Shown here one piece after another: positions 1 to 64,000 of a stretch of 64,000 nt of DNA. How positions within the stretch are numbered: position 1 is the stretch's first letter; each line of letters opens with the position of its first letter. The stretch lies in NCBI RefSeq assembly GCF_963921235.1, contig NC_086097.1, positions 88,166,001-88,230,000 on the forward strand. The letters are read 5' to 3'. Under the pieces are notes generated by a model. That model did not search any database, was not told the DNA's origin, and saw only the letters and a list, made by a program, of their open reading frames with translations. The stretch comes from Mobula hypostoma. Taxonomy: Eukaryota. The position numbers were made by a program, and so were the translations under genes.

Positions 1-2729
1 AAAGCCTCTTAGGTTATTATGCTCATAGGAACTGTAAGTTGTGACAGATGCCAAGTTTCTGACACCACCTTATATCTTCTCATAGACCATAACCAGTCAC
101 AAGTGAACGTCAAGTCTCTGCCTCCAGGATAATTACAGATCTCCTCAAAATCAGATTTCCTTTCCATAGCCCCAACCTGATGGTGCCGCAACTTTTCACT
201 CTCTGCTTTCTTTCTCTTATTAAAACGATTCTTGATCTTTTTGGCTCTACAATGCTTCGAGGTAATTGTGAATTACTGCTGGATTAAAATAAAAGAGCCA
301 TTTTAAGTACTGTATATCATGGTATTGGAGTTGGAATTTACAAATTTCTCTAACTGTAAGTCAGGATTTTAGTTTATTGTATGGTGCTTGTTTTCTTGTA
401 TTTTAATTAAACAATCTACCAGGAATCTTATTTCTATTAAATACTGCTGCTGTGAGGAGAATGTTTGTATTTTGTGGCAGGGTCTGAAGGATAAGAGGTA
501 GTACAGTTGTTTGTTTTAGAGTTTTTATGGAGTTTAGTGCTTAGATGATCAAATGTTGGCTTCTTTTTCCTTTTCAAAAATCATTTTATCATTCCCAGCT
601 AAGTTCCTATCAGTAAAATGAGATCCATGAAATTGAACCATAATAAGTAGCCGATGCTGAGTTGTGCATTCTGACATTCCACACATTTGTCACAAAGGAA
701 ATGATGATGAACTCTTCAGCAGTGATACAGTTGTGTATCATGGGTAACCTTTTCAGGTGTTTGCTTTCTGTTGGCTGGAATAGTTTGACTACAGCTCCCT
801 GTTCTGAGCAATTGCTGCTATTAATGAGCTATGTGGCTAGCAAACCTCCATCATTTCAAGCAGTGTTCATTAACCACCAAAAGGACACTACCTGAGTGTT
901 TCCCCTTAGATTGCTCCTTCCCCGCTTTAGAAATAAATCCATTTGCACAGCCTGGTCACTCTTAGCTGAGCCTGGCTCAGTAGCAGCCAAGGATTAAAGT
1001 GATGTTTCTGGCTCAGAAGCAAATCAGAAAAATGCCAGAAGAAAATTGCTCTCTGCATGACAAAGCAGAACTTAAAACATTTTGCTGAAAAACAATATTT
1101 TATTTGCTCCCTTTCAATCTTTTTATACTGTTTGGTTATCTAGGAAACTTAAGGAATCACTGCTAATTCAATTGCTTCTGATGCTACATCTTAATAAAAC
1201 CCGTGGATGCAGGTCATATAGTCAAGGGATTTGTTTCTTCTGGGATTTTTTTGGGGTAATACTAAGTTCCTCACACTTCCTCCCCTGGGGGTCAAGTGTA
1301 ATGAAGAGAACAACCATTGTGTGTATTTTTAATTGCTCATAGCTGAAGAATGGATCTGGATTCCGAATTTAAATATCCCATTCTTGGATTTCTGCAGAAT
1401 ATGTTTAATACCCACGAATGACACAAGAAAATTGCACTTGGGCCATTTTTTAATTAAGCCAGCATAAATTAATAAAACCATGTGATAGAAGTAACCAATA
1501 TTTATGTGTAGGAAGATAAATGAAGCCAGGGTTAGGAACTAGACTAGGATAAAATGATGCAATTCAGTGGTTCTAGAGATAAGGGTTTGGGGAAAGGGCA
1601 GTGGGACAAATGCAGATTTCAAAACTGGGTTACTAACTACCCTGTTTTGGGGAATTGATAGAGAGATGAGTTGTGGGAAGGTGAAGCTGAGAGTGCTGTT
1701 AGAGGGGTGTGTAACTACAGCAAAGTAGAAGCTTTCTGTCACCAGTGGATACCACAATCATGAAAACAATCTACTCATTTGAAAACTGCTTGCCCTTTCA
1801 GAAAAGCATTGCATTTTGCTGACTACAGATGATCACAGTCATCTGTATAAAAACCCCTGGGATAACAAGAATGGTTGTTGAGCCTTAATATTTGCAAATG
1901 TCTTGCACCTGAATCTTTCAGGGCAAAATTCCATCCCATAATATCTAATTTAAATTCTTAATGACTTCTATTATTCTGTACATAAATCATCTTCACATGT
2001 AGATGTCCCAGCGTTATTCCATGCTAACCAGAACTGCAGTGTGCAAATTTCACTAACAGAAGACTTAAAGTTTCAATACTCCGTCTCCCGATGAGTTTCG
2101 GTGAATATCAAACGTAAGTTCTAAAGGCACAGAGGCCGAAGTGCTTCGGTATCTACCCAGGAGTTGTTGGTAACAATCACCAGTGATTCATTGTCAGACC
2201 AAAGTCTGGAAAGGAGACGTACAACGATAGCAAAGAGTGAACTAAATGTAGCAGTATATTAAAGCAACTGGAACAACCTATTTTTTTCTCTGATAGCCTG
2301 CCATCATGCGCAATGGTTCTTCGTAACAATTATCTGCCTGGTTTTACATCAGAAAACATATAATTAGTCTTCCAACAATTTTACTCATGAGAAAGGGAAT
2401 CCCCTGGTATGTGGGCGCCGAAATTGCCGTTGTCTTCGGGTGCAGAAATAGCTGCTAGCCCCCTAGCAATCGGAAATGCAAAAAAACACAAGCATTCACC
2501 CTGATCTGACACGCCAGGCCATGTGTTGTAAGTTTGTCTGCAGCCGTGAGGGAAGAAATAACATCCCCAAGCACGGTTTTACATTTTATTTGTAGAGAGC
2601 GTGGCTATGAAGTGGGGGGAGGGGCATCGCTGCAATAAACAGCGGTGACAGGAGAAATTAGTACTTCAGCGCAAATTGGGGGGGGGGGGGGAAGAATCTG
2701 TAGCTACCTTGTTTAAAAAAAAGCGTGTA

Positions 2730-3373
2730 CTGCTGAGTGTAAGGGGAATCGGCAGCGTCAGTGGGCGCTGCTGCAGCCGCAGCTCGTGGAGCTTGGGTGA
2801 AGGACTGAGTGAGTGGAGGCGGTACGCCCGGTCGATAGATAGATCCTCCTTCTCACTCTCAGCCACTGACTCACCTGCAGCCAGTCCCCGCTCTCCTGGA
2901 GAACCGAACACTCACACGTAGACAACCCATCTCATCCCACTCACTATCAACATGCTCACCACTGCCTGATTCTCCTGCCGTCGGCGCTGTAGAAGGGGAA
3001 GGAAAAGTCACATCTCGGTTGCTAAGGTACGATATAGGCCAAGCGATGTAAGTGTGCGCGCATGCATTTTATATATTACAAAATGCGTATTATTTGTAAC
3101 TTCTCCGAGCATCATGACATAATTTGCATAAGGGTCGCTATTTATGGATAATGATTGGATGCTTTATTTTTGGTTTGGGAGATAATTATTTGTCTTTTCT
3201 TCTCCACCATTCCATGCGAAGAGTTAAAAATAGTTTGCAGTCAGTGAGCACTAGGTTGGAGTTCGGGGACAGCTCGGTTGGTGGGATGTATGTACAAAGC
3301 AGGCGACAATAAGACTCAGCGTCAGTCAGAGTGGGCACAGTCTGCCTTGGGTACAAGGGTCATCCGCGTTGAG
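2730..3373 (+). other. Candidate non-coding first exon(s) of rgs6, with donors at 2809 (TGA|GTGAGT) and 3374 (GAG|GTAAAG)
   Basis: Two + strand donor sites lie upstream of the 3459 acceptor inside the CpG-rich region. Start positions are not defined. Confidence 0.35.
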
Positions 3374-3480
3374 GTAAAGCGGACGATCAGTAATTCAACG
3401 GATTGGTTGTGTATGTCTGTCTGGACAGTGTCACCTATTCCCTTTATTCCTGTTTGTAGAGTTCGGCTAACCGTCCCGGG

Positions 3481-3564
3481 ATGGCTCAAGGCTCCTCTGA
3501 GGAAATTGTTGCCGGGGGTAGTGAGCCCGAGGAAACTTCCCCCAATATGCTCGTATACCGAAAG
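3481..3564 (+). CDS. rgs6: First coding exon of regulator of G-protein signalling 6 (R7 family); exon 3460-3564, 84 coding nt, phase-0 donor
   Basis: Acceptor ccctttattcctgtttgtAG ends at 3459, then 21 nt of UTR and ATG at 3481. Translation is MAQGSSEEIVAGGSEPEETSPNMLVYRK, followed by AAG|GTAGGC. It resembles the RGS6 N-terminus as I recall it ([28 protein letters not shown], 28 aa). The paralog RGS7 shares SPNMLVYRK but is shorter and lacks the PEE motif. Not listed in the ORF track in this frame. Confidence 0.85.
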
Positions 3565-5560
3565 GTAGGCACGCTGACTTCCTTGCTCTTCGGGATTTTT
3601 TTTCTTCCTTACTGACGGGATGTTTATTTTTATGTAGAGAAGTTGATTTCTGTGAAATATACCATGTGGATTTGTTAACTTTGGCTTAACAACTATGATG
3701 ATAATTAACGCCTTACGCTACTGGGGGTTGAGAGAAACTTCTGTTTTGCACGGCATACACCACAAATCATAACGCAGCTCTAGTATTTGGCGTCGCGCTC
3801 AGTTATCTCAGTGGACTTGAAACAGTCTTACCTGTACTGTTAGGAGAACGGTAAATTCTCCTCGTATTCTAGCCCACCGGGCCGCACTGAACAAAAAAAC
3901 CACGTCTTCCCGCAAGCCGACAAGGGAAAGGGCGGGGAGGTAGGGAGGTGTGTTTACCCACTCGGAAACGGTACAACGTGGTAGCTAGGTCGCTGTGCAA
4001 ATTCAAATATATATTGTATTGGTCGTCAAACAATTAGAGTGTTTGTTCTCCCAGGAAAAAGGTCAAGTTGTTTACCTGGAGAAAATCTAAACGCTATTAA
4101 CCTGCCAGAGCACCGCTCATGAGGCGTACGATTCACTATCTCGACATCAGTCCTTGGCTTCGGGAGAAATTTCAGTGTCGTTAACGCTTAAAATCACCGT
4201 GTTTAGTTTGGTTTCTCTGCTTAGTGACACTTTTTCAATAATTATTTTCTGCCTGGTTCCTAATGTGAGTGGGTGGTGGTGCGGGGTTTGATGGTATGGG
4301 CTGGGGGAGGATGTTGTTAAAGTTGCTGCTTCTTTGACAATGATAAACGCGCCTTACCTTTGAAACAATCTTTCTGGCTGGGGCCAGAGGCTGAAAGAGA
4401 GTAAAATTTGAAAGACCCTTTAGACACCTCTTGCTGATGTCTGGTGCTGGCCACCAAAGCACACTTTGAGGGAGCAGGCACATAATACTGCATACCCGAC
4501 AGAGGGAAAACTCTTCGGAGGATTCTGGTTAACCAGAAATACACTTGTCCTGTGGGATATTACACAGGTGACCAATTTATAAAATTTACATTCTTAATGC
4601 AGTTTAAAAAATCTGATCCTGTAGAAGTTGTGGGGAAAAAAGAGCTTCATGCTTAAAGATAGTTGAACTCTTCAGAGACCTTTGTACATGTAAAATCTAT
4701 TGATCTATATGAATTTAAATTAATATGTTCAGAGATTGGGTTACTGTAGCTGAGAATTGTGAATTTCTTAATGAAGTCTTCTGTGGAATCTAATTACAAA
4801 TACAGTAATAGATCAACAGATCCACTGGCAATGGTTAGATCTTTAATGAACATTGACACTTCCTAGCAAAGCAATCAATTCATGTTCATGAGTAGCAGCT
4901 TCAGTAGTATTGATAATGGTAAAAACTGACAGCTGTGCAAAAGTGTAGTTGTGTTTTGAATGACCCACTGCCTCATGTTCCCAGTGTCAGAACTTGCAAC
5001 ACTCAGTTCTCCTGTAATCCTAGCATTGCCTGTTAGGGTGTAGCCATTTGTAGGAACCATGCAAGTTGGCCGCTGGACTTGCTGGTTTGTGGTTAAATGA
5101 GGAAAGTGAAGCTGCTCGGATGGAATGTGTTTGGCAGGTTCTGTAAAATCGTTAATGGCAGAAAATGCCTGCTAATGGCTGTCAGCTCTTCACTGCTTTT
5201 TTTCGAGTGGTTGAATAATGCTTTTATCATATGGACGGCTGGCTGAGTATGTACTTCCTAATGCAACATCAGGTGATACTGCATCCAGTTTTCTTTCTGA
5301 ACATTTATTTCTCACACTTTATTTATATAATCACTTCAATGTTATCCTTGTCAGGTTTGCCAAAACCAACTGCATTTCTAAAGTGCCCTTTAATGTAGAA
5401 AAGTACCAGAATTCTTCAGATGTATAAATAAATAGGATAATAGGTCAGCCATGCTGGAATTATGGAGCAAGCTCAATGGGCCGAATGGGCGAATGCTGCT
5501 TCTATGTCTTAGAGTCCCATGGGCTAAAACTTGACTCTCCTTCCTTTAGAAGAAAATATT

Positions 5561-6927
5561 GGATTCTGGTTAATTGGGGCACATTGGGACCTGTGCATTT
5601 TGGCCCATTTAATCAGCTGCCTTAATTAGCCAAAATTTCATGGAACTATTAAAAAGGTATAAAACAAAAAAGACATACTACTATTTAACTGAATAACAAA
5701 TTATGTATTTAAATGAAATACAGAACAAATCAGAACACTACCAAAACTGCTGAGGCCTCTGTCACTCAGTGTTGACCGTGGGTATTTTCTCCTAGCTATC
5801 TAGATACATAAGCCACGGCAGTAGGATATGAAGAGCAAGCTGTTGCCCATGTACCAAGCTCTCCCTCTTCACACATCTGATGAACCCAAAGGAACAGCAG
5901 AGACTGATAAAGTTTGGTACCAGTAGCATCTCAGGAGTTGCCAGTCAGCATTGAACTCAATATAGGACTGCCTTAGCAAATCCAGCTCCAGACTTTTCCC
6001 TTGGGGTTTACTCACAAAGCCCTCCCCATGAGTGGGTATAGCCACAAGGCGATGGAGGTCTGAGATCAGAGTTTTCCTTCTCCTAAGCTGCCAACCATGG
6101 CTGGCTTTAAGGTGCCAGTAACCTGCCTTTGCCCCTTCTCTTGTTAGTAGGAACAGTTCTGCCGGGCTTAGTAGTTAAGCCACACATGAAGGTCAGGAGC
6201 TAGACTTAGTTGTCAGAGGCTACTTGAAGCGCAAGCATTTGGGAGCACTTAATAGTAGTGGGAGCTTGTCCCACTACCACCCTGGCTCTAGCAAACTTAA
6301 GGAACCAAAACTACTAACAGTATATGAAACTGTGTATCAGTTCCAACAGTTATCAATGGAAGGATTCATCCAGTGTATGTAGTGAACAAAATCAGCATAG
6401 ACACCTGGTGCAGATAATGGACTGTCTTCATACAATGCTATTGATGATGGAACCCTCCAAATTCAAGTTGATTGTTGATACCTTCAAATTTTTTGTAGTT
6501 CCTAACTTATTGAAGTAGTGAAATTGTTTCATTTTCACTCCTGGCTGTTTCTGGCATCTCCAAGACTGAATGTTTGAAACTGCACTCGAGAGAGCAAAAC
6601 AATTCAAAATTGTCTTGTGGCTTATTTCTTGCTAAGATTCAGTGACAGAAATCACTTCTTTTTCAACACAAACACACACAACTGACGCTATTTGAAAACT
6701 GTTCATTCTAAGCATGGTATAGTGTCTAATGGCCACACAAGTGTGTGTAATGGATGCTATTTAGAACCTGTTCAGCAACAGAATCCTGTACCAATTAAGC
6801 AGCATAGTGTCCTAAATAAATGAAGGGAATCCTGGCAATTTTATCGATTAGTTTTTGTTCTTTCAGAGTTGTCCCAAATAAATGGCTTCCCTGATTAACC
6901 AATGACCCAGTTTACTGGAATCCACTG
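5561..6927. mobile_element. Tigger/pogo-like non-autonomous DNA transposon, interrupted by an insert
   Basis: Left end ggattctggttaattgggg and right end cccagtttactggaatccactg|TA are imperfect inverted repeats. The same end (ta cagtggattctggttaatt) recurs at ~38435. Confidence 0.55.
5752..6303 (-). mobile_element. Non-coding retroelement insert resembling an RTE-clade 5' region
   Basis: Flanked by a probable TSD, accaaaactgct (5740-5751) and accaaaactact (6304-6315). Contains a gagttttccttctcctaag motif that I associate with RTE-type 5'UTRs. Family assignment is tentative. Confidence 0.45.
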
Positions 6928-7529
6928 TATGTGCAAAGCATTTCAGCATTCTTTTTTGAAGTAGGTATCTCTCCATTTGAGTGTTTTAGAACCTGTAAGC
7001 TGTAACCTTAAATCATTGAAATATTCATTAAGCAATTCATTTCTTCTTGCCTTTTGTCACCATGGGGTTGAAATTGCTCGTTAAATTTGAGAGTAATATA
7101 GATAATAGATGCTAATTTTGCAGTAATGGTCTAATATGAACTATTCTTTTAGAATGACTGGCAGTTAGTAACACTGGGGGATTGTCCAATGATTAGAATG
7201 TGGAAGGCAATAGGAGCAGAATATTTCACTGCCACAGGTATTGTTCAGCACCAACTCCTGAATTATGCCATTCTTGATGAGACAATTATTCAATCACCCC
7301 TGAAAGTTTATTTTGCTGGGAGCAGTCAGTTTGTGGAGACTGATTCCATGTGAATTTATGTTGCAAACATTTCTGTTGATTTTGTCCTGAAGATATCGGA
7401 GTCACTGATGATGCCTGCATTTATTGTCAAGTAACTTTAAATGGCATCATTCCAATAGCCTACTTCAAAAGGCTCATGGGCATGTGTAGATCTTGATGAT
7501 ACTTATTCCTATTTTCATAGTCATAAGCG

Positions 7530-7715
7530 TTAGAATCATACAACACCTGGAAGAAGATCCTTTGGACCACTTGTCAGTGCCAACCATTAAGCACCCCATT
7601 ACACTAATCCTAAATCATTTTATTATCTCCACATTCCCATCAACTCTGCCAGACTCTCCGACTCACCTGCACAGTCGGAACAATTTACAATGGCCAGCTA
7701 AACTGCCAACTGGTT
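7530..7715 (-). mobile_element. SINE 3' fragment (HE1/V-SINE-like)
   Basis: aacaatttacaatggccagctaaac core plus a LINE-like tail in reverse orientation. Confidence 0.4.
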
Positions 7716-7729
7716 GTTTTATGAAGAAA

Positions 7730-8990
7730 ATTTGAGTGAATTGGGGATTTTTTCCTTGAAGCAAAGAAGGATGAGAGATGTTTTCATAGAGGTATTTTTT
7801 TTTTGAAAGAGGTGTACAGTGTAAGGTATAAAAGGCACAGATAGAGTGGACAGCCAGTGCTTTTTTTGTTCCCAGGGCAGGAAAGGTTAACACCAGAGGA
7901 GATCCTTTTAAGATGAGTGGATGAAAATTTAGGGGAGATGTCAGACGTTCAAATTCATTTATTATTCAACTATACATGATTGCCTATTAATACAGCCAAA
8001 CTAAACAGTGTTCCTCTGGGGCCAAGGTGCAAAACAGAGCACCAACAGTCATACACAGCACAAGGCACATATAAGATAGCAGTAAACATACAGTCACATT
8101 AAAAAAAAAATATATATAGCCCAATTCCCGGAGTGACATGGCTTGCAGATTGATGGTGCCAGCAGCGTCGCAGGAGTTGCTAGTCAGCAGGTGATTGTCA
8201 GCAAGAACAAATCCTCAGCTGTCTGCAGATGAACCCATGCAATCCACCCTCTTTCCCACCGAACGAGCATGGGGTGGGGGAGCACTGACAGGAGGGGCCT
8301 GTCCCTAATCCAGCATGGATGCCGTGCTACCGTGCCTTTGATATTTCCTCTCCTGGGCGGCTACAGCAGTTGAGTCTGCAGCATGTGGCTTAGTCCATGC
8401 TACAAATGAGACCATGCAGCTACCCTGCCATCGGACTTGTTGATAAATCAGTGAACCAGATTGGCAGCATTCTACGTTACCAATATCTAATAGGGTCTTA
8501 TAATTGCAAGAAAAATGTCCAAGACAATTGCTGGTTGTTAGATTGCACACCGCCTTTGTGCACCGACTCTGACACTTTTCTACAGTAGGCAGATCCATAA
8601 CTTACACAACATCCAGCTCCCCTGCTATCGAGCAACTTGTTGATGAGGTAGACCCACTGGACCTGAAGTTCTTAATGTCCAGCAGTGTCTTATGTTCATT
8701 AAAAAAAAGTTTAAAAAAAAACCTACGGTTGGCCCTGGAGTGGTTGCTGCTCCCCAAGCACACTGTCAGATTATTTTTACGCAGAGATGGCACTGCCAGG
8801 AGTTGGTGGTAGAGGCTGATTCATTAGGGATATATAAAAGTCTCTATAGCTCATGGATAAAGAGAGAAGTGGTGGATTATGGGCTGTGTAGGAGGAAAAT
8901 ATTCAGATTGACAGTGGAGTAGGTTGAAAAGGTGGCACGACATTGTTAGGATATGGGAGGTTAGCAGAGCTCCTAAACTTACTGTCCTGC
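7730..8990 (+). mobile_element. CR1 LINE 3' fragment split by an insertion at 7946-8763
   Basis: CR1 RT C-terminal remnants (gagtgaattgggga..ttccttgaagcaaagaagg; gggagatgtcaga) resume at 8771 (ttatttttacgcagaga). Confidence 0.6.
7946..8763 (-). mobile_element. Non-autonomous retroelement inserted into CR1
   Basis: TSD tgtcaga at 7939-7945 and 8764-8770. The minus strand ends in aataaatgaatttgaa. No RT ORF. Confidence 0.55.
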
Positions 8991-9189
8991 ATGAGCTTAT
9001 TGGATAGTGATTGGCATTTGGAGTCCTGGTCAGTTTTCTTCCTTCCCTCTAACCTAGGAATATTATATTCATTGGGGTGTTTGTACTGTCACTCTGGCTG
9101 ACATCACAACAGAGGATGATGCTGAAATCGGGATTCTTATCATTATAGTTCCTCTTTAATTGCCCTAAAATGTCAGCAGTTGGTGTGTT

Positions 9190-10215
9190 AATTATCTTCT
9201 ACAGATAGCAGACAGAAAAATAAACAAACCTCTCAAACCCCAAAATCCCCCACTCCCACAGAAAAAAGTGACATTTACAATCCCTGACCACCCCCACTCA
9301 CAGAAGTAAAACAGTGACAAAGTCAACAAATCCCCAACCACTCCCCTGCAAGAAAAAACTGCAACTATAACGATCCCCAACCCCCTCACTTGCAAAAAAG
9401 AACAGTGAGAGTAACATCAAAACCTTCAACACCCCCATACGCAAAGAACTAACAGATCACCCACCCGCCAATCAGCCACAAGAAAGAAAATATCAAAAAA
9501 ACTGAAGGAGACCAATATAAAGTACAGTCTAATATTCACATAAATCTCAGATCAAACAGTCCTTCCATGGCTCAGAAATCACATTGGTCTGAATGGTGGC
9601 CTCCACTGAGAGCGATTGCTAGTCCCCACTACATTCACATCGGTTGTCTCCGTCGGGAGCAACTGCTGACTGGGTCCAAACACCACTGACCTGGTGACCT
9701 TCGTGGGTAGCAACTGCTGCCCGGGTCCGAAGGGCACTGACCTGGTGACCTTCGTGGGTAGCAACTGCTGACCGGGTCTGAAGGGCACTGACCTGATGAC
9801 CTTCGTGGGTAGTAACTGCTGACCGGGTCCGAAGGGCACTGACCTGGTGATCTCCGTAGGGAGCAATCACTGACCCCCTCGGTATTCACCTCACTTCTTC
9901 ATTCTTCCTTGCCACTTTGAGATGGAGTCATTTGTGACCCTGCGTTCCGTCCCTGGTCTTCTCCATGAGTCATCGTGTGTTCTTGGTCCTTTTTGGGTCT
10001 TCGTCTCTGATCTCCACGAGGCAGCTCTCTGGATCAGCAGAGTTCTAGATCACGCGATCAATACCAAATTGCAACTCACAGGCTGCAACAGTTTCTGTAA
10101 TGCAGACAAGATAAAAAGAACAGGAAGGAGGGTTGGAAAAAGTGAAATAATTTAAATGACATGCTATCTGGAGGATATCGCTGAGGAATCATTGTTTGCT
10201 GGTGCCTTCTTGACT
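9190..10215 (-). mobile_element. Probable non-autonomous retroelement containing a minisatellite
   Basis: The minus strand starts with a caagaaggcacc (caagatggcgcc-like) end and has a G/T-rich tail. No domain recognised. Confidence 0.35.
9658..9861. repeat. 51-bp minisatellite, 4 tandem copies
   Basis: Units start at 9658, 9709, 9760 and 9811. Consensus agcaactgctgaccgggtccgaagggcactgacctggtgaccttcgtgggt. Confidence 0.95.
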
Positions 10216-10727
10216 GGTACTTTGAATAGTACATGTGTATCTTTTTTTTAGGATTGAACTACTCTCTTATTTATAACTGTTGTTGTAACAGATGAACCTT
10301 ATAATCAAATGAAAGGCTAGTAGAGGGATAATAGTTGTTATTGGTGATGATAGTTTGCATGGAGCTAGATTGCATCCTGGTGTTCACAAGGAAACTGAGT
10401 AAGTATTTTGGAAGAGAAATAAACTTGCAGGGGTATGGGAAAAGAGCAAAAAAATTGGGTTTCCATGCACTCATTGGGCTGAATTAATATTGTAGCTTCC
10501 AAGTGCAAAAGAATAACTGTACTATTTTATTTTAGGAGAAGGGTATAACTATTATTTTCCCCATATTCTGACCTCTTTATATTTCACTACTTTCTTTAGC
10601 AAGGACAGGGGTGAGGTCTCTGTTGACTTTATCATAAATCATAAGCTTTCAGCTTTTATAGCAAAATACTTGAATTTTTGTTTCTGTCAGATCAGCCAAA
10701 TGTTTTCACATGAATGAATGATTTTGG

Positions 10728-11330
10728 TTCAAAGTTTAAAGTAAATTTAGTATCGGAGTTTTTAAACTATATACAGACTTGAGATTCGTCACCTTACAAG
10801 CAGGCACAAAATAAAGAAACCCAATTTACCATTTTTAAAAAAAAGATTGTTAAACACCCAATGTGCAGGAAAAAGATTGTGCAAACAATAAAAGTAAGTA
10901 AATATCATTCAGAACTGAAATTCATGAAAGTGAGTCCACAGCCACGAAACCAGTCATCAGTGCAGGTGATTCAGGACCCTGTTCTTTGCAGGCCACATCC
11001 TCTGTTCAGAGCAGAGATGGGTAAACCTTCTGGAGCAGTGAGCTGAACACGAGCCCGTCCCTCTTCTTCGGCCCAAACACCCTGACCTTTCCAGTCTTAA
11101 ATCTGCCAAACTTTGGGTCATTCCTGGCTCTTGGAACCGGGCCCTTCCACTCCAATATGCTCTTGGACCTGGGCCCAGCTGCCTCAATTTAGCCTGAACC
11201 TAACCTTTCCAATTTGGCCTGGCACTTAAATCAGTCAGTCCTCAGGTTCTTCCTTGCTCTTGGACCAGGGCTCGGCCACTTCAATATGTTCTTGGACCTG
11301 GACCCTGCAGCCTGATTCAGCCTGTAGTGA
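10728..11330 (-). mobile_element. Non-autonomous element: Rex1/Babar-type 3'UTR joined to a non-coding body with an internal ~120-130 bp dimer
   Basis: Shares the ttcaaagtaaattt..aaagtgagtcc tail with 22115, 34163 and 55365. Segments 11080-11197 and 11198-11325 are diverged copies. Confidence 0.55.
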
Positions 11331-11689
11331 ATGTTGTGCAGACAAATCCAGCAGGCTCTAACATCCCATAAACAGCGATAAAATGAGGATTGATTTATCT
11401 GTCATCTTTATATTTAGTGTTAGATAAAAGAGTATTTGCAAGGACACAGATACCCTCCCTATCAATAATTACAAACAAATCTAATGTGAGCTAAAGAATC
11501 TCTGTCCACCCATGCATGTTTGGACCATCATATTACAGACCTGTGCACATGTCCTTTCCAGTTGGCCAAACTTAAATTTCTGTGATTTGGATTTGCCAGA
11601 AGCAGCTTGCTTTTCTTTGAATTGTGTGTGGTCATCCTTAACATCAACCTGAGCCATCAGAATACACTGAAACCACAACGCTGTTGTTA

Positions 11690-12290
11690 TTTCTGTCTCA
11701 CAGCTCCATTGCCCCAGGTTTATTCCTGATCTTGGGTGCCGGCTTTGTGGAGTTTACAAGTTCTCCCTGTGGCCACATCGGATTCTACAGGTTCTTCCTC
11801 TGTTTCAAAGATGTTCCAGTTGGTACGATAGTCAGTTATTGTAAACTACCCCTCAGTTGAGAAGCTTCCTAGGCCCCCCATCCCATGATCCTCTCCCTTC
11901 TCCAGCCTTGTATCCCTTTTGCCAATCAACTTTCCAACTCTTAGCTCCATCCCTCCCCCTCCTGTCTTCTCCTATCATTTCAGATCTCCCCCTCCCCCTC
12001 CCGCTTTCAAATCTCTTACTATCTCTTCTTTCAGTTAGTCCTGACAAAGGGTCCCGGCCCGAAACGTCGACTGTACCTCTTCCTATAGGTGCTGCCTGGC
12101 CTGCTGCATTCCACCAGCATTTTGTGTGTGTTGCCTCAGTTTAGAAGTTTGGAAGGAAAATCAGTTTAGAGTTGATGAACATTCAAGACAGAATAAGTTT
12201 CGGGGATATAATTGGGGTAATTTGAGTGCCGAGATTGCTCTGAGAGCGTCCATAGACTTGATGGGCCAAATAGACTTCCAAATTGTAGGA
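11690..12290 (+). mobile_element. tRNA-derived V-SINE/HE1-like SINE, interrupted at 11865-12133
   Basis: tgtggagtttacaagttctccctgtggcc core, then gttattgtaaactacccct, with a CR1-like tail (gacttgatgggccaaatag). Confidence 0.55.
11865..12133 (+). mobile_element. Penelope-like 3' fragment with a hammerhead-type motif
   Basis: 14-bp TSD cctcagttgagaag (11851-11864) and cctcagtttagaag (12134-12147). Pyrimidine-rich body, then ctgacaaagggtcccggcccgaaacgtcgact. Homologous to the tail of 50145-50700. Confidence 0.7.
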
Positions 12291-12464
12291 TAATATAAAA
12301 CAAGTCTGTAGGGCCACAGCTTAACATTTCATTCAAAGGCAGGCACTTTCACAAATCTGCTATTTTAGCATGGTCAGATCGATTAAAAGTGAGCCCCCAT
12401 TTTACAAGTTTCAAAGCTGGAATCGGGAGCTTCTTCCTTGCTAAGGAGCTCTTAAGATGGATCA

Positions 12465-13065
12465 AATGTCAATGTCAAAAGTGCATATGTTATCAAAGTA
12501 TGTATACCTTTTTTTTCAGCCTGGCATCTACAAAACAACAAAACACAATACTGTATAATCCAAGAAAACTCACACACAACAAAGACTGACAAACATCCAA
12601 TGTGTAAAAGAGGACAAATCATGCAAGTAATAAAAAAAAATACGTATCATATATAGAACATGAGCTGCAGGGTCCCCCAAAGTGAGTCTACAGGCTACGG
12701 AGTCGAGTGAAGCCAATTCAGGAGCCCATTGCTGTGGGGCAACAGCAGCTCTCGAACCTGCTGGTGAGGGACTCGTGACTCCTGCACCTCCAGTCCAATG
12801 GTAGTAGTGAGAAGTGAGAGTGACAGGCCACACGCAGGCAGACAGTGCTGAACATCAGTTCATTTTCCGCTCTGAGGCCTTAAGGCTTTCATCTGGCCTG
12901 ACGTCTGCTTCAGCGTTGGCCGATACATGGGGGCTGACCTAAAGTCTACTATCATTGGCTCCCTCTTGACTGATCTATCAATTGTATTGCTCCTGGACTG
13001 GTATCTCAGCCTCTCCTCATGTAGCTCTGACGGGATAAGTGCGGCAGAAAACAGACGATGTAGAG
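12465..13065 (-). mobile_element. Non-autonomous element with a Rex1/Babar-type 3'UTR
   Basis: Same tail architecture (caaacatccaatgtgtaaaagaggacaaatcatgcaa..aaagtgagtct) joined to a GC-richer non-coding body. Confidence 0.45.
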
Positions 13066-13069
13066 AATG

Positions 13070-13198
13070 AAACACAAAATACTCTGCAGATGCTGGGGTC
13101 AGAGCAAGACTCACAACATGCTGGAGGAACTCAGCAGTTCGGGCAGCATCCGTGGAAACTATCAGTCAACGTTTCGGGCCGGAACCCTTCGTCAGGAC
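13070..13198 (-). mobile_element. Short Penelope-derived fragment
   Basis: aaacacaaaatactctgcagatgctgggg..tgctggaggaactcagcag..gtcaacgtttcgggccggaacccttcgtcagg. Confidence 0.7.
13163..13198 (-). ncRNA. Minimal type-I hammerhead ribozyme motif with intact core
   Basis: Minus strand reads GUC-CUGACGA-A-GGG(UUCCGG)CCC-GAAAC-GUU-GAC: core CUGANGA and GAAA, stem II, palindromic AACGUU as stem III, and a 3-bp stem I. Confidence 0.55.
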
Positions 13199-13479
13199 AG
13201 ATGTTGACAGATGACACAGAGAACAGATGTTGACCAAAAAAAGCACAAGAGACTCAGCAACTCACTGACAGCCGTGAGATGTGTGTGGTTCTCGGTAGTG
13301 TCAAAGCTATTTGTGGTCCAAAGACTAGAGTCCCCATCCTAATTGACAGTCAGGAACGGAGATGAACAGACTAAGGGCTGAATTCAGTTGATGCCTGCCG
13401 GAAGGACTTCTTAGCTGTGACTCTGACCTTGACATGTTTGCTGTTAACTCAGTCCCACCACATTCTACTCAGTTGAGAT

Positions 13480-14880
13480 TTGAGCCCATCCTGATTGACA
13501 AGGTAATGCCTTCGGAGCGGACTGTCCACAATGAAGTTCTATAGTTCTACAGTGAGAATCACTTTCTGTGTATGGGAAGAGGAGGATGTGCCAGGGAACC
13601 ATGGAGGTGCAATAATCATGAACACTTCCAAGACTGATGGCAGTACCGACAGGGAGCTCTCTCTGCTGTCTGATCACTTTGTGAATTCATCCAACTATAG
13701 GCACAGTGGGCATGATCCTCATTGTGTGACAACTTCAGGAGAAAATGCAGGAAGCAGCACCGATCTCTATAAAAGGCCTTTCTAGACCACTAATTATTTT
13801 ACTTCATTGACTAGGAGACACCATGAAGCACCTTCCTCAAATTCAGCTTGTCGCAGAAACATATCTGCATCGGACGTTTGCTTCGTGAAGCATGAATGCC
13901 ATGATCCTAACCAATGGACTTGCAGCAGAGTCAACATACAAGGCTGTGTTATCTCGCCAACACTTCTTGTTCTTTGTCATTGCAATGTTGCACCCCCCCT
14001 TTAACAAACTTTCAAGGGAATGGAGCTGATCTTCAGAATTGATTGGAAACTGTTCAACCAATGGTGCCTATACTCCAGAGCTAAGATTATCTAAGCTAGT
14101 ATGATGTGTACATGCGTGTGCACGTGGAGACTGAATTCCAAGCTTTTGTCAACTTGTTCACTGAAGCATAGGAGAAGATGGACGTTGCAGCGAACATTCA
14201 TAGGTGAAAGTTCTCTGCCAACCTGTATCTGGTGAGGAATATCATCCTTGCAAAACAGATGTTCATGGGGGACTCCTAGACAAGTGTGAATTATTTTGCG
14301 TATCTTGAAAGCTACCTGTCGAGAAAGAGGGCAATGGAATCACCATCATCTTCACTGCATCGACTCGGCCCTTGAAAGATTTAGGAAAAATGTGTATAAA
14401 GATCAAGACCTCAGACCTGGTACAAAACCTACTACAGTGATTCCTACCTGCCTGTGTGCTTTTAGAGTGCTGGGTTACCTACAGCAGGCATGTCAAGGCA
14501 CTGGTAAGATGCCATCAATGCAGTCTACACAAAACCTCCTAAATTCATTGAAAGGATAAATAAACCACTGTCAGTGCTCTCTCTCAGGCCAATGTACCCT
14601 GTATTGAGGCTCTAATTACACTCAGTAAATAGCTCTGGGCAGGACACATAATTTGCTTGCCCAATACCAGGCTTCCTAAACTGCTAATCTGTCCTGTTCT
14701 ATCACAGGATAAAATTATTAACTGGACAGAGGATAGGTATAAAACGTCCTTGAATAAATGCACTATCTCCACTGACTCTTGAGAATATGTGTCTCAGGAT
14801 ACATAATGTGGAGAAAGAGTATTTAGGAAGCTATAGAGAAACTTAATTCCATATATTAGGAAGACATATAGATAAGATGA
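13480..14880 (+). mobile_element. Decayed RTE-clade LINE
   Basis: RT remnants QGCVISPTLL (~13940) and GMELIFRIDWKLFN (~14020), matching RTE motifs GVKQGCVIAPTLF and G..I.YRTDGKLFN. Many stops and frameshifts. Confidence 0.55.
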
Positions 14881-14889
14881 CATTTAGCC

Positions 14890-15445
14890 AGAAAGAATGC
14901 AAAGGAGATTTACAAGGATATTTCTGGACTCGGGACTGAGCTGTGGAACAAAGTTGACCAGGTTAATGACCTTATACATTGGAGCATAGGAGAATGAGGT
15001 GATCTTGCAGAGATTATAAAATCATGAGGACAATAGATATGGTAAATGTTGTAGTCTTTTCCCCAGCGTTGGGGAATAAAGCTCTAGAAAACATGGGCTT
15101 AGGGTGAGAGGGGAGAGATTTAGTAGGAACCTGAGGGGCAAATTTTTCACCCAGAGTTTGATCTGTATATGGAGTGAGCAACAGGGGAAGAGGTTGAGAT
15201 GAGTATATTAACAACATTTAAAGGACACTTGGACAGCTACACGGATAGGATTGGTTTTAGAGCAGGAGTTCCCACTGATTCCTCGGTTAATAGTAGGGGT
15301 CCATTGGCATAAAATAGGTTGGAAACGCCTGTTTTTGAGAGATATGAGGCAAATGCAGACAAGTGAGACTTGCTTAGCAGGGACTCCTGGTCAGGGTAGA
15401 CCAGTGCACCTGAAGGACCTGTTTCCATGCTCTACGTATGACTTG
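14890..15445 (+). mobile_element. CR1 LINE 3' fragment
   Basis: aaaggagatttacaagga..ggagaatgaggtgatctt..ggggcaaatttttcacccagag followed by a CR1 3'UTR. Confidence 0.65.
15263..15331. mobile_element. 69-bp hAT-type MITE inserted in CR1
   Basis: Ends caggagttccca and tggaaacgcctg. 8-bp TSD ttttagag / tttttgag. Confidence 0.6.
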
Positions 15446-16049
15446 ATGATTCAGGTCTATAGGTGCATACTTAACATTTTTAGCCATTTATTTAATTAAG
15501 TGAGATTTTCTAAATGGCAAGGCTTTAATGAGTTAAATAGTGGGCTGTTGGGCAGCGCGATTCATTAGGCCAGAAGTGTCTGTCCGTGCTGTATCACTAA
15601 ATAAATAAAATTCATCTTCAGTCCTAAAGGACTGCTGAAGAAGACCTTCATATTTTTCTGGATATAACTTGAATGTTTGACACAGATTTGTTTTAGAAAA
15701 TTTATTATTGCTTTACACTTTTAGTACAACACATCAAATGGATCAAGAATGATTTACTCATAGCTATCCTATTTGATCCTAGTGTGCAATCTTGTATCTG
15801 AACTAAATTTCTGAGATCCAGCATTTAATAGCAAAGAGATTCACACAGTATTCCTGTACACAAGTAAACCAAAGAAACTCATCTGCTTATTTTTCTTTTA
15901 TTTGTGTAATTGATATTCTGTCAATGTGTGGAAGCTCAAAATGCCTGTAGTTGTCTGTTTGATGGTCTCTCAGGTTATTATAGATACATTTGTTTTCCTA
16001 TACAACAGGGCCATGTCTTTCTCAACATTCATGGTACCATCAGTTCAAT

Positions 16050-16870
16050 ACGTTCTCTTACAATGTGTTAATGCATTATTTCCTGATGAAGCCATGCGTT
16101 TATGAACTCTTTCGAGGTACAAATGTCTCACTGTTCAGTGGCTGCAGGACCCTAGACTGTGGTCCTTCTGCACAAGGCCACTGAGGGGGCTGCACGGAGC
16201 TTCATTTCATCCCTCCGCAGGTACTCCTGCAGCCTGGAGCGTGTCAGTCGGCAGCGTTCACTCACAGGAATTTCCTTTCGTAGGAAAGCCAACAAGTTTT
16301 GTGCTTCTTTTGTCAAGTTGGTGGTCTTCCAGCTTTCCTGAACTTCATCTCGGTATATGAAGAGCCCACAGAGTCTTCTCATATGCAGCTATCAGAACAA
16401 ACCTTCCCTTCCAAACCACTTGGCTAACATGCAGTCAGGAGGTGGTTAATCACCTCATCTGTATTACAGCTGTCTAGAATGTAGTGTGGAATGGTATTCA
16501 GGCTCTAACGCGCATGAATGATCTGATGGGGAGAGCCCCTCTCACTGCCAAGAGAGCTCTTGATGCTTGTTTGTGATTCTGGAGATGACATTGATTTTGA
16601 CAGACTGCTTGGGGAACTATCCCACAGGATCCACCATCTCCTTCACCCTTGGGGTCTGCAGGAAACTGTGCTGACTAGTTGATGGATTTGTAGTGAAAAG
16701 TAATTTAGTTACAGAAACTATTCTCCAAAGGTTAGGTAGTGTAACCAGGTCCAGCTGAAGGGAACATTGCACAGCAATACCCATCCTTCACAGCATCAGG
16801 GACCGATAGAAGCTCCACATATTCTGACAGTGTGTCGGTGTACTCTGGGTCTGTGTACAGCTTGATACAG
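16050..16870 (-). mobile_element. Tx1-clade LINE, ORF2 C-terminus and 3'UTR (decayed)
   Basis: NLLAFLRKEIPVSERCRLTRSRLQEYLRRDEMKLRAA..RTTV* and the SSP.ITNKHQE / VRGALPIRSFMR remnants match Tx1 ORF2 ends. Confidence 0.7.
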
Positions 16871-18140
16871 CTAGTATCTTAACCTAGTCCAAATTGAAGG
16901 CAAATGTTACTGTCTTACTAGTGGATGCAGTAAACCAGATCTTGTGTGACCATTTCACAATCACTCTCGTGACACTGTTTACTGTACATTCAAAGCTTAC
17001 CTGCACTTTTGTTTTAATTTAACTGCAGTCTCATGAAATAGATATTAATACTTGAGTAAAAAATTCACCTTAGTTTTCCTGTGAAGCTTTCTTTTAGGTT
17101 TTTTCTTAAAACTACATCTGAGAGTCTATGGTAAAGTTGCCAAATAACTTGAAAGTAATAGGACAGATGTTTAAATTTCTTATTTAATATCAGGAGTGGT
17201 TTTGGTTCAGTTCATTAAATCCCTGAATTATCAGGCAATTGAGAGTCTCATTTGTAATTTTAAATGTTAACATCTTTGCGATGGAAAAGTTTGTTTTTGT
17301 TGTAATATTGTCATGATTACAAAAGCCTGTGTTCCTAAAGTCAATAAATACTTTAAAAGCCATCTGCTGTGCTTAGGCAAAGTAAAGTTGGGAGCTCAAG
17401 CATATCTGCTTAAATGGAAGGTCTACTCAAAATGCAATTCGCTGGATGGAGTTCCGTCTCCTTGACATCAAAACAATCAACTTGGTCTCATATCTGTCTA
17501 TTATTATCATTTTATCATGTTTTAATTAATGCTCTGTTAAATTCGTTACATCAATACTATGGCTTTCCATCCTCGCTTTGAACCCAGTAATACGTGCCTG
17601 CTTATCCATTGATATTTATGTAAAATTATTTGTTTTATGTTAGGATATGTTGCTTGTTTGGAATTAATTGGTCAGTTAATGTGGCTGTGTTTTTTCCACT
17701 AATAAATGATTAGCAAGATTTTGTATAAAATGTTGTATGACCCCTCAAGCATTTGGCACCCAACCAGAAGTTAATAAGTCGCTTCGTTTCTTGGCACTTA
17801 ATTGCCCCAGTAATTTACATTTAAATGATTAAGCTGTGGTCTATTAAACCTAGTTCAAGGAGCCTGATTTTTCAAACATTGTCAATTTACAGTTAAAATA
17901 GCTTTCTCTTCATACCATTTTTGTGGTGAAATCCAAAACTCATCTGACTTCACTCTTGCTCATTTCTCTAAAACTGTGGAACTTTTTAACCTCTGTTGCA
18001 TCCTGATGTACTTTATAATTCCACAAGACCATTTTCAGGAGTAGCACTTACCTTTGTGCACCAGGTTGCCCACCTTAAAATCCAGGTAATTATCATGCAC
18101 CTTGATGATATAATAAAGTTGCCAACGTTCTGACCTGGAC

Positions 18141-18314
18141 CTCTGTGATCCACAGCCTTAAGGAAGAGGACAGTTCAGTAGCAACCTCACACACAGACAT
18201 ATTTAGGATCTGCACATTCTTCTACTGCAGTCTATAAATCTGCAGATCCTCAATATGTCTGTGTGTGAGGTTCCTACTGAACTGTCCTCTTCCTTAAGGC
18301 TGTGGATCACAGAG
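18141..18314. repeat. Inverted repeat with 74-bp arms (2 mismatches) and a 26-nt loop
   Basis: 18141-18214 is the reverse complement of 18241-18314 except at two positions. Confidence 0.95.
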
Positions 18315-18946
18315 CTCCCTCTGTGAGCCTTTTGGAAGAAGAAATGTGAGCATGTCTCTTCCTGTTTCACGGTGCTGACTCTGGAGCGGAAAATGATCTT
18401 GGAGGATTTGGCAGTGAAAGTTCTCCAATCTGCATACTCCCTTTCTAGTTCCTTAATGTTCTCTGGGCCCAGCAGGTTGACATTCAGCTTCCATGTCCCC
18501 TGCCTGTCTTCTGGTTCTCCTGCAGGTGGCAGGTGGCTCAGAGGAAGCAGTGGTCAGAAGAACAGTGGTGTTGATGGATCTGACTGTGATGGGCTCTGAC
18601 ACGAAGATGAAGTCGATCCGGGAGTGGGCTGAGTAGTCTGATCATGACCAGGGGGGTTGTGGCTGTGCTGCAGGGGTGTTGAAGGCGTCATGCAGCTTAG
18701 CTATTTTAACTGTTTCCATCAGGAGCTGCTGTCCAGCCTGAAGTCTGCACTACCAGATCGTCCAGCTGCATTGATGATGCATTTGAAGTCACTAACCAGA
18801 AGGACTGGCCAGTGTGTCACCAGCAGCAGTGGGAGCTGCTTAGGGCTGGCAGGTCTCTGTGTCTCTCTCAAGGGGTGAGGAGTACACATTTATTAGCCTG
18901 TGTGGAGTGTCTCAGTTCATTCTGTCTGTCATGAGGAGGCCCCCCC

Positions 18947-18974
18947 GCCACACACACACACACACACACACACA
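18947..18974. repeat. (CA)n microsatellite within the Tx1 endonuclease
   Basis: cacacacacacacacacacacacacac. Confidence 0.9.
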
Positions 18975-19539
18975 CCCTGACTTGGGTAATTGAGAAGTTG
19001 CCTCCCCATAGCTGAATTCCCAGGCTAGAAACGCCACAGCTATTGTCCTCTGACCACACAGACAATCCATGGCGCCACCATTCCGAGCACCTCTGATAGT
19101 TGCCGAGGTGTTGTAGCCTGCGGTTCTGTAAGGAAATCGCATCAGCTTTGACTGAGGCCAATTCTTGTAAGGCATTGACCCATCACTCTGTGCTCTTCAC
19201 ACTGCACATGTTCAAAGATGTCAGTTTTATGTCCACGATTGAGGTTTTGATTCACAGTCCTTATCCATTTGTCACTCGGTCTGAGCCATCATGCCCACAG
19301 CCTTGGGAAACTGCCCCACTGTTTATGGGCTCAGGAACTGAGAATGATCCTGCCTCGGATGTGGCATTGCTGCTGGTGTGCCGGGGGTGGGTGGGGGTGG
19401 TGGAGGCGGGACATTGGTCACTGCTCTTTCTCCAACATCTTGTACTGGTTGACCTGCGCCCTCCACCTCTCTGTGCTGGGGTGCACTGGATGCTAGTCTG
19501 CTCCCAGACTCTTGGAGCTGGGAGCCAGTGGCCTCTGTA

Positions 19540-20045
19540 AAACATAACACAAGACATTCTGCAGATGCTGGAGATCCAAATTGACACACACAAGATGCAG
19601 CATAAGCAGCACCTATGGAAATGAATAAACAGTTGAGGTTTCAGGCCGAGACCCTTCTTCACAATTTGAAGGGAAGGGAAGGGGGAGGACAGCAGAATAA
19701 AATGGTGGGGAGATGGTAAGAAGGATAGCTAGTAGTGATAGGTGAAGCCAGGTGGGTGGGAAGGGTAAAGGGCTGGAGAGGAAGGAATCTGATAGGAGAA
19801 GAGAGTGGACCAGAGGAGCAAGGGAAGGAGGAGGGGACCCAGGGGGAGGTGATAGGTAGGTGAGAAGTAATAAGAGGCCAGAGTGGGGAATAGAAGAAGA
19901 GAGAAAGGAGAATTTTTTTTTAACCAAATGGAATACAAAGTGCTGCTCCTCCACCCAGAGGGTGACTGCATCATGGCACAAGAGAAGGTTTTGGACCAAT
20001 ATGTCAGAACGGGAATGAGAATTGGAATTAAAATGGTACAACTCT
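19540..20045 (-). mobile_element. Penelope-like 3' fragment inserted in Tx1 ORF1
   Basis: Minus strand HFNSNSHSRSDILVQNLLLCHDAVTLWVEEQHFVFHL (GIY-YIG C-terminus), then a pyrimidine tract and a decayed hammerhead motif (gtgaagaagggtctcggcctgaaac). Confidence 0.7.
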
Positions 20046-22111
20046 TGGTTTCCTGGAACTGGTATTGATTGGGCACTGTGCTGCTCACAATCTCCCTGGC
20101 TGTGAGTTGGTCAGCAGAAAATTCATTCCCTATCCGTATTTACCGGTTGGCTTTCTTCTACTTTTTCCTCTTCTGTCTGGCGCTTCCTCTGCCTGCTTCT
20201 TTGGTTTCCCATGCTTGTTTCATCCTCAGTGAGCAGAGGTTGCAGGTGTCTATTTGCTTTTCTGCTCTTTTCTCCCCATTACTTTTATTCTTGGCAGACC
20301 ATTGTCTCTTGGATGGTGTCTCCTGTGACGACTTCTTCATCCCTCCATTCTTCTCCTTTCCCTCCTCATGGACTCCTTCCCGTCTTGCAGGGGGGCCAGG
20401 AGGTTGAAAGCTTGAGGTGGTCCGCTTTTTCTCTGTCACATCTCATTTTCTGCGTTGGCCAAAGCCTTTGTGCTGGTGGTGTGAACACCATTTGTGTGGG
20501 CATTATCAGTGCTAGCCCCCCCTCATATTGCCTGTGGGTAGGTAGCAGCACATCAGGGCAGGCTTTGTCAAGGTGGCCTGCCTCTCTACACAGGTTGCTG
20601 TGGTTGCTTTCCTGGCACTCCTTTGTCTGGTGGCCTTCCTGTCTGCAGTTCTTACAGATCACTGTACTGCACTGGGCCGTGACATGTGCAGATTTACTGC
20701 AGTCGAGGCACAGCCTGGGTTGACTGGCATACATCATGTTACTGCGGTTCCTTCCACTGGCAAACACCTGAGGGACGGTGGATGATGGAATGATTTGAAT
20801 CCACCCTCAGCTTGACCTTCATCTGGTGCTTGCTTCTCCAGATCCCGAACGTATTTTTGATGTCCATACAGTTTCCTGCTCCCTCAACGTAATGGGCCAG
20901 GAAGGTGAGGATGTCCATAGTAGTTTAAACATGTGCACTGTGATCACATGCTCCTTCTGGGTGGTAATGGTCAGGAGTCTTCGTTTGTGGCAGCGGCAGT
21001 TCATTCCCTTTCTTCCGAATTCTGAAGGATCTTCTGCCATCCTGCCGCGTACTTGAAGGGGATGTCGAAGAAGCCGTTACCTGTGAAGTCTTGGACATAG
21101 TAGATGTCCCTCCCATCTAACCCGCAGCCCTTCAGAAGGGCCTTCCAAATGAAGCAGTCCCTGTTGAAGAGATTTCTATCCCTGAGATTCTTCAGTGCAA
21201 CTCAGCTGGTGTTTCAGATCCCAGGTCCTCCAGTCATTGGCAGATGCAGCTATTTTAACTGGTCTGATTGCTGGGAAAGGGTGTTGAATTAGTTTCTTAA
21301 TCATCATGAGGTTTCGCCCAAATATCAGCAGGTCAAGCTCTTATTGGCCCATTGATCACACTGAGTCCGTCTTCTGTCCTCAATGTCAGCAACCTCAAAG
21401 ATCCACCAAGATGCTACACTTGATCTTCGCGAAAAGGAAATCAAATTTATGTTTCATGGTAATAAACTGTCCAATGTCACAGGATTTTCAGAGTAAAGTA
21501 ATTGCTCAGCTTTTTGTACTGTTTGGTAAAACTCACTGTTGGACGGATAAGCATCAAGATGTTTATGCACTTGAGTTTGTTGAAGCTGTTTATGAATCAG
21601 TTTCCAGCAATTGTTTTGTCTGGTCAGAGATTTCACAGATAGATTTATTCTGCAGTTGACCCTGTTTATAATCTTGTTGGTGCATAAAGACATTAACCAA
21701 TAGTGTTAAAAGTTACATTTCTTTAATTCCTTTTCTCATTCTTTTTTCTTCTACTATTTCTCCATGTCTGCCCAACCATTCATTCAGATGATCATCAATG
21801 ATTGTTAGTGGAATCTTGAAGGGCTAAATCATCAATGATCCATTCAAAGCATCTTGCGCAATCTAAATGCTACAAAATTATTTTCTTCCCTTCTCGCAAG
21901 CTTGGTAGTGCCTTACATTGTGTGCTTTAGTATTTAACTAAGGATGTCAGTTCTCACAGAGAAGTGTATAACATAGATTGGTAGCACGTAGTTAAGTGAG
22001 AGGAATTTGGAAAAAAATGAAATTTTCAATGCAAGGCATTCCTTAATCAGGAATCAGTCGAAGTGAGTGAGAACAGATGAGAGATGAATGGGAACTGATT
22101 TATGGAATCAG

Positions 22112-22505
22112 AGTTCGAAGTTAAAACTTCAAAGTAAATTTATTATCAAAGTACATATATGTCACTATATACTACCCTGAGATTCATTTTCTTGTGGACA
22201 TTCACAGTAGAACAAAAAATACAATTGAATAAATGAAAAACTATACACAAAGAACGGCAAACAAGCAATGTGCAAAAGAACTGTCCAAGTATACTAAAAC
22301 ATAATAAATAAATAGTTAATAAATAATATAGAGAACATGAATTGTAGAGTCTTTGGAGCTGAGTCCATAGTTTGTGGAATCAATTTATCATTGAGCTGAG
22401 TGAAGTTATTCTCACTGGTTCAGGAGCTTGTTGGTTGAAGGATAATAACTGTAACTGAACCTGGTAGTGTGGGACCTAATGCTCCTATACCTGCTCCCTG
22501 ATGGC
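22112..22505 (-). mobile_element. Rex1/Babar-type LINE 3' end
   Basis: LLPSGSRYRSIRSHTTRFSYSYYPSTNKLLNQ plus the shared 3'UTR. Confidence 0.7.
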
Positions 22506-23169
22506 AGGAGATTTGACTGGCTTGAGTTTAAGGAGAATGGGATGGGATTGCTCCAGGATGGTAGTGGACTACACAGGTCTAAAGGTAAGGCAGACATGGA
22601 TTGAAGACTTCAGCAGTTGATGAGCAGAGGTAGGTGTGTATTTTGAGCAATATTAGGTGGAAATAACTGATGTGAATGTTACAAATAGTTGGTATCAGTC
22701 ACTACGGAATAGAGTTTTTGATGGGCTTATTCTGTCCAACATTTAGTTGGAGAAAATTGTTCCTCCAGAACATACTTTTGGGTAAATGTGAACAATTTAA
22801 GTATAATGGTGGGAGTCAATATGGTTGATAGGAGGGAGAGCTGTGTGCTATCATTTTACATTGAGGAATATGCTGTGGTCAGAAGAGACAGCCAGGTTGC
22901 AAGGAGTAGTTGGGACTGAGGTAGTTGGGAAAGATCTTGTAATACACTGGCCTAATGACATGCGTGCACTTTCCTGTAACAATTTTACAATTGCTTTTTT
23001 TCTGCAGCAGTTACCAAAACCAAAATACAACAGCCCTTCTCCTCTCACTCCTTGCACAGCTAAGTGAGTTACGTGGGTCAGTCTGCAGGTGAGGTGTTTG
23101 TTTGATCTTTCCCTATAAACTTCGACAGGTTTTAGGTTTCAAAAGTTCAGGGGCTACTGGTTACTCCAT

Positions 23170-23490
23170 GAGGACACAGAAAACAGGAGCAGGAGAAGGC
23201 CACCAGGCTCCTCAAGCCTGTACCCCACCGTTCAGTATGACTGTAGCAGCTCTATGCTACTCTCATCCTTTGTTCCAATCCCTATCACTCTCAATTCTTT
23301 GCTTTTTCAAATAGTTACATATCTCCATGTTTGATATATCTAACAATCTTGCTTCACCAAGCACAGAGGTGGAGAATTTTTGAGATTCACTACCCTTCGA
23401 GGGAAGAAATTTCTGAACACTTCAGTTTTAAAAGACTGGACCCTCATTTAGTAACCATGGCCCTGTGGTTTGTATCTTGCCTGCTAGTGG
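23170..23490 (-). mobile_element. Old CR1 3' fragment
   Basis: aggagcaggagaaggccaccaggctcctcaagcctg..cactacccttcgagggaagaaatttc. Confidence 0.5.
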
Positions 23491-23941
23491 AGATTTTATA
23501 TTACACTGCAGCTAACAGTAAAAGGAGAGACTCCAATATGAAGGTGGCAGAATACGCTGAGAGTGATTAGTAAGCCAGATGGGACTCTGCGACTCAAAAC
23601 CAAAGGCATAGAATGAAAAGGTTGGCAAGTTGCATTGACTGTCTACAAACAGCGATTAAGCCATAACAAAAGTTTTGCAGCCTTGTTACTTTATAGTAAC
23701 AAGGATGTGTACAGCCTAGAGAAGTAGAAAAGGTAGAAAGGTAGAATGATAGGTGATTTCAGCTGTATAGTTAAAAGTTGGGCTTGTTCTCTTGGAGTAA
23801 AGAAAGTTAAAAGGAGATTTGCTACAAGTATGTAATTTAAGATTGAATATTAGATGAAAGGAAGCTGTTCCCATCAAGTGAATGGTTCATAGACTAATGC
23901 ACTCAATTGTAATGTGTAGACAAAGGAGTAAGTGAAGAAGA

Positions 23942-24024
23942 GATACACACAAAATGCTGGTGGAACGCAGCAGGTCAGGCAGCATCTATAGGAAGAGGTA
24001 CAAACGACACTTCGGGCCGAGATG
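23942..24024 (-). mobile_element. Very short Penelope-derived insert within a CR1 remnant (~23700-24110)
   Basis: TSD gtgaagaaga at 23932-23941 and 24025-24034. Body acacaaaatgctggtggaacgcagcaggtcaggcagcatc is truncated inside the hammerhead motif. Confidence 0.6.
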
Positions 24025-24468
24025 TGAAGAAGAACTTTAGGCAAGAAGTACTTGGAACCCAGAATATATTGTCTGTAGGAATCTTGGAAACTAAACCAGT
24101 CGGTAGCTCTGGAGGAGAACTGGATAGGCATGGGATGGAATACCTTTTTGGTATTTGGGGAGAGAACCTGGGGATTTGTACTGATATGATTTCATGACTT
24201 AAGGTCAATTTAAACTTTGGTCTTTACAGCTTCCTTCTGTGCCATGGTAGCTCTATGACTGCAACTCTTTGATGAGTAGTAAGAGCTTCTGTTGCTGACA
24301 TATGATTGTAGATTAGTAGGTCAAGAACTTGTACCTAAGGGACTGCAGTACAAATTAACTGTGCACCAGTCTTTAATTCTTGCAGACATTGTGTTCTGAA
24401 AAGCATATGCTAAGCTGCTACGTGGAACTAATGGTCTCCTGCACATTTAGTTCACCATCATTGACTAT

Positions 24469-26673
24469 GGCAAGCACTGAAATTGCACCCCTGTCCAAAC
24501 ATCTGACACCCATCTTTTAGATAACTTTACCATAATATCAGTTCAAAAATACAAGTCAAGCTTGTTAATCTTTTAATTAACAAATTATGGCACCACATGA
24601 AAATTATAACTGCTCCTTCCTTGCTTTCACTGATGCAAATTGGACTATGATGTGATCAAAGTCAGGTTTTTTTGTTTCTTCTCTCTCTACACTCAGCAGA
24701 GCAAGATCACAGAGTCTGCCCTGACCCATGGAGGCTCGCAAATATGAAAGTGTTAGTTTTAACTTGCTGAATGATCTCTCACAGCTGGCGATGGAAGCAG
24801 TGATCGTTAGCATGACCTGAATAGCAATGCAAAGATTGGGGAAGACGCTGTCATCTCCATACTGAACAACAAATTCAAGAAGCTCTTCATGTCTTGATAT
24901 TTTCATGTTGACCCACCTTGACAGCAGCATTCTGCAATCCAAAATTTCTTCATATAGTTGCTGTCCGTCAACATCAGAGCTGTACAATTTACCCAAATTT
25001 TTGCACTTCTTCTTTTGGTCTTTACTGTTGGTGCCATAACACAGTCCCATCTGTAGACAATCTTGTAGCTCCATTTCATCCTTCTCTAGCTGTTTCAAGA
25101 TGTCTTCAACCAAGCTGTCAGCATCCTTCTGGCTTATCTGGATAAAACCAGCGAAGGACTCTCTAACACGGACTGTTTTCCTCTCAAAATCAACTTCCAC
25201 ATACCTCGCTACTTCTGATACCTGCTCACAGTGTGCCTGATCAGGAGCCGAGTCGAACATGAGACCATAATACTTGGCTTTACGAATGCTTCTCAGTAAA
25301 CTGTGGCGAATAGTGGATGCCATCATGTGAATGAATTCGTTCTGGACACCTGGTGAAAGATAGGACGTGGATCCAGGATGACTTCAAATAAGTGAGGTGT
25401 TCTTTTATGACAGGGTCAAAGATGGCCAGTAGTTTCAGTAAGCCAAGGAATTTTCCCACATTGGAGTCATCGTCTAGTTGAGGTAACTCCCTGTGTCCTC
25501 GCAAAGCAAGGTTCTGAGTCACAAGGAATTTTATGCAGTGAAGGATTCTCGTCAAGATATCACACCACTTCTGCTTTTCCTTCTCAATCTGTGACTGAAA
25601 TACCGCGTCAATAACTCCTCTGTTTCCAGCTAAATTTCTTTCCATTTCTTTCCACTGTGTGAAGCATTCCCGATGATTCTTGGCATTTTCATGAACACTA
25701 ATCCTTTCAGGTGCTTTCCACTGGTTGAATCCACTTTCCTGCTCCAGTGAGAATTGATGGTCTGACTGGGAATAGAGAAGATAACAGATTCAAAATGCAG
25801 ACTTTTTAGAAGGAGAATAGACCAGCCATGAGTGAGTCACTTCTTCACCACGACCATTTCCCAATTTCCTCTTGAACCAAGTTTTGTTCATTGAGCGGTT
25901 ATTTGTTGGTAGGAAAGGCCCCTCACTCTTCTGGAAATACTTTGAACCCAGCTTTATTATTTCTGTTCTCAACACGTCAGGCAGAATTGCTTTTCCAGTA
26001 TCCTTGTCGGACTTCAGAAGTCCAGTGTCATGCTGTTCAATCACTTCTGGTATGACAGTTCGAGGCTCTTTGACACCATCTGGTTCACTAGGTTCAGTGT
26101 CGTCAGGTTCAATCTCATCAGGTAAAATCTCGTCAATAAACTCAACATCACCACCACCACCATCGTCTTCCCCTCCTGTCATGTCCACATTCTCTGTGGC
26201 AGCCTTACTCTTAATCCAACAGGCTTGGATTTATCTGACTTGACTTCCTCCTCGGCTTGTGATGCATCTATACTTGATCCACCTTTGGATTCTAACAAAC
26301 TTGTAGCAGGTGCAGGCGACTCCATGGAACATGTCAAACTACTTGTTTCGGGCTTTTCAAAGAAGGGCCTGAAGAACTTGCTCGACTTCTTGGCTTCCTC
26401 CGCCTCCAACTTTCGTCTTTTCCATCCTTCAGCTCCACTTTTCTTCTTCGTGAAGAAACGTTTCATGGTCTTCTTACACAATGCTCTGAAATAAGGCCAT
26501 TCTAGTGCTTCTCACGCATGATAATCAAAGACAAATCATACATCTGAAGAAAATTCTTTTTTCACTATCCGGGGATGACTTGTCTGACTTTAACAGAAAC
26601 TGCTCAGTGGCGCCCCCCTTCAATTGGCGCCCTGGGCATGTGCCATACCTGCCATACCTTAGATACGCCACTG
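24469..26673 (-). mobile_element. hAT DNA transposon (TTF zinc finger / DUF4371 / hAT dimerisation, ZMYM1-like), frameshifted and internally deleted
   Basis: ORF pieces 26481-26179, 26188-25790 (SWLVYSPSKKSAF), 25645-25280 (LALRGH) and 25326-24604 (YYGLMFDSAPDQAHCEQ..FPNL..ASCERSFSKLKL..RL..LALLSVE). One terminus cagtggcgtatcta lies at 26673 on the minus strand; the other terminus is not seen. Confidence 0.85.
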
Positions 26674-27079
26674 GCTAGACTGCTCTTTGCATATGTGAGC
26701 CATCAAACTATGCCAGATGATAATCCCATGGCGTTTTGAAGTTAAACCTCAGAAATGTTGTTTCAGATTGTGGTTTTCTTCATGATGCGTTATAACATGA
26801 AGCCACAGCTGGATAATCACTTTGAGCAGAGAGAGGGCTGAATATCAAAGAAGGTGGGGTGGCTCCATTGGATGGTTGAAGCCAAAATTCTACACCAGGT
26901 CAGTGCAAAGTTTTCCAGTTGACCAGCCCTTGTTCTCTCACGTTAACAGAAAGGCCAAACATCAGTCTCATCCCTAAGGTGCATTTGTCCTGGGTCAATC
27001 TGTAAAATTTCAACTTCAATTGGGAATAATTCTAACCTGATGAGTTCCATAAAGGTTGTAATTCCCAATATATGAACAT

Positions 27080-27820
27080 GCAGCATAGAACATTTAAAGC
27101 AGTACAGCACAATATGGGCCCTTCAGCCTGTGATGTTGTGACAATGTTTTAACTTGCTCTAATATCAACCTTTCCCTTACACATAGCCATCAATTTTTCT
27201 TTCATATATGTGCATATCTAGGAGTCTCTTAAATGTCCTTAATTTATCTGCCTCTATCACTGCACTGCCAGTGAAGGAGGTAGAGCCAGGTACAATAGGG
27301 TATTTTAAGAGACTCTTAGATAGTAGATGGAGCTTACAAAAATAGAGGGCTAGGCAGTAGGGAAATTCTAGGCAGTTTCTGGAGTAGGTTACATGGTCAG
27401 CACAACATTATGGGCCAAAGGGCCTGTAATGTGCTGTAGATTTCTAAATTTTTATGTCTATGTTATGACTGCATGTACCATGCCCTCACCACTCTGTGTG
27501 TGTGTGTGTGTGTGGGGGGGGGGGGAAGGGGGGACCTATCTCTGACATCCCCCTTAATACTTTCCTCCAGTCACCTTAAAATTATGCCCTGTTGTATTAG
27601 CCAATTCCAACCTGGGAAAAGTTTTTGGCTGTTCACTCTATCATGCCTCTTATTCATCTTGTACAACTTAATGAAGTCACCTCACCTTCTTTCACTCCAA
27701 GGAGAAAAGGCCTAGCTCACTCAACCCAATCCCCTGATCCTCTGAGGAGATGCTCTTTGACCCAGGCAGCATCCTGCTCTGAAGTTTCCACATTCTTTCT
27801 GTATTGAGGAGACCCACAAA
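27080..27820 (-). mobile_element. CR1 3' fragment with a nested opposite-strand CR1 3' end (~27268-27465) and a (TG)n/G tract (~27495-27525)
   Basis: Reverse CR1 tail (atagaacatttaaagcagtacagcac..) interrupted by a forward ttttaagagactcttagatag..gggcctgtaatgtgctgtag segment. Confidence 0.6.
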
Positions 27821-27829
27821 ATATTCCAC

Positions 27830-28880
27830 AATTTTCAGAAGGCATTTGATAAGGTGACACACATGAGGCTGCTTAACAAGATAAGATCCAATGGCATTAC
27901 ATGAAAGATACTGGTATGGATAGAGGAATGACTGACAGGCAGGAGGCAGTGAGTGGGAATAAAGGGGGCCTTTTCCGGTTAGTTGCCAGTGATGTGGTGT
28001 TCCTCAGGGGTCAATATTAGGACTGCTACTTTTCACATTGTTTGTCACTGATTTGGATAATAGGACTGATAGCTTTGTGGCAAAGTTTGCAGATGATACA
28101 AAGATAGGTAAAGGTAGGTAGTGCTGAGGAAGCAATGCGATTGCAGCAGGACTCCGACAAATTGGAAGAATGGGCAAAAAAAGTGGCTGATGAAATACTG
28201 TATCGGGAAATGTATGATCATGCATTTTGGTAAAAGGAACAATAGTGTAGACTATTAGCTAAATGGGGAGAACGTTCAGACATCAGGGGTGTAGAACGTC
28301 TTAGGAGTCCTCGTGCAGGACTCCTAGAAGGTTAATTTACAGATTGAGTCTGTGGTAAAGAAGGAAAATGCAATGTTGGCATTTGGAGGGAGTCCAGAGG
28401 AAGTTCATGAGGATTATTCTAGAAACGAATGGGTTAACATATGAGGCGCGTTTGGCAGCTTTGGGCCTGTACTTGCTCGTATTTAGAAGAATGCTGGGGG
28501 ATCTCTTTGAAACCTACCGAACGTTGAAAGGACTAGATAGAGTGGATGTGGAGAGGATGTTTTCTATGTTGGGGGTATACAGAACTAAAGGGCACACCCT
28601 CAAAATTGAGGGGGAACCTTTTAGAACAGAGATAAGGAGGATTTTTTTTTGCCAGAGAGTAGCGAATCCGTGGAATGCTCTGCCATAGACTGTGGTGGAG
28701 GCCAAGTCCATAGATATATTTATGGTGGAAGTTAATAGTTTCTTGATTGCTCAGGGCATCAAAGGATATGGCAAGAATGCAGGTGTAAGGCATTGAGTTA
28801 GAGTCCAGAATCAACCATGATGAATGGCAGAGCAGACGTGATGGGCTGAATGGCCTAATTCTGCTCTCATGTCTTATGGT
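27830..28880 (+). mobile_element. CR1 LINE RT and 3' end with internal deletions
   Basis: FQKAFDKV, PQGSILGLLLF, KFADDTK and LEGVQRKFMRII..LGLYLLVFRRMLGDL. Confidence 0.85.
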
Positions 28881-28884
28881 CATA

Positions 28885-30470
28885 TGATTTAAGTGTGATC
28901 TAACCAGAGTTTTATAGAGTTGCAGAGTTACTTTGCAGTTATTGCACTCAATCCCCCAACCAATGAAGATCAACGCAATATAACTACCCTATCAACATGT
29001 GTGTCACCTTTGAGGGATCTGTGGACATGGACCCCAAGACCCCTCTGTTCCTTCACACTGCTAAGAATCTTGCCATTCACTGTGGACTCCACCTCCAGTC
29101 TTCCAAATTGCCGTTTCTCAGCCCATCTCTGCACCCTCTATCCTGTTGTAACCTATGACAACCTTTCACATTATCCACAACACCTTAAACCTTCATGTCA
29201 TGTCCAAACTTACTAAGTCAGCCCTCTACTTCCTCATGCAAATCATTTATAAAAATCAGAAAGAGCAGGAATCCCAGAACAGATCCCTGCAGAACGCTGG
29301 TAGTTACTGGCCTCCAGGCAGAACCTGCTCCATCTACTTTCATCTTCTGCCTTCTGTGGGCAAGTCACTTCAAATCCATGTAGTCAAGTCCCGAAGAATC
29401 CAAAGCCACATGACTTTCTGGATGAGCTTCCCATGGTGAATCTTGTTAAACATCTTATCAAAGGCTATATATTTTGGATTTCTATATACCGAAACTCTAC
29501 CTTTATCAGTTTGTTTTGTCACCTCCTTAAAAAACTCAATTTGGTCTGTGAGGCATGATCTGCTTTTCACAAAGCAACACTACCCCTAACAACACTACTC
29601 CAAGTGTTTGTAAGTTACTGGCATCAAATTCCTAGGATCATCCCTATTACCCTTCTTGAATAAAGATGCAACATTTGCCATCTCCAAGCCTCAGGTACCA
29701 CTCATGTGGCCAGGGAAGACACAAAGATCATTGTCAATGCTCCAGCAATTGCTTCCCTCACTTCCTGCAGTAACTTGGGATATATCTCCTCTGGTTCCAA
29801 GTATGATTTCTTCTTCCTCTTGACAGAAAGATCCACTTCTTTTGTCATTCATGGTTCCTTCACCCTACCATCTTTTCCTTGTCTCAGTAGGTCAGACCTA
29901 TTCAGAAACCCATGCAAGTGCTCCCTAAACACCCCTCACATTTCGGTTATGTATTTCCCTGAGAACATCTGTTCCCAGTTTACACTTCCAAGTTCCTAAC
30001 TCTTTCCATAGTTATTAATTCAACCCCAGTTAAATACTTGCCCACATCAGCTGCTCTTATTCTTGTTCATGGCTATGCTAAAGGACAGGGAGTTGTGGTC
30101 ACTATTCCCTAGAATAATCACCCAAGAAGAGGTCCGTGGCCTGACTAGGTTCAGTGTCTAGTACCAAATTCATACAGACACACCTAACAAATCTGCCCCA
30201 CCTTAACTTCTGGCACTAAGGATATTGAAATCTTTAATAATGGAAATTGAAGTCAACCGTGACAACAACCCTGTCATATTTGCACCTTTATAAAATTTGC
30301 CTACTTAACTGCTCCTCAGTGCCCCAGTGGCTATTGGGGATCCTATAGAACACTTCTAATAAAGTGATTGTTCCCTTCCTGTTTCTGATTTCAACCCACA
30401 CTGATTCAGTAGAAAATCTCTCCATGATGTCCTCTCTTTCTGTAGCTGGGATACTACCTCTGATTAGCAA
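28885..30470 (-). mobile_element. Decayed CR1 LINE (endonuclease to RT)
   Basis: ESVWVEIRNRKGTITLLEVFYRIPN (30288-30470) and SCLTDQIEFFKEVTKQTDKG..AFDK..HGKLIQKV (29370-29570). Confidence 0.8.
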
Positions 30471-30479
30471 TTGTGACAG

Positions 30480-31220
30480 CTCTTTAAATTACTTACGTGT
30501 TTTCTTAATTTTTTTCTGGTTGTTGAGAAGCTGTTAAATTTGCACCATAAATACAATAAATGCTCGGGCATTTTTCATAACTTTCACATTAAGGGCCCTG
30601 TAAATGTAATTGGTAATCCTCATGCCACTTGCTTAGGAACAAATCAATCAAACTCGGGTATTTTTGTGGGTTGGAATTTTTTTAACAAGATTTATTGTAC
30701 ATTTAATACATTTAATTTAAAATCTTTTCTCAGTCCAATTTTCAACAAAATTAAGAGTAGGAGTTAACATTTGTGAACATTGATCTTTCATCAGAAGAGG
30801 AAATTACAGGCAGGGAAAAGAAAGAATAAAGCAAGGAATTGCTCTTTCCTTTTATTTTTTTTCCTGTTTCTGTCTTTTACTTTCATTATTCTTTCTTCTG
30901 TCTTTGATCAAGGCAATTGGCCATTGATTCCAGTTAAGTGTGATATCTCTGAAACAGTGTCCATGCAATTTATGGATGGATTTAGGTGATTTCTATATTT
31001 TTAAGTATTAATTGTAAGCTTTTGAAAATCTTTCTCAACTCAGATGTCACCTCATTCACCTCTTCTGAATTCCCCTGTTTTACCCATTTCAGACTCAGCT
31101 CCAGAAAGTCCCTTACCTTTCTAATGTATATGAAGAATACTTTATTCTTTACTGGTAAGAAATACCTGCGGTTATATTTGCAGGGTGCAGGTGCTTCACA
31201 ACAAAGGTTGATGCTAGCCT
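30480..31220 (-). mobile_element. Possible highly decayed L1 fragment (ORF1 end / ORF2 start)
   Basis: Weak resemblance only (HLHPANI-type ORF1 end; LNNQKKIKK similar to LNNPIKRKK). Confidence 0.25.
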
Positions 31221-31449
31221 ACCAGAATTGTTCTTGTACGTACATGACAATATTAAGTCATATAATTGCATAACTGACTTGTGTGCTGCACGCATGCCCC
31301 AGATCCAACTCTGCATTTAAATGCACTATTATCTCTCACAGCTTTCCATTCCAACCGCTGAGCAGAAATTCTCCCACCTCTCTGTGACCCTTGACTTGTA
31401 TACCAACAAAAGCAGCAAGTGACAAAACTGGGCTGAAACTTCTGTGTTT

Positions 31450-31645
31450 CAGTCTTATTCCCCTCTGCTCACCACCTTATTCTGGGTTCTTTCCCCTTCC
31501 TTTCCGGTCCTGATGAAGGGGCTCAACCCGAAACATCGATTCTTTATTCCTTTCCATTGATGTTGCCTGACCTGCTGAGTTCCTCCAGCATATTTTGAGT
31601 TACTCTGGATTTCCAACATCTGCAGAAAGCCTTGTGTTTATAAAG
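31450..31645 (+). mobile_element. Penelope-derived 3' fragment
   Basis: ccccttcctttccggtcctgatgaagggg..gatgttgcctgacctgctgagttcctccagc. Confidence 0.7.
31506..31541 (+). ncRNA. Minimal type-I hammerhead ribozyme motif (core intact, stem III mutated)
   Basis: GGUC-CUGAUGA-A-GGG(GCUCAA)CCC-GAAAC-AUC-GAUU. Confidence 0.5.
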
Positions 31646-32584
31646 CATTTTGTGTAATTTGCCCAATCACGCGATTAGGTGAAAGATTTTCAAACACTGT
31701 GTAAAACCCCAATTAACAATTGTGGTTCTTATAAATGTCCAGGGAAGTCATCTCCACCTCGTTGGCTCTCAATTCTGCAGTAAGTTGTACCTCATTGGCT
31801 GTTGGGGGTTTCGGAATGGCATAATATTATGCAAGGTATTATACTGCAAGTGCTTTTTTATTTAAAATGCTTACAGTGTATTCAGGATGTCTTAAAAGTC
31901 AAAATAAAACAAGTTCATAAAATTGTAATGATATGAAGTTATGCAATTTATAAACAGCAGGATGAAATGTTACTCTTCCACTATAGATATGGCTCTGGTT
32001 ATGTGCTAAATGATAAAAGATGCATTACTTGCTTGATATGAACATTGCCATGGGAGAGAAACCAGTGCATGTAGATATTTAATAAATTGGAGTGATTTCA
32101 AGTTTGTAATCTCATTTGAATTCAGATGACTGTTATAGACTCATTCAAATTAAAATGTCATCTAAGTCCCTGGATTCAATAATTCCTTTATAATAACTGT
32201 CAGTTATTCATTACAACCTAATCGTCTACCTTATGACTTCTTATGAATTTTTGAAAGAGTTCACCCACAAGATGCAGGGTATAAATTATGTTCCTACTCA
32301 AAGCATACTGCATAATGGAAAATTCGAACTGATAAATTGTATTTCACAAACAAATTTTTACTTTGGCTAAATGGGTACAGATTTACAAATTGGCAAAGTT
32401 TTTTATAAAACCATTCTGTAATATCAAGTTGTAATGTTCTTTGAGAACTATTTTTTAATTGTTAACTTGAAACATGTTGACAGGATGCAGAAACTCAAAA
32501 GCTTTCTCAATGGTGGCAGCTATGCTAAAATGGAAGTCACACCTACAATTTAAAAATGAAAGCTGTGAAAGGAACATCAGATAC

Positions 32585-32945
32585 AGAATAAAATAGAAAC
32601 ATAGAAAACCTACAGCAGAATACAGGCCCTTTGGCCCATGATGCTGTGCCAAACATGTACTTTAGAAATTACCTAGGGTTACCCATAGCCCTGTATACTT
32701 CTAAGCTCCTTGTACCTATCCAGGAGTCTCTTAAAAGACCGTAATGTATCCACCACCGTCACTGGCAGCCCATTCCACGCACTCACCACTCTCTGCGTAA
32801 TTAAAAATAAAACTTACCCCTGACATCTCCTCCTACTTCCAAGCACCTTAAAACTGTGCCCACTCGTGCTAGCCATTTCAGCCCTGGGAGAAAACCTCTG
32901 ACTATCTACACGATCAATGCCTCTCATCATCTTATACATCTATAT
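32585..32945 (-). mobile_element. CR1 3' end
   Basis: Reverse complement of the same subfamily as 39090-39447. Confidence 0.8.
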
Positions 32946-32959
32946 GCAAAAATGCAAAT

Positions 32960-33472
32960 ATAGAACATAGAATAGTACAGCACAGTACAGGCCCTTTGGC
33001 CCACAATGTTGTGCCGACCCTTAAACTCTGCCTCCCATATAACCTCCCACCTTAAATTCCTCCATACACCTGTCTAGTAGTCTCTTAAATTTCACTAGTG
33101 TATCTGCCTCCACCACTGACTCAGGGAGTACATTCCACACACCAACCACTCTCTAAGTAAAAAACCTTCCTCTAATATCCCCCTTGAATTTCCCACCCCT
33201 TACCTTAAAGCCATGTCCTCTTGTATTGAGCAGTGGTACCCTGGGGAAGAGGTGCTGGCTGTCCACTCTATTTATTCCTCTTAATATCTTATACACCTCT
33301 ATCATGTCTCCTCTCATCCTCCTTCTCTCCAAAGAGTAAAGCCCTAGCTCCCTTAATCTCTGATCTTAATGCATACTCTCTAAACCAGGCAGCATCCTGG
33401 TAAATCTCTTCTGAATCCTTTCCAATGCTTCCACATCCTTCCTATAGTGAGGCGACCAGAACTGGACACAGA
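32960..33472 (-). mobile_element. CR1 3' fragment (second subfamily)
   Basis: CVQFWSPHYRKDVEALERIQKRFTRMLPGLE plus 3'UTR. Confidence 0.85.
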
Positions 33473-34159
33473 TATATATTACAGAAATGTCTGGAAGTCC
33501 TACTAGCCTATTTATCCTATGCCTCTCAATTGCTGAACCTTCTCTACCTAATCCAGTGATTTCCTTGGAATCACAGGCCAATTTAAGGGTACAGGGTGAA
33601 ATCTTAGAAATTTCTTTGATTAAGGAGCATCAAAGATCCAAAATATTAACTGTTTCTTTCTCCACAGGTGCTGCCTGACGTGCTGGGTGTTTCCAGCATT
33701 TGCAGTCTTTTACTTTTCAAATCTTTTAAACTCAGTCAGAAGTATGTTCTGCCTCAGTGGTTTTACTGAGAGATTTTTAAATTTACCCTGCTCTGCAGTT
33801 CAACCTTTTCTGTATCCTTGGCCTTGCCCTCGCTCTTGGCACTTTTGACTGGGATTCACAAATGACATTTTCTTTAAATTACATATCCTTTAATATCCTT
33901 TATTTGAGAAACTTTTTATTTTGACAGTGTCAAAGTTTCAGGTCATTGACCTGAAATATTTATTCTGTCTCTCTGTATTTGCTGCCTCGCATGCCCAGAT
34001 TTTCTGACATTTTCTAATTTTGTTTTTGACTTCCAGTATCTGCAAATGTTTACTTTAATTCATTTTATTTTTAAAAGTCTGATTCATAGCAGTTCCCACA
34101 CATTGCTGCTTCTCCAGTTTTTGTTTTTCTCTCCCACTCCTGACTCTTTTTTTCCAAAA

Positions 34160-35310
34160 AGTCAAAGTTCAAAGTAAATTTCATTATCAAAGTACCTATA
34201 CATCTCCATATACAACCCTGAGATCCATTTTCTTGTGGGCATACTCAACAAACTTATAGAATAATAACTATAACAGAATCAATGAAAGACTTCCCAACTA
34301 GGTTGTTCAACCAATGTGCAGAAGGCAACAAACTGGGCAAATGCAAAAAGAAGAAACAATAGTATAAATCAACAATAAATATCGAAAACATGAGGTGAAG
34401 ATTCCTTGAAAGTGAGTCCATTGGTTGTGGGAACATTTAAATCACGGGGCATGAGAAGTTGAATGAAGTATCCCCTTTGGTTCAAGAGCCTGTTGGTTGA
34501 GGGGTAATAACTGTTACTGAACCTGAGTCCTGAGTCTCTTGTACCACCTTCCTGATGGCAGCAGTGAGAAGAGAGCATGTCCTGGATGGTGGGGTGCATA
34601 ATGATGTATGCTGCTTTCCTATGACAACATTTCATTTAGATGTGCTCAATGCTTTGGAGGGTTTACCCGTGATGAACTGGGCTTTATCCACTACTTTTTG
34701 TAGGATTTTCCGTTCAAGGGCGTTGCCATTTCTGTACCAGGCTATGGCACTGCTAATCAATATACTCTGCACTGCACATCTATAGCAGTTTCTCAAAGTT
34801 TTAGATATCATGCCATATTTCTGCAAACTTCTAAGGAAGTAGAGGTGCTGCTATGCTTTCTTCATAATTGCATTTACATGCTGGGCCCAGGGACAGGTTC
34901 TCTGAAATAGAAATACCTAGGATTTTAAAGTTGCTAACCCTCTCTGCCTCTGATCCCCTGATGAGGACTGGCTCATGGACCTCTGGTTTCCTTCTCCTGA
35001 AGTCTATAACCAGTTCCTTTGTCTTGCTGACATTGAATGTGAGGTTGTTTGGACACCACTCAGTTAGATTTTCAATCTATCTCCTATATGCTGATTCATT
35101 TCCACCTTTGATTTGGCCTATGACGGTGGTGTCGTCAGCAAACTTGAATATGGCTTTGAGGTTGTGCTTAGCCACACAGTCATAAATGTAAAGTGAGTAG
35201 AGTAGGGTCCTAAGCATACAGCCTTGTGGTGCACCTGTGTTGATGGAAATCATGGCGATGATGTTGTTACCAATCCGATCTGACTGGGGCCAGCAAATGA
35301 GGAAACAAAG
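34160..35310 (-). mobile_element. Rex1/Babar-type LINE, RT and 3' end
   Basis: GAPQGCMLRTLLYSLY..FKFADDTTVIGQI, YRCAVQSILISSAIAWY and RFSNSYYPSTNRLLNQ. Confidence 0.8.
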
Positions 35311-35466
35311 GATTTCTTCTTGCATTTCCATATTACAAGGAAAGAGGTGATTTGATCCATGAATGAGACTCATGAAAATGTGACAGAGACTCCCAGTTGG
35401 GCATGTTCTCTCCCAGCTGCTTCCTATTCTAACATAAATTTTCCCTGTAAGCTATATCCCTTGCGC

Positions 35467-36698
35467 CTAATGGCCACTTTATTAGATTTACCTGTACACC
35501 TTCTCATTAATGCAGATATTGAATGTGGCAGCAATTCCATGCATAAATGTACGTAAACATGGTCAAGAAGTTCAATTGTTGTTCAGACTAAACGTCAGAA
35601 TGGAAAAGAAATGTGATTTAAGTGACTTTGACCGTGGAATGATTGTTTGTGCTAGACGGATACTTTGTGTATCTCAGAAACTGCTGATCTCTTGGGATTT
35701 TCATGCACAATAGTGTCTAGAGTTTATAGAGAATGGTATAATTAACAAAAACATCCAGTGAGCGGCAGATCAGCCGGCAAACGTGCCTTGCTAATGAACG
35801 AGGTTAGGGGGTAATGGCCAGACTGGTTCAAGCTGACAGTAGGGCGATAGTAACTCAAATAACCACGTGTTACAGCGGTGATGTGCAGAAGAGCATCTCT
35901 GAATGTAGAATATGTCAGTTGGGCTAACCCCTATTGACATCAATGGATCTGGGGTTGAGAGGGTAAACAGCTTTTAGTTCCTCGGCATCCACATCACCGA
36001 GGACCTCACGTGGTCTGCAAACACCAGCTGTGTGGTGAAAAAGGCACAACAGTGCCTCTTTCACCTCAGACAGTTGAGGAAGTTTGGTATGGCCCCCCAA
36101 ATTCTGAGAACTTTCTACAGGCGCACAATTGAGAGCATCCTGACTGACTGCATCACTGGCTGGTATGGGAACTGTACATCCCTTAATCACAGGACTTTGC
36201 AGAGAGTGGTGTGGACAGCCCAGCGCATCTGCAGTTGTGAACTTCCCATGATTCAGGACATCTACAAAGACAGGTATGAGAAAAGGGCCAGAAGGATCAT
36301 TGGGGACCTAAGTCACCCCAGCCACAATCTATTCCAGCTACTACCATCCGGGAAATTGTATTGCAGCATAAAAGCCAGGACCAACAGGCTCCGGGCCAGC
36401 TTCTTCCATCAGGCCATCAGATGGATCAACTCACGCTGATTTGAGTGTATTTCTATGTTACATTGACTGTTCTATTTATTATAAATTATAAACTACTATG
36501 ATTTCACGTTGTACATTTAGGAGGAGGTGTAACGTAAAGATTTTTACTCCTTGTCTATGTGAAGTATGTAAGAAATAACGTCAATTCAATTCAATTCTTG
36601 AAGTGGATCAGCTACAGCAGCAGAAGACCACAGATGTACGGATACATTCAGTGTCCATTTTATTAGATATGTGAGATACTTAAAGTGGCCACTGAGTG
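35467..36698 (+). mobile_element. Tc1-like element (deleted derivative) interrupted by a LINE
   Basis: Terminal repeats tggccactttatt and taaagtggccactgagtg|TA. HTH start MEKKCDLSDFDRGMIVCARR at ~35599. Confidence 0.75.
35920..36596 (+). mobile_element. Rex1/Babar-type LINE 3' fragment inside Tc1
   Basis: VKKAQQCLFHLRQLRKFGM..IESILTDCITGWYG..LLPSGK..RTNRLRASFF; tail (caatt)n. Confidence 0.85.
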
Positions 36699-36844
36699 TA
36701 CATTCCCAGTAATTCACTCCAGATTCAATCTTGCTTCCTACAAACTGGAGCCATTTACAGTGGTCAATCGAGATATTTATTTTCTTACTCATTCTTCTCA
36801 CTCTAGTACTTAAATCCAAGTTCTGGCAGTGAATTATTTGTGGA

Positions 36845-38150
36845 GAATAGTGCCTGTCAGGACTTTCTGCAGAGCTTGAGATTGTAGGCATCACACTTAA
36901 AAAGCAAACGGCTCCTGTTGGGATTTCATGGAGATCTTGAGATCTTGAGATCATGGGGACAGTTACTTGAGAAGAGTAGAGCAAGATTTAAAAAGTGAGT
37001 GGTGCCTGTTGGGACTTTCCATGGAGCTTGAGATTATTTGGGTTATTAGACACTTGACAAGGGCCAATAAAAAAGAAGTTAGGTTTAAGCGAAGTGGCTA
37101 TTCTGGCTATCTTAGAGTAAAATCTGAGGGTGTTGCTTAAGAGGTGGAGGCTAGATTGAGATTTCTGTCATGTTGCTCTTTCTTTATTATTGACTAACAA
37201 GAGTAGTGAGAATCGATTCTAGGTTAGCGGTGTGTTCCTCATGCAAGATGTGGAAGATCAGGGAAACCTCCAGTTTCCCTGATTGCCACATCTGCTTGAA
37301 GTTCATTTGGTTGCTGCCCCAGTTAGAAAACTGGAGCTGGATAATTGAAAGCTTATTCAGGAGAATGAGGAGGTGATAGATAGGAGCTACAGGGAGGAAG
37401 TCACACCTAAATTGCAAGGAGCAAATAGCTGGGTGACTGTCAGCAGGGGGAAAGGGAATTGGCAAATAGTACAGAGTACCCCTTGTGACTGTTACCCTCT
37501 ACGAATATACCCCTTTGGACACTGTTGGGAAGACTGCAGGGTATAGGTCTCTGATACTGAGTCAGGCTTTCCGGCTCAGAAGGGAAGGGGGAAGAATAGG
37601 AGAGTGGTATTGAAAGGGGATTCAAATGTTAGAGGAACAGACAGGGGATTTTGTGGACATGGAAAAGACTTGTGAGTGGTTTGTTGTCTCCCAGATGCTA
37701 GGGTCAGAGTAATCTCAGATGAGGTCCACTGCATTCTTAAAGGAAAGGGTGAGCAGCCAGAACTCAGGCTATGTATGGTTCCCAACAATATTGGTAGGGA
37801 AAGGGATTGGGTCTTGAAGAGAGATTATAGGGAGCTAGGGAGAAAGTTGAATATCAGGACCTCAAGAGTGATGATGTCTGAGTTGCTGCCTGTGTCATGT
37901 GCAAGGGAGGGTAAGAATGCATGGCTGAAAAATTGGCACAAGGGGTAGGACTTCAGATTTGTGGATAATTAGGATCACTTTTGGGGGCTTAGACAAAAGG
38001 GAGCAGTTCCACCTAAATGTGAGGGGGATCAATATCCTTTTGAGCATGTTTACTAGAGCTGCTGAAGAGGATTCAGACTACGTTGGTAGGGGGTTGGAAA
38101 CTGGAGTAACAGGGCAGAAGATGGAGCAGATGGTGTAAAGGTAGATACAG
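36845..38150 (+). mobile_element. CR1 LINE 5' part: ORF1 zinc finger and SGNH-esterase remnants
   Basis: AVCSSCKMWKIRETSSFPDCHICLKF (~37225) and VCCLPDARVRVISDEVHCILKGKGEQP..NNIGR..YRELGRKL. Confidence 0.75.
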
Positions 38151-38434
38151 CATGTGGATAATCAGTGGATAGGGGATCATAGTCAATATGTCAATATCTC
38201 CTTTTGACCCTAGCCACCATTAATGCCACCTTCATGGATCATGGATCTGTATTGCTAGATCCCTCAGTACCCAACCTTTCACTACCCTTTTTTGTCCTGC
38301 CTAAGTGCAACAGCTCATTTTCTTTTGCCATTTTTAGCTCTTTTCCCCAGCTAGTGCAGATTTCTCTCTCCACAGATGCTACCTAAATTGCTGAGTGTTT
38401 CCAGCATTCCTTATTTTTGTTTCAGAGATCAGTA

Positions 38435-38612
38435 CAGTGGATTCTGGTTAATTAGGCTATCAATTAATTGGGGCAGCCACTTATTTGGGTCAACTTTGAA
38501 AGAACAAAAGCAAATCAAGAAAATAGCCGAGATTCCCTTTGTTCCATACTATGCTGCTGAAATGGGATGTGAGGCTGTTGCTGAACAGTTTCTAACTAGG
38601 GTCAGTCACAGG
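38435..38612. mobile_element. One end of a Tigger-like element (same family as 5561-6927)
   Basis: TA|cagtggattctggttaatt; approximately the reverse complement of 6720-6927. Confidence 0.55.
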
Positions 38613-38619
38613 CACAAAA

Positions 38620-39447
38620 ATGTGGCAATTGGGCTGAGAAGTGGCAGATGGACTACAACCCAGGTAAGTGTGAAGTGGTTAATTTTGGTAGGTCAAATTT
38701 GAAGACAGAATATAATATTAATGGTAAGACTCTTGGCAGTGTGGAGGATCAGAGGGATCTTGGGGTCCGAGTCCATAGGACACTCAAAGCTGCTGCGCAG
38801 GTCGACAGTGTTGTTAAGAAGGCATACGGTGCATTGACCTTCATCAACTGTGGGACTGAGGTTAAGAGCTGATAGGTAATGTTACAGCTATATAGGACCC
38901 TGGTCAGACCCCACTTGGAGTACTGTGCTCCGTTCTGGTCACCTCCCTATAGGAAGGATGTGGAAACTATAGAATGTGTATGGAGGAGATTTACAAGGAT
39001 GTTGCCTGGATTGGGGAGCATGCCTTATGAGAATAGGTTGAGTGAACTCGGCCTTTTCTCCTTGGAGTGACGGAGGATGAGAGGTGACCTGATAGAGGTG
39101 TACAAGATAATGAGAGGCATTGATGGTGTGGATAGACAGAGGCTTTTCCCCAAGGCTGAAATGGCTAGTGCAAGAGGGCACAGTTTTAAGGTGCTTGCAA
39201 GTAGGTACAGAGGAGATGTCAGGGGTAAGTTTTTTACACAGAGAGTGGTGAGTGCGTGGAATGGGCTGCCGGTGACAGTGGTGGAGGCGGATACGATAGG
39301 ATCTTTTAAGAGACTCCTGGATAGGTACCTGGAGCTTAGAAAAATAGAGGGCTATGGTTAATCCTAGGTAATTTCTAGAGTAAGTACATGTTCGGCACAG
39401 CATTGTGGGCTGAAGGGCCTGTATTGTGCTGTAGGTTTTCTATGTTT
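38620..39447 (+). mobile_element. CR1 3' end, relatively well preserved
   Basis: YRTLVRPHLEYCAPFWSP, RGDLIEVYKIMRG and FFTQRVVSAWNGLP, plus 3'UTR. Confidence 0.9.
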
Positions 39448-40169
39448 CGAACTAGAGATGAGCAAAGATCTTTGTGGCTTTTGAGTTCTGGTTTAATTGA
39501 TGAGTTGGGTATCACCAATATAAGAAGACACAATGCATGTGAATCAGGAGACAAAGTGGTTTATTTGCGAGACTGAATACTTAAAAGATTGACTCTTCAA
39601 GATTTTCTACAGCCTGTTTCAGTTAGTTATTCTTACAAAGCAGGAATACCAAATGACTGTGACTCTGCTGTCCAATGGGATCACAGTCTATCAATAAAGT
39701 ATATGTCCGTCCATATAGATATGCCAGAGGGGAAAATAGGATTTTGTGCTGCTGACAGTGAAGGGATTGGTGCCAGATATAGTAATAAAGTTGCTGTTGG
39801 TGAGGGGGAAGAGAACACATTGTAAACATAGCATTTTTCCTCTGAGGCAAGTTGCTTGCTACTATCATAATGGGAGATTTGCAGTCATCACAAGCACCTT
39901 CTAAAATGGTAACCCTGTGAACACTGCTTCTGAAGAAAGACTAGTATTTTGAAACAATGCAAATTTTCCTCCTTCAGTCTGCCTCTGAACTGTTGGTGTT
40001 TTTTTAACATTTGATATCACATTGAGAGCACAGAGCAAATACAAGGCTTTCTAACCCTGTCTTTGCATTGCTTTTCATCTTGCACAACTGACAGATTTCT
40101 CTATTTCTACTCGCATTGATACATAACAAATATGCATTTCTAAATTTGCTTTAACTATACCTTTAGGTA

Positions 40170-40822
40170 GAAGAGAGTGGGACAGAGTGAGGAATTTCAA
40201 ATTCCTGGGTGTCAAGATCTCTGAGGATCTAACCTGGACCCAACATATCGATGCAGCCATAAAGAAAGCAAGACAGCAGCTATATTTCTGTAGTTTTAGG
40301 AGATTTGTTTTGTTACCTAAAACACTGAAACTTCTACAGGTGTACTGAGGTGAGCATTCTGACAGGCTCTCTCACTGTCTGGTGTGGGCATGGGGGAGGG
40401 CTGCTGCACAGGATCGAAAGGAGCTCCATCTTGGGTACTGGCCTCTGTAGTATCCCAAGACATCTTCAAGGAGTGGTGCTCAGAAAGGCAGTGTCCATCA
40501 TTAAGGACCCCTATCACCCAGGACATGCCCTCCTCTCATAGTTACTGTCAGGAAAGAGGTACAGAAGCCTGAAGGCACCCACTCAGCGATACAGGAATAG
40601 CTTCCTCCCCTCTGCCCTCCGATTCCTAAATGGACATTGAACCCATGAACACTACCTCACTTTTTTATAGTATTTCTATATTTGCACTATCTTTAATTTA
40701 ACTATTTAATTTACATGTATATACTTATTACTTATTTTACTGTCTCATCATGTATTGCATTGTACTGCTGCCACTGTTAAAAAAAATTCAGGACATATGC
40801 CAGTGATATTAAACCTGGTTCT
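40170..40822 (+). mobile_element. Rex1/Babar-type LINE 3' fragment
   Basis: FKFLGVKISEDLTW and SIIKDPYHPGHAL; tail gatattaaacctggttc. Confidence 0.75.
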
Positions 40823-41004
40823 TATACTGATTCCATTTGTAACTTCTGTTTGGAAAAACAATTTTCTGTTGATTTACCTACTGACAATTTTATATTCTCT
40901 AGTTCTGAACACTCCAAGTTTCTGTTTATCCTAACAAAGCCTATAAAACAAAGACCTCTTACTATGTCACCCTTAATCTGTTGAGACATAAATCTTGCCT
41001 TCAC

Positions 41005-42435
41005 TACTAAGCTGGTGAGAAGGGCTCTGGGGAAACTCAAACATGGCAAAGTGTTGGGACCAGGCGGTGTGAACCCCAAGACCCTGAAGGAGTGTGCTGA
41101 GTAGCTGTGTGTTCTCCAGCACATTTTCAATTTGAGTCTCAGCCTGGAAGAGGCCCCGGCTCTGTGGAAAACATCATGTGTGGTCCCAGTATCCAAGAAG
41201 GGCCAACCAAAAGTCTTAAATGACTACTGTTCTATGGCCCTAACCTCACACATCATAAAGACCCTAGCGAGGCTGGTCCTGACTCACCTTCAACCCCTGG
41301 TCAGATCAGCTCTCCATCCCCTGCAAATTGCCTACCAAGAGCACACTGGAGTCAATGATGCTGTCATCTACCTGCTGAACAGAGCCTACTCCCATTTGGA
41401 TAAGCAGGGCAGCACTGTGAGGATCATGTTTTTTGATTTCTCCAGTGTTTTCAATACCACACAGCCCTCAAAGCTCCATTCACTGCAGGTTGGCACTTCA
41501 TTTGTATCCTGGATAATGGATTACCTGACTGGCAGACCACAGTATGTGTGGCTTCAGAGCTGGGTGTTAGACACGGCTATAAGCAGCACTAGGGCTCCCA
41601 CAGGGACTGTATTGGTTCCCTTACTGTTTACTCTGTATACCTCAGACTTTAGATACAACACTGAGTCATGTCATCTGCAGAAATTCTCTGATGATTCAGC
41701 AATGGTTAGGTGTATAAAGGGAGGACAGGGGGATGAATACAGGACCCTGGTGGAGGACTTTGTCAAATGAAGCAAGTTGAATCATCTGCAGCTCAACATC
41801 AGTAAGACAACGGAGGACAAGTGATGAACTTTAGGAAGACTAAGCCTGCACTGCTCCCTGTTACTATTGATAGTGAGGACGTGGATGTGGTGAGGACCTA
41901 CAAGTACCTGGGGGTGCACCTGGATGACAGACTTGAGTGGAGCACCAACACAGAGGCTGTGTACAAGAAGGGCCAGAGTTGCCTCTACTTCCTGAGGAGA
42001 TTGAGGTCCTTTAGAGTATGCAGGCTTCTCCTTCACATGTTCCACCAGTCTGTTGTCTCCAGTACAATCTTCTACGTGGTGTTGCGCTGGGGGAATGGCA
42101 TCAACACTAGTGACGTCAACAGGCTCAGTAAACTGGTTAGAAAGGATGGCTCTGTTGTAGGAATCAAACTGGACACACTGGAAGTTGTGGTAGAACAAAG
42201 GACCCTCCGGAAAATCCTGGCAATTCTGGACAGTGCTTCTCGCCCTCTGCATGCCACCTTGGCTGAACAGAGGAGCACTTTTAGTAATAGACTAAGACAA
42301 CTGTGCTGCTCCAAAGAGCGCTATATGAGGTCATTCTTACCCTCGGCCATTAGGCTCTATAATGAGCCAACTTATAGCCAGGGAAGTGGTGACCCCTTCC
42401 TGTCAGACTGTTTGAGCTAACTTATTTTTTATTCT
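41005..42435 (+). mobile_element. Rex1 LINE reverse transcriptase, 5'-truncated and pseudogenised
   Basis: WKTSCVVPVSKK..VRIMFFDFSSVFNT..GTVLVPLLFTLYTSDFRYNTESCHLQKFSDDS (41132-41770) and YKYLGVHLDDRLEW..SFLPSAIRLYN (41821-42420). Confidence 0.9.
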
Positions 42436-42898
42436 TTCTATTAGTAGCTATCTATTTATTTATCTATCATAAGTTTTACAAATCTCTTAATTAACACAAA
42501 ATCTGTATCACAATTCTTGAACAGCATTCCAAAACTTGCACTTTCTTTACTAAGATTGGTGCCCAACTTGTTCATAATACTCCAGCTGAGGCTAAGCCAT
42601 TGTCTCATGCAGGTTTTGGTATAACTCCCTGATTCTTGCACTATATTTAGAAAACTTCTGGTACTTTATCAACTGAAGAGCAAAATAAAATTGCAGATGC
42701 TAGAAACCTGACATTAAATTAAAAAATGCTGGAAGCACTTAGTAGGTGGGGTGAAGTGCAGCCAGAACTAATCAGCTTCTCACTAATCAAACTCCTGGCA
42801 CTTGAAAGGAAGATTAATGGACATACACTGTCAAACTGAAAACATCTGCAGAAAAGTTGCAGGTTTGTCCATAAGTGCTGCCAACCTTGTTTTTCATA

Positions 42899-43327
42899 CA
42901 GGCAGATCCAGGTTATGACAGGGTTCCATTCCTGAGAACTGTTCTTAATGTAAGCTGTTTGTAGATTGGAAATGAACAGAAACAGTGCGTGGGAGAGGAT
43001 CACAGAGCTGTGATGGTAGGATGAGAAACTGCGGGAGGAGTGGCCACTGGTCGGCCTCACTGACTCCGTGATGGAATGAGTCTGCTCAGTGGATCCAGCT
43101 CTTCCTGGCTTGACCCAGCCCCCAATTCTTGCTCCTTGAGAGAGGGGTGGGGTAGGAGGGTTGAGGACTGTAGGTACATGGAAATGCCCTGCTCCCACCC
43201 AGCAGTAGATGGTTGCAGCCCTGACCAGCTGGTTAATCCATCTGCATCTATCTACTAGTCTTCCAAATACTTGTGTGTATGCATGGGATGTTTGTAGATT
43301 TGGGGTTCCAAATCCAGGGAGGACCTG
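42899..43327. mobile_element. Possible Tigger-like MITE
   Basis: TA|caggcagatccaggtta at the left and ccagggaggacctg at the right; imperfect terminal repeats. Confidence 0.35.
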
Positions 43328-44099
43328 TGCTTGGATGTTGACAATGAGAGTCTTCGTCTGTCATTCAGATCCCAGTGTTATGATTGGTTAGAACCAAGAA
43401 TTTTGTGAATTTTGACTCTCCTCTTATGTCTGTCCCTGCTACTGAAAAGCCAAGGGGAAATAATCCACTGAATGGGATTTTAATCAAAGCATTCCTCGTT
43501 TAAACAGTATTTTTTAGCTACCAGGTGGGATGGATTTGTGAGGACCTTGCTCTGATGATGAGTTTCAGAACTAGCATAGGAATTTCCGGAGAAGAAATAG
43601 GCTCTTCAAGATTGAGACAAGAAAGTGCCTCTTCTGATGTTTGCTGCAGAATGCTGTACATTCTGCCATTTGGTATGTTCAAGGTCCAGAGAGAGACTTT
43701 CTTTTGGACAAATATAATGTGGACCAGATGGAGAAATGTACTTGAGTCCAAGACTCTGGCACTGTAATCCTGCTCAATAGTAGAGGAGGCTTCAAGGTTC
43801 ATTATGGCTCATTCCTGGTACTTTTTGTCTTCATCTTCCAAAGGTGGTCCGTTAGAATGTGTAGCAATACACATTTCTTTACTTAGGTGGATGATTTTTT
43901 TTTTAAATGAGTAAAGTATTTTCTCTTGTTATGTCAATGCTTCTGAAAGCAATATATCGTACATGTACATTTAAAGTTTGTGCATTCTTCTTTTGAAAAG
44001 AACATGTCTTGTTGGTAGTGAGTCATAATTTGAATTAGAAAATAAGCTAGAGGCACCATTGCATGATGGGAATCATTTGAAAAGAACAAATTGCATTGG

Positions 44100-46630
44100 A
44101 AGTGAGTTTTATATAAGCCAATAAAAAGAAGGGAGATGCCAGCGGGGTGGCCATTGTTGGAGTGGGCCAAGGTTAGAGTGGGAGGCTTTGGTTCAACAGT
44201 CTTGAGCGAGAACAGGCTTGGACAAGCACAGGTTCTAAGTAAGTTTCCAGTTAATTTTTAAATTTTTTTTTAACATAGCTAATGCACTGAGAATGGGTCC
44301 AGGGTTTGAGGTATATTCTTTGTGTGAGAGGTGGGAACTCGGGGAGACTGGTAGTCTCCCTGGTTGCACTTCATGCAGATGTAGCTTCGAGCTGCAACTT
44401 ACTAATTTGGCAGAGGGATGGAAACCATAGGGCTGAGGATGGCGCATTTGGTATACAAGTGATGCAGTATGTAGTGAGACTGAGGAAGGATAGACAGATG
44501 AGAGAGCAAAATTGCAGCCAGTGGGATGAGTTGAAGTGTAACATCGGGGCAAAAACAAAAAGGGTGATGAATACAGGACTAAAGGTGTTACATTTAAATG
44601 TACATAGTACAGTACATGGATTAAGTTAAATGATCTTGTTATGTAGTTAGAGATTGGATGGTATGGCATTGTGGACATCCTGGAGTCATAGCTGAAAGAA
44701 GATTATAGTTGGGAGCTTAACATCCAAGGGCACACATCGTATTGAAAGGATAGGGAAGCAGGCAGAGGGGGTGGGATAGCTCTGGTTTTTAAAAAAGTGA
44801 CATCAAATCCCTAGAAAGAGGTGACATAGGATTGAAAGATATAGACTCCTTATGGGTAGAGTTCAGAAACTACAAGTGTTTTTTTTTAAAAAAAGCAACT
44901 TGATGGGGATTATATACAGGCCTCTAAACAATAGCTAGGAAATTACAATGGAAGGTGGGAGGTACAAAAGGCATGTGAAAAGGGCAATGTTATGATAGAC
45001 CTGGGGGATTTCAACATGCTACCAGATAGGGAAAATCAGGTTGATGCTGGATCCTAAGAAAGGGAGTTTGTAGGTTGCCTATAAACTGCCTTTGTAGTGC
45101 AGTTTGTGGTTGAGCCCACTAGGGAAAAAGCAATTCTGGATTGGGTGCTGTGTAATGAACCAGATTTGATTAAGGAGTTTAAGGTAAAGGAACATTTCAG
45201 AGGCAGTGATCATAATATGATAAAATTCACCCTGCGGTTTTAGAGGGAGAAGATAAAATCAGGCATATCAGTATTACAGTGGAGTAAAGGGAAACGGTGG
45301 ACAAATTTATTAAGTTTTGTGTTGGTGTTTACTGTGGGATACACTAGCAGTATACCAGAAATTTGAAAGCTGGGCAGAAATAAGTGTAGTTGCTACCAAT
45401 CAGGTGGCGCCTGGGAAGTTGAAAGTCAATGTGGTTTCCTTAAGGGGAAATCTTGCCTGACAAATTTGTTGGAATTCTTTGAGGAAATAACAGGCAGAAT
45501 AGACAAAGGAAAGTCAGTGTACGTTGTTTTCTTAGATTTCCAGAAGGCCCTTGACAAGTTGCTACATATGAGGCTGCTAAACAAGATAAGAGCTTATGGT
45601 ATTACAGAAAAGGTACTAGCATGGATAGAAGATTGGCTGACTGGCAAGAGGCAAAGAGTGGGAATAAACCTTTTCTGGTTGGCTGCTGGTAGAGGTGTTA
45701 CACAAACTTTGTTGCTGGGACCACTTCTTTTCACTTTGTATGTCAGTGATTTGTATGACGGGTTTGAGGGTTTTGTGGTGGAGGGTGAAGGGAGTCTGCA
45801 GAAGGACCTAGACAGATTGGGAGAATGGGTAAAGTGGCAGATGGAATATAGTGTTGAGAAGTGTATGATTGTTCACTTTGGTAGCAGGAAAAAGATGTAG
45901 AATATTTTCTGATCAGGGAGAAAATACAAAAATCAGAAATGCAGTATCTTGGGAATCCATTCTCTAATGGTTAATCACAGGTTGAAGCAGTGGTGAGGAA
46001 TGCAAATGCAATGTTAGTATTCCTTTTGAGAGGAGTAGAATATAAGAGTAACACTGTAATGCTGTGGCATTATAAGGCACTGGTGAGGTCTCACTTGAAG
46101 AATTGTGAGCAGTTTTGGGTGCCTTGTATAAGAAAGGATGTGCTGACATTTTAGAGACTCCAGAGGAAGTTCACAAGAATGATTCAGGGATGAAAGGGTT
46201 AGCACATGAGCATTTGATGGCTCTAGGCCTATACCTGCTGGAGTTTAGAAGAATTAAGGTCATTTAAATCTATTGAATTCTGAAAGGCAAAGATTAAGTG
46301 GATGTGGAGATGATGTTTCACGACCAGAGGACACAGCTTCCGCATTGGGGGATGTCCACTTAGAATGGAGTTGAGGAGGAATTTCTTTAGCCAGAGGGCA
46401 GTGAATCTCTGTTACTCATTGCCACATATAGCTGTCGAGGCCAAGTCATTGGGATATTTAAAGTGGAAGTTGATAGGTTCTTGATTAGTCAGGGTGCATC
46501 AGAGATTACATGGAGAATGTAGAAGAGTAGGGTTGAGAGTAGGGTTTATATTATATCAGCCATAATGAAATGGTGGAGCAGACTCAATGGGCTGAGTGGC
46601 CTAATTTTGCTATTATTTCTCTTGGTCTCA
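44100..46630 (+). mobile_element. Decayed CR1 LINE spanning the 5' region, endonuclease, RT and 3'UTR, with deletions
   Basis: LKVLHLNVHS (endonuclease start), GDFN, GSDHNMI and LEFFEEITGRIDKGKSVYVVFLDFQKALDK; 3' tail actcaatgggctgagtggcctaatt. Confidence 0.85.
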
Positions 46631-46679
46631 GTGATTGTCTTACATTGTTTTCTGTTAGCTGCTGCGTCTTCTTAGGCAG

Positions 46680-46870
46680 AGCCTTGGGATTCACTTCTAC
46701 TTTGGTTTTGCAGGTGCTGAAGTGGCTAATGAGGCCTTTTTGGGAGTGCAGACCCTTACGCTGATCTTGCACTGAGTGATCAAGTCAGATGAAGTGGTGT
46801 GCTCTTTCACTCTCGTATAAGACGTCTGTGTATCCTGATGTTGCATGACCTTAAGATTCCCAATATCATC
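46680..46870 (-). mobile_element. RTE-clade LINE 3' end remnant
   Basis: GLISHFSTCK resembles the RTE C-terminal GLISHLRTH motif. Confidence 0.4.
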
Positions 46871-48324
46871 CCAGATGATGTCAATATCTGACAAAGCTTT
46901 CGCAGCAAAACTCAAATCAGCTAAGCTAATATTTATCCTTTTGGGTAAAGTATAAGCGTCAGAAATCTTGATAAAGATTAAAAATGTTTCAAGAAAGGAA
47001 CCATTGCCATGAGTTTATAGCAATTATAATTTGACATGTTTTAAAGTAATCTGCTTTTTTTTTTGCAACTTTTGCAGATGCCTCCCATTCTTTCTTCCGA
47101 GTCTTCAAGGATTAATTTTTTTTAGATAGGTTTGCTCTTTATGAAGTGCTGAATGCAAAGGATGATAATGAAAGATGCAGTGATCTTCAAGTACTGCGGA
47201 GTAACAATCAAATGATGGATGAAAGTTGTTAAAATGCAACACACTAAAATTATGAAAACAATAAAGAAGGCAGTGAGTGTGTGATGCTGCAGGTTGGAAA
47301 GATAAATTTAGATTAAGATTAAAACAGAAATAGAAATATTTTGGGTGGCTATGTGTGGTCAGTTTGGCTCAGTTGGCAATACGTGCCTCTATGTTGGGAA
47401 GTTACGCCAACAAGCTTTGCTGCAGTAATCCAGTTTCACTTTTCACTGCAGCACAATGCTGCATTTTCAGTGTTGTGGAACTGGATGCTATTCTGTAATA
47501 ATTAAAGTATGCTGAAGTGGATTTGTGTGAGGAATACTTGTCAGTTTCTACCAGATTATCCTCATGTTGACTGAATGCTATGTTTCAAATGTGGTATGTG
47601 TCTTTGGTCTTTGTCTGTGTGCTTGCCTAATACAGGTATTACATCCTTAATGTGAATGTTACTATCTGGTCTCCCACTGCAGTGGGAGCTCTCAAAAGAA
47701 CATGTACTTTAGGAACAAATACTTCAAGTCAAAGGCCTAATGTGTGGCATATTTTTCTTTGGTTGATGGAAACAGGTGCAATGCATCTCTGAGTGATGTG
47801 ATATCTAGGTCACCGAGGGTAGGATTTATTGTCATTGTTGGGAGAGGGGAGGAGACAATCTATCTCCATCGACAAAGAATGCAGTTTTCCCTTACAGTAG
47901 CCTTGAGAAAGCTGGTTTCAACTTCCCACAGCAGGGACTTGATAAATTACAAGCCCTTTAATTTATGTTGGGGCAGATATGTTGCAGGGTACATAAGCCA
48001 AGCATTTGCAATAGAATATTTCTGTAGTGAATTCAGTCATGCATTGCTTACTAATTGATGTCACTGCTGAGCACACAGAAGCTTTTTTTTAATTTGGGGG
48101 ATGTGGGTGTGACAGGCTGAGCTAACATTTCATTGCCCTTGAAAAGGTGATGGTGATCTGCTGCAGTTGTGAATGTGAAGGTATATATATAATACTGATA
48201 AGGAGAGAGTACCAGGATTTTGCTCCAATGATGGTCATTATGCATTGCAACTGTTCAGCAATCTTCCACAGTTTGCGTGGTGTTGTTGCTGACAATGCAA
48301 ATAGAATCCTAAATGCCTGAGAAA

Positions 48325-48965
48325 TTCTACGTTCCTGGGTGTCTGAGAATCTATCCTGAGCCTAACATATTGACGCAATTACCGAGAAGGCACGACAGCT
48401 GCTATATTTCATTAGGAGCTTCAGGAGAATTAATATGTCACCAAAAACACTCTCAAATTTCTACAGATATACTTTGGAGAGCATTCTAACTTGCTGCACC
48501 ATCATCTGGTATGGACGGGCCGCTGCACAGGATTGAAAAAAGCTGCAGAAAGTTGTAAACTTGGCCAGCTCCTTCATGGGTACTATCCTCCCCTATATTG
48601 AGGCCATCCTCAAAAAACAATGCTTCAAAAAAGGTGGCATCAATCATTAAGGACCCCCATTACCCAGGACATGCCCTCTTCTCATTGGTACCATCAAGGA
48701 GGAGGTACGGTAGACTGAAGACACACACTCAATGATTCAGAAACAGCTTCTTCCCCTCCACCATCAGATTTCTGAAGGGACAATGAACCCACGAACACTT
48801 CCTCAGTATTTTCATCCCTCTCTTTTTGCACTCTTTATTTAATTTACATTTTTATATATGCTTATTGTAATTTATATTTTTTATTATGTATTGCAGTGTA
48901 CTGCTGCCACAAACATGAAATTTCACAATGTATGTCAGTGATATTAAACCTGCTTCTGATTCTGC
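48325..48965 (+). mobile_element. Rex1/Babar-type LINE 3' fragment
   Basis: gagagcattctaacttgctgc..aaggacccccattacccaggacatgccctcttc..; same family as 40170-40822. Confidence 0.75.
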
Positions 48966-50144
48966 CTTTGAAAATTTTCAAGGCGGTGGTATATAGACTA
49001 ATGATAAGTAAGGCTGTGAAAGGATTCTGAGGGCAGACAGAAACGTAGAGTTGAGTTTTCAATCCGACCATCAACATTCTGTTGAATGGTGAATCGGTCT
49101 CAAGGAGCCAAGTGGCCTACTCCTGGTTCTAATTTGTGTACACATCAAACAGATATTCTCTATCTCTTCATTACAATATGATCTTTAAAATCTTTGAATT
49201 GCGCGAATATACTTGCAGCTAATTTATAATTTTAATGAATCATTAATCTCTCAATGGAGCTTTTATTACTTTGATACATTTGGACCCACAGGGGAATCAG
49301 CAGGTGGCAGATGGTGGATTTACTGAGTCGGAAAGGAGATGAAGAAGCCCTACAATAACATTAAGAATATCCTTGCTACACTTTGTCTGAGGAACATTTA
49401 GGTTTCCCCTCCAGAATCGTTCCTCATTTATCTGCCTTGCATTTCCTGTCACAGCCAGATTGTTATTTTAGATAATATTTCTTGAAAATAATTTTAAATG
49501 GGATGATATTTGCACTACGAGGCAATAAATGAAAAATAAAAGATCAAGAATAGGAAAGGGAATCAAACAGCACAGGAGGACATTTGCACCATCTGGTTCC
49601 TTGACATAATGATCCAACTGTCTGACTCTAGAGCTGCTTTGGACAAGTTTAAGATCATTATTCTCAACCCAGTCAAGATATTGAGCCCATCTTCTAGGCT
49701 AGTGCTCAGGGAATGCATGTAACAACTTTCTGATGACGTGTTAATCCGAGAGCCCATGTATTTGTTTGAGTGGGCACCAGCATTTCCTTTCTGTTACACT
49801 GTTTCAATCAGCATAATTAGCAGATCATCTGTTTGTTATCACTTTGCTCCTTTTGTCATCTTTTTCTGCAGAGAATGGCTGTGGCTTATTCCACACTGTG
49901 ACGGCAACCACATTTCACTGCTTGCAGGTGATTTTGGATATCCTGAGTCTGTGAAATATTGGTTTGTTATTCTCTTTTCATCATTCATGTCATTACACCT
50001 TCCTCTTGAAATGTTTGCTATTTTGGAAGCTTCTTGATAGTGCAGATTTCATCTTTGCAGTGTTTACAGCTGGAGGAATATGTGAAGCAATCATTATTTT
50101 CACATCAATCTCGGTAAATATGTGTCTCAGCACTCAAAGCACAG

Positions 50145-50700
50145 TAATCGCATCGTCAAGCACCTTTGCACCACCCACCACAAGCGGGATTTCCCGGTGG
50201 CCAAACACTTTAATTCTGATTCTCATTCCCTTTCCGACGTGTCGGCCCATGGCTTCCTCTTGTGCCAAGATGAGGCCATTCTTACGGTTGAGGAGCAACA
50301 CCTTGTATTCCATCTGGGTAGCCTCCAGCCTGATGGTATGAATATTGATTTCTTCTTTCTGTAAATAAGTTCTCCCATTCCCCGCTCCTCTGTTTCCCAC
50401 TCTGTCCTTTCACTTCTTCTCACCTGCCTGTTACTTTCCCCTGGGTCCTCTCCTCCTTCCCTTTCTCACATGGTCCACTGTCCTCTCCTATCAAAGACCT
50501 CCTTCTCCAGCCCTTGAACTTTCCCACCTACTTGGTAATCTTTTCCCTCTTTTTTTCCCCCTCCACCTTTTTTTTAAATCAGGTATCTTTCTCCTTCCTT
50601 CTCAGTCCTGAAGAAGGATCTCAGGCCAATGTTGACTATCTATTCATTTCCATAGATGCTGCCTGAGCTGCTATGTTCCTCCAGCATTTTGTGTGTTGCA
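50145..50700 (+). mobile_element. Penelope-like element 3' fragment (GIY-YIG C-terminus plus tail)
   Basis: NRIVKHL..DFPVAKHFNSDSHSLSDVSAHG..EEQHLVFHLGSLQPDGMNIDF, then a pyrimidine tract and cagtcctgaagaagg.. (hammerhead motif with GAAA lost). Confidence 0.75.
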
Positions 50701-51476
50701 ATGATTTGATAAGATCTCACACCAGTGTTATAGGTAATAGTGCCTATAACTGAATGACGGTGTTCTTTGGCAGTAGCCAATGCAACACCTATGGCCATCC
50801 TGACTACAGAGAACATTTGCTGTCTAATGGTGATTTTTATTTAGAATCCTGAATTTTCCAGTATGTGGACTCCTGCTACAATATTTCTCTTGAAGTATTG
50901 TGAGCAAAGCTACATTTATATTACAATATTGGGATATTGATGATGTGTTGAATTATAATTATACCACTCAACATCTGCTAATTAAAATGATAAACTGTTT
51001 TCCTTTTCAACCCTATGTGGTTAAAATTTCTAAGTTTAAAATAAATTTAGTATTAAATACAAACAGTGCCTATAAAAAGAATTCACCCCCCCCACAGATG
51101 TTTTCATGTTTTATTGTTTTACAATATTGAATCATTTAATTTGGTATTTTTTTGACACCGACCAACCAAAAAAGACTCTTTCATGTCAACGTGAAAACAG
51201 ATCTCTACAAAGTGATCTAAATTAATTACAAATATAAAACACAAAATGATTGATTGCGTAAGTATACACCCCCTTTAATATGACACACCAAATCATCACT
51301 GGTGCAGCCAATTGGTTTTAGAAGTGAAATAATTGGGTACAAGGGGACTTCCGGGTCATCAAGGGAATGGCGGCGTAAGGAAAAGGTCTCTCGACAAAAA
51401 AGAAGGTAAACTGCCCCAAAATCGAATTTAGACAAATACTTAATATTGCATAACTATATTAATAAAAGGGGCAAGG

Positions 51477-52481
51477 ATGATGTCTAAGAACAAGAATAAA
51501 AAGTCCGCTGCGAAGGCTGATAAACATAAAGAGATGCAGCAAGGCGAAGGGCCTAGCTCCCCCACGGCAAGCCAGGACGGAGATAATGAGGGGGAATCGG
51601 TGACTCTGTCTTTGATTCTCGGAGAGATTCGCGAATTCCGACAAGATAACAGCAAACAGCTGGAAGATATTAAAGGAGAAATAGTAAAAACTAACTCGCG
51701 GATAGATGAAGCCGAAGCGAGGATTGTTGGAATTGAAGAGAAGCTACAAAATGCCGAGGAAGTGATAGCAGAAATGCTGGAGCTACAAGACCAACTCCAG
51801 TGGAAACTAATAGATCAAGAAGGCCGCTCGAGAAGGGAAAATGTGAGGATCTACGGAGTTCCCGAAGGAACCGAAGGTAAACCCGGATTGATGATTCCCT
51901 TCGTGGAGAAGCTGCTTAGAGAGAACCTTGATATACCGGCCGCAAAAGACCTACAGATAGAAAGGGCTCACCGCGCGTTGGCACCACAGCCTCCGGCAGG
52001 CGCCCAGCCCAGATCGATTCTGATCAGATTTCTCAGTTACAGAACGAAGGAAGAGGTGCTTAAAAGAGCATGGCAAAAGAAAGGTTTCATGTGGAACAAC
52101 TGCAAAATCAGTTTAGACCACGACTACGCACCGGGGATTCTTGCCAGACGGAAGGAATATACGGAAACACGGAGAGTCCTGAAGGAAAACAACATCAGAT
52201 TCCAGACCCTGTATCCAGCTCGGCTGAGAGTCTTTTACGACGAAGGGACAAAAACTTACGCTACGGTAGAGGAGGCAACGTCGGACCTGGCGGACCGGGG
52301 ACTACCTATTAAAGTTATCACCCAACCGGAGTCGCTACTGGGAGAGGATTCGGCTGAAGTCGTGGCAGTTAGTGGGGCGAGGACGCTCCACTCGAAACAG
52401 AGTGTCAAACTACAGGGAAAAGCTGCAAATATTCAGACGCGAATGTACAGAGAATACAGATTAATTAAGAGAAATGACTGA
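51477..52481 (+). CDS. L1 ORF1 protein (Transposase_22 family: coiled coil, RRM, CTD)
   Basis: EGRSRRENVRIYGVPEG, IERAHRAL..PRSILIRF and ISLDHDY..RRKEY..YPARLRV. A probable extra G at ~52340 shifts the C-terminus; the alternative frame reads ERIRLKSWQ..YREKLQIFRRECTENTD*. Confidence 0.85.
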   Translation: MMSKNKNKKSAAKADKHKEMQQGEGPSSPTASQDGDNEGESVTLSLILGEIREFRQDNSKQLEDIKGEIVKTNSRIDEAEARIVGIEEKLQNAEEVIAEMLELQDQLQWKLIDQEGRSRRENVRIYGVPEGTEGKPGLMIPFVEKLLRENLDIPAAKDLQIERAHRALAPQPPAGAQPRSILIRFLSYRTKEEVLKRAWQKKGFMWNNCKISLDHDYAPGILARRKEYTETRRVLKENNIRFQTLYPARLRVFYDEGTKTYATVEEATSDLADRGLPIKVITQPESLLGEDSAEVVAVSGARTLHSKQSVKLQGKAANIQTRMYREYRLIKRND

Positions 52482-52826
52482 AAAGAGTAAATCGGACTTA
52501 AAAGTAAAATGAAAACTGGTAACTGAAAATAAACTAGGCGGAATAACTTGAATGATAGCAATATGGTCGAGACATAAATAGGAGAAAATTCTCTATGATT
52601 ATTCAAACTGCTGAGGGCCCTCTAACACAGGGTGAAGATAGAAGTTATCCCTCTGAACTGAGGCGGGTCGGTGCTCAGGCCTCACTGTGGGAAGTCGGGG
52701 AAAATTTTCAAATGTTATACGTTCAGAAATGTCTAGGGTGTGGTTATATGTCTTGGTTTACTGTTGAGAAGGGATTGCTTACTGTTTGGTTAGAAAAGGA
52801 GAGTGCTTTTTTTCTACTAGAGAAAA

Positions 52827-53606
52827 ATGCAAACTGAATTGGTAAAAATAATTTCCTATAATGTTAATGGGGTTTTGAATCCAATTAAAAGAAATAAGAT
52901 TATGTCTAAATTGAAAAAAGAGAGGGCACAAATAGCTTTCCTCCAGGAAACACATATGAGCCAATCTGAACATGGAAAATTAAAAAGAATGGGCTTTAAG
53001 CATGTATTTTATTCATCATATAAATTGAGTCACAAAAGAGGGGTAGCTACTTTAATATCAAGTACTCTTAATTATGAACATATTTCAGAGACTAGAGACA
53101 AAGAAGGACGGTTTGTAAAAATCACAGGAAGAATAGAAGGTACAGAAATAACATTGCTGAATGTTTATGCTCCTCCAGGTAGTGAATGGTCATTTTATAG
53201 ACACATTTTTGACCTAATGGTCAGTTCTCGAGGGGTAGTAATTTGTGGAGGGGATTTTAATATTAGATTAAATCCTATATTAGATTCTTCAAGAACAGTT
53301 ACTCAGAATAAACCTCTGACTCGGAAAGTGAATTCATTGATGGAGGAGTTGGGAATTATAGATGTCTGGAGGGAATTACACCCTACTAGTAAAGATTATA
53401 CATATTACTCTTTCCCTCATTCAGCCTATTCAAGGATAGACTATTTCTTTATCTTTAATACAGATAGACTCAGGATAAAAAACTGTAATATTGCAACAAT
53501 TGATCTGTCGGATCATAGCCCAGTCTCTATGTCTCTAATCCTGGAAAGGAAAATGAGGAAAACACTATGGAGGCTAAACTCACATATTTTATCAAATCTG
53601 GAATAA
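52827..53606 (+). CDS. L1 ORF2 APE-type endonuclease domain only (truncated)
   Basis: SYNVNG, LQETH, NVYAP, GGDFN, SRIDY, SDH and WRLN are all intact in one frame. Confidence 0.9.
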   Translation: MQTELVKIISYNVNGVLNPIKRNKIMSKLKKERAQIAFLQETHMSQSEHGKLKRMGFKHVFYSSYKLSHKRGVATLISSTLNYEHISETRDKEGRFVKITGRIEGTEITLLNVYAPPGSEWSFYRHIFDLMVSSRGVVICGGDFNIRLNPILDSSRTVTQNKPLTRKVNSLMEELGIIDVWRELHPTSKDYTYYSFPHSAYSRIDYFFIFNTDRLRIKNCNIATIDLSDHSPVSMSLILERKMRKTLWRLNSHILSNLE

Positions 53607-55365
53607 ATGGATTGAATATATAACCCCAATACGAGCAGACTTTAGATGACTCTCCTAATGATTTATATTGCTCTTCTCATCAACACAGTAATATTGCTAA
53701 CGTAAGCACCCCTAGTCTAAATGTTTGTTGTTTTTTTTTGGAAAATAGAGAATTAACACAAGTAAAGGGAAAGATTTGGGAAAGGGATAAAAAAAAATGA
53801 AAAAATTAAGTAAATAAGTACATAGGGATTGGATAATTATGTCTGCGGGCAGGAACAAGCACGAACAAATTGGGATATAAACACCTACAATGGTTGGTAT
53901 ATAGGCTTGTATGCAACATTTTGGACCAGTCGAAATGGTCCAGAAGGGTTGTATGGAAACTATTATTACCATTTTTCTTAACAACTAATTTCATTACTTA
54001 GCCTAATAGGTTAGATTTATCACAGTACACAATTATCTATTTAAATGTTTATTTTCCTTTTATATCATCTCAATATCTCCTTAAGAATGTATAAATAATT
54101 GTGGTTTTGTACATATAAAAAAATGGAAAAGGTTATATGTGTGAAAAAAGTACATGATAATTGTGAATTCCTTATCCAAATAAAAATAAAATTAAAAAAA
54201 AATAAGTGGTACAAAAAAGCAAAAAAAAAAGTGACATAATTAGTTAAATGGAGATCACTGTGTGCAGTCAAGGTGTTTCAATTGATTATAGTAAAAATAC
54301 ACCTGTATCTGGAAGGTCCAACTGCTGGAGGGTTAGAATCCTGACAAAAACTACCCCATCAAGACAAAAGAACAGTCCAAGCAACTTCGCAAAAAGGTTA
54401 TTAAAAAGCACATGCCAAGAGATGGATAGAGGAATATTTCCGAGTCACTGATCATTTCTGCAAAAATAGCAAAGAGAAACCAACTGTTTGAAAAAATAAC
54501 TCACATGACATCTTGGCTACAGTTTGCCAGAAGGCATGTAAGAGCTTCTGAAGTAGCTGGAAGAAGGTTCCGTGGTTTAATGAAACCAAAATTGAGCTTT
54601 TTGGCCATCAGACTAAACGCTATTTTTGGTGTAAGCCAAACACCATACATCATCAAAAACACACCATCCCTATGGTGAAACATGTTGGTGGCTGCACCAT
54701 GCTGTGGGGATGCTTCATGCAGCAGGTCCTGGAAGGCTTGTGAAGGTAGAGGGTAAAATGAATACAGCAAAATACAGGGAAATCCTGGATGAAAACCTGA
54801 TGCAGTCTGCAAGAGAACTGCAACTTGGGGGAAGATTTGTTTTCCAGCAAGACAATGAACCCAAGCATAAAGCCAAAGCTACATAGGAACGGCTTAAAAA
54901 CTTAAAACTTAAAAAACTCCAGGTCATTAACTTAAAAACAATAAAGTTAATGACCTGGAGTGACCAAGTCAGAGTCTAGACCTCAAATCAATTGAGAATC
55001 TGTGGTTGGACCCGTCAAGGGCTGTTCACTCACAGTCCCCGTGCAATCTGACAGAGCTTTAGTAGTTTTGCGAAGAAGAATGCGGAAAATTGCAATGTCC
55101 AGATGTGTAAAGCTGATAGAGACCGAGCCACACAGACTCAAAAGGTGCATCTACTAAATTCTGACTTGAAGGGGGTGAATACTTAAGCAATAAATTACTT
55201 TGTGTCTATTAATTGTAATAAATTTAGACCAATTTGTGAAAATTTATTTTCACTTTGATATGAAAGTATCTGTTCTGTTGATCAGTGTCAAAAAGTCAAA
55301 CTATTATTCAATGTTGTAAAAGAATAAAACATGAAACTTTCCAAGGTGGGTGAATAGGCACTATA

Positions 55366-56575
55366 TATGTCTTGTACACCATCCTGAGATTCACTTTCTT
55401 GTGGGCATTCACAGTAAATACAAAGAAACAGAATAGAATCAATGAAAATCCAGACACAACAAGGCAGGCAAACAACCAATGTACAAAAGACAACAAATTG
55501 TTCAAATACAAAAAGTAAAAAAAAATAAACAAAATACTAATAATAAATAAATTAACACTAAGTACCAAGAACATGAGATGGAGGCCTGGAAAGTGAGTCC
55601 ATAGTTTGTGTGAATAGTTCAGTTTTGGGATAAGTGACAATGATGTTATCCCCTCTGGTTCAAGAGCCAGATGTTTGAGGGGTAATAACTGTTCCTGAAC
55701 CTGGTGGTGTGGGTCCTGAGGCTCCTGTACCCTCTTTCTAATGGCAGCAGGGAGAAGAACGGATGGTCTGTATTGTGGGGGTCCCTGATGATGGATGCAG
55801 CTTTGTAGTGACAGTGCTCCTTGTAGATGTGTTCAGTGGTGGGGAGGGATTTACCTGTGATGGACTGGGCCGTATCCAGTAATTTTTGTAGGATTTTGCG
55901 TCCATGGACATCAGTATTTCCATACTAGGCCATCATGAAACCAGTCAGTATGCTCTCTACTATGCATCTATCGAAGTTTGTCAAAGTTTTATGTGACATG
56001 TTGAATCTTCACAAATGTCTAAGAGGTGCTGCCGTGCCTTCATTATAATGGCACTTACATGCTGGACCCAGGACAGATCCTCTGAAATGATATTGCCAAG
56101 AAATTTTAAGTTGCTGTCCCTCTCTACCTCTTACCCCCAATGAGAACTGGCTTATGGACCTCTGGGTTCCTGCTCCAGTAGTCAACAATCAGCTCTTTTC
56201 GTTTTGCTGACATTGAGTGACATTGTGACACTATTCAGCAAAATTTAAAATTTCCCTCCTATATGCTGATTCATCACCACCTTTAATTTGGCCAACCACA
56301 TTGGTGTAATCAGTAAACTTAAATATGGCATTGGAGCTTTGCATTGGCTCACAGTCATAAGTATGAAAGGAGGGGGCAAAGCACACAGCCTCACGGTGCA
56401 CCTGTACTGATGGTGATTGCGAAGGAGATGTTGTTACCAATCCATACTGACTGGGGTCTGCAAGTGAGGAAATTGAGTATCCAGTTGTACAATGAAGTAT
56501 TGAGGCATAGGCCTTGGAGTTTATTGATTAGTTCTGAGGAGATTATAATATTGAATATAGAGTTGTTGTCAATGA
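55366..56575 (-). mobile_element. Rex1/Babar-type LINE, RT and 3' end
   Basis: IFKFTDYTNVVGQIKGGDESAYRREI; same family as 34160-35310. Confidence 0.8.
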
Positions 56576-57539
56576 AGTGTTTACCTACAAGAAACAGAAT
56601 GCAGCTGGCTACCTGGAGTTGATATATTCCTCTCTAGGTGATAAAGAGAAAATTGGATAAGGGCCAGTGATACAGAACTGAATTTTGATACTCCTCACTT
56701 AGCTGGAAGTTGATCAAGAATGCTGTTTGACGTCCATAATTGAAGTTAAAAAATTGGTCAGGAGGACACTTGTCTGGAGGAACGCAGTGATCATTTTCTG
56801 GACCACGTCGGCAATTGCTGAATCGTTTATAGGGCTACGTCACTACATTTACACCACAGTAGTTACTTTCACATTTGCTTTAGTCATGGGGATTGAACAG
56901 ACATCTTTACGTATTTGCTGTAACCAACTTTGAGACATCATGAAGATGTGAACTAAGGGAAGTTGATAGTCAAGTGTAAGGAGGAGTGACTAGGACTGGT
57001 GGGATTGTTGTGCTGGGAGCTGGCATGGACCTGATGGGCTGAGTGGCCACCTTCTGTGTCATAAGTAATTAAGTAATCAGTTAACAACTGATATGGTTGA
57101 GGGATGGCAAGGCATGTTTGGTGCCTGGTACAGTTCATGATGGAGTTGGTGTAGTGGGTGCCTGAACTCCCAGATACTGGGAGTGATTGTGGGTTGCTGC
57201 TGAGAGTATAGGTGTGAGAGGAACAGACATGTTGTTGTTGGGGATCTTGCTGACTACATTTGGTCTTTGCCCGAAACTTACCAGCTTCTCTAGGTTCACA
57301 AATAATGTTGCAAAGGTGCTTACTTTTATGGATGTTGATATTTCGTTGGCAGTCAGATACTTGATGAAGAAGGTGGCATCAGTGAACCACATGACCAAAG
57401 CTGGCGCCCTTTAGACAGTTCACAAAATTACTATTGTTACTACTTCTTTTAAATATGATTCTGCTACAAAGCTTGGAAAAATCACAAATTTACATGTTGA
57501 TTGTGTCTGTTTGGGCTGATTGAGATGTACGCACTTTGT

Positions 57540-58128
57540 TGTCTCGGAGGCAGCTTGGAAGGGTTTCGAGTGGAATGTGGCCCGGAGGCCAAGAAGCCTG
57601 GAGACGGAGTGTGAGCCCACAATCGATTAACGCATCAGGCAAGATTGAAATCAATGAGGAAGAGAATGGAAGGTGAGGTGTCCAGTGCCACCTGCCTGTG
57701 TTTGACCAGCCTCTCTCTCTCGCTGCTCCTGGAGGAAGGTGCCTGCATGTGACAAGTCTCCCTCTTGCTCTTGCTTGCTGCTACGGGAGGAAGGTGCCTG
57801 TGCTTCACTCTCTCTCTCTCCACGTGGTTTGTGAATTGGACTTTGTAGTTCATGTTATGTGATTCTGGTTACTTTTTTTTAATTACTATTTTGTATGATT
57901 TTGATTGGGGCAAACTGGCCTGCAGTCAGCAACTGACACAGTGCTAAATTGAACTGAACTCAACTGAGCATTGCTGGACTATTTCAATGGGTCTCTGGTT
58001 TGATGTTTTATATTCTGGGGTTTTTTTGCTTTTTTTTTGCCCTTTGTATGATATGTTCTTTTTTATGTTATCTTTGAATGGGTTCCATGCTGTTTCTTTG
58101 GGTTTCATGGCTTTCTGTGGTAGCCAAA
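57540..58128 (+). mobile_element. Non-autonomous retroelement whose tail resumes at ~59776-59805 after the Tigger insertion
   Basis: Rex/Babar-like T-rich tail (gggttccatgctgtttctttgggtttcatggct..) with (ctgaa)n; the remainder ttttgataata follows 59775. Confidence 0.4.
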
Positions 58129-58130
58129 TA

Positions 58131-59773
58131 CAGGTGTCCCCCGCTTTTCGAACGTTCGCTTTACGAAACCTCACTGTTATGAAAGACCTACATTAGTACC
58201 CTGTTTTCGCTTTCAGAAGGTGTTTTCACTGTTACGAAGAAAGGCAGCGCGCGATAAAAAATCAGCGCGCAAAAAAAATCAGCGCGCGATAAAAGGCAGC
58301 GCACGCCCCGAGCAGCCGCTCTCCCCCGGATTCGGAACAGTATTGCTTAAACACGAGCCTGTGAGCAGCCGTTTGCAAGATAAGTTCTAAGGTATCAGAA
58401 AAGCCTAAAAGAGGTCGTAAAGGTGTTACACTTAGCGTAAAACTAGACATAATTAAGCGTTTTGATCGTGGTGAATGAAGCAAGGACAAAGTGAGTTTGG
58501 CTTGTGGAAGCTGACGAAGATGATGTTGAAGAGGTTTTGGCATCCCATGACCAAGAACTGATAGATGAAGAGCTGAAGCAATTGGAAGAGGAAAGGATAA
58601 CAATCGAAACCGAATGCAGTAGTGAAAGTGAAGTCGTCCAGGAACTGAACGTGAAGCAACTGCGTGAGATTTTCCCTGCAATGATAAAGTACAACTTTAA
58701 TTTTGAAAGGGTATGTAGGTTTAGAGGATATTTGCAGGATGTTTTGAGTCCTTACAAAGAACTGTGTGATAGAAAAATGCTCGAGGCTCACCGGTCAAGC
58801 AAGCCTTCCACATCAGCCACAGCAGACGATGAACCTCGACCTTCGACATCGAGGCAGGCAGTCATAGGAGAAGATGAGCTGCCTGCCCTGATCGACGATG
58901 AGATAACACCCCCGTGTCCCACCACCCCAACCCCCGGGCCCCGGACAGATACTGTACTGATTCGCGGAGAATGCAGTGGTAGCCGGGAGGCACACAGCAC
59001 ATCTTTAAGAAAAAAGCCAAAATAAACATGCTAATTAATTAGGTGCCGCCTGGCACGTAATTGTCGGCCCAGATCAGAGACGATACAATCGGCAATCGCC
59101 TCTGATCTGCGCCGACATTTACGTGCCGGGCAGCACCTAATTAATTAGCATGTTTATTTCGGCTTTTTTCTTAAAGAGGTGCTGTGTGCCTCCCGGATAC
59201 CCCTGTGTGCTTCGCGGCAATGTATCAGTCGGTGGCCTGGAGGGTGGGGGCCACTGCGCCACCCCAACCTGTGACGACTCAGTCTAACACACCATCATCA
59301 GTGTGCTCGGCGCTGTTTTCCCAATTCTGGTAAGTGATACTACACTGTACATACATTATTTCTACCTTATATAGGCTGTGTATTTTTACGTGTTATTTGG
59401 TATGATTTGACAGCTTCATAGTTTAAAGGTCACTGGAGAGTGCGTTTATGCCAACAGCGCTTGCGTGAGATCTTCTGCCGAGAGTGCTTGCGTGAGATTT
59501 TCGCTATGGAGATCTGTGCAGGCAATTGTTGTAGAGAAGTATTTCTACTTTATATAGGCTGTGTATTTATCATATCATTCCTGCTTTTACTATATGTTAC
59601 TGTTATTTTAGGTTTTATGCGTTATTTGGCATGATTTGGTAGGTTATTTTTGGGTCTGCGAATGCTCACAAGATTTTCCCATATAACTGGTAATTGCTTT
59701 TTCGCTTTACGACATTTCGGCTTACGAACGGTTTCATAGGAACACTCTACCTTCAGATGGCGGGGGAAACCTG
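58131..59773 (+). mobile_element. Tigger/pogo DNA transposon, internally deleted
   Basis: TA|caggtgtcccccgc at the left and ggcgggggaaacctg|TA at the right. CENP-B-like N-terminus KPKRGRKGVTLSVKLDIIKRFDRGE is joined directly to the acidic C-terminus EDDVEEVLASHDQELIDEEL; no DDE domain. Confidence 0.85.
58978..59200. repeat. Long near-perfect palindrome (~105-bp arms) inside the Tigger element
   Basis: ccgggaggcacacagcac..atgctaattaattaggtg..agatcagag pairs with ctctgatct..cacctaattaattagcat..gtgctgtgtgcctcccgg. Confidence 0.9.
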
Positions 59774-60325
59774 TATGTACACATATTTTGATAATAGATG
59801 TACTTTTACCTGTCCATGGGTCTAGCCTTCCATGTTTCCGAATATAATGACTAACGTAAAAATGAAGGTAGGAAGATTTACTTTACAATAATGAGAAGTT
59901 AAGTGCAAAATCAACTTCTCTGCTGATTGGCACCCTATCCCTCATCTCTTCTCTGTTTAAAAAGGGAAGCAGGTGAATTTATTTGGAGCTTCAGATTCTC
60001 ATACTGTACAATCAGATCTGTCCTTTTCTTAGGAAATAAAATTCAGCTCATTGTTTTCCAAGATTAACATTTAATATCTCTCTCTGTGAGATCTCTGATA
60101 CTTTGTTCTCATTACAAGTATTGGTTTGTTGTGATGTGTCACCTTCAGTTTATTTACACTAAGAACTTCCCCTGTTTACATAATCATTTCTTGTAAGGAT
60201 GTAGTGGTGATGCAGTGGTTAAATTTCTAGTCTAGTGATATAGAGATCAAAACTAACAATCCAGAAACCTGAATTTAAACACAACCAGAGCACCTGTGGG
60301 TTTAAATTCAGATAATAATCTAGAA

Positions 60326-62078
60326 CAGTGGTTCCCAGATTGGGTGATGTCAACCGCCCCCCCCCCCCCCCCCGGGGTGGTGGGTGTTTCTAAGATGGTG
60401 ATAAATATAACGGGGGAGTAGTAAGGGGGGCAGTTGAGGGATTACAGGCTTAATTTAGAAAATTAATTACTTATAAGCATTTGATCCTCAGTGCCTCATA
60501 ACTGATTACAATGATCATGTAATATCCTAATCTCTTGCTAGCACATTGTTATCTTAAACTTTGCCTGAAGCACATTAGTTGCTGAAAAGCAGTATGACAA
60601 TTCTGTATTTAGCACTTCATAAGAAATCTGGACTGAAGAAATAGTGTTATTTTTTGGGCCAGCCCATGCATCATTACAGTTCACTACTGCAGAACAGTGT
60701 TAGCTACTACAATTCCCATACTCTAATCATGCAGTGACACAATTCCTGTCAATTAGGGTATGGCATTCAGTGGGGTAAAGTTCAGAATCTGCTCTTTCGA
60801 ATAGTCTTTACTGCATTTCTGTAGCCCTCAGTTCAACCAAGGTATTGCTGCCCCCTTTTATGTACCTTCAGGCAGAAAGTTTGATGTTGCCTGAGCTCTG
60901 GTGTCATTTCTCCTTTATTGATCGCAGCACTTGAGGTTGGACTTAAACAGTAGTGATTGACTGTGGTTCTTAATCTATAATGAAAGTTGCAGAAGCAGAC
61001 CAAATGAAGAAGTGTACACAGTATAGTGTGGAGTATCTAAAATATGGTTTTATACCAGCACCAAGCAAGTAGCAGCAGTCAATGTGTCTGTGTGTGAAGA
61101 AGTTTATCAAATGAGGCAATGAACATTTAACAGAATAAAGCAAACATGAACTTGGCTTATTTTCTGTCACTCCGTGAAATCTTTCATAAAATGGAAAGCA
61201 CTTTACAACAAAACAGTGATTGTTTACGTGCTTCATACAACATTTCATTGCTCATCGCTAAATCCGGAAAGCCCCATACAACTGGAGAAGAACTAATTTT
61301 GCCAGCAGTAAGGGAGGTTCTGAGTACAGTTTTGTATAAGTCACCAGATCAAATAACTAAAGCAATTCTGATGAGAAGCAACCCTGTTCAAAGATGAATA
61401 GATGAAATGTCTGAGAATGCCTCAAAAAGAAAGACAGTCCACTCACCAACATCTTTGCTTGTGTAACAGGTGGGCCACCATCATTGACAGGACATCACCA
61501 TGGAGTTTGTACTTTCTTGAAAAAACTGTACCTAATGTATTTGCCATTCGCTGTGCACTGTTTCAAAAAACTTAATGAATTAGCTGCACAGATCATTAAT
61601 TACTGTGTTCAGAGAAATCTCTGCATTGTGGAAAAAGGTCTTTATTGCCTTTCTGACTTCATATTTAGTGGAGCACAGTTTCAGTGCAGTTGCCCAACTT
61701 CTTTCAAAGCAACAAAAGTGACTGCAAGTTACTGAACACGGGGATTTGACTCTCCTTCTGATGCATTCAATCCAACATTGAGAAGCTGACATCACTGCAC
61801 CAAGCCCATCCATCTCATTGAAATAAAGTAGTTAATCGTTGGACTAATGCATGCTCTAAAATTGTTGATGTATGCTCTAAAATTAGTAGCTTCAAATGGA
61901 TTTGAATAATTTTTGCAATTATGTTACTGTTTTGAATTTGCAGTTCCTATTTTCTTTCACTGCACTATAAATCAAAATGCCTTGTAATTTTACGTAATGG
62001 CCAGAAAGGGAGAGGGGAGTGCTAGGATGTGGTCTGGGAGCCAAGGAGCGGTAACACAAAAATGTTTGTGAACCACTG
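60326..62078 (+). mobile_element. hAT Charlie/Buster-type DNA transposon (deleted, SCAND3/ZBED5-like remnants)
   Basis: Ends cagtggttc and gaaccactg. 8-bp TSD atctagaa / gtctagaa. Remnants QYSVEYLKYGFI and LRASYNISLLIAKSGKPHTTGEELILPA. Confidence 0.85.
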
Positions 62079-63579
62079 GTCTAGAATATCAGGGGATATC
62101 AAGGCTTTGTTATGACAGCCATGAGCTCAATTAGAATGCCATAAAAACCTTTTTGGTTTGATGTAGTCCTTCAGGCATGGATTTCTGTCATCCTTACGTA
62201 GTCTGGCTTGTATGTGACTCTAGACACACCCCATCTATTTGAGTTATTAAGTGTGGATCAAGCCACTCAGCTAATGTTTGAATGGATTTCAGTGGTTGAA
62301 AGAAGGATCTCCTCACCCTCTGGAGCCATTAAAAAAGATGCCAGTCTTATCAGTGATGCTAAATCCCCAAAGTGCCATTCTTTCATCCTTGTAATCAGTT
62401 CTGTTGCTCTTTTCAATGACTCCAGTAAGGTTCTCATTTGCATGAGAATCTGTGTTTGAATATCATTTTTTGGAAATGTAGAGGCACACACTTGAGGTCT
62501 GAGCATTTCAGCTACATTGAAGACTTGTTTCTAGCTTTACATACTATTAAACAATTCGCCAGCTGAGAGCATGCTGAATAGAATTGTTGGCCAGTTGCAA
62601 ATGGCTGACATTCCAGAGCTAGGGAAATAATTTCAAACACATTTTGTTATTAAATAGTAATTAGGAATTCAGAGTAAAGTAGAAGATAATAAAGTGCAAC
62701 TTAATGATAGGAGAATTTAATATTGGAATATTCATAGTGCAGGAAGCCAAGGCAATTTGCAAGCAAGCAAACCTAATCTTCTCAGTAGCATTGCTACTAT
62801 GCACAATTTTTAAATAATACATCATGCCAGTATTACAAATCTGATGAAGTGTCATCTGATTCTGTGCTTGATTGATTGATCTGTCTAGTTCAATAGTAAA
62901 ATTCTTACAGCATTCAAATGCCATCGAAGCTGGAGGGGCCAGGTAGCTCTCCTGTCTCCACAAGCAAGATTCAGACTACCAGCTGGCAGAGTCATGACAG
63001 GGGACTGATGCAACCATATTTCCTCATTGTATGAAAGAGGATTTGACCTGATTGAGTGCCATCCTGCTCAGTCTGTTTGGCTCAGAATTTATGAAGATGC
63101 AGTCTGTAGGACTGGTGGCTTCTTCCACAGTAACATTGATGAAGTAAAGTTGACTTTATTGTCTTCATACATTAGTTGCAGAATTTATTTTTGACTGATT
63201 TGAAATTATCATTGCCAATAAGCAATAAAACTGTATGCCATTTGAAAAAATATTATCTATTGGGAAATGACCTTTACCAAATTATGTAAGAAAAATTATC
63301 TACAGAAGTCATTCAGTTAAATGCAATTTTTCCATAAACATTATTTGAATCTTTACATTTTAAAAAAGGCTAAAAGATGGTATTTTTGAAACATTTAATT
63401 ATCAGTATGGACTAAGAATATTTGCTGATTGGCACAAACAAGATAAGAACATCTTGTGAAAACTAATCGATTACATTAACATTGCATTTTCAAGATTTTT
63501 GATTGGGATATTATTTAAACTTTGAAGTTGTGACTCATTGACGCCTTCAGTATTCTGAGAGAGGGTTTATTTACATTTG

Positions 63580-64000
63580 AAATGGCAAGGACTGATTATG
63601 AATAGTAAGTATAGATTTTTGTGTGGGAAATCATGTTTCAAAAATTTGAGTTTTTTTGAAGACATGACCATGGGGATTGATGAGGACAGAGCAGTAGAAA
63701 TTGTCAGTGTGGTCTTTTACAACTTCCTGCATGGTAGGCTAGTCTGGAAGGTGAGAAAGGATGGAATCCAGAGTGACCGAGCAAATTGGATACAAATTTT
63801 GCTTGGTGGCAGGAGCTAGAGCCAGGTAGTGGAGAATTTGTTTCCCACAGCAGTGGTGCCTCAAAGTAGAGGACACAAGACAGAAAGTTTAAAGAGGATC
63901 TGATGGATACATATTTTTGCACAATGTGTAGCTGGTATCTGGAATGAGCTGCCAGAGGAGGTGAAGGAGGAAGGAACTACAACAACATTTAAAAGAAATA
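63580..64000 (+). mobile_element. Decayed CR1 RT fragment running off the window
   Basis: GKSCFKNLSFFEDMT..HGRLVWKVRKDGIQ..NWIQ. Confidence 0.7.

Follow-up and report, generated by a model that had tools for sequence, protein, structure and literature searches.

Minimal hammerheads of Penelope-like elements

Penelope-like elements (PLEs) carry minimal type-I hammerhead ribozymes (min-HHRs) in their pseudo-LTRs, and in fishes they are reported from the Xena, Poseidon and Neptune elements (Cervera and De la Pena 2014, PMC4209133). The minimal PLE hammerheads described in the literature do not cleave as monomers, and the Poseidon PLE of Anolis carolinensis inserts without homology to its target (Frangieh et al. 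2024, PMC11167929). A literature search found no description of the present PLE hammerhead family in sharks or rays. Here we describe six related motif copies in the window, the whole 64,000-nt stretch of DNA that was analysed. The copies are very probably truncated 3' ends of a high-copy PLE, likely of the Neptune clade, lying in a likely RGS6-like intron, and their hammerhead motifs, mutated or partial, are likely inert.

Host gene and likely intron context

The strand of the host gene is set by a single exon, which was detected by a splice-site screen, the composition screen for host exons having overlooked it among transposon ORFs.

3460..3564, +: RGS6-like host exon, the first coding exon, with coding sequence at 3481-3564 (residues 1-28) and a GT donor at 3565

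The product of 3481-3564 is identical to P0165 at 21 of 28 residues (pairwise E 6e-13), and a PDB search with these 28 amino acids returned no match. No later RGS6 exon was found in the window by tblastn, which places the next one outside it. Because all six copies lie 3' of the 3481-3564 exon and the window holds no further exon, the rest of the window is taken to be intronic; it likely represents a long intron of an RGS6-like gene whose end is predicted to lie beyond the window, in keeping with the intronic location proposed in the first-pass annotation. No homolog was found for a minus-strand ORF at 2661-2852, and a literature search on RGS6 gene structure retrieved nothing.

Six copies and the state of their motifs

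A blastn search seeded with 12030-12130 (E 7e-26 to 3e-5) recovered all six copies at the positions and strands assigned to them earlier; each is named below by its motif position.

11868..12133, + (sense): copy 12036, a 5'-truncated PLE end of 266 nt with a pyrimidine-rich 3' UTR-like part, a hammerhead relic and the short 3' end
12036..12073, +: hammerhead relic of 12036, G8>A (C3-A8 mismatch), with GUC-GACUG, the substrate half, intact
11851..11867, +: left TSD of 12036, 17 nt, with 2 mismatches to the right copy
12134..12150, +: right TSD of 12036
13070..13198, - (antisense): copy 13163, an insertion of ~125 nt running from the 5' margin of stem I through a 35-nt tail; no clear TSD
13163..13200, -: hammerhead of 13163, the best preserved, with both boxes, stem II, the ACGU palindrome and U17
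19545..20083, - (antisense): copy 19630, a PLE 3' end with an endonuclease C-terminal remnant (19925-20083), 3' UTR, hammerhead and tail
19630-19667, -: dead hammerhead of 19630, C3>G and G16.2>C
23932..24033, - (antisense): copy 24005 with flanks, an 82-nt insertion (23942-24023) that starts inside stem II and lacks the CUGANGA box
23932-23941 and 24024-24033: TSD of 24005, an exact 10 nt
31454..31632, + (sense): copy 31506, a truncated PLE end with hammerhead and tail
31505-31542, +: hammerhead of 31506, both boxes intact, stem II of 3 bp, G16.2>A (palindrome lost)
50125..50700, + (sense): copy 50603, a PLE 3' end with an endonuclease C-terminal remnant (50125-50361), 3' UTR, hammerhead and the short 3' end
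50603-50638, +: dead hammerhead of 50603, GAAA box lost

The consensus proposed by the first-pass annotation was recovered from a five-copy alignment, and none of the six single copies contains it whole. Its assignment to the minimal type-I class, with a design suited to dimers, holds in that the five-copy consensus has the published layout: both core boxes (C3UGANGA9, G12AAA) are present in type-I order, an extra base follows A9, and the 10.1-11.1 pair is G-C in four copies and G-U in one. The helix III loop is absent, and two of the five aligned copies, 12036 and 13163, have the ACGU palindrome, as does the majority sequence of the loose ends in run X13, where the GAAAC-GUC-GACUG half is the majority reading of ~1,000 contigs from other copies. 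An ATG 3' of the motif is a candidate ORF start, at which two copies read GTG.

Individually, both core boxes are intact in two of the six copies, and only 13163, antisense to the host gene, combines them with the palindrome; stem I of this copy has 3 bp followed by a mismatch, its outer bases deriving from the flank. All three sense copies (12036, 31506, 50603) are damaged. The change in 19630, C3G, abolishes a PLE hammerhead in vitro (PMC11167929). Since U17 and a CAU triplet both feature in family consensuses of published min-HHRs, neither 13163 nor 31506 is certainly dead. The suggestion that the repeat seeds introns with potential self-cleaving RNA is weak at best, given that the sole copy with core and palindrome is antisense, the three sense copies are damaged and published minimal PLE hammerheads are inactive as monomers. 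Copies are divided three sense to three antisense, or six to four when older relics are included, which is uninformative on strand bias.

A structural min-hammerhead descriptor found two sites (31510+ and 13195-), against a mean of 0.005 and a maximum of 1 in 200 dinucleotide shuffles. The Rfam check suggested earlier yielded no hammerhead family at E<=1; its six rows were chance miRNA-like hairpins, and no tRNA, 5S or 7SL-type match was among them. Covariation in helices I and II scored 0.211, a value reached in 223 of 500 shuffles, with five copies being too few for a test; 84% of stem cells still pair in the five-copy alignment. Single-copy folding z-scores were unremarkable for all nine pieces (-1.15 to 0.76), and the CpG excess was weak, 9 of 37 columns accounting for 10 of 27 substitutions.

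A pattern scan for outside homologs gave none in viral contigs; two candidates in metagenome contigs were rejected as bacterial chance matches without blastn similarity to the window. In run X17, presumed to be RNA, 21 of 30 bins were covered, nine unique-flank bins had zero depth, and contigs carried unspliced sequence upstream of stem I; as contigs of unknown tissue origin, these data are uninformative on transcription or cleavage of the locus.

Four older relics of PLE ends without the motif were found in the window with nhmmer.

33635..33708, +: old remnant of a related PLE end with no recognisable hammerhead (E 7e-10)
33948..34046, +: older relic with a 5-bp stem-II-like hairpin of different sequence (E 0.0065; best control match E 0.39)
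38366..38408, +: older relic, confined to the region 3' of the motif (E 2e-5)
42692..42750, -: older relic, only the tail part (E 0.0057)

Penelope-like origin

The Penelope-derived origin proposed earlier is supported by the endonuclease remnants, the min-HHR match and the optional tail. As had been noticed, two copies (19630 and 50603) lie 3' of endonuclease C-terminal remnants on the same strand as the hammerhead. Remnant 50125-50361 is identical to P0006 at 42 of 77 residues, and remnant 19925-20083 has 22 of 53 identical residues. These relatives were found by exhaustive protein search, a word-index protein search with the remnant having given none; the closest are ray and skate proteins, the five that were checked bearing the names of stingrays and one skate. 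The window remnants have no Pfam match of their own, and P0006, P0022 and P0053 give weak matches to Pfam GIY-YIG that fall short of the curated cut-off (E 0.001-0.003). P0004 combines a PLE RT C-terminus, a CX3CxxC linker and a GIY-YIG motif, and a CX2-5CxxC zinc-finger linker between RT and endonuclease is found in the close relatives P0004, P0006 and P0022, the window remnants being truncated before it. No RT remnant was found in the window. The source element is likely a high-copy PLE of the Neptune clade, its clade and tandem structure being deduced from the proteins of relatives; Nematis also has a Neptune-type zinc-finger linker.

The abundance asserted by the first-pass annotation was confirmed by the contig pile-up of one DNA run, from which 94,397 contigs align to 1.8 kb, nearly all on repeats; summed depth is 5.5-6.0 million on repeats and ~10 in unique flanks, which is not a copy number.

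Insertion structure and proposed mechanism

The 3' ends fall into two classes ~35 nt apart, three copies ending at the short point and three with a tail, and the 5' ends differ in all six, 82 to ~575 nt upstream. Flanking TSDs, earlier attributed to the short copies, stand for 12036 and 24005 (two of six); for 13163, 19630, 31506 and 50603 only short matches at chance level were found. In a control, none of 3000 random pairs reached 17 nt with 2 mismatches or an exact 10 nt, and among pyrimidine-rich pairs 10 nt was reached in 13 of 3000. The empty orthologous site of 12036 was found in two other organisms, where X13 and X9 contigs join across, and that of 13163 in X13 (18 nt there, 142 in the window). 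The empty sites confirm both as insertions. Both copies are absent at the orthologous sites examined and so lack the cross-species conservation expected of a domesticated intronic hammerhead; 12036, lacking in two other organisms, is not conserved.

Because the 5' ends are variable and longer copies extend into the endonuclease ORF, the copies are read as 5'-truncated insertions of an autonomous element. In the intact element, the motif would lie in the pseudo-LTR and, judging from published work, would cleave 3' of GUC solely in double-hammerhead form, with the ACGU of two copies making up helix III, probably with the assistance of the element's own protein. Insertion may proceed by target-primed reverse transcription starting at either of two set positions, ~85 and ~120 nt beyond stem II, and stopping early at variable points, which would yield copies of 82 to ~575 nt; as the motif lies close to where copying starts, nearly every copy would retain it. 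Inserted copies would then decay neutrally, in part by losing CpGs within the core and at paired positions.

Alternative interpretations

The first-pass annotation had also considered a SINE-like family, and the short copies could in principle form a non-autonomous, ribozyme-headed SINE-like or retrozyme-like family of their own, mobilised by a PLE protein. In favour, the empty site places the start of 13163 at the 5' border of stem I, both 12036 and 24005 are short with flanking TSDs, and animal retrozymes, found also in the one cartilaginous fish covered, are traced to PLE pLTRs in a 2026 preprint (bioRxiv 10.64898/2026.07.22.740005). However, the six 5' ends are all different and none lies at the cleavage site, no tandem array of the unit is present in the window, no tRNA gene was found, 24005 is without a catalytic box, and the short copies do not share one sequence subgroup, 24005 being 90% like 12036 and ~75% like 50603. 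We consider such a family very unlikely; unfixed 5' ends, the lack of a tRNA head and longer copies that reach the endonuclease ORF speak for truncated PLE ends instead. The hammerhead appearance might also be incidental, the stretch serving as a splice or priming signal of the element and not as a ribozyme even when intact. Both the stem-I AG and another AG 3' of the motif are preceded by pyrimidine tracts and rank, in several copies, within the top 0.5-2.5% of window AGs by a crude matrix, and in the anole PLE insertion in vitro is unimpaired by hammerhead mutants and no RNA-seq ends fall at the cut site (PMC11167929). Yet every hammerhead position is in register in the consensus, the class covaries across families in published work, C3G/G8C rescues the anole element (PMC11167929), and dual use is possible, as in Drosophila virilis, where a published intron ends at helix I; the probability of this reading is close to negligible.

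The damaged sense copies could complement each other within one pre-mRNA, the intact enzyme half of 31506 acting with the intact GUC substrate half of 12036 (or the GUU half of 50603) to cut the RGS6 intron and affect expression. Both 31506 and 12036 lie on the host strand and form 5/5 stem-I and 2/2 stem-III pairs on paper, and functional intronic ribozymes are known from RECK-type hammerheads (PMC6155905) and CPEB3. Against this, the two copies are 19.5 kb apart and only 7 intermolecular pairs would hold the active site; the double-hammerhead fold has -9.0 kcal/mol, whereas the two monomers together score -19.2 and the best dimer -24.0; even perfect min-HHR dimers cut poorly in published work; the anole PLE hammerhead requires the element's protein (PMC11167929); and 12036 is missing from two other organisms. 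Cleavage of this intron in trans is therefore extremely improbable. If it occurred, it would give transposon debris a new way of acting on the pre-mRNA of the host. A broader version, also highly improbable, would have individually broken sense copies in long ray introns assemble split hammerheads (as 31506 with 12036), perhaps chaperoned by PLE protein, so that a network of half-ribozymes nicks introns and intact sense cores are depleted genome-wide.

Comparison with known systems

As truncated PLE ends, the copies resemble the min-HHRs of PLE pseudo-LTRs (PMC4209133) in type-I topology, the lack of a helix III loop, the palindromic ACGU, a helix I of 4-5 bp and the predominance of single truncated copies genome-wide. 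The published consensus is matched point by point in the extra base after A9, G10.1-C11.1, palindromic 15.2-16.2 and a U-rich upstream region; helix II here is short (4 bp with a 4-nt loop), in contrast, and the window copies are damaged. The portion of that alignment examined contains no cartilaginous fish. With the Anolis Poseidon PLE (PMC11167929) the locus shares a hammerhead ~100 nt upstream of two reverse-transcription start points, an optional tail, 30-40 nt there and ~35 nt here, and insertion that needs no target homology, whereas the 3' ends here are UG-rich instead of lying in an AC-rich stem-loop, the linker of the endonuclease relatives is of Neptune type, and no ORF start is apparent at stem II.

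Animal non-LTR retrozymes (bioRxiv 10.64898/2026.07.22.740005) are likewise PLE-derived and non-coding, with a type-I hammerhead and some dispersed monomers, but their defining tandem units with a full hammerhead are absent from the window. The amniote type-I hammerheads of RECK and DTNB (PMC6155905) are also intronic and probably of retroelement origin; they are conserved across a class, whereas the window copies are minimal, carry mutations and, in at least two cases, are missing from related organisms. With this locus the known class of PLE hammerheads is extended to a ray-like genome, in which its abundance is very high, and the finding is otherwise of little significance; such a genome is suited to asking whether introns purge intact sense cores and whether minimal hammerheads cut in vivo.

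Detection and Penelope-like origin of the family

A blastn search of the window with the 12030-12130 segment as query recovered all five other copies named in the first-pass annotation (E 7e-26 to 3e-5), and a profile built from the six detected four additional, older relics (E 7e-10 to 0.0065; top match on the reversed sequence, E 0.39). Alignment of five copies reproduced the proposed consensus, and the same 3′ half of the motif is shown by the majority of loose ends in public sequencing run X13 (1,020 contigs from other copies), with one CpG-type change apiece in the majorities of runs X2 and X9. The two-box pattern occurs 6 times in the window against 0.92 expected, family members providing two of these occurrences; a stricter descriptor including the stems finds 2 sites (shuffle mean 0.005), one with the palindrome and neither with palindrome plus C17. 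The Rfam scan suggested as a check reported no hammerhead family in the window.

Remnants of the Penelope-like element (PLE) endonuclease C-terminus lie, as initially described, before two copies:

50125-50361, plus strand: endonuclease remnant, same strand as hammerhead 50603
19925-20083, minus strand: endonuclease remnant, same strand as hammerhead 19630

The remnants themselves gave zero Pfam matches. An exhaustive protein search returned 161 relatives at E<=0.001, the five checked for source carrying stingray or skate names. Among the 10 relatives listed, P0004 combines a reverse transcriptase (RT) C-terminus, a CX3CxxC linker and a GIY-YIG motif, and P0006, P0014, P0022 and P0053 have Pfam GIY-YIG matches below cut-off. 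Nematis is a nematode clade. Since a CX3CxxC-type linker marks Neptune and Nematis (10.1101/2021.04.23.441226), the window's PLE likely belongs, on its relatives' sequences, to Neptune. The endonuclease tail also occurs in frame within five host-protein gene models (P0002, P0003, P0008, P0010, P0022: ATP synthase c-like, 7TM receptor, NYAP, a stingray RECQL5 isoform and a skate DUF4518 protein), possibly through exonisation or as an annotation artefact.

Insertion anatomy and copy number

Copies 12036, 24005 and 50603 end at a UG-rich point ~85 nt beyond stem II, and 13163, 19630 and 31506 end ~35 nt farther on, which fits the 30-40 nt tail described as optional in PLEs and traced to two RT start sites (10.1101/2021.04.23.441226; PMC11167929). 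The copies measure 82, ~125, ~180, 266, ~540 and ~575 nt, with 5′ ends that all differ; they do not qualify as SINEs, and the suggested SINE-like family is very unlikely. Target-site duplications, claimed for the short copies, were found at two of the six, 12036 (17 nt, 2 mismatches) and 24005 (10 nt, exact); random control pairs gave 0/3000, and pyrimidine-rich pairs 13/3000 for the 10-mer.

Four public runs were placed on 11700-13500, which includes two of the six copies. Contigs from two other organisms join 11850-11852 straight to 12134-12136, an empty site lacking 283 nt, equal to element 12036 plus one duplication. At 13163, one of these organisms has 18 nt against 142 in the window, and this empty orthologous site sets the 5′ end (13196-13198) where stem I begins on its upstream side. 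All four junctions are spanned with zero differences by run X2, which may derive from the same source as the window. The 94,397 X2 contigs on the stretch have a summed depth ~5 x 10^5 times that of the unique flanks, which is not itself a copy number; family copy number in these data is very high.

Host gene context

Apart from transposon ORFs, one host exon was found, within a CpG-rich, promoter-like stretch:

2500-3600: CpG-rich stretch
3460-3564, plus strand: first coding exon of an RGS6-like gene, ending at a GT donor
2875-2986, minus strand: strong-scoring exon candidate (acceptor 9.1, donor 8.1)

The RGS6-like exon encodes 28 residues, 21 identical to the N-terminus of an RGS6-like protein from a bamboo shark; the database E is only 0.006, and the match spans residue 1 to the donor. 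Because this is the sole host exon and no later residues of that protein map to the window, we infer that all six copies lie within one intron of >60 kb, in agreement with the intronic location first proposed. Copies 12036, 31506 and 50603 are sense to the host, and 13163, 19630 and 24005 antisense; 13163 is the sole copy with core and palindrome. The minus-strand candidate suggests part of a divergent or antisense transcript; no homolog of the nearby minus-strand ORF was found.

Two acceptor-like AGs flank the motif in copies 12036, 50603, 19630 and 33653, one at or adjoining stem I after a pyrimidine tract, like the Drosophila virilis Penelope intron, and another ~15 nt beyond the motif. Those of sense copies could act as cryptic splice acceptors.

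Other elements in the window

Transposon ORFs comprise hAT, L1 and RT-bearing LINEs, accompanied by several repeats:

9651-9866: tandem repeat, 51-nt unit, 4.2 copies, 88% matches; one reading translated, no Pfam match
18137-18318: hairpin of 182 nt, nearly perfect, its 91-nt arms being 91% complementary; likely a LINE-fragment fold-back; adjoins ORF 18203-18553, minus strand, which lacks a Pfam match
24604-26511, minus strand: broken hAT transposase in several frames (Pfam Dimer_Tnp_hAT, DUF4371)
51444-53606, plus strand: L1-type element, CpG-rich, probably young (345-aa ORF1, ORF2 endonuclease part)
58963-59216: inverted repeat (122-nt arms, 10-nt spacer), resembling a fold-back of a DNA transposon, where the transposase-like, CpG-rich stretch 58495-59025 ends

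State of the copies and cleavage potential

State of the six motif copies, named by position
12036, plus: G8>A; rest near consensus
13163, minus: both boxes and ACGU present; U at 17; stem I 3 bp, then mismatch
19630, minus: C3>G and G16.2>C; stem I disrupted
24005, minus: starts inside stem II; CUGANGA absent
31506, plus: both boxes present; stem II 3 bp; G16.2>A
50603, plus: GAAA box lost

C3G and G8C each abolish activity of the anole PLE hammerhead (PMC11167929); by analogy, given the C3-G8 pair, G8>A in 12036 would do likewise. Copies 13163 and 31506 are not callable dead by sequence alone, because U17 and CAU both occur in published family consensuses (PMC4209133, supplement). In the five-copy alignment, stem pairs are retained in 84% of 45 cells, and covariation does not rise above shuffles, 223/500 of which score as high; a small set of decayed copies from a single master would be expected to look like this. 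CpG columns (9/37) take 10/27 substitutions, a weak excess.

Minimal PLE hammerheads are described, in PMC4209133 and the review PMC6765202, as inactive as monomers and of low activity as dimers. The anole hammerhead depends on the element's protein, and RNA ends did not map to its site (PMC11167929). Double-hammerhead homodimer folds of 12036, 13163 and 31506 reach -16.7, -10.1 and -2.0 kcal/mol, whereas the most stable dimers reach -28.4, -24.9 and -23.9. These values carry little weight, since junctions are penalised by the energy model and tertiary contacts are left out of it. Assembly of a 31506 enzyme half with a 12036 substrate half, cutting host pre-mRNA, is highly improbable: although this is the sole same-strand, intact-core pairing among 24 to form all 7 pairs, it folds at -9.0 versus -19.2 kcal/mol for the monomers, and 19.5 kb separates the two copies.

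Relation to known hammerhead classes

With no tandem units in the window, and with copies 12036 and 13163 missing from orthologous sites elsewhere, the window copies belong neither to the retrozymes nor to the conserved intronic hammerheads (PMC6155905). Retrozymes are reported in one chondrichthyan in a 2026 preprint (bioRxiv 10.64898/2026.07.22.740005). We found no published account of this PLE hammerhead family in cartilaginous fish, which the 2026 preprint's supplements may cover. The family consensus has the sequence layout of PLE minimal hammerheads and, by analogy, the motif would work like the dimer-type minimal hammerhead in the PLE pseudo-LTR.

Follow-up and report, generated by a model that had tools for sequence, protein, structure and literature searches.

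A fairly young fish-type LINE-1 copy in Mobula hypostoma that keeps an open endonuclease frame and has lost its reverse transcriptase, probably in a one-off deletion

The element at 51335-54228 of the window (the whole 64-kb stretch of DNA that was analyzed) belongs to an ordinary fish-type LINE-1 (L1); it is a fairly young copy from which about 3 kb of the middle is gone, the reverse transcriptase (RT) included. We consider it likely that the deletion was a one-off event in a single copy of an autonomous fish-type L1 family, and the copy is probably dead and no novel type of mobile element. An earlier, sequence-only reading had offered a one-off deletion as its alternative; this is the explanation favored here.

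The copy is complete at its 5' and 3' ends, lies between 13-bp target-site duplications (TSDs) within a Tc1-like relic, and has lost ~2.97 kb (Table 1). The relic was delimited by terminal inverted repeats at 51102-51278 and 55336-55166 (78.5% identity; extended afterwards), by decayed transposase-like frames at 54552-54886 that were read by eye, and by numerous paralogous contigs. Empty paralogues of the relic join 51321 to 54229, skipping 2907 nt, in five contigs of run X9 and one of X6. The true insertion is larger than the extent first proposed for the element, 51343-54199: it is flanked by the 13-bp TSD and has additional bases at either end. The A-runs and the TSD agree with the poly(A) tail and variable-length TSDs of L1-clade LINEs, and blastn and tblastn searches of the 64-kb window returned no further copies of the element. 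Judging by their sequence, the short extras at both ends look like the TSD of the source locus. Both contain the 7-mer GGTACAA; in a post hoc test, 0.4% of 8-mers drawn at random from the window and 0.2% of shuffled tails matched as well as this. A family contig of X1 begins at 51345, supporting bases 51335-51342 as extra. The signature of the source locus would read ...GGTACAA before the L1 and TAAGTGGTACAAAAAAGC behind its poly(A). These putative transductions point to one identifiable source and are silent on whether that source was already deleted. A nested insertion, in which the L1 TSD would be a 15-16-mer ending in GGTACAA within an earlier, tiny A-tailed insert, is less parsimonious because it requires two insertions at the same spot and two TSD mismatches.

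Table 1. Features of the L1 insertion and its surroundings (positions in the window)
Feature	Position	Strand	Remarks
Tc1-like DNA transposon relic	51064..55363	+	old; holds the L1 inside
Left TSD, 13 bp	51322..51334	+	12/13 identical to right copy
8 extra bases before L1 5' end	51335..51342	+	putative short 5' transduction of source locus's TSD
Complete L1 5'UTR, CpG-rich	51343..51476	+	X1 record 1 covers 51345-51736, 3 differences
ORF1, frameshifted	51477..52464	+	1-nt insertion at 52340
Inter-ORF spacer	52465..52826	+	
ORF2 remnant, complete APE endonuclease (EN)	52827..53606	+	253 native residues, then short out-of-frame tail to stop
Deletion junction	53586..53587	+	2-nt overlap (AT); ~2.97 kb (~989 codons) of ORF2 gone
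Last 20 ORF2 codons and stop	53587..53649	+	out of frame with EN
3'UTR, two AATAAA signals, first A-run	53650..54202	+	
18 extra bases and second A-run	54203..54228	+	putative short 3' transduction carrying the TSD and flank of the source locus
Right TSD, 13 bp	54229..54241	+	matches left copy 12/13

The 5' end is complete as had been described, with both of the motifs acttccgg and aatggcggc, which we take to be ETS-like and YY1-like, present in the sequence, and CpGs are retained (observed/expected: 5'UTR 0.92, ORF1 0.95, window as a whole 0.29). ORF1 is of the L1 type, having 314 homologues, several of them named L1 RRM-domain proteins (best 84%), together with a weak match to PF02994 (E=0.003, below the cut-off). 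It had been called near-intact; the frame is present, but the 1-nt insertion shifts it and throws the final ~40 residues, which are conserved, into a different frame. In that frame the family C-terminus ends at 52464, and the shifted frame stops at 52481. The insertion is missing from the X1 and X6 contigs of the family.

The uninterrupted 259-aa endonuclease was found as claimed: the frame is open throughout, it matches PF03372 (E=1.8e-15), and the catalytic motifs are present and aligned with those of human ORF2p (E=2e-41). From these comparisons the predicted EN fold is clear, and an APE-type EN at the N-terminus of ORF2 is as in the L1 clade. Identity is 92% to Mobula birostris ORF2 (P0003) over 202 aa and 75-76% to P0001 and P0002. 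Since the WD stands at ORF2 residue 286 and the break at 254, the EN fragment ends before the cryptic WD. The out-of-frame jump near 53590 to the last ORF2 codons was likewise borne out, 17 of 19 residues matching the C-terminus of P0002. RT and the Cys-rich region, both parts of ORF2 in an autonomous L1, are absent from the copy as stated, neither having a match in the element or elsewhere in the window. Among 240 proteins, none was a stand-alone EN or an EN fused to the C-terminus, and the exact sequences are absent from the protein collection; the power of this search is low, as it also gave no partial ORF2 of organism A that was nearly identical, 79% being the best identity at near-length. 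The truncation points of 120 EN-only database proteins showed no pile-up where the present copy breaks off, with 11 in the 240-259 bin versus 8-13 per bin over 180-379.

The size of the missing segment was estimated from P0001, P0002, P0005 and P0007. An alignment to the parent had been suggested as a check for microhomology or GT..AG ends; it yielded the AT overlap, and none of the three cut registers (AT..AC/AA, TA..CA/AA and AC..AT) gives the missing segment GT..AG ends. An origin by GT..AG splicing was rejected because these ends do not fit, and U12 AT..AC splicing was rejected because the AT..AC register is unlike the U12 donor consensus, ATATCC. All parts of the element are collinear on the plus strand, and the lack of a 5' inversion speaks against twin priming. 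Loose contig ends occur behind 53587 and before 53586 in X1, X6 and X9. The junction itself rests on the assembly of the window, as no contig piece spanning it was present among the matches listed, and its pattern had 0 matches among metagenome contigs, where a vertebrate repeat would not be expected. These results would suit an assembly artefact, i.e., a junction produced by collapse of, or chimerism between, L1 copies. We regard this as very unlikely, given that a 2-nt overlap is far too short for overlap-driven collapse and that the matching TSD, the continuous Tc1 and the common 7-mer make both ends parts of one insertion. In the best runs the word share was 0.76; the private differences listed for the copy, from which 0.79-0.81 is expected, roughly account for this value. 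The measure is blind to the junction, which ~3 of 298 words touch.

The family was examined in contigs of the organism that matched best and of a relative (runs X1, X6 and X9; 24 pieces listed and 33,998 further), the small-share runs X19, X20 and X24 being left out; the raw-read run X21 was set aside as unrelated, each of its four aligned reads falling on Tc1. Parent sequence extends past the junction on both sides in all three informative runs. The 5' breakpoint is crossed unbroken by X1 record 4 (1309 nt, depth 52.7) and by one X6 contig, the 3' breakpoint by one X1 contig, and the depths in X1 are at similar levels for the EN region (52.7), ORF1 (60-78) and the 3'UTR (82). Among the matches listed, no branch at the 5' breakpoint was seen in X1 or X6. 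The parent family, an autonomous fish-type L1 with a full ORF2, is abundant in the ray genome and was recently active. Contigs cross the 5' breakpoint without interruption, so the deleted form does not amount to a major family, although it may exist in a few copies. A low-copy deleted lineage would be invisible here because Logan contigs drop rare variants.

Such a lineage would be an incipient HAL1-like element: the deletion would have arisen in an earlier copy, which full-length ORF2p then mobilized in trans one or more times, with EN as a passenger. In our estimate this lineage is unlikely. It would be consistent with the intact ends, promoter and poly(A) signals, and with the extras, which suggest a transcribed source locus. 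Zero-difference contigs of X6 lie just downstream of the insertion (54299-54607 and 54854-55100, depth 8-12) and none upstream, a signal that fits read-through transcription from the element, X6 being RNA by our guess. A Pfam search of 119 flank frames identified no host gene behind this signal; of its 3 matches (E up to 0.01), one is a LINE relic and two are below the cut-off, and short exons would escape such a search. Internally deleted non-autonomous LINEs and HAL1 are also known (excerpts of PMC5786205 and PMC5753468). Against such copying stand the unbranched 5' breakpoint, the frameshifted ORF1 of the present copy, and the preference of human L1 proteins for their own RNA in cis (PMC5860796, in part). 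It is similarly unlikely that the source locus was already RT-less, which would mean that an ORF1+EN derivative has been trans-copied at least once in the ray lineage and that a non-autonomous L1 family is seen here at its very start, with transcription continuing and a free minimal endonuclease perhaps being made.

The copy is fairly young, as had been proposed, differing from the consensus by ~0.7% (20 differences in 2723 nt). In simulations at the observed divergence (20,000 per rate) EN stayed open in 56-65% of cases; with a frame open in ~60% at ~0.7% divergence, youth by itself makes an intact EN the expected outcome. At 1 difference in 835 nt, EN lies nearer to the consensus than do the remaining pieces, which have 19 in 1888 nt (Fisher p=0.012); against the 5'UTR and ORF1 alone, p=0.10. 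The listed EN changes, 0 synonymous and 1 non-synonymous, are too few for dN/dS, and in ORF1 6 of 10 are non-synonymous, in addition to the frameshift. The low divergence of EN was counted against a one-off deletion, yet on the listed changes it does not look like a pattern of protein selection. The headline of the sequence-only reading, an ORF1+EN family, is not supported, as the contigs are full-length and, in X1 and X6, unbranched at the 5' breakpoint, youth explains EN, ORF1 is frameshifted and the WD is missing. In its strongest form, an amplified non-autonomous family whose functional stand-alone EN is under selection and which borrows RT alone, it is highly improbable. A helper ORF2p brings its own EN, and the single listed EN change is non-synonymous. 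The complete EN with its catalytic motifs and lower divergence could be cited for this form, as could the complementation between EN and RT fragments in human cells; however, the fragment here is without the WD that complementation needed, a human L1 EN fragment lacking it having given no split-ORF2 Alu retrotransposition (excerpts of PMC4889948). EN-only fragments are, moreover, toxic when overexpressed (PMC4176336, in part).

Under a one-off deletion, the transcript of a full-length source L1 would have begun a few bases ahead of that element and ended a few bases beyond it, and would have been inserted here by normal target-primed reverse transcription with its own ORF2p. The deletion would have arisen once, in one of two ways: after ~620 nt of cDNA, RT may have resumed ~3 kb further upstream, on the RNA it was copying or on a sibling of it, or end-joining repair may have removed the segment after insertion. 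EN would survive because the break lies immediately after it and there has been too little time for decay, and would give the element no mobilizing advantage. Private changes, including the ORF1 frameshift, would have been gained since, and transcription of the copy may continue, its promoter being intact.

As a lone deleted copy, the element has little importance. Since the insertion seems to carry the TSD of its source locus at both ends, parent and daughter are comparable and the deletion datable. A multi-copy junction would mean trans-mobilization of RT-less L1 RNA in a cartilaginous fish, an early HAL1-like birth; if EN were also conserved across copies, this would be a non-autonomous design that we did not find described in the open-access literature searched.

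With autonomous fish-type L1s (P0001/P0002, Mobula birostris ORF2, and medaka O93521, which we take to be Swimmer 1/SW1) the copy shares ORF1, EN, the ORF2 C-terminus, poly(A) and TSD, but it is without ~989 ORF2 codons and its ORF1 is frameshifted. HAL1 (half-L1) and other ORF1-present bipartite LINEs (HeT-A, Ag-Sponge) have, as here, kept the 5' end, ORF1 and the 3' end and lost RT (passages of PMC5786205 and PMC5753468). In the same passages HAL1s are amplified families that encode ORF1p alone, whereas here the EN frame is kept, ORF1 is shifted instead of giving an intact sole product, and no amplification is seen in the X1/X6 contigs, in which the deleted form is not major and which drop rare variants. 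According to parts of PMC4176336, 92 human and >500 mouse retrotransposition-incompetent L1 loci can make truncated EN-bearing ORF2p, and these resemble our copy in their full 5' end, intact EN and early stop; they are defined by premature stop codons with ORF1 intact, whereas here the deletion makes the stop and ORF1 is frameshifted. SpIREs (spliced integrated retrotransposed elements), described in part of PMC5860796, are internally deleted L1 insertions and evolutionary dead ends. The copy shares their internal deletion but not their splice sites. Single internally deleted or rearranged L1 copies have, as here, both ends intact, a TSD, a short junction overlap and no sign of amplification. 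Non-inverted internal deletions reportedly arise in L1 assays, a finding ascribed to Gilbert et al. in 2005. The internal deletions that accompany 5' inversions are short (median 14.5 bp; excerpt of bioRxiv 10.1101/2024.08.27.596794), whereas the one here is ~3 kb and without inversion. A single internally deleted L1 copy is a known and ordinary kind of element.

The element is real: it is a young L1 copy with an internal deletion, and its family is a normal one. As the sequence-only reading had described, it starts at 51343 with a CpG-rich 5'UTR; CpG o/e is 0.92 in the 5'UTR and 0.95 in ORF1, against 0.29 for the window. The uninterrupted 259-aa endonuclease (EN) frame reported there is an APE endonuclease located at 52827-53606 (PF03372, E=1.8e-15), and it aligns with residues 8-258 of human ORF2p (E=2e-41), an alignment in which the motifs SYNVNG, LQETH, NVYAP, GDFN, SRID and SDH, which hold the catalytic residues, are present. 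Just two blocks of the element match full-length fish L1 ORF2 proteins, namely residues 1-257 and the last 19 residues of those proteins. The second block (53587-53643; 17/19 identical to P0002, one of these proteins) is out of frame with EN, and the RT and Cys region, which had also been called absent, has no match in the element or elsewhere in the window. ORF2 has lost about 989 codons (some 2.97 kb). Among named relatives the closest is a Mobula birostris protein with an RT, XP_072114005.1 (92% identity over 202 aa), which makes a ray the probable host. NCBI labels it HMG-CoA reductase isoform X1; it is an EN + RT ORF2 of this L1 family, and the gene model is mis-named.

Part of the element was contained in 20 of the 24 sequencing runs listed, and at least half of its words in 10. 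Four runs were compared with it: X1 and X6 (organism A, the best match), X9 (organism B, a relative) and X21, which turned out to be unrelated. In each of the informative runs (X1, X6 and X9) the family sequence goes on beyond 53587 into the remaining ORF2, and it reaches 53586 from the ORF2 end. The comparison with the parent that had been proposed showed that the two parent ends have just two letters in common, AT, and that the deletion can be cut in three registers, of which none gives GT..AG ends; the element is therefore not a spliced L1. One register of the deleted segment is AT..AC, with a donor that does not match the U12 consensus. No inversion was found at the deletion. RT may have stalled and jumped, which would fit a 3' piece of about 620 nt, close to the 503-bp median given for non-inverted somatic L1 insertions in one preprint (bioRxiv 10.1101/2024.08.27.596794); later end-joining at the 2-nt overlap would fit equally.

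In X1, one 1309-nt contig (depth 52.7) runs unbroken from 52753 across the 5' breakpoint and 474 nt past it; one X6 contig likewise extends over this breakpoint, and at the 3' breakpoint one X1 contig does so. Were the junction abundant, the assembly graph would be expected to fork there. Unbroken contigs, and an X1 depth over EN similar to the depths over ORF1 and the 3'UTR, show that within the family the deleted form makes up no major share; summed X9 depths suggest a family size of the order of thousands (a rough figure, not a copy number). Between the two readings offered earlier, the full-length unforked contigs in X1 and X6 speak against an amplified, EN-keeping non-autonomous family, and a one-off deletion is favoured, which we consider quite probable. 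No piece spanning the junction was seen among the 24 contig pieces listed (33,998 further pieces). Contigs of the Logan type, according to PMC12424806, lose every k-mer that occurs a single time and undergo simplification by SPAdes-like heuristics; they evidence presence, not absence, and a trans-mobilised lineage of few deleted copies, an unlikely origin, would be missed. Truncation points among 120 EN-only database proteins were flat, with no cluster at this breakpoint, and this tail or an EN/C-terminus fusion occurred in 0/240 database proteins, a search of low power, since it likewise brought up no near-identical partial ORF2 of organism A (best near-length identity 79%). No ORF1+EN non-autonomous LINE family was found described in searches of the open-access literature.

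The L1 sits in an old Tc1 relic, and Tc1 paralogues join 51321 to 54229, which defines the 13-bp TSD and an insert of 51335-54228. The extra bases at both ends have GGTACAA in common, a match that 0.4% of random 8-mers from the window and 0.2% of tails after shuffling also attain in a test chosen post hoc. On the simplest reading of the sequence, these extras look like the TSD of the source locus, brought along in a pair of micro-transductions, one 5' and one 3'. The RNA would have extended a few bases beyond the source L1 on either side, bearing the source TSD at both ends; L1 transcription reportedly starts at variable sites a little ahead of the element. A single source for both ends argues against a two-locus chimera or assembly collapse, and with both ends so tied an assembly artefact is very improbable. 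The extras provide a handle for finding the parent element, be it full-length or already deleted.

Features of the window and of the insertion
Feature	Position	Strand	Remarks
TSD	51322-51334 and 54229-54241		13 bp, 12/13 identical
5' extra	51335-51342		8 bases before L1 start
ORF1	start 51477
3' extra	54203-54228		18 bases + second A-run after first poly(A)
Zinc-knuckle (CCHC) frame, gag/ORF1-like, retroelement relic	20366-20806	-	PF00098
hAT transposase relic, several frames	24604-26230	-	PF05699 E=1e-10, DUF4371
Relics of other LINEs, RT or C-terminal pieces	35978-36439, 41105-42420, 45367-45900, 48366-48533	+	RVT_1, ALKBH8_N matches
Weak APOBEC2/NAD1 Pfam matches, below cut-off	47741-48055	+	E about 0.005 among 119 frames
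176-aa acidic frame	58495-59025	+	No match in Pfam search

The APOBEC2/NAD1 matches are probably chance, the translation having no obvious deaminase motif, and the acidic frame looks like a Tigger/pogo transposase C-terminus. X6 contigs of 309 and 247 nt are identical to the downstream Tc1 relic (0 differences, depth 8-12; 54299-55100), and X6 depth on the upstream flank 50700-50993 is zero. With X6 guessed to be RNA, this suggests, as a lead only, that transcripts from the promoter of this L1 read through into the flank, with a few per cent of the strength of the family signal. No piece bridging the L1 tail and flank was among the 24 listed, and no host gene explaining the downstream signal was found in the flank frames.

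Against organism-A contigs, the copy shows 20 differences in 2723 nt (0.73%) plus one inserted base, counted on the seven X1 pieces listed for the element. In unique flank, organism B differs from the window at 7/322 nt, which probably places the insertion after the organism A/B split. At 0.5-1% divergence, 56-65% of simulations left the EN frame uninterrupted, so its intactness needs no selection. EN differs at 1/835 nt versus 19/1888 elsewhere (Fisher p=0.012; p=0.10 versus 5'UTR/ORF1 alone), which counts against a one-off deletion, yet it is not a protein-selection pattern: EN has one listed change, non-synonymous (Thr at 157, consensus Ile), and no synonymous change (40 of 128 difference rows listed). 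The ORF1 differences at 51752 and 51794 are shared subfamily variants, which would inflate this contrast. ORF1, described earlier as near-intact, and indispensable to a HAL1-like element, has a frameshift that displaces the C-terminus conserved in relatives, and 6/10 changes listed among those 40 rows are non-synonymous. Differences from family contigs also cluster at 52340-52415 (4 in 76 nt) and at 54075-54109 (5 in 35 nt), where they create a second local ATCTC and are perhaps a templated event.

A helper ORF2p brings its own EN, and the fragment here breaks at ORF2 codon 254, ahead of a cryptic WD lying at about 286. For human L1, PMC4889948 describes complementation between EN and RT fragments in Alu mobilisation, which failed with an EN fragment that had no WD; shorter EN fragments were more toxic (PMC4889948; PMC4176336). 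L1 loci with the capacity for a truncated, EN-bearing ORF2p are frequent (92 in human, >500 in mouse; PMC4176336). Applying these mammalian data to fish L1 by inference, keeping the fragment would bring no evident benefit to a non-autonomous element. A family selected for stand-alone EN, for which the lower EN divergence speaks, is scarcely credible given the non-synonymous sole listed change and the lack of WD. The element resembles the RT-less HAL1 (half-L1) families, as portrayed in PMC5786205 and PMC5753468, in its 5' end, ORF1, 3' end and absence of RT. HAL1 are amplified families, against a deleted form that is no major one in the X1 and X6 contigs. HAL1, moreover, encodes only ORF1p from an intact ORF1, whereas here the EN frame is kept and ORF1 is frameshifted.
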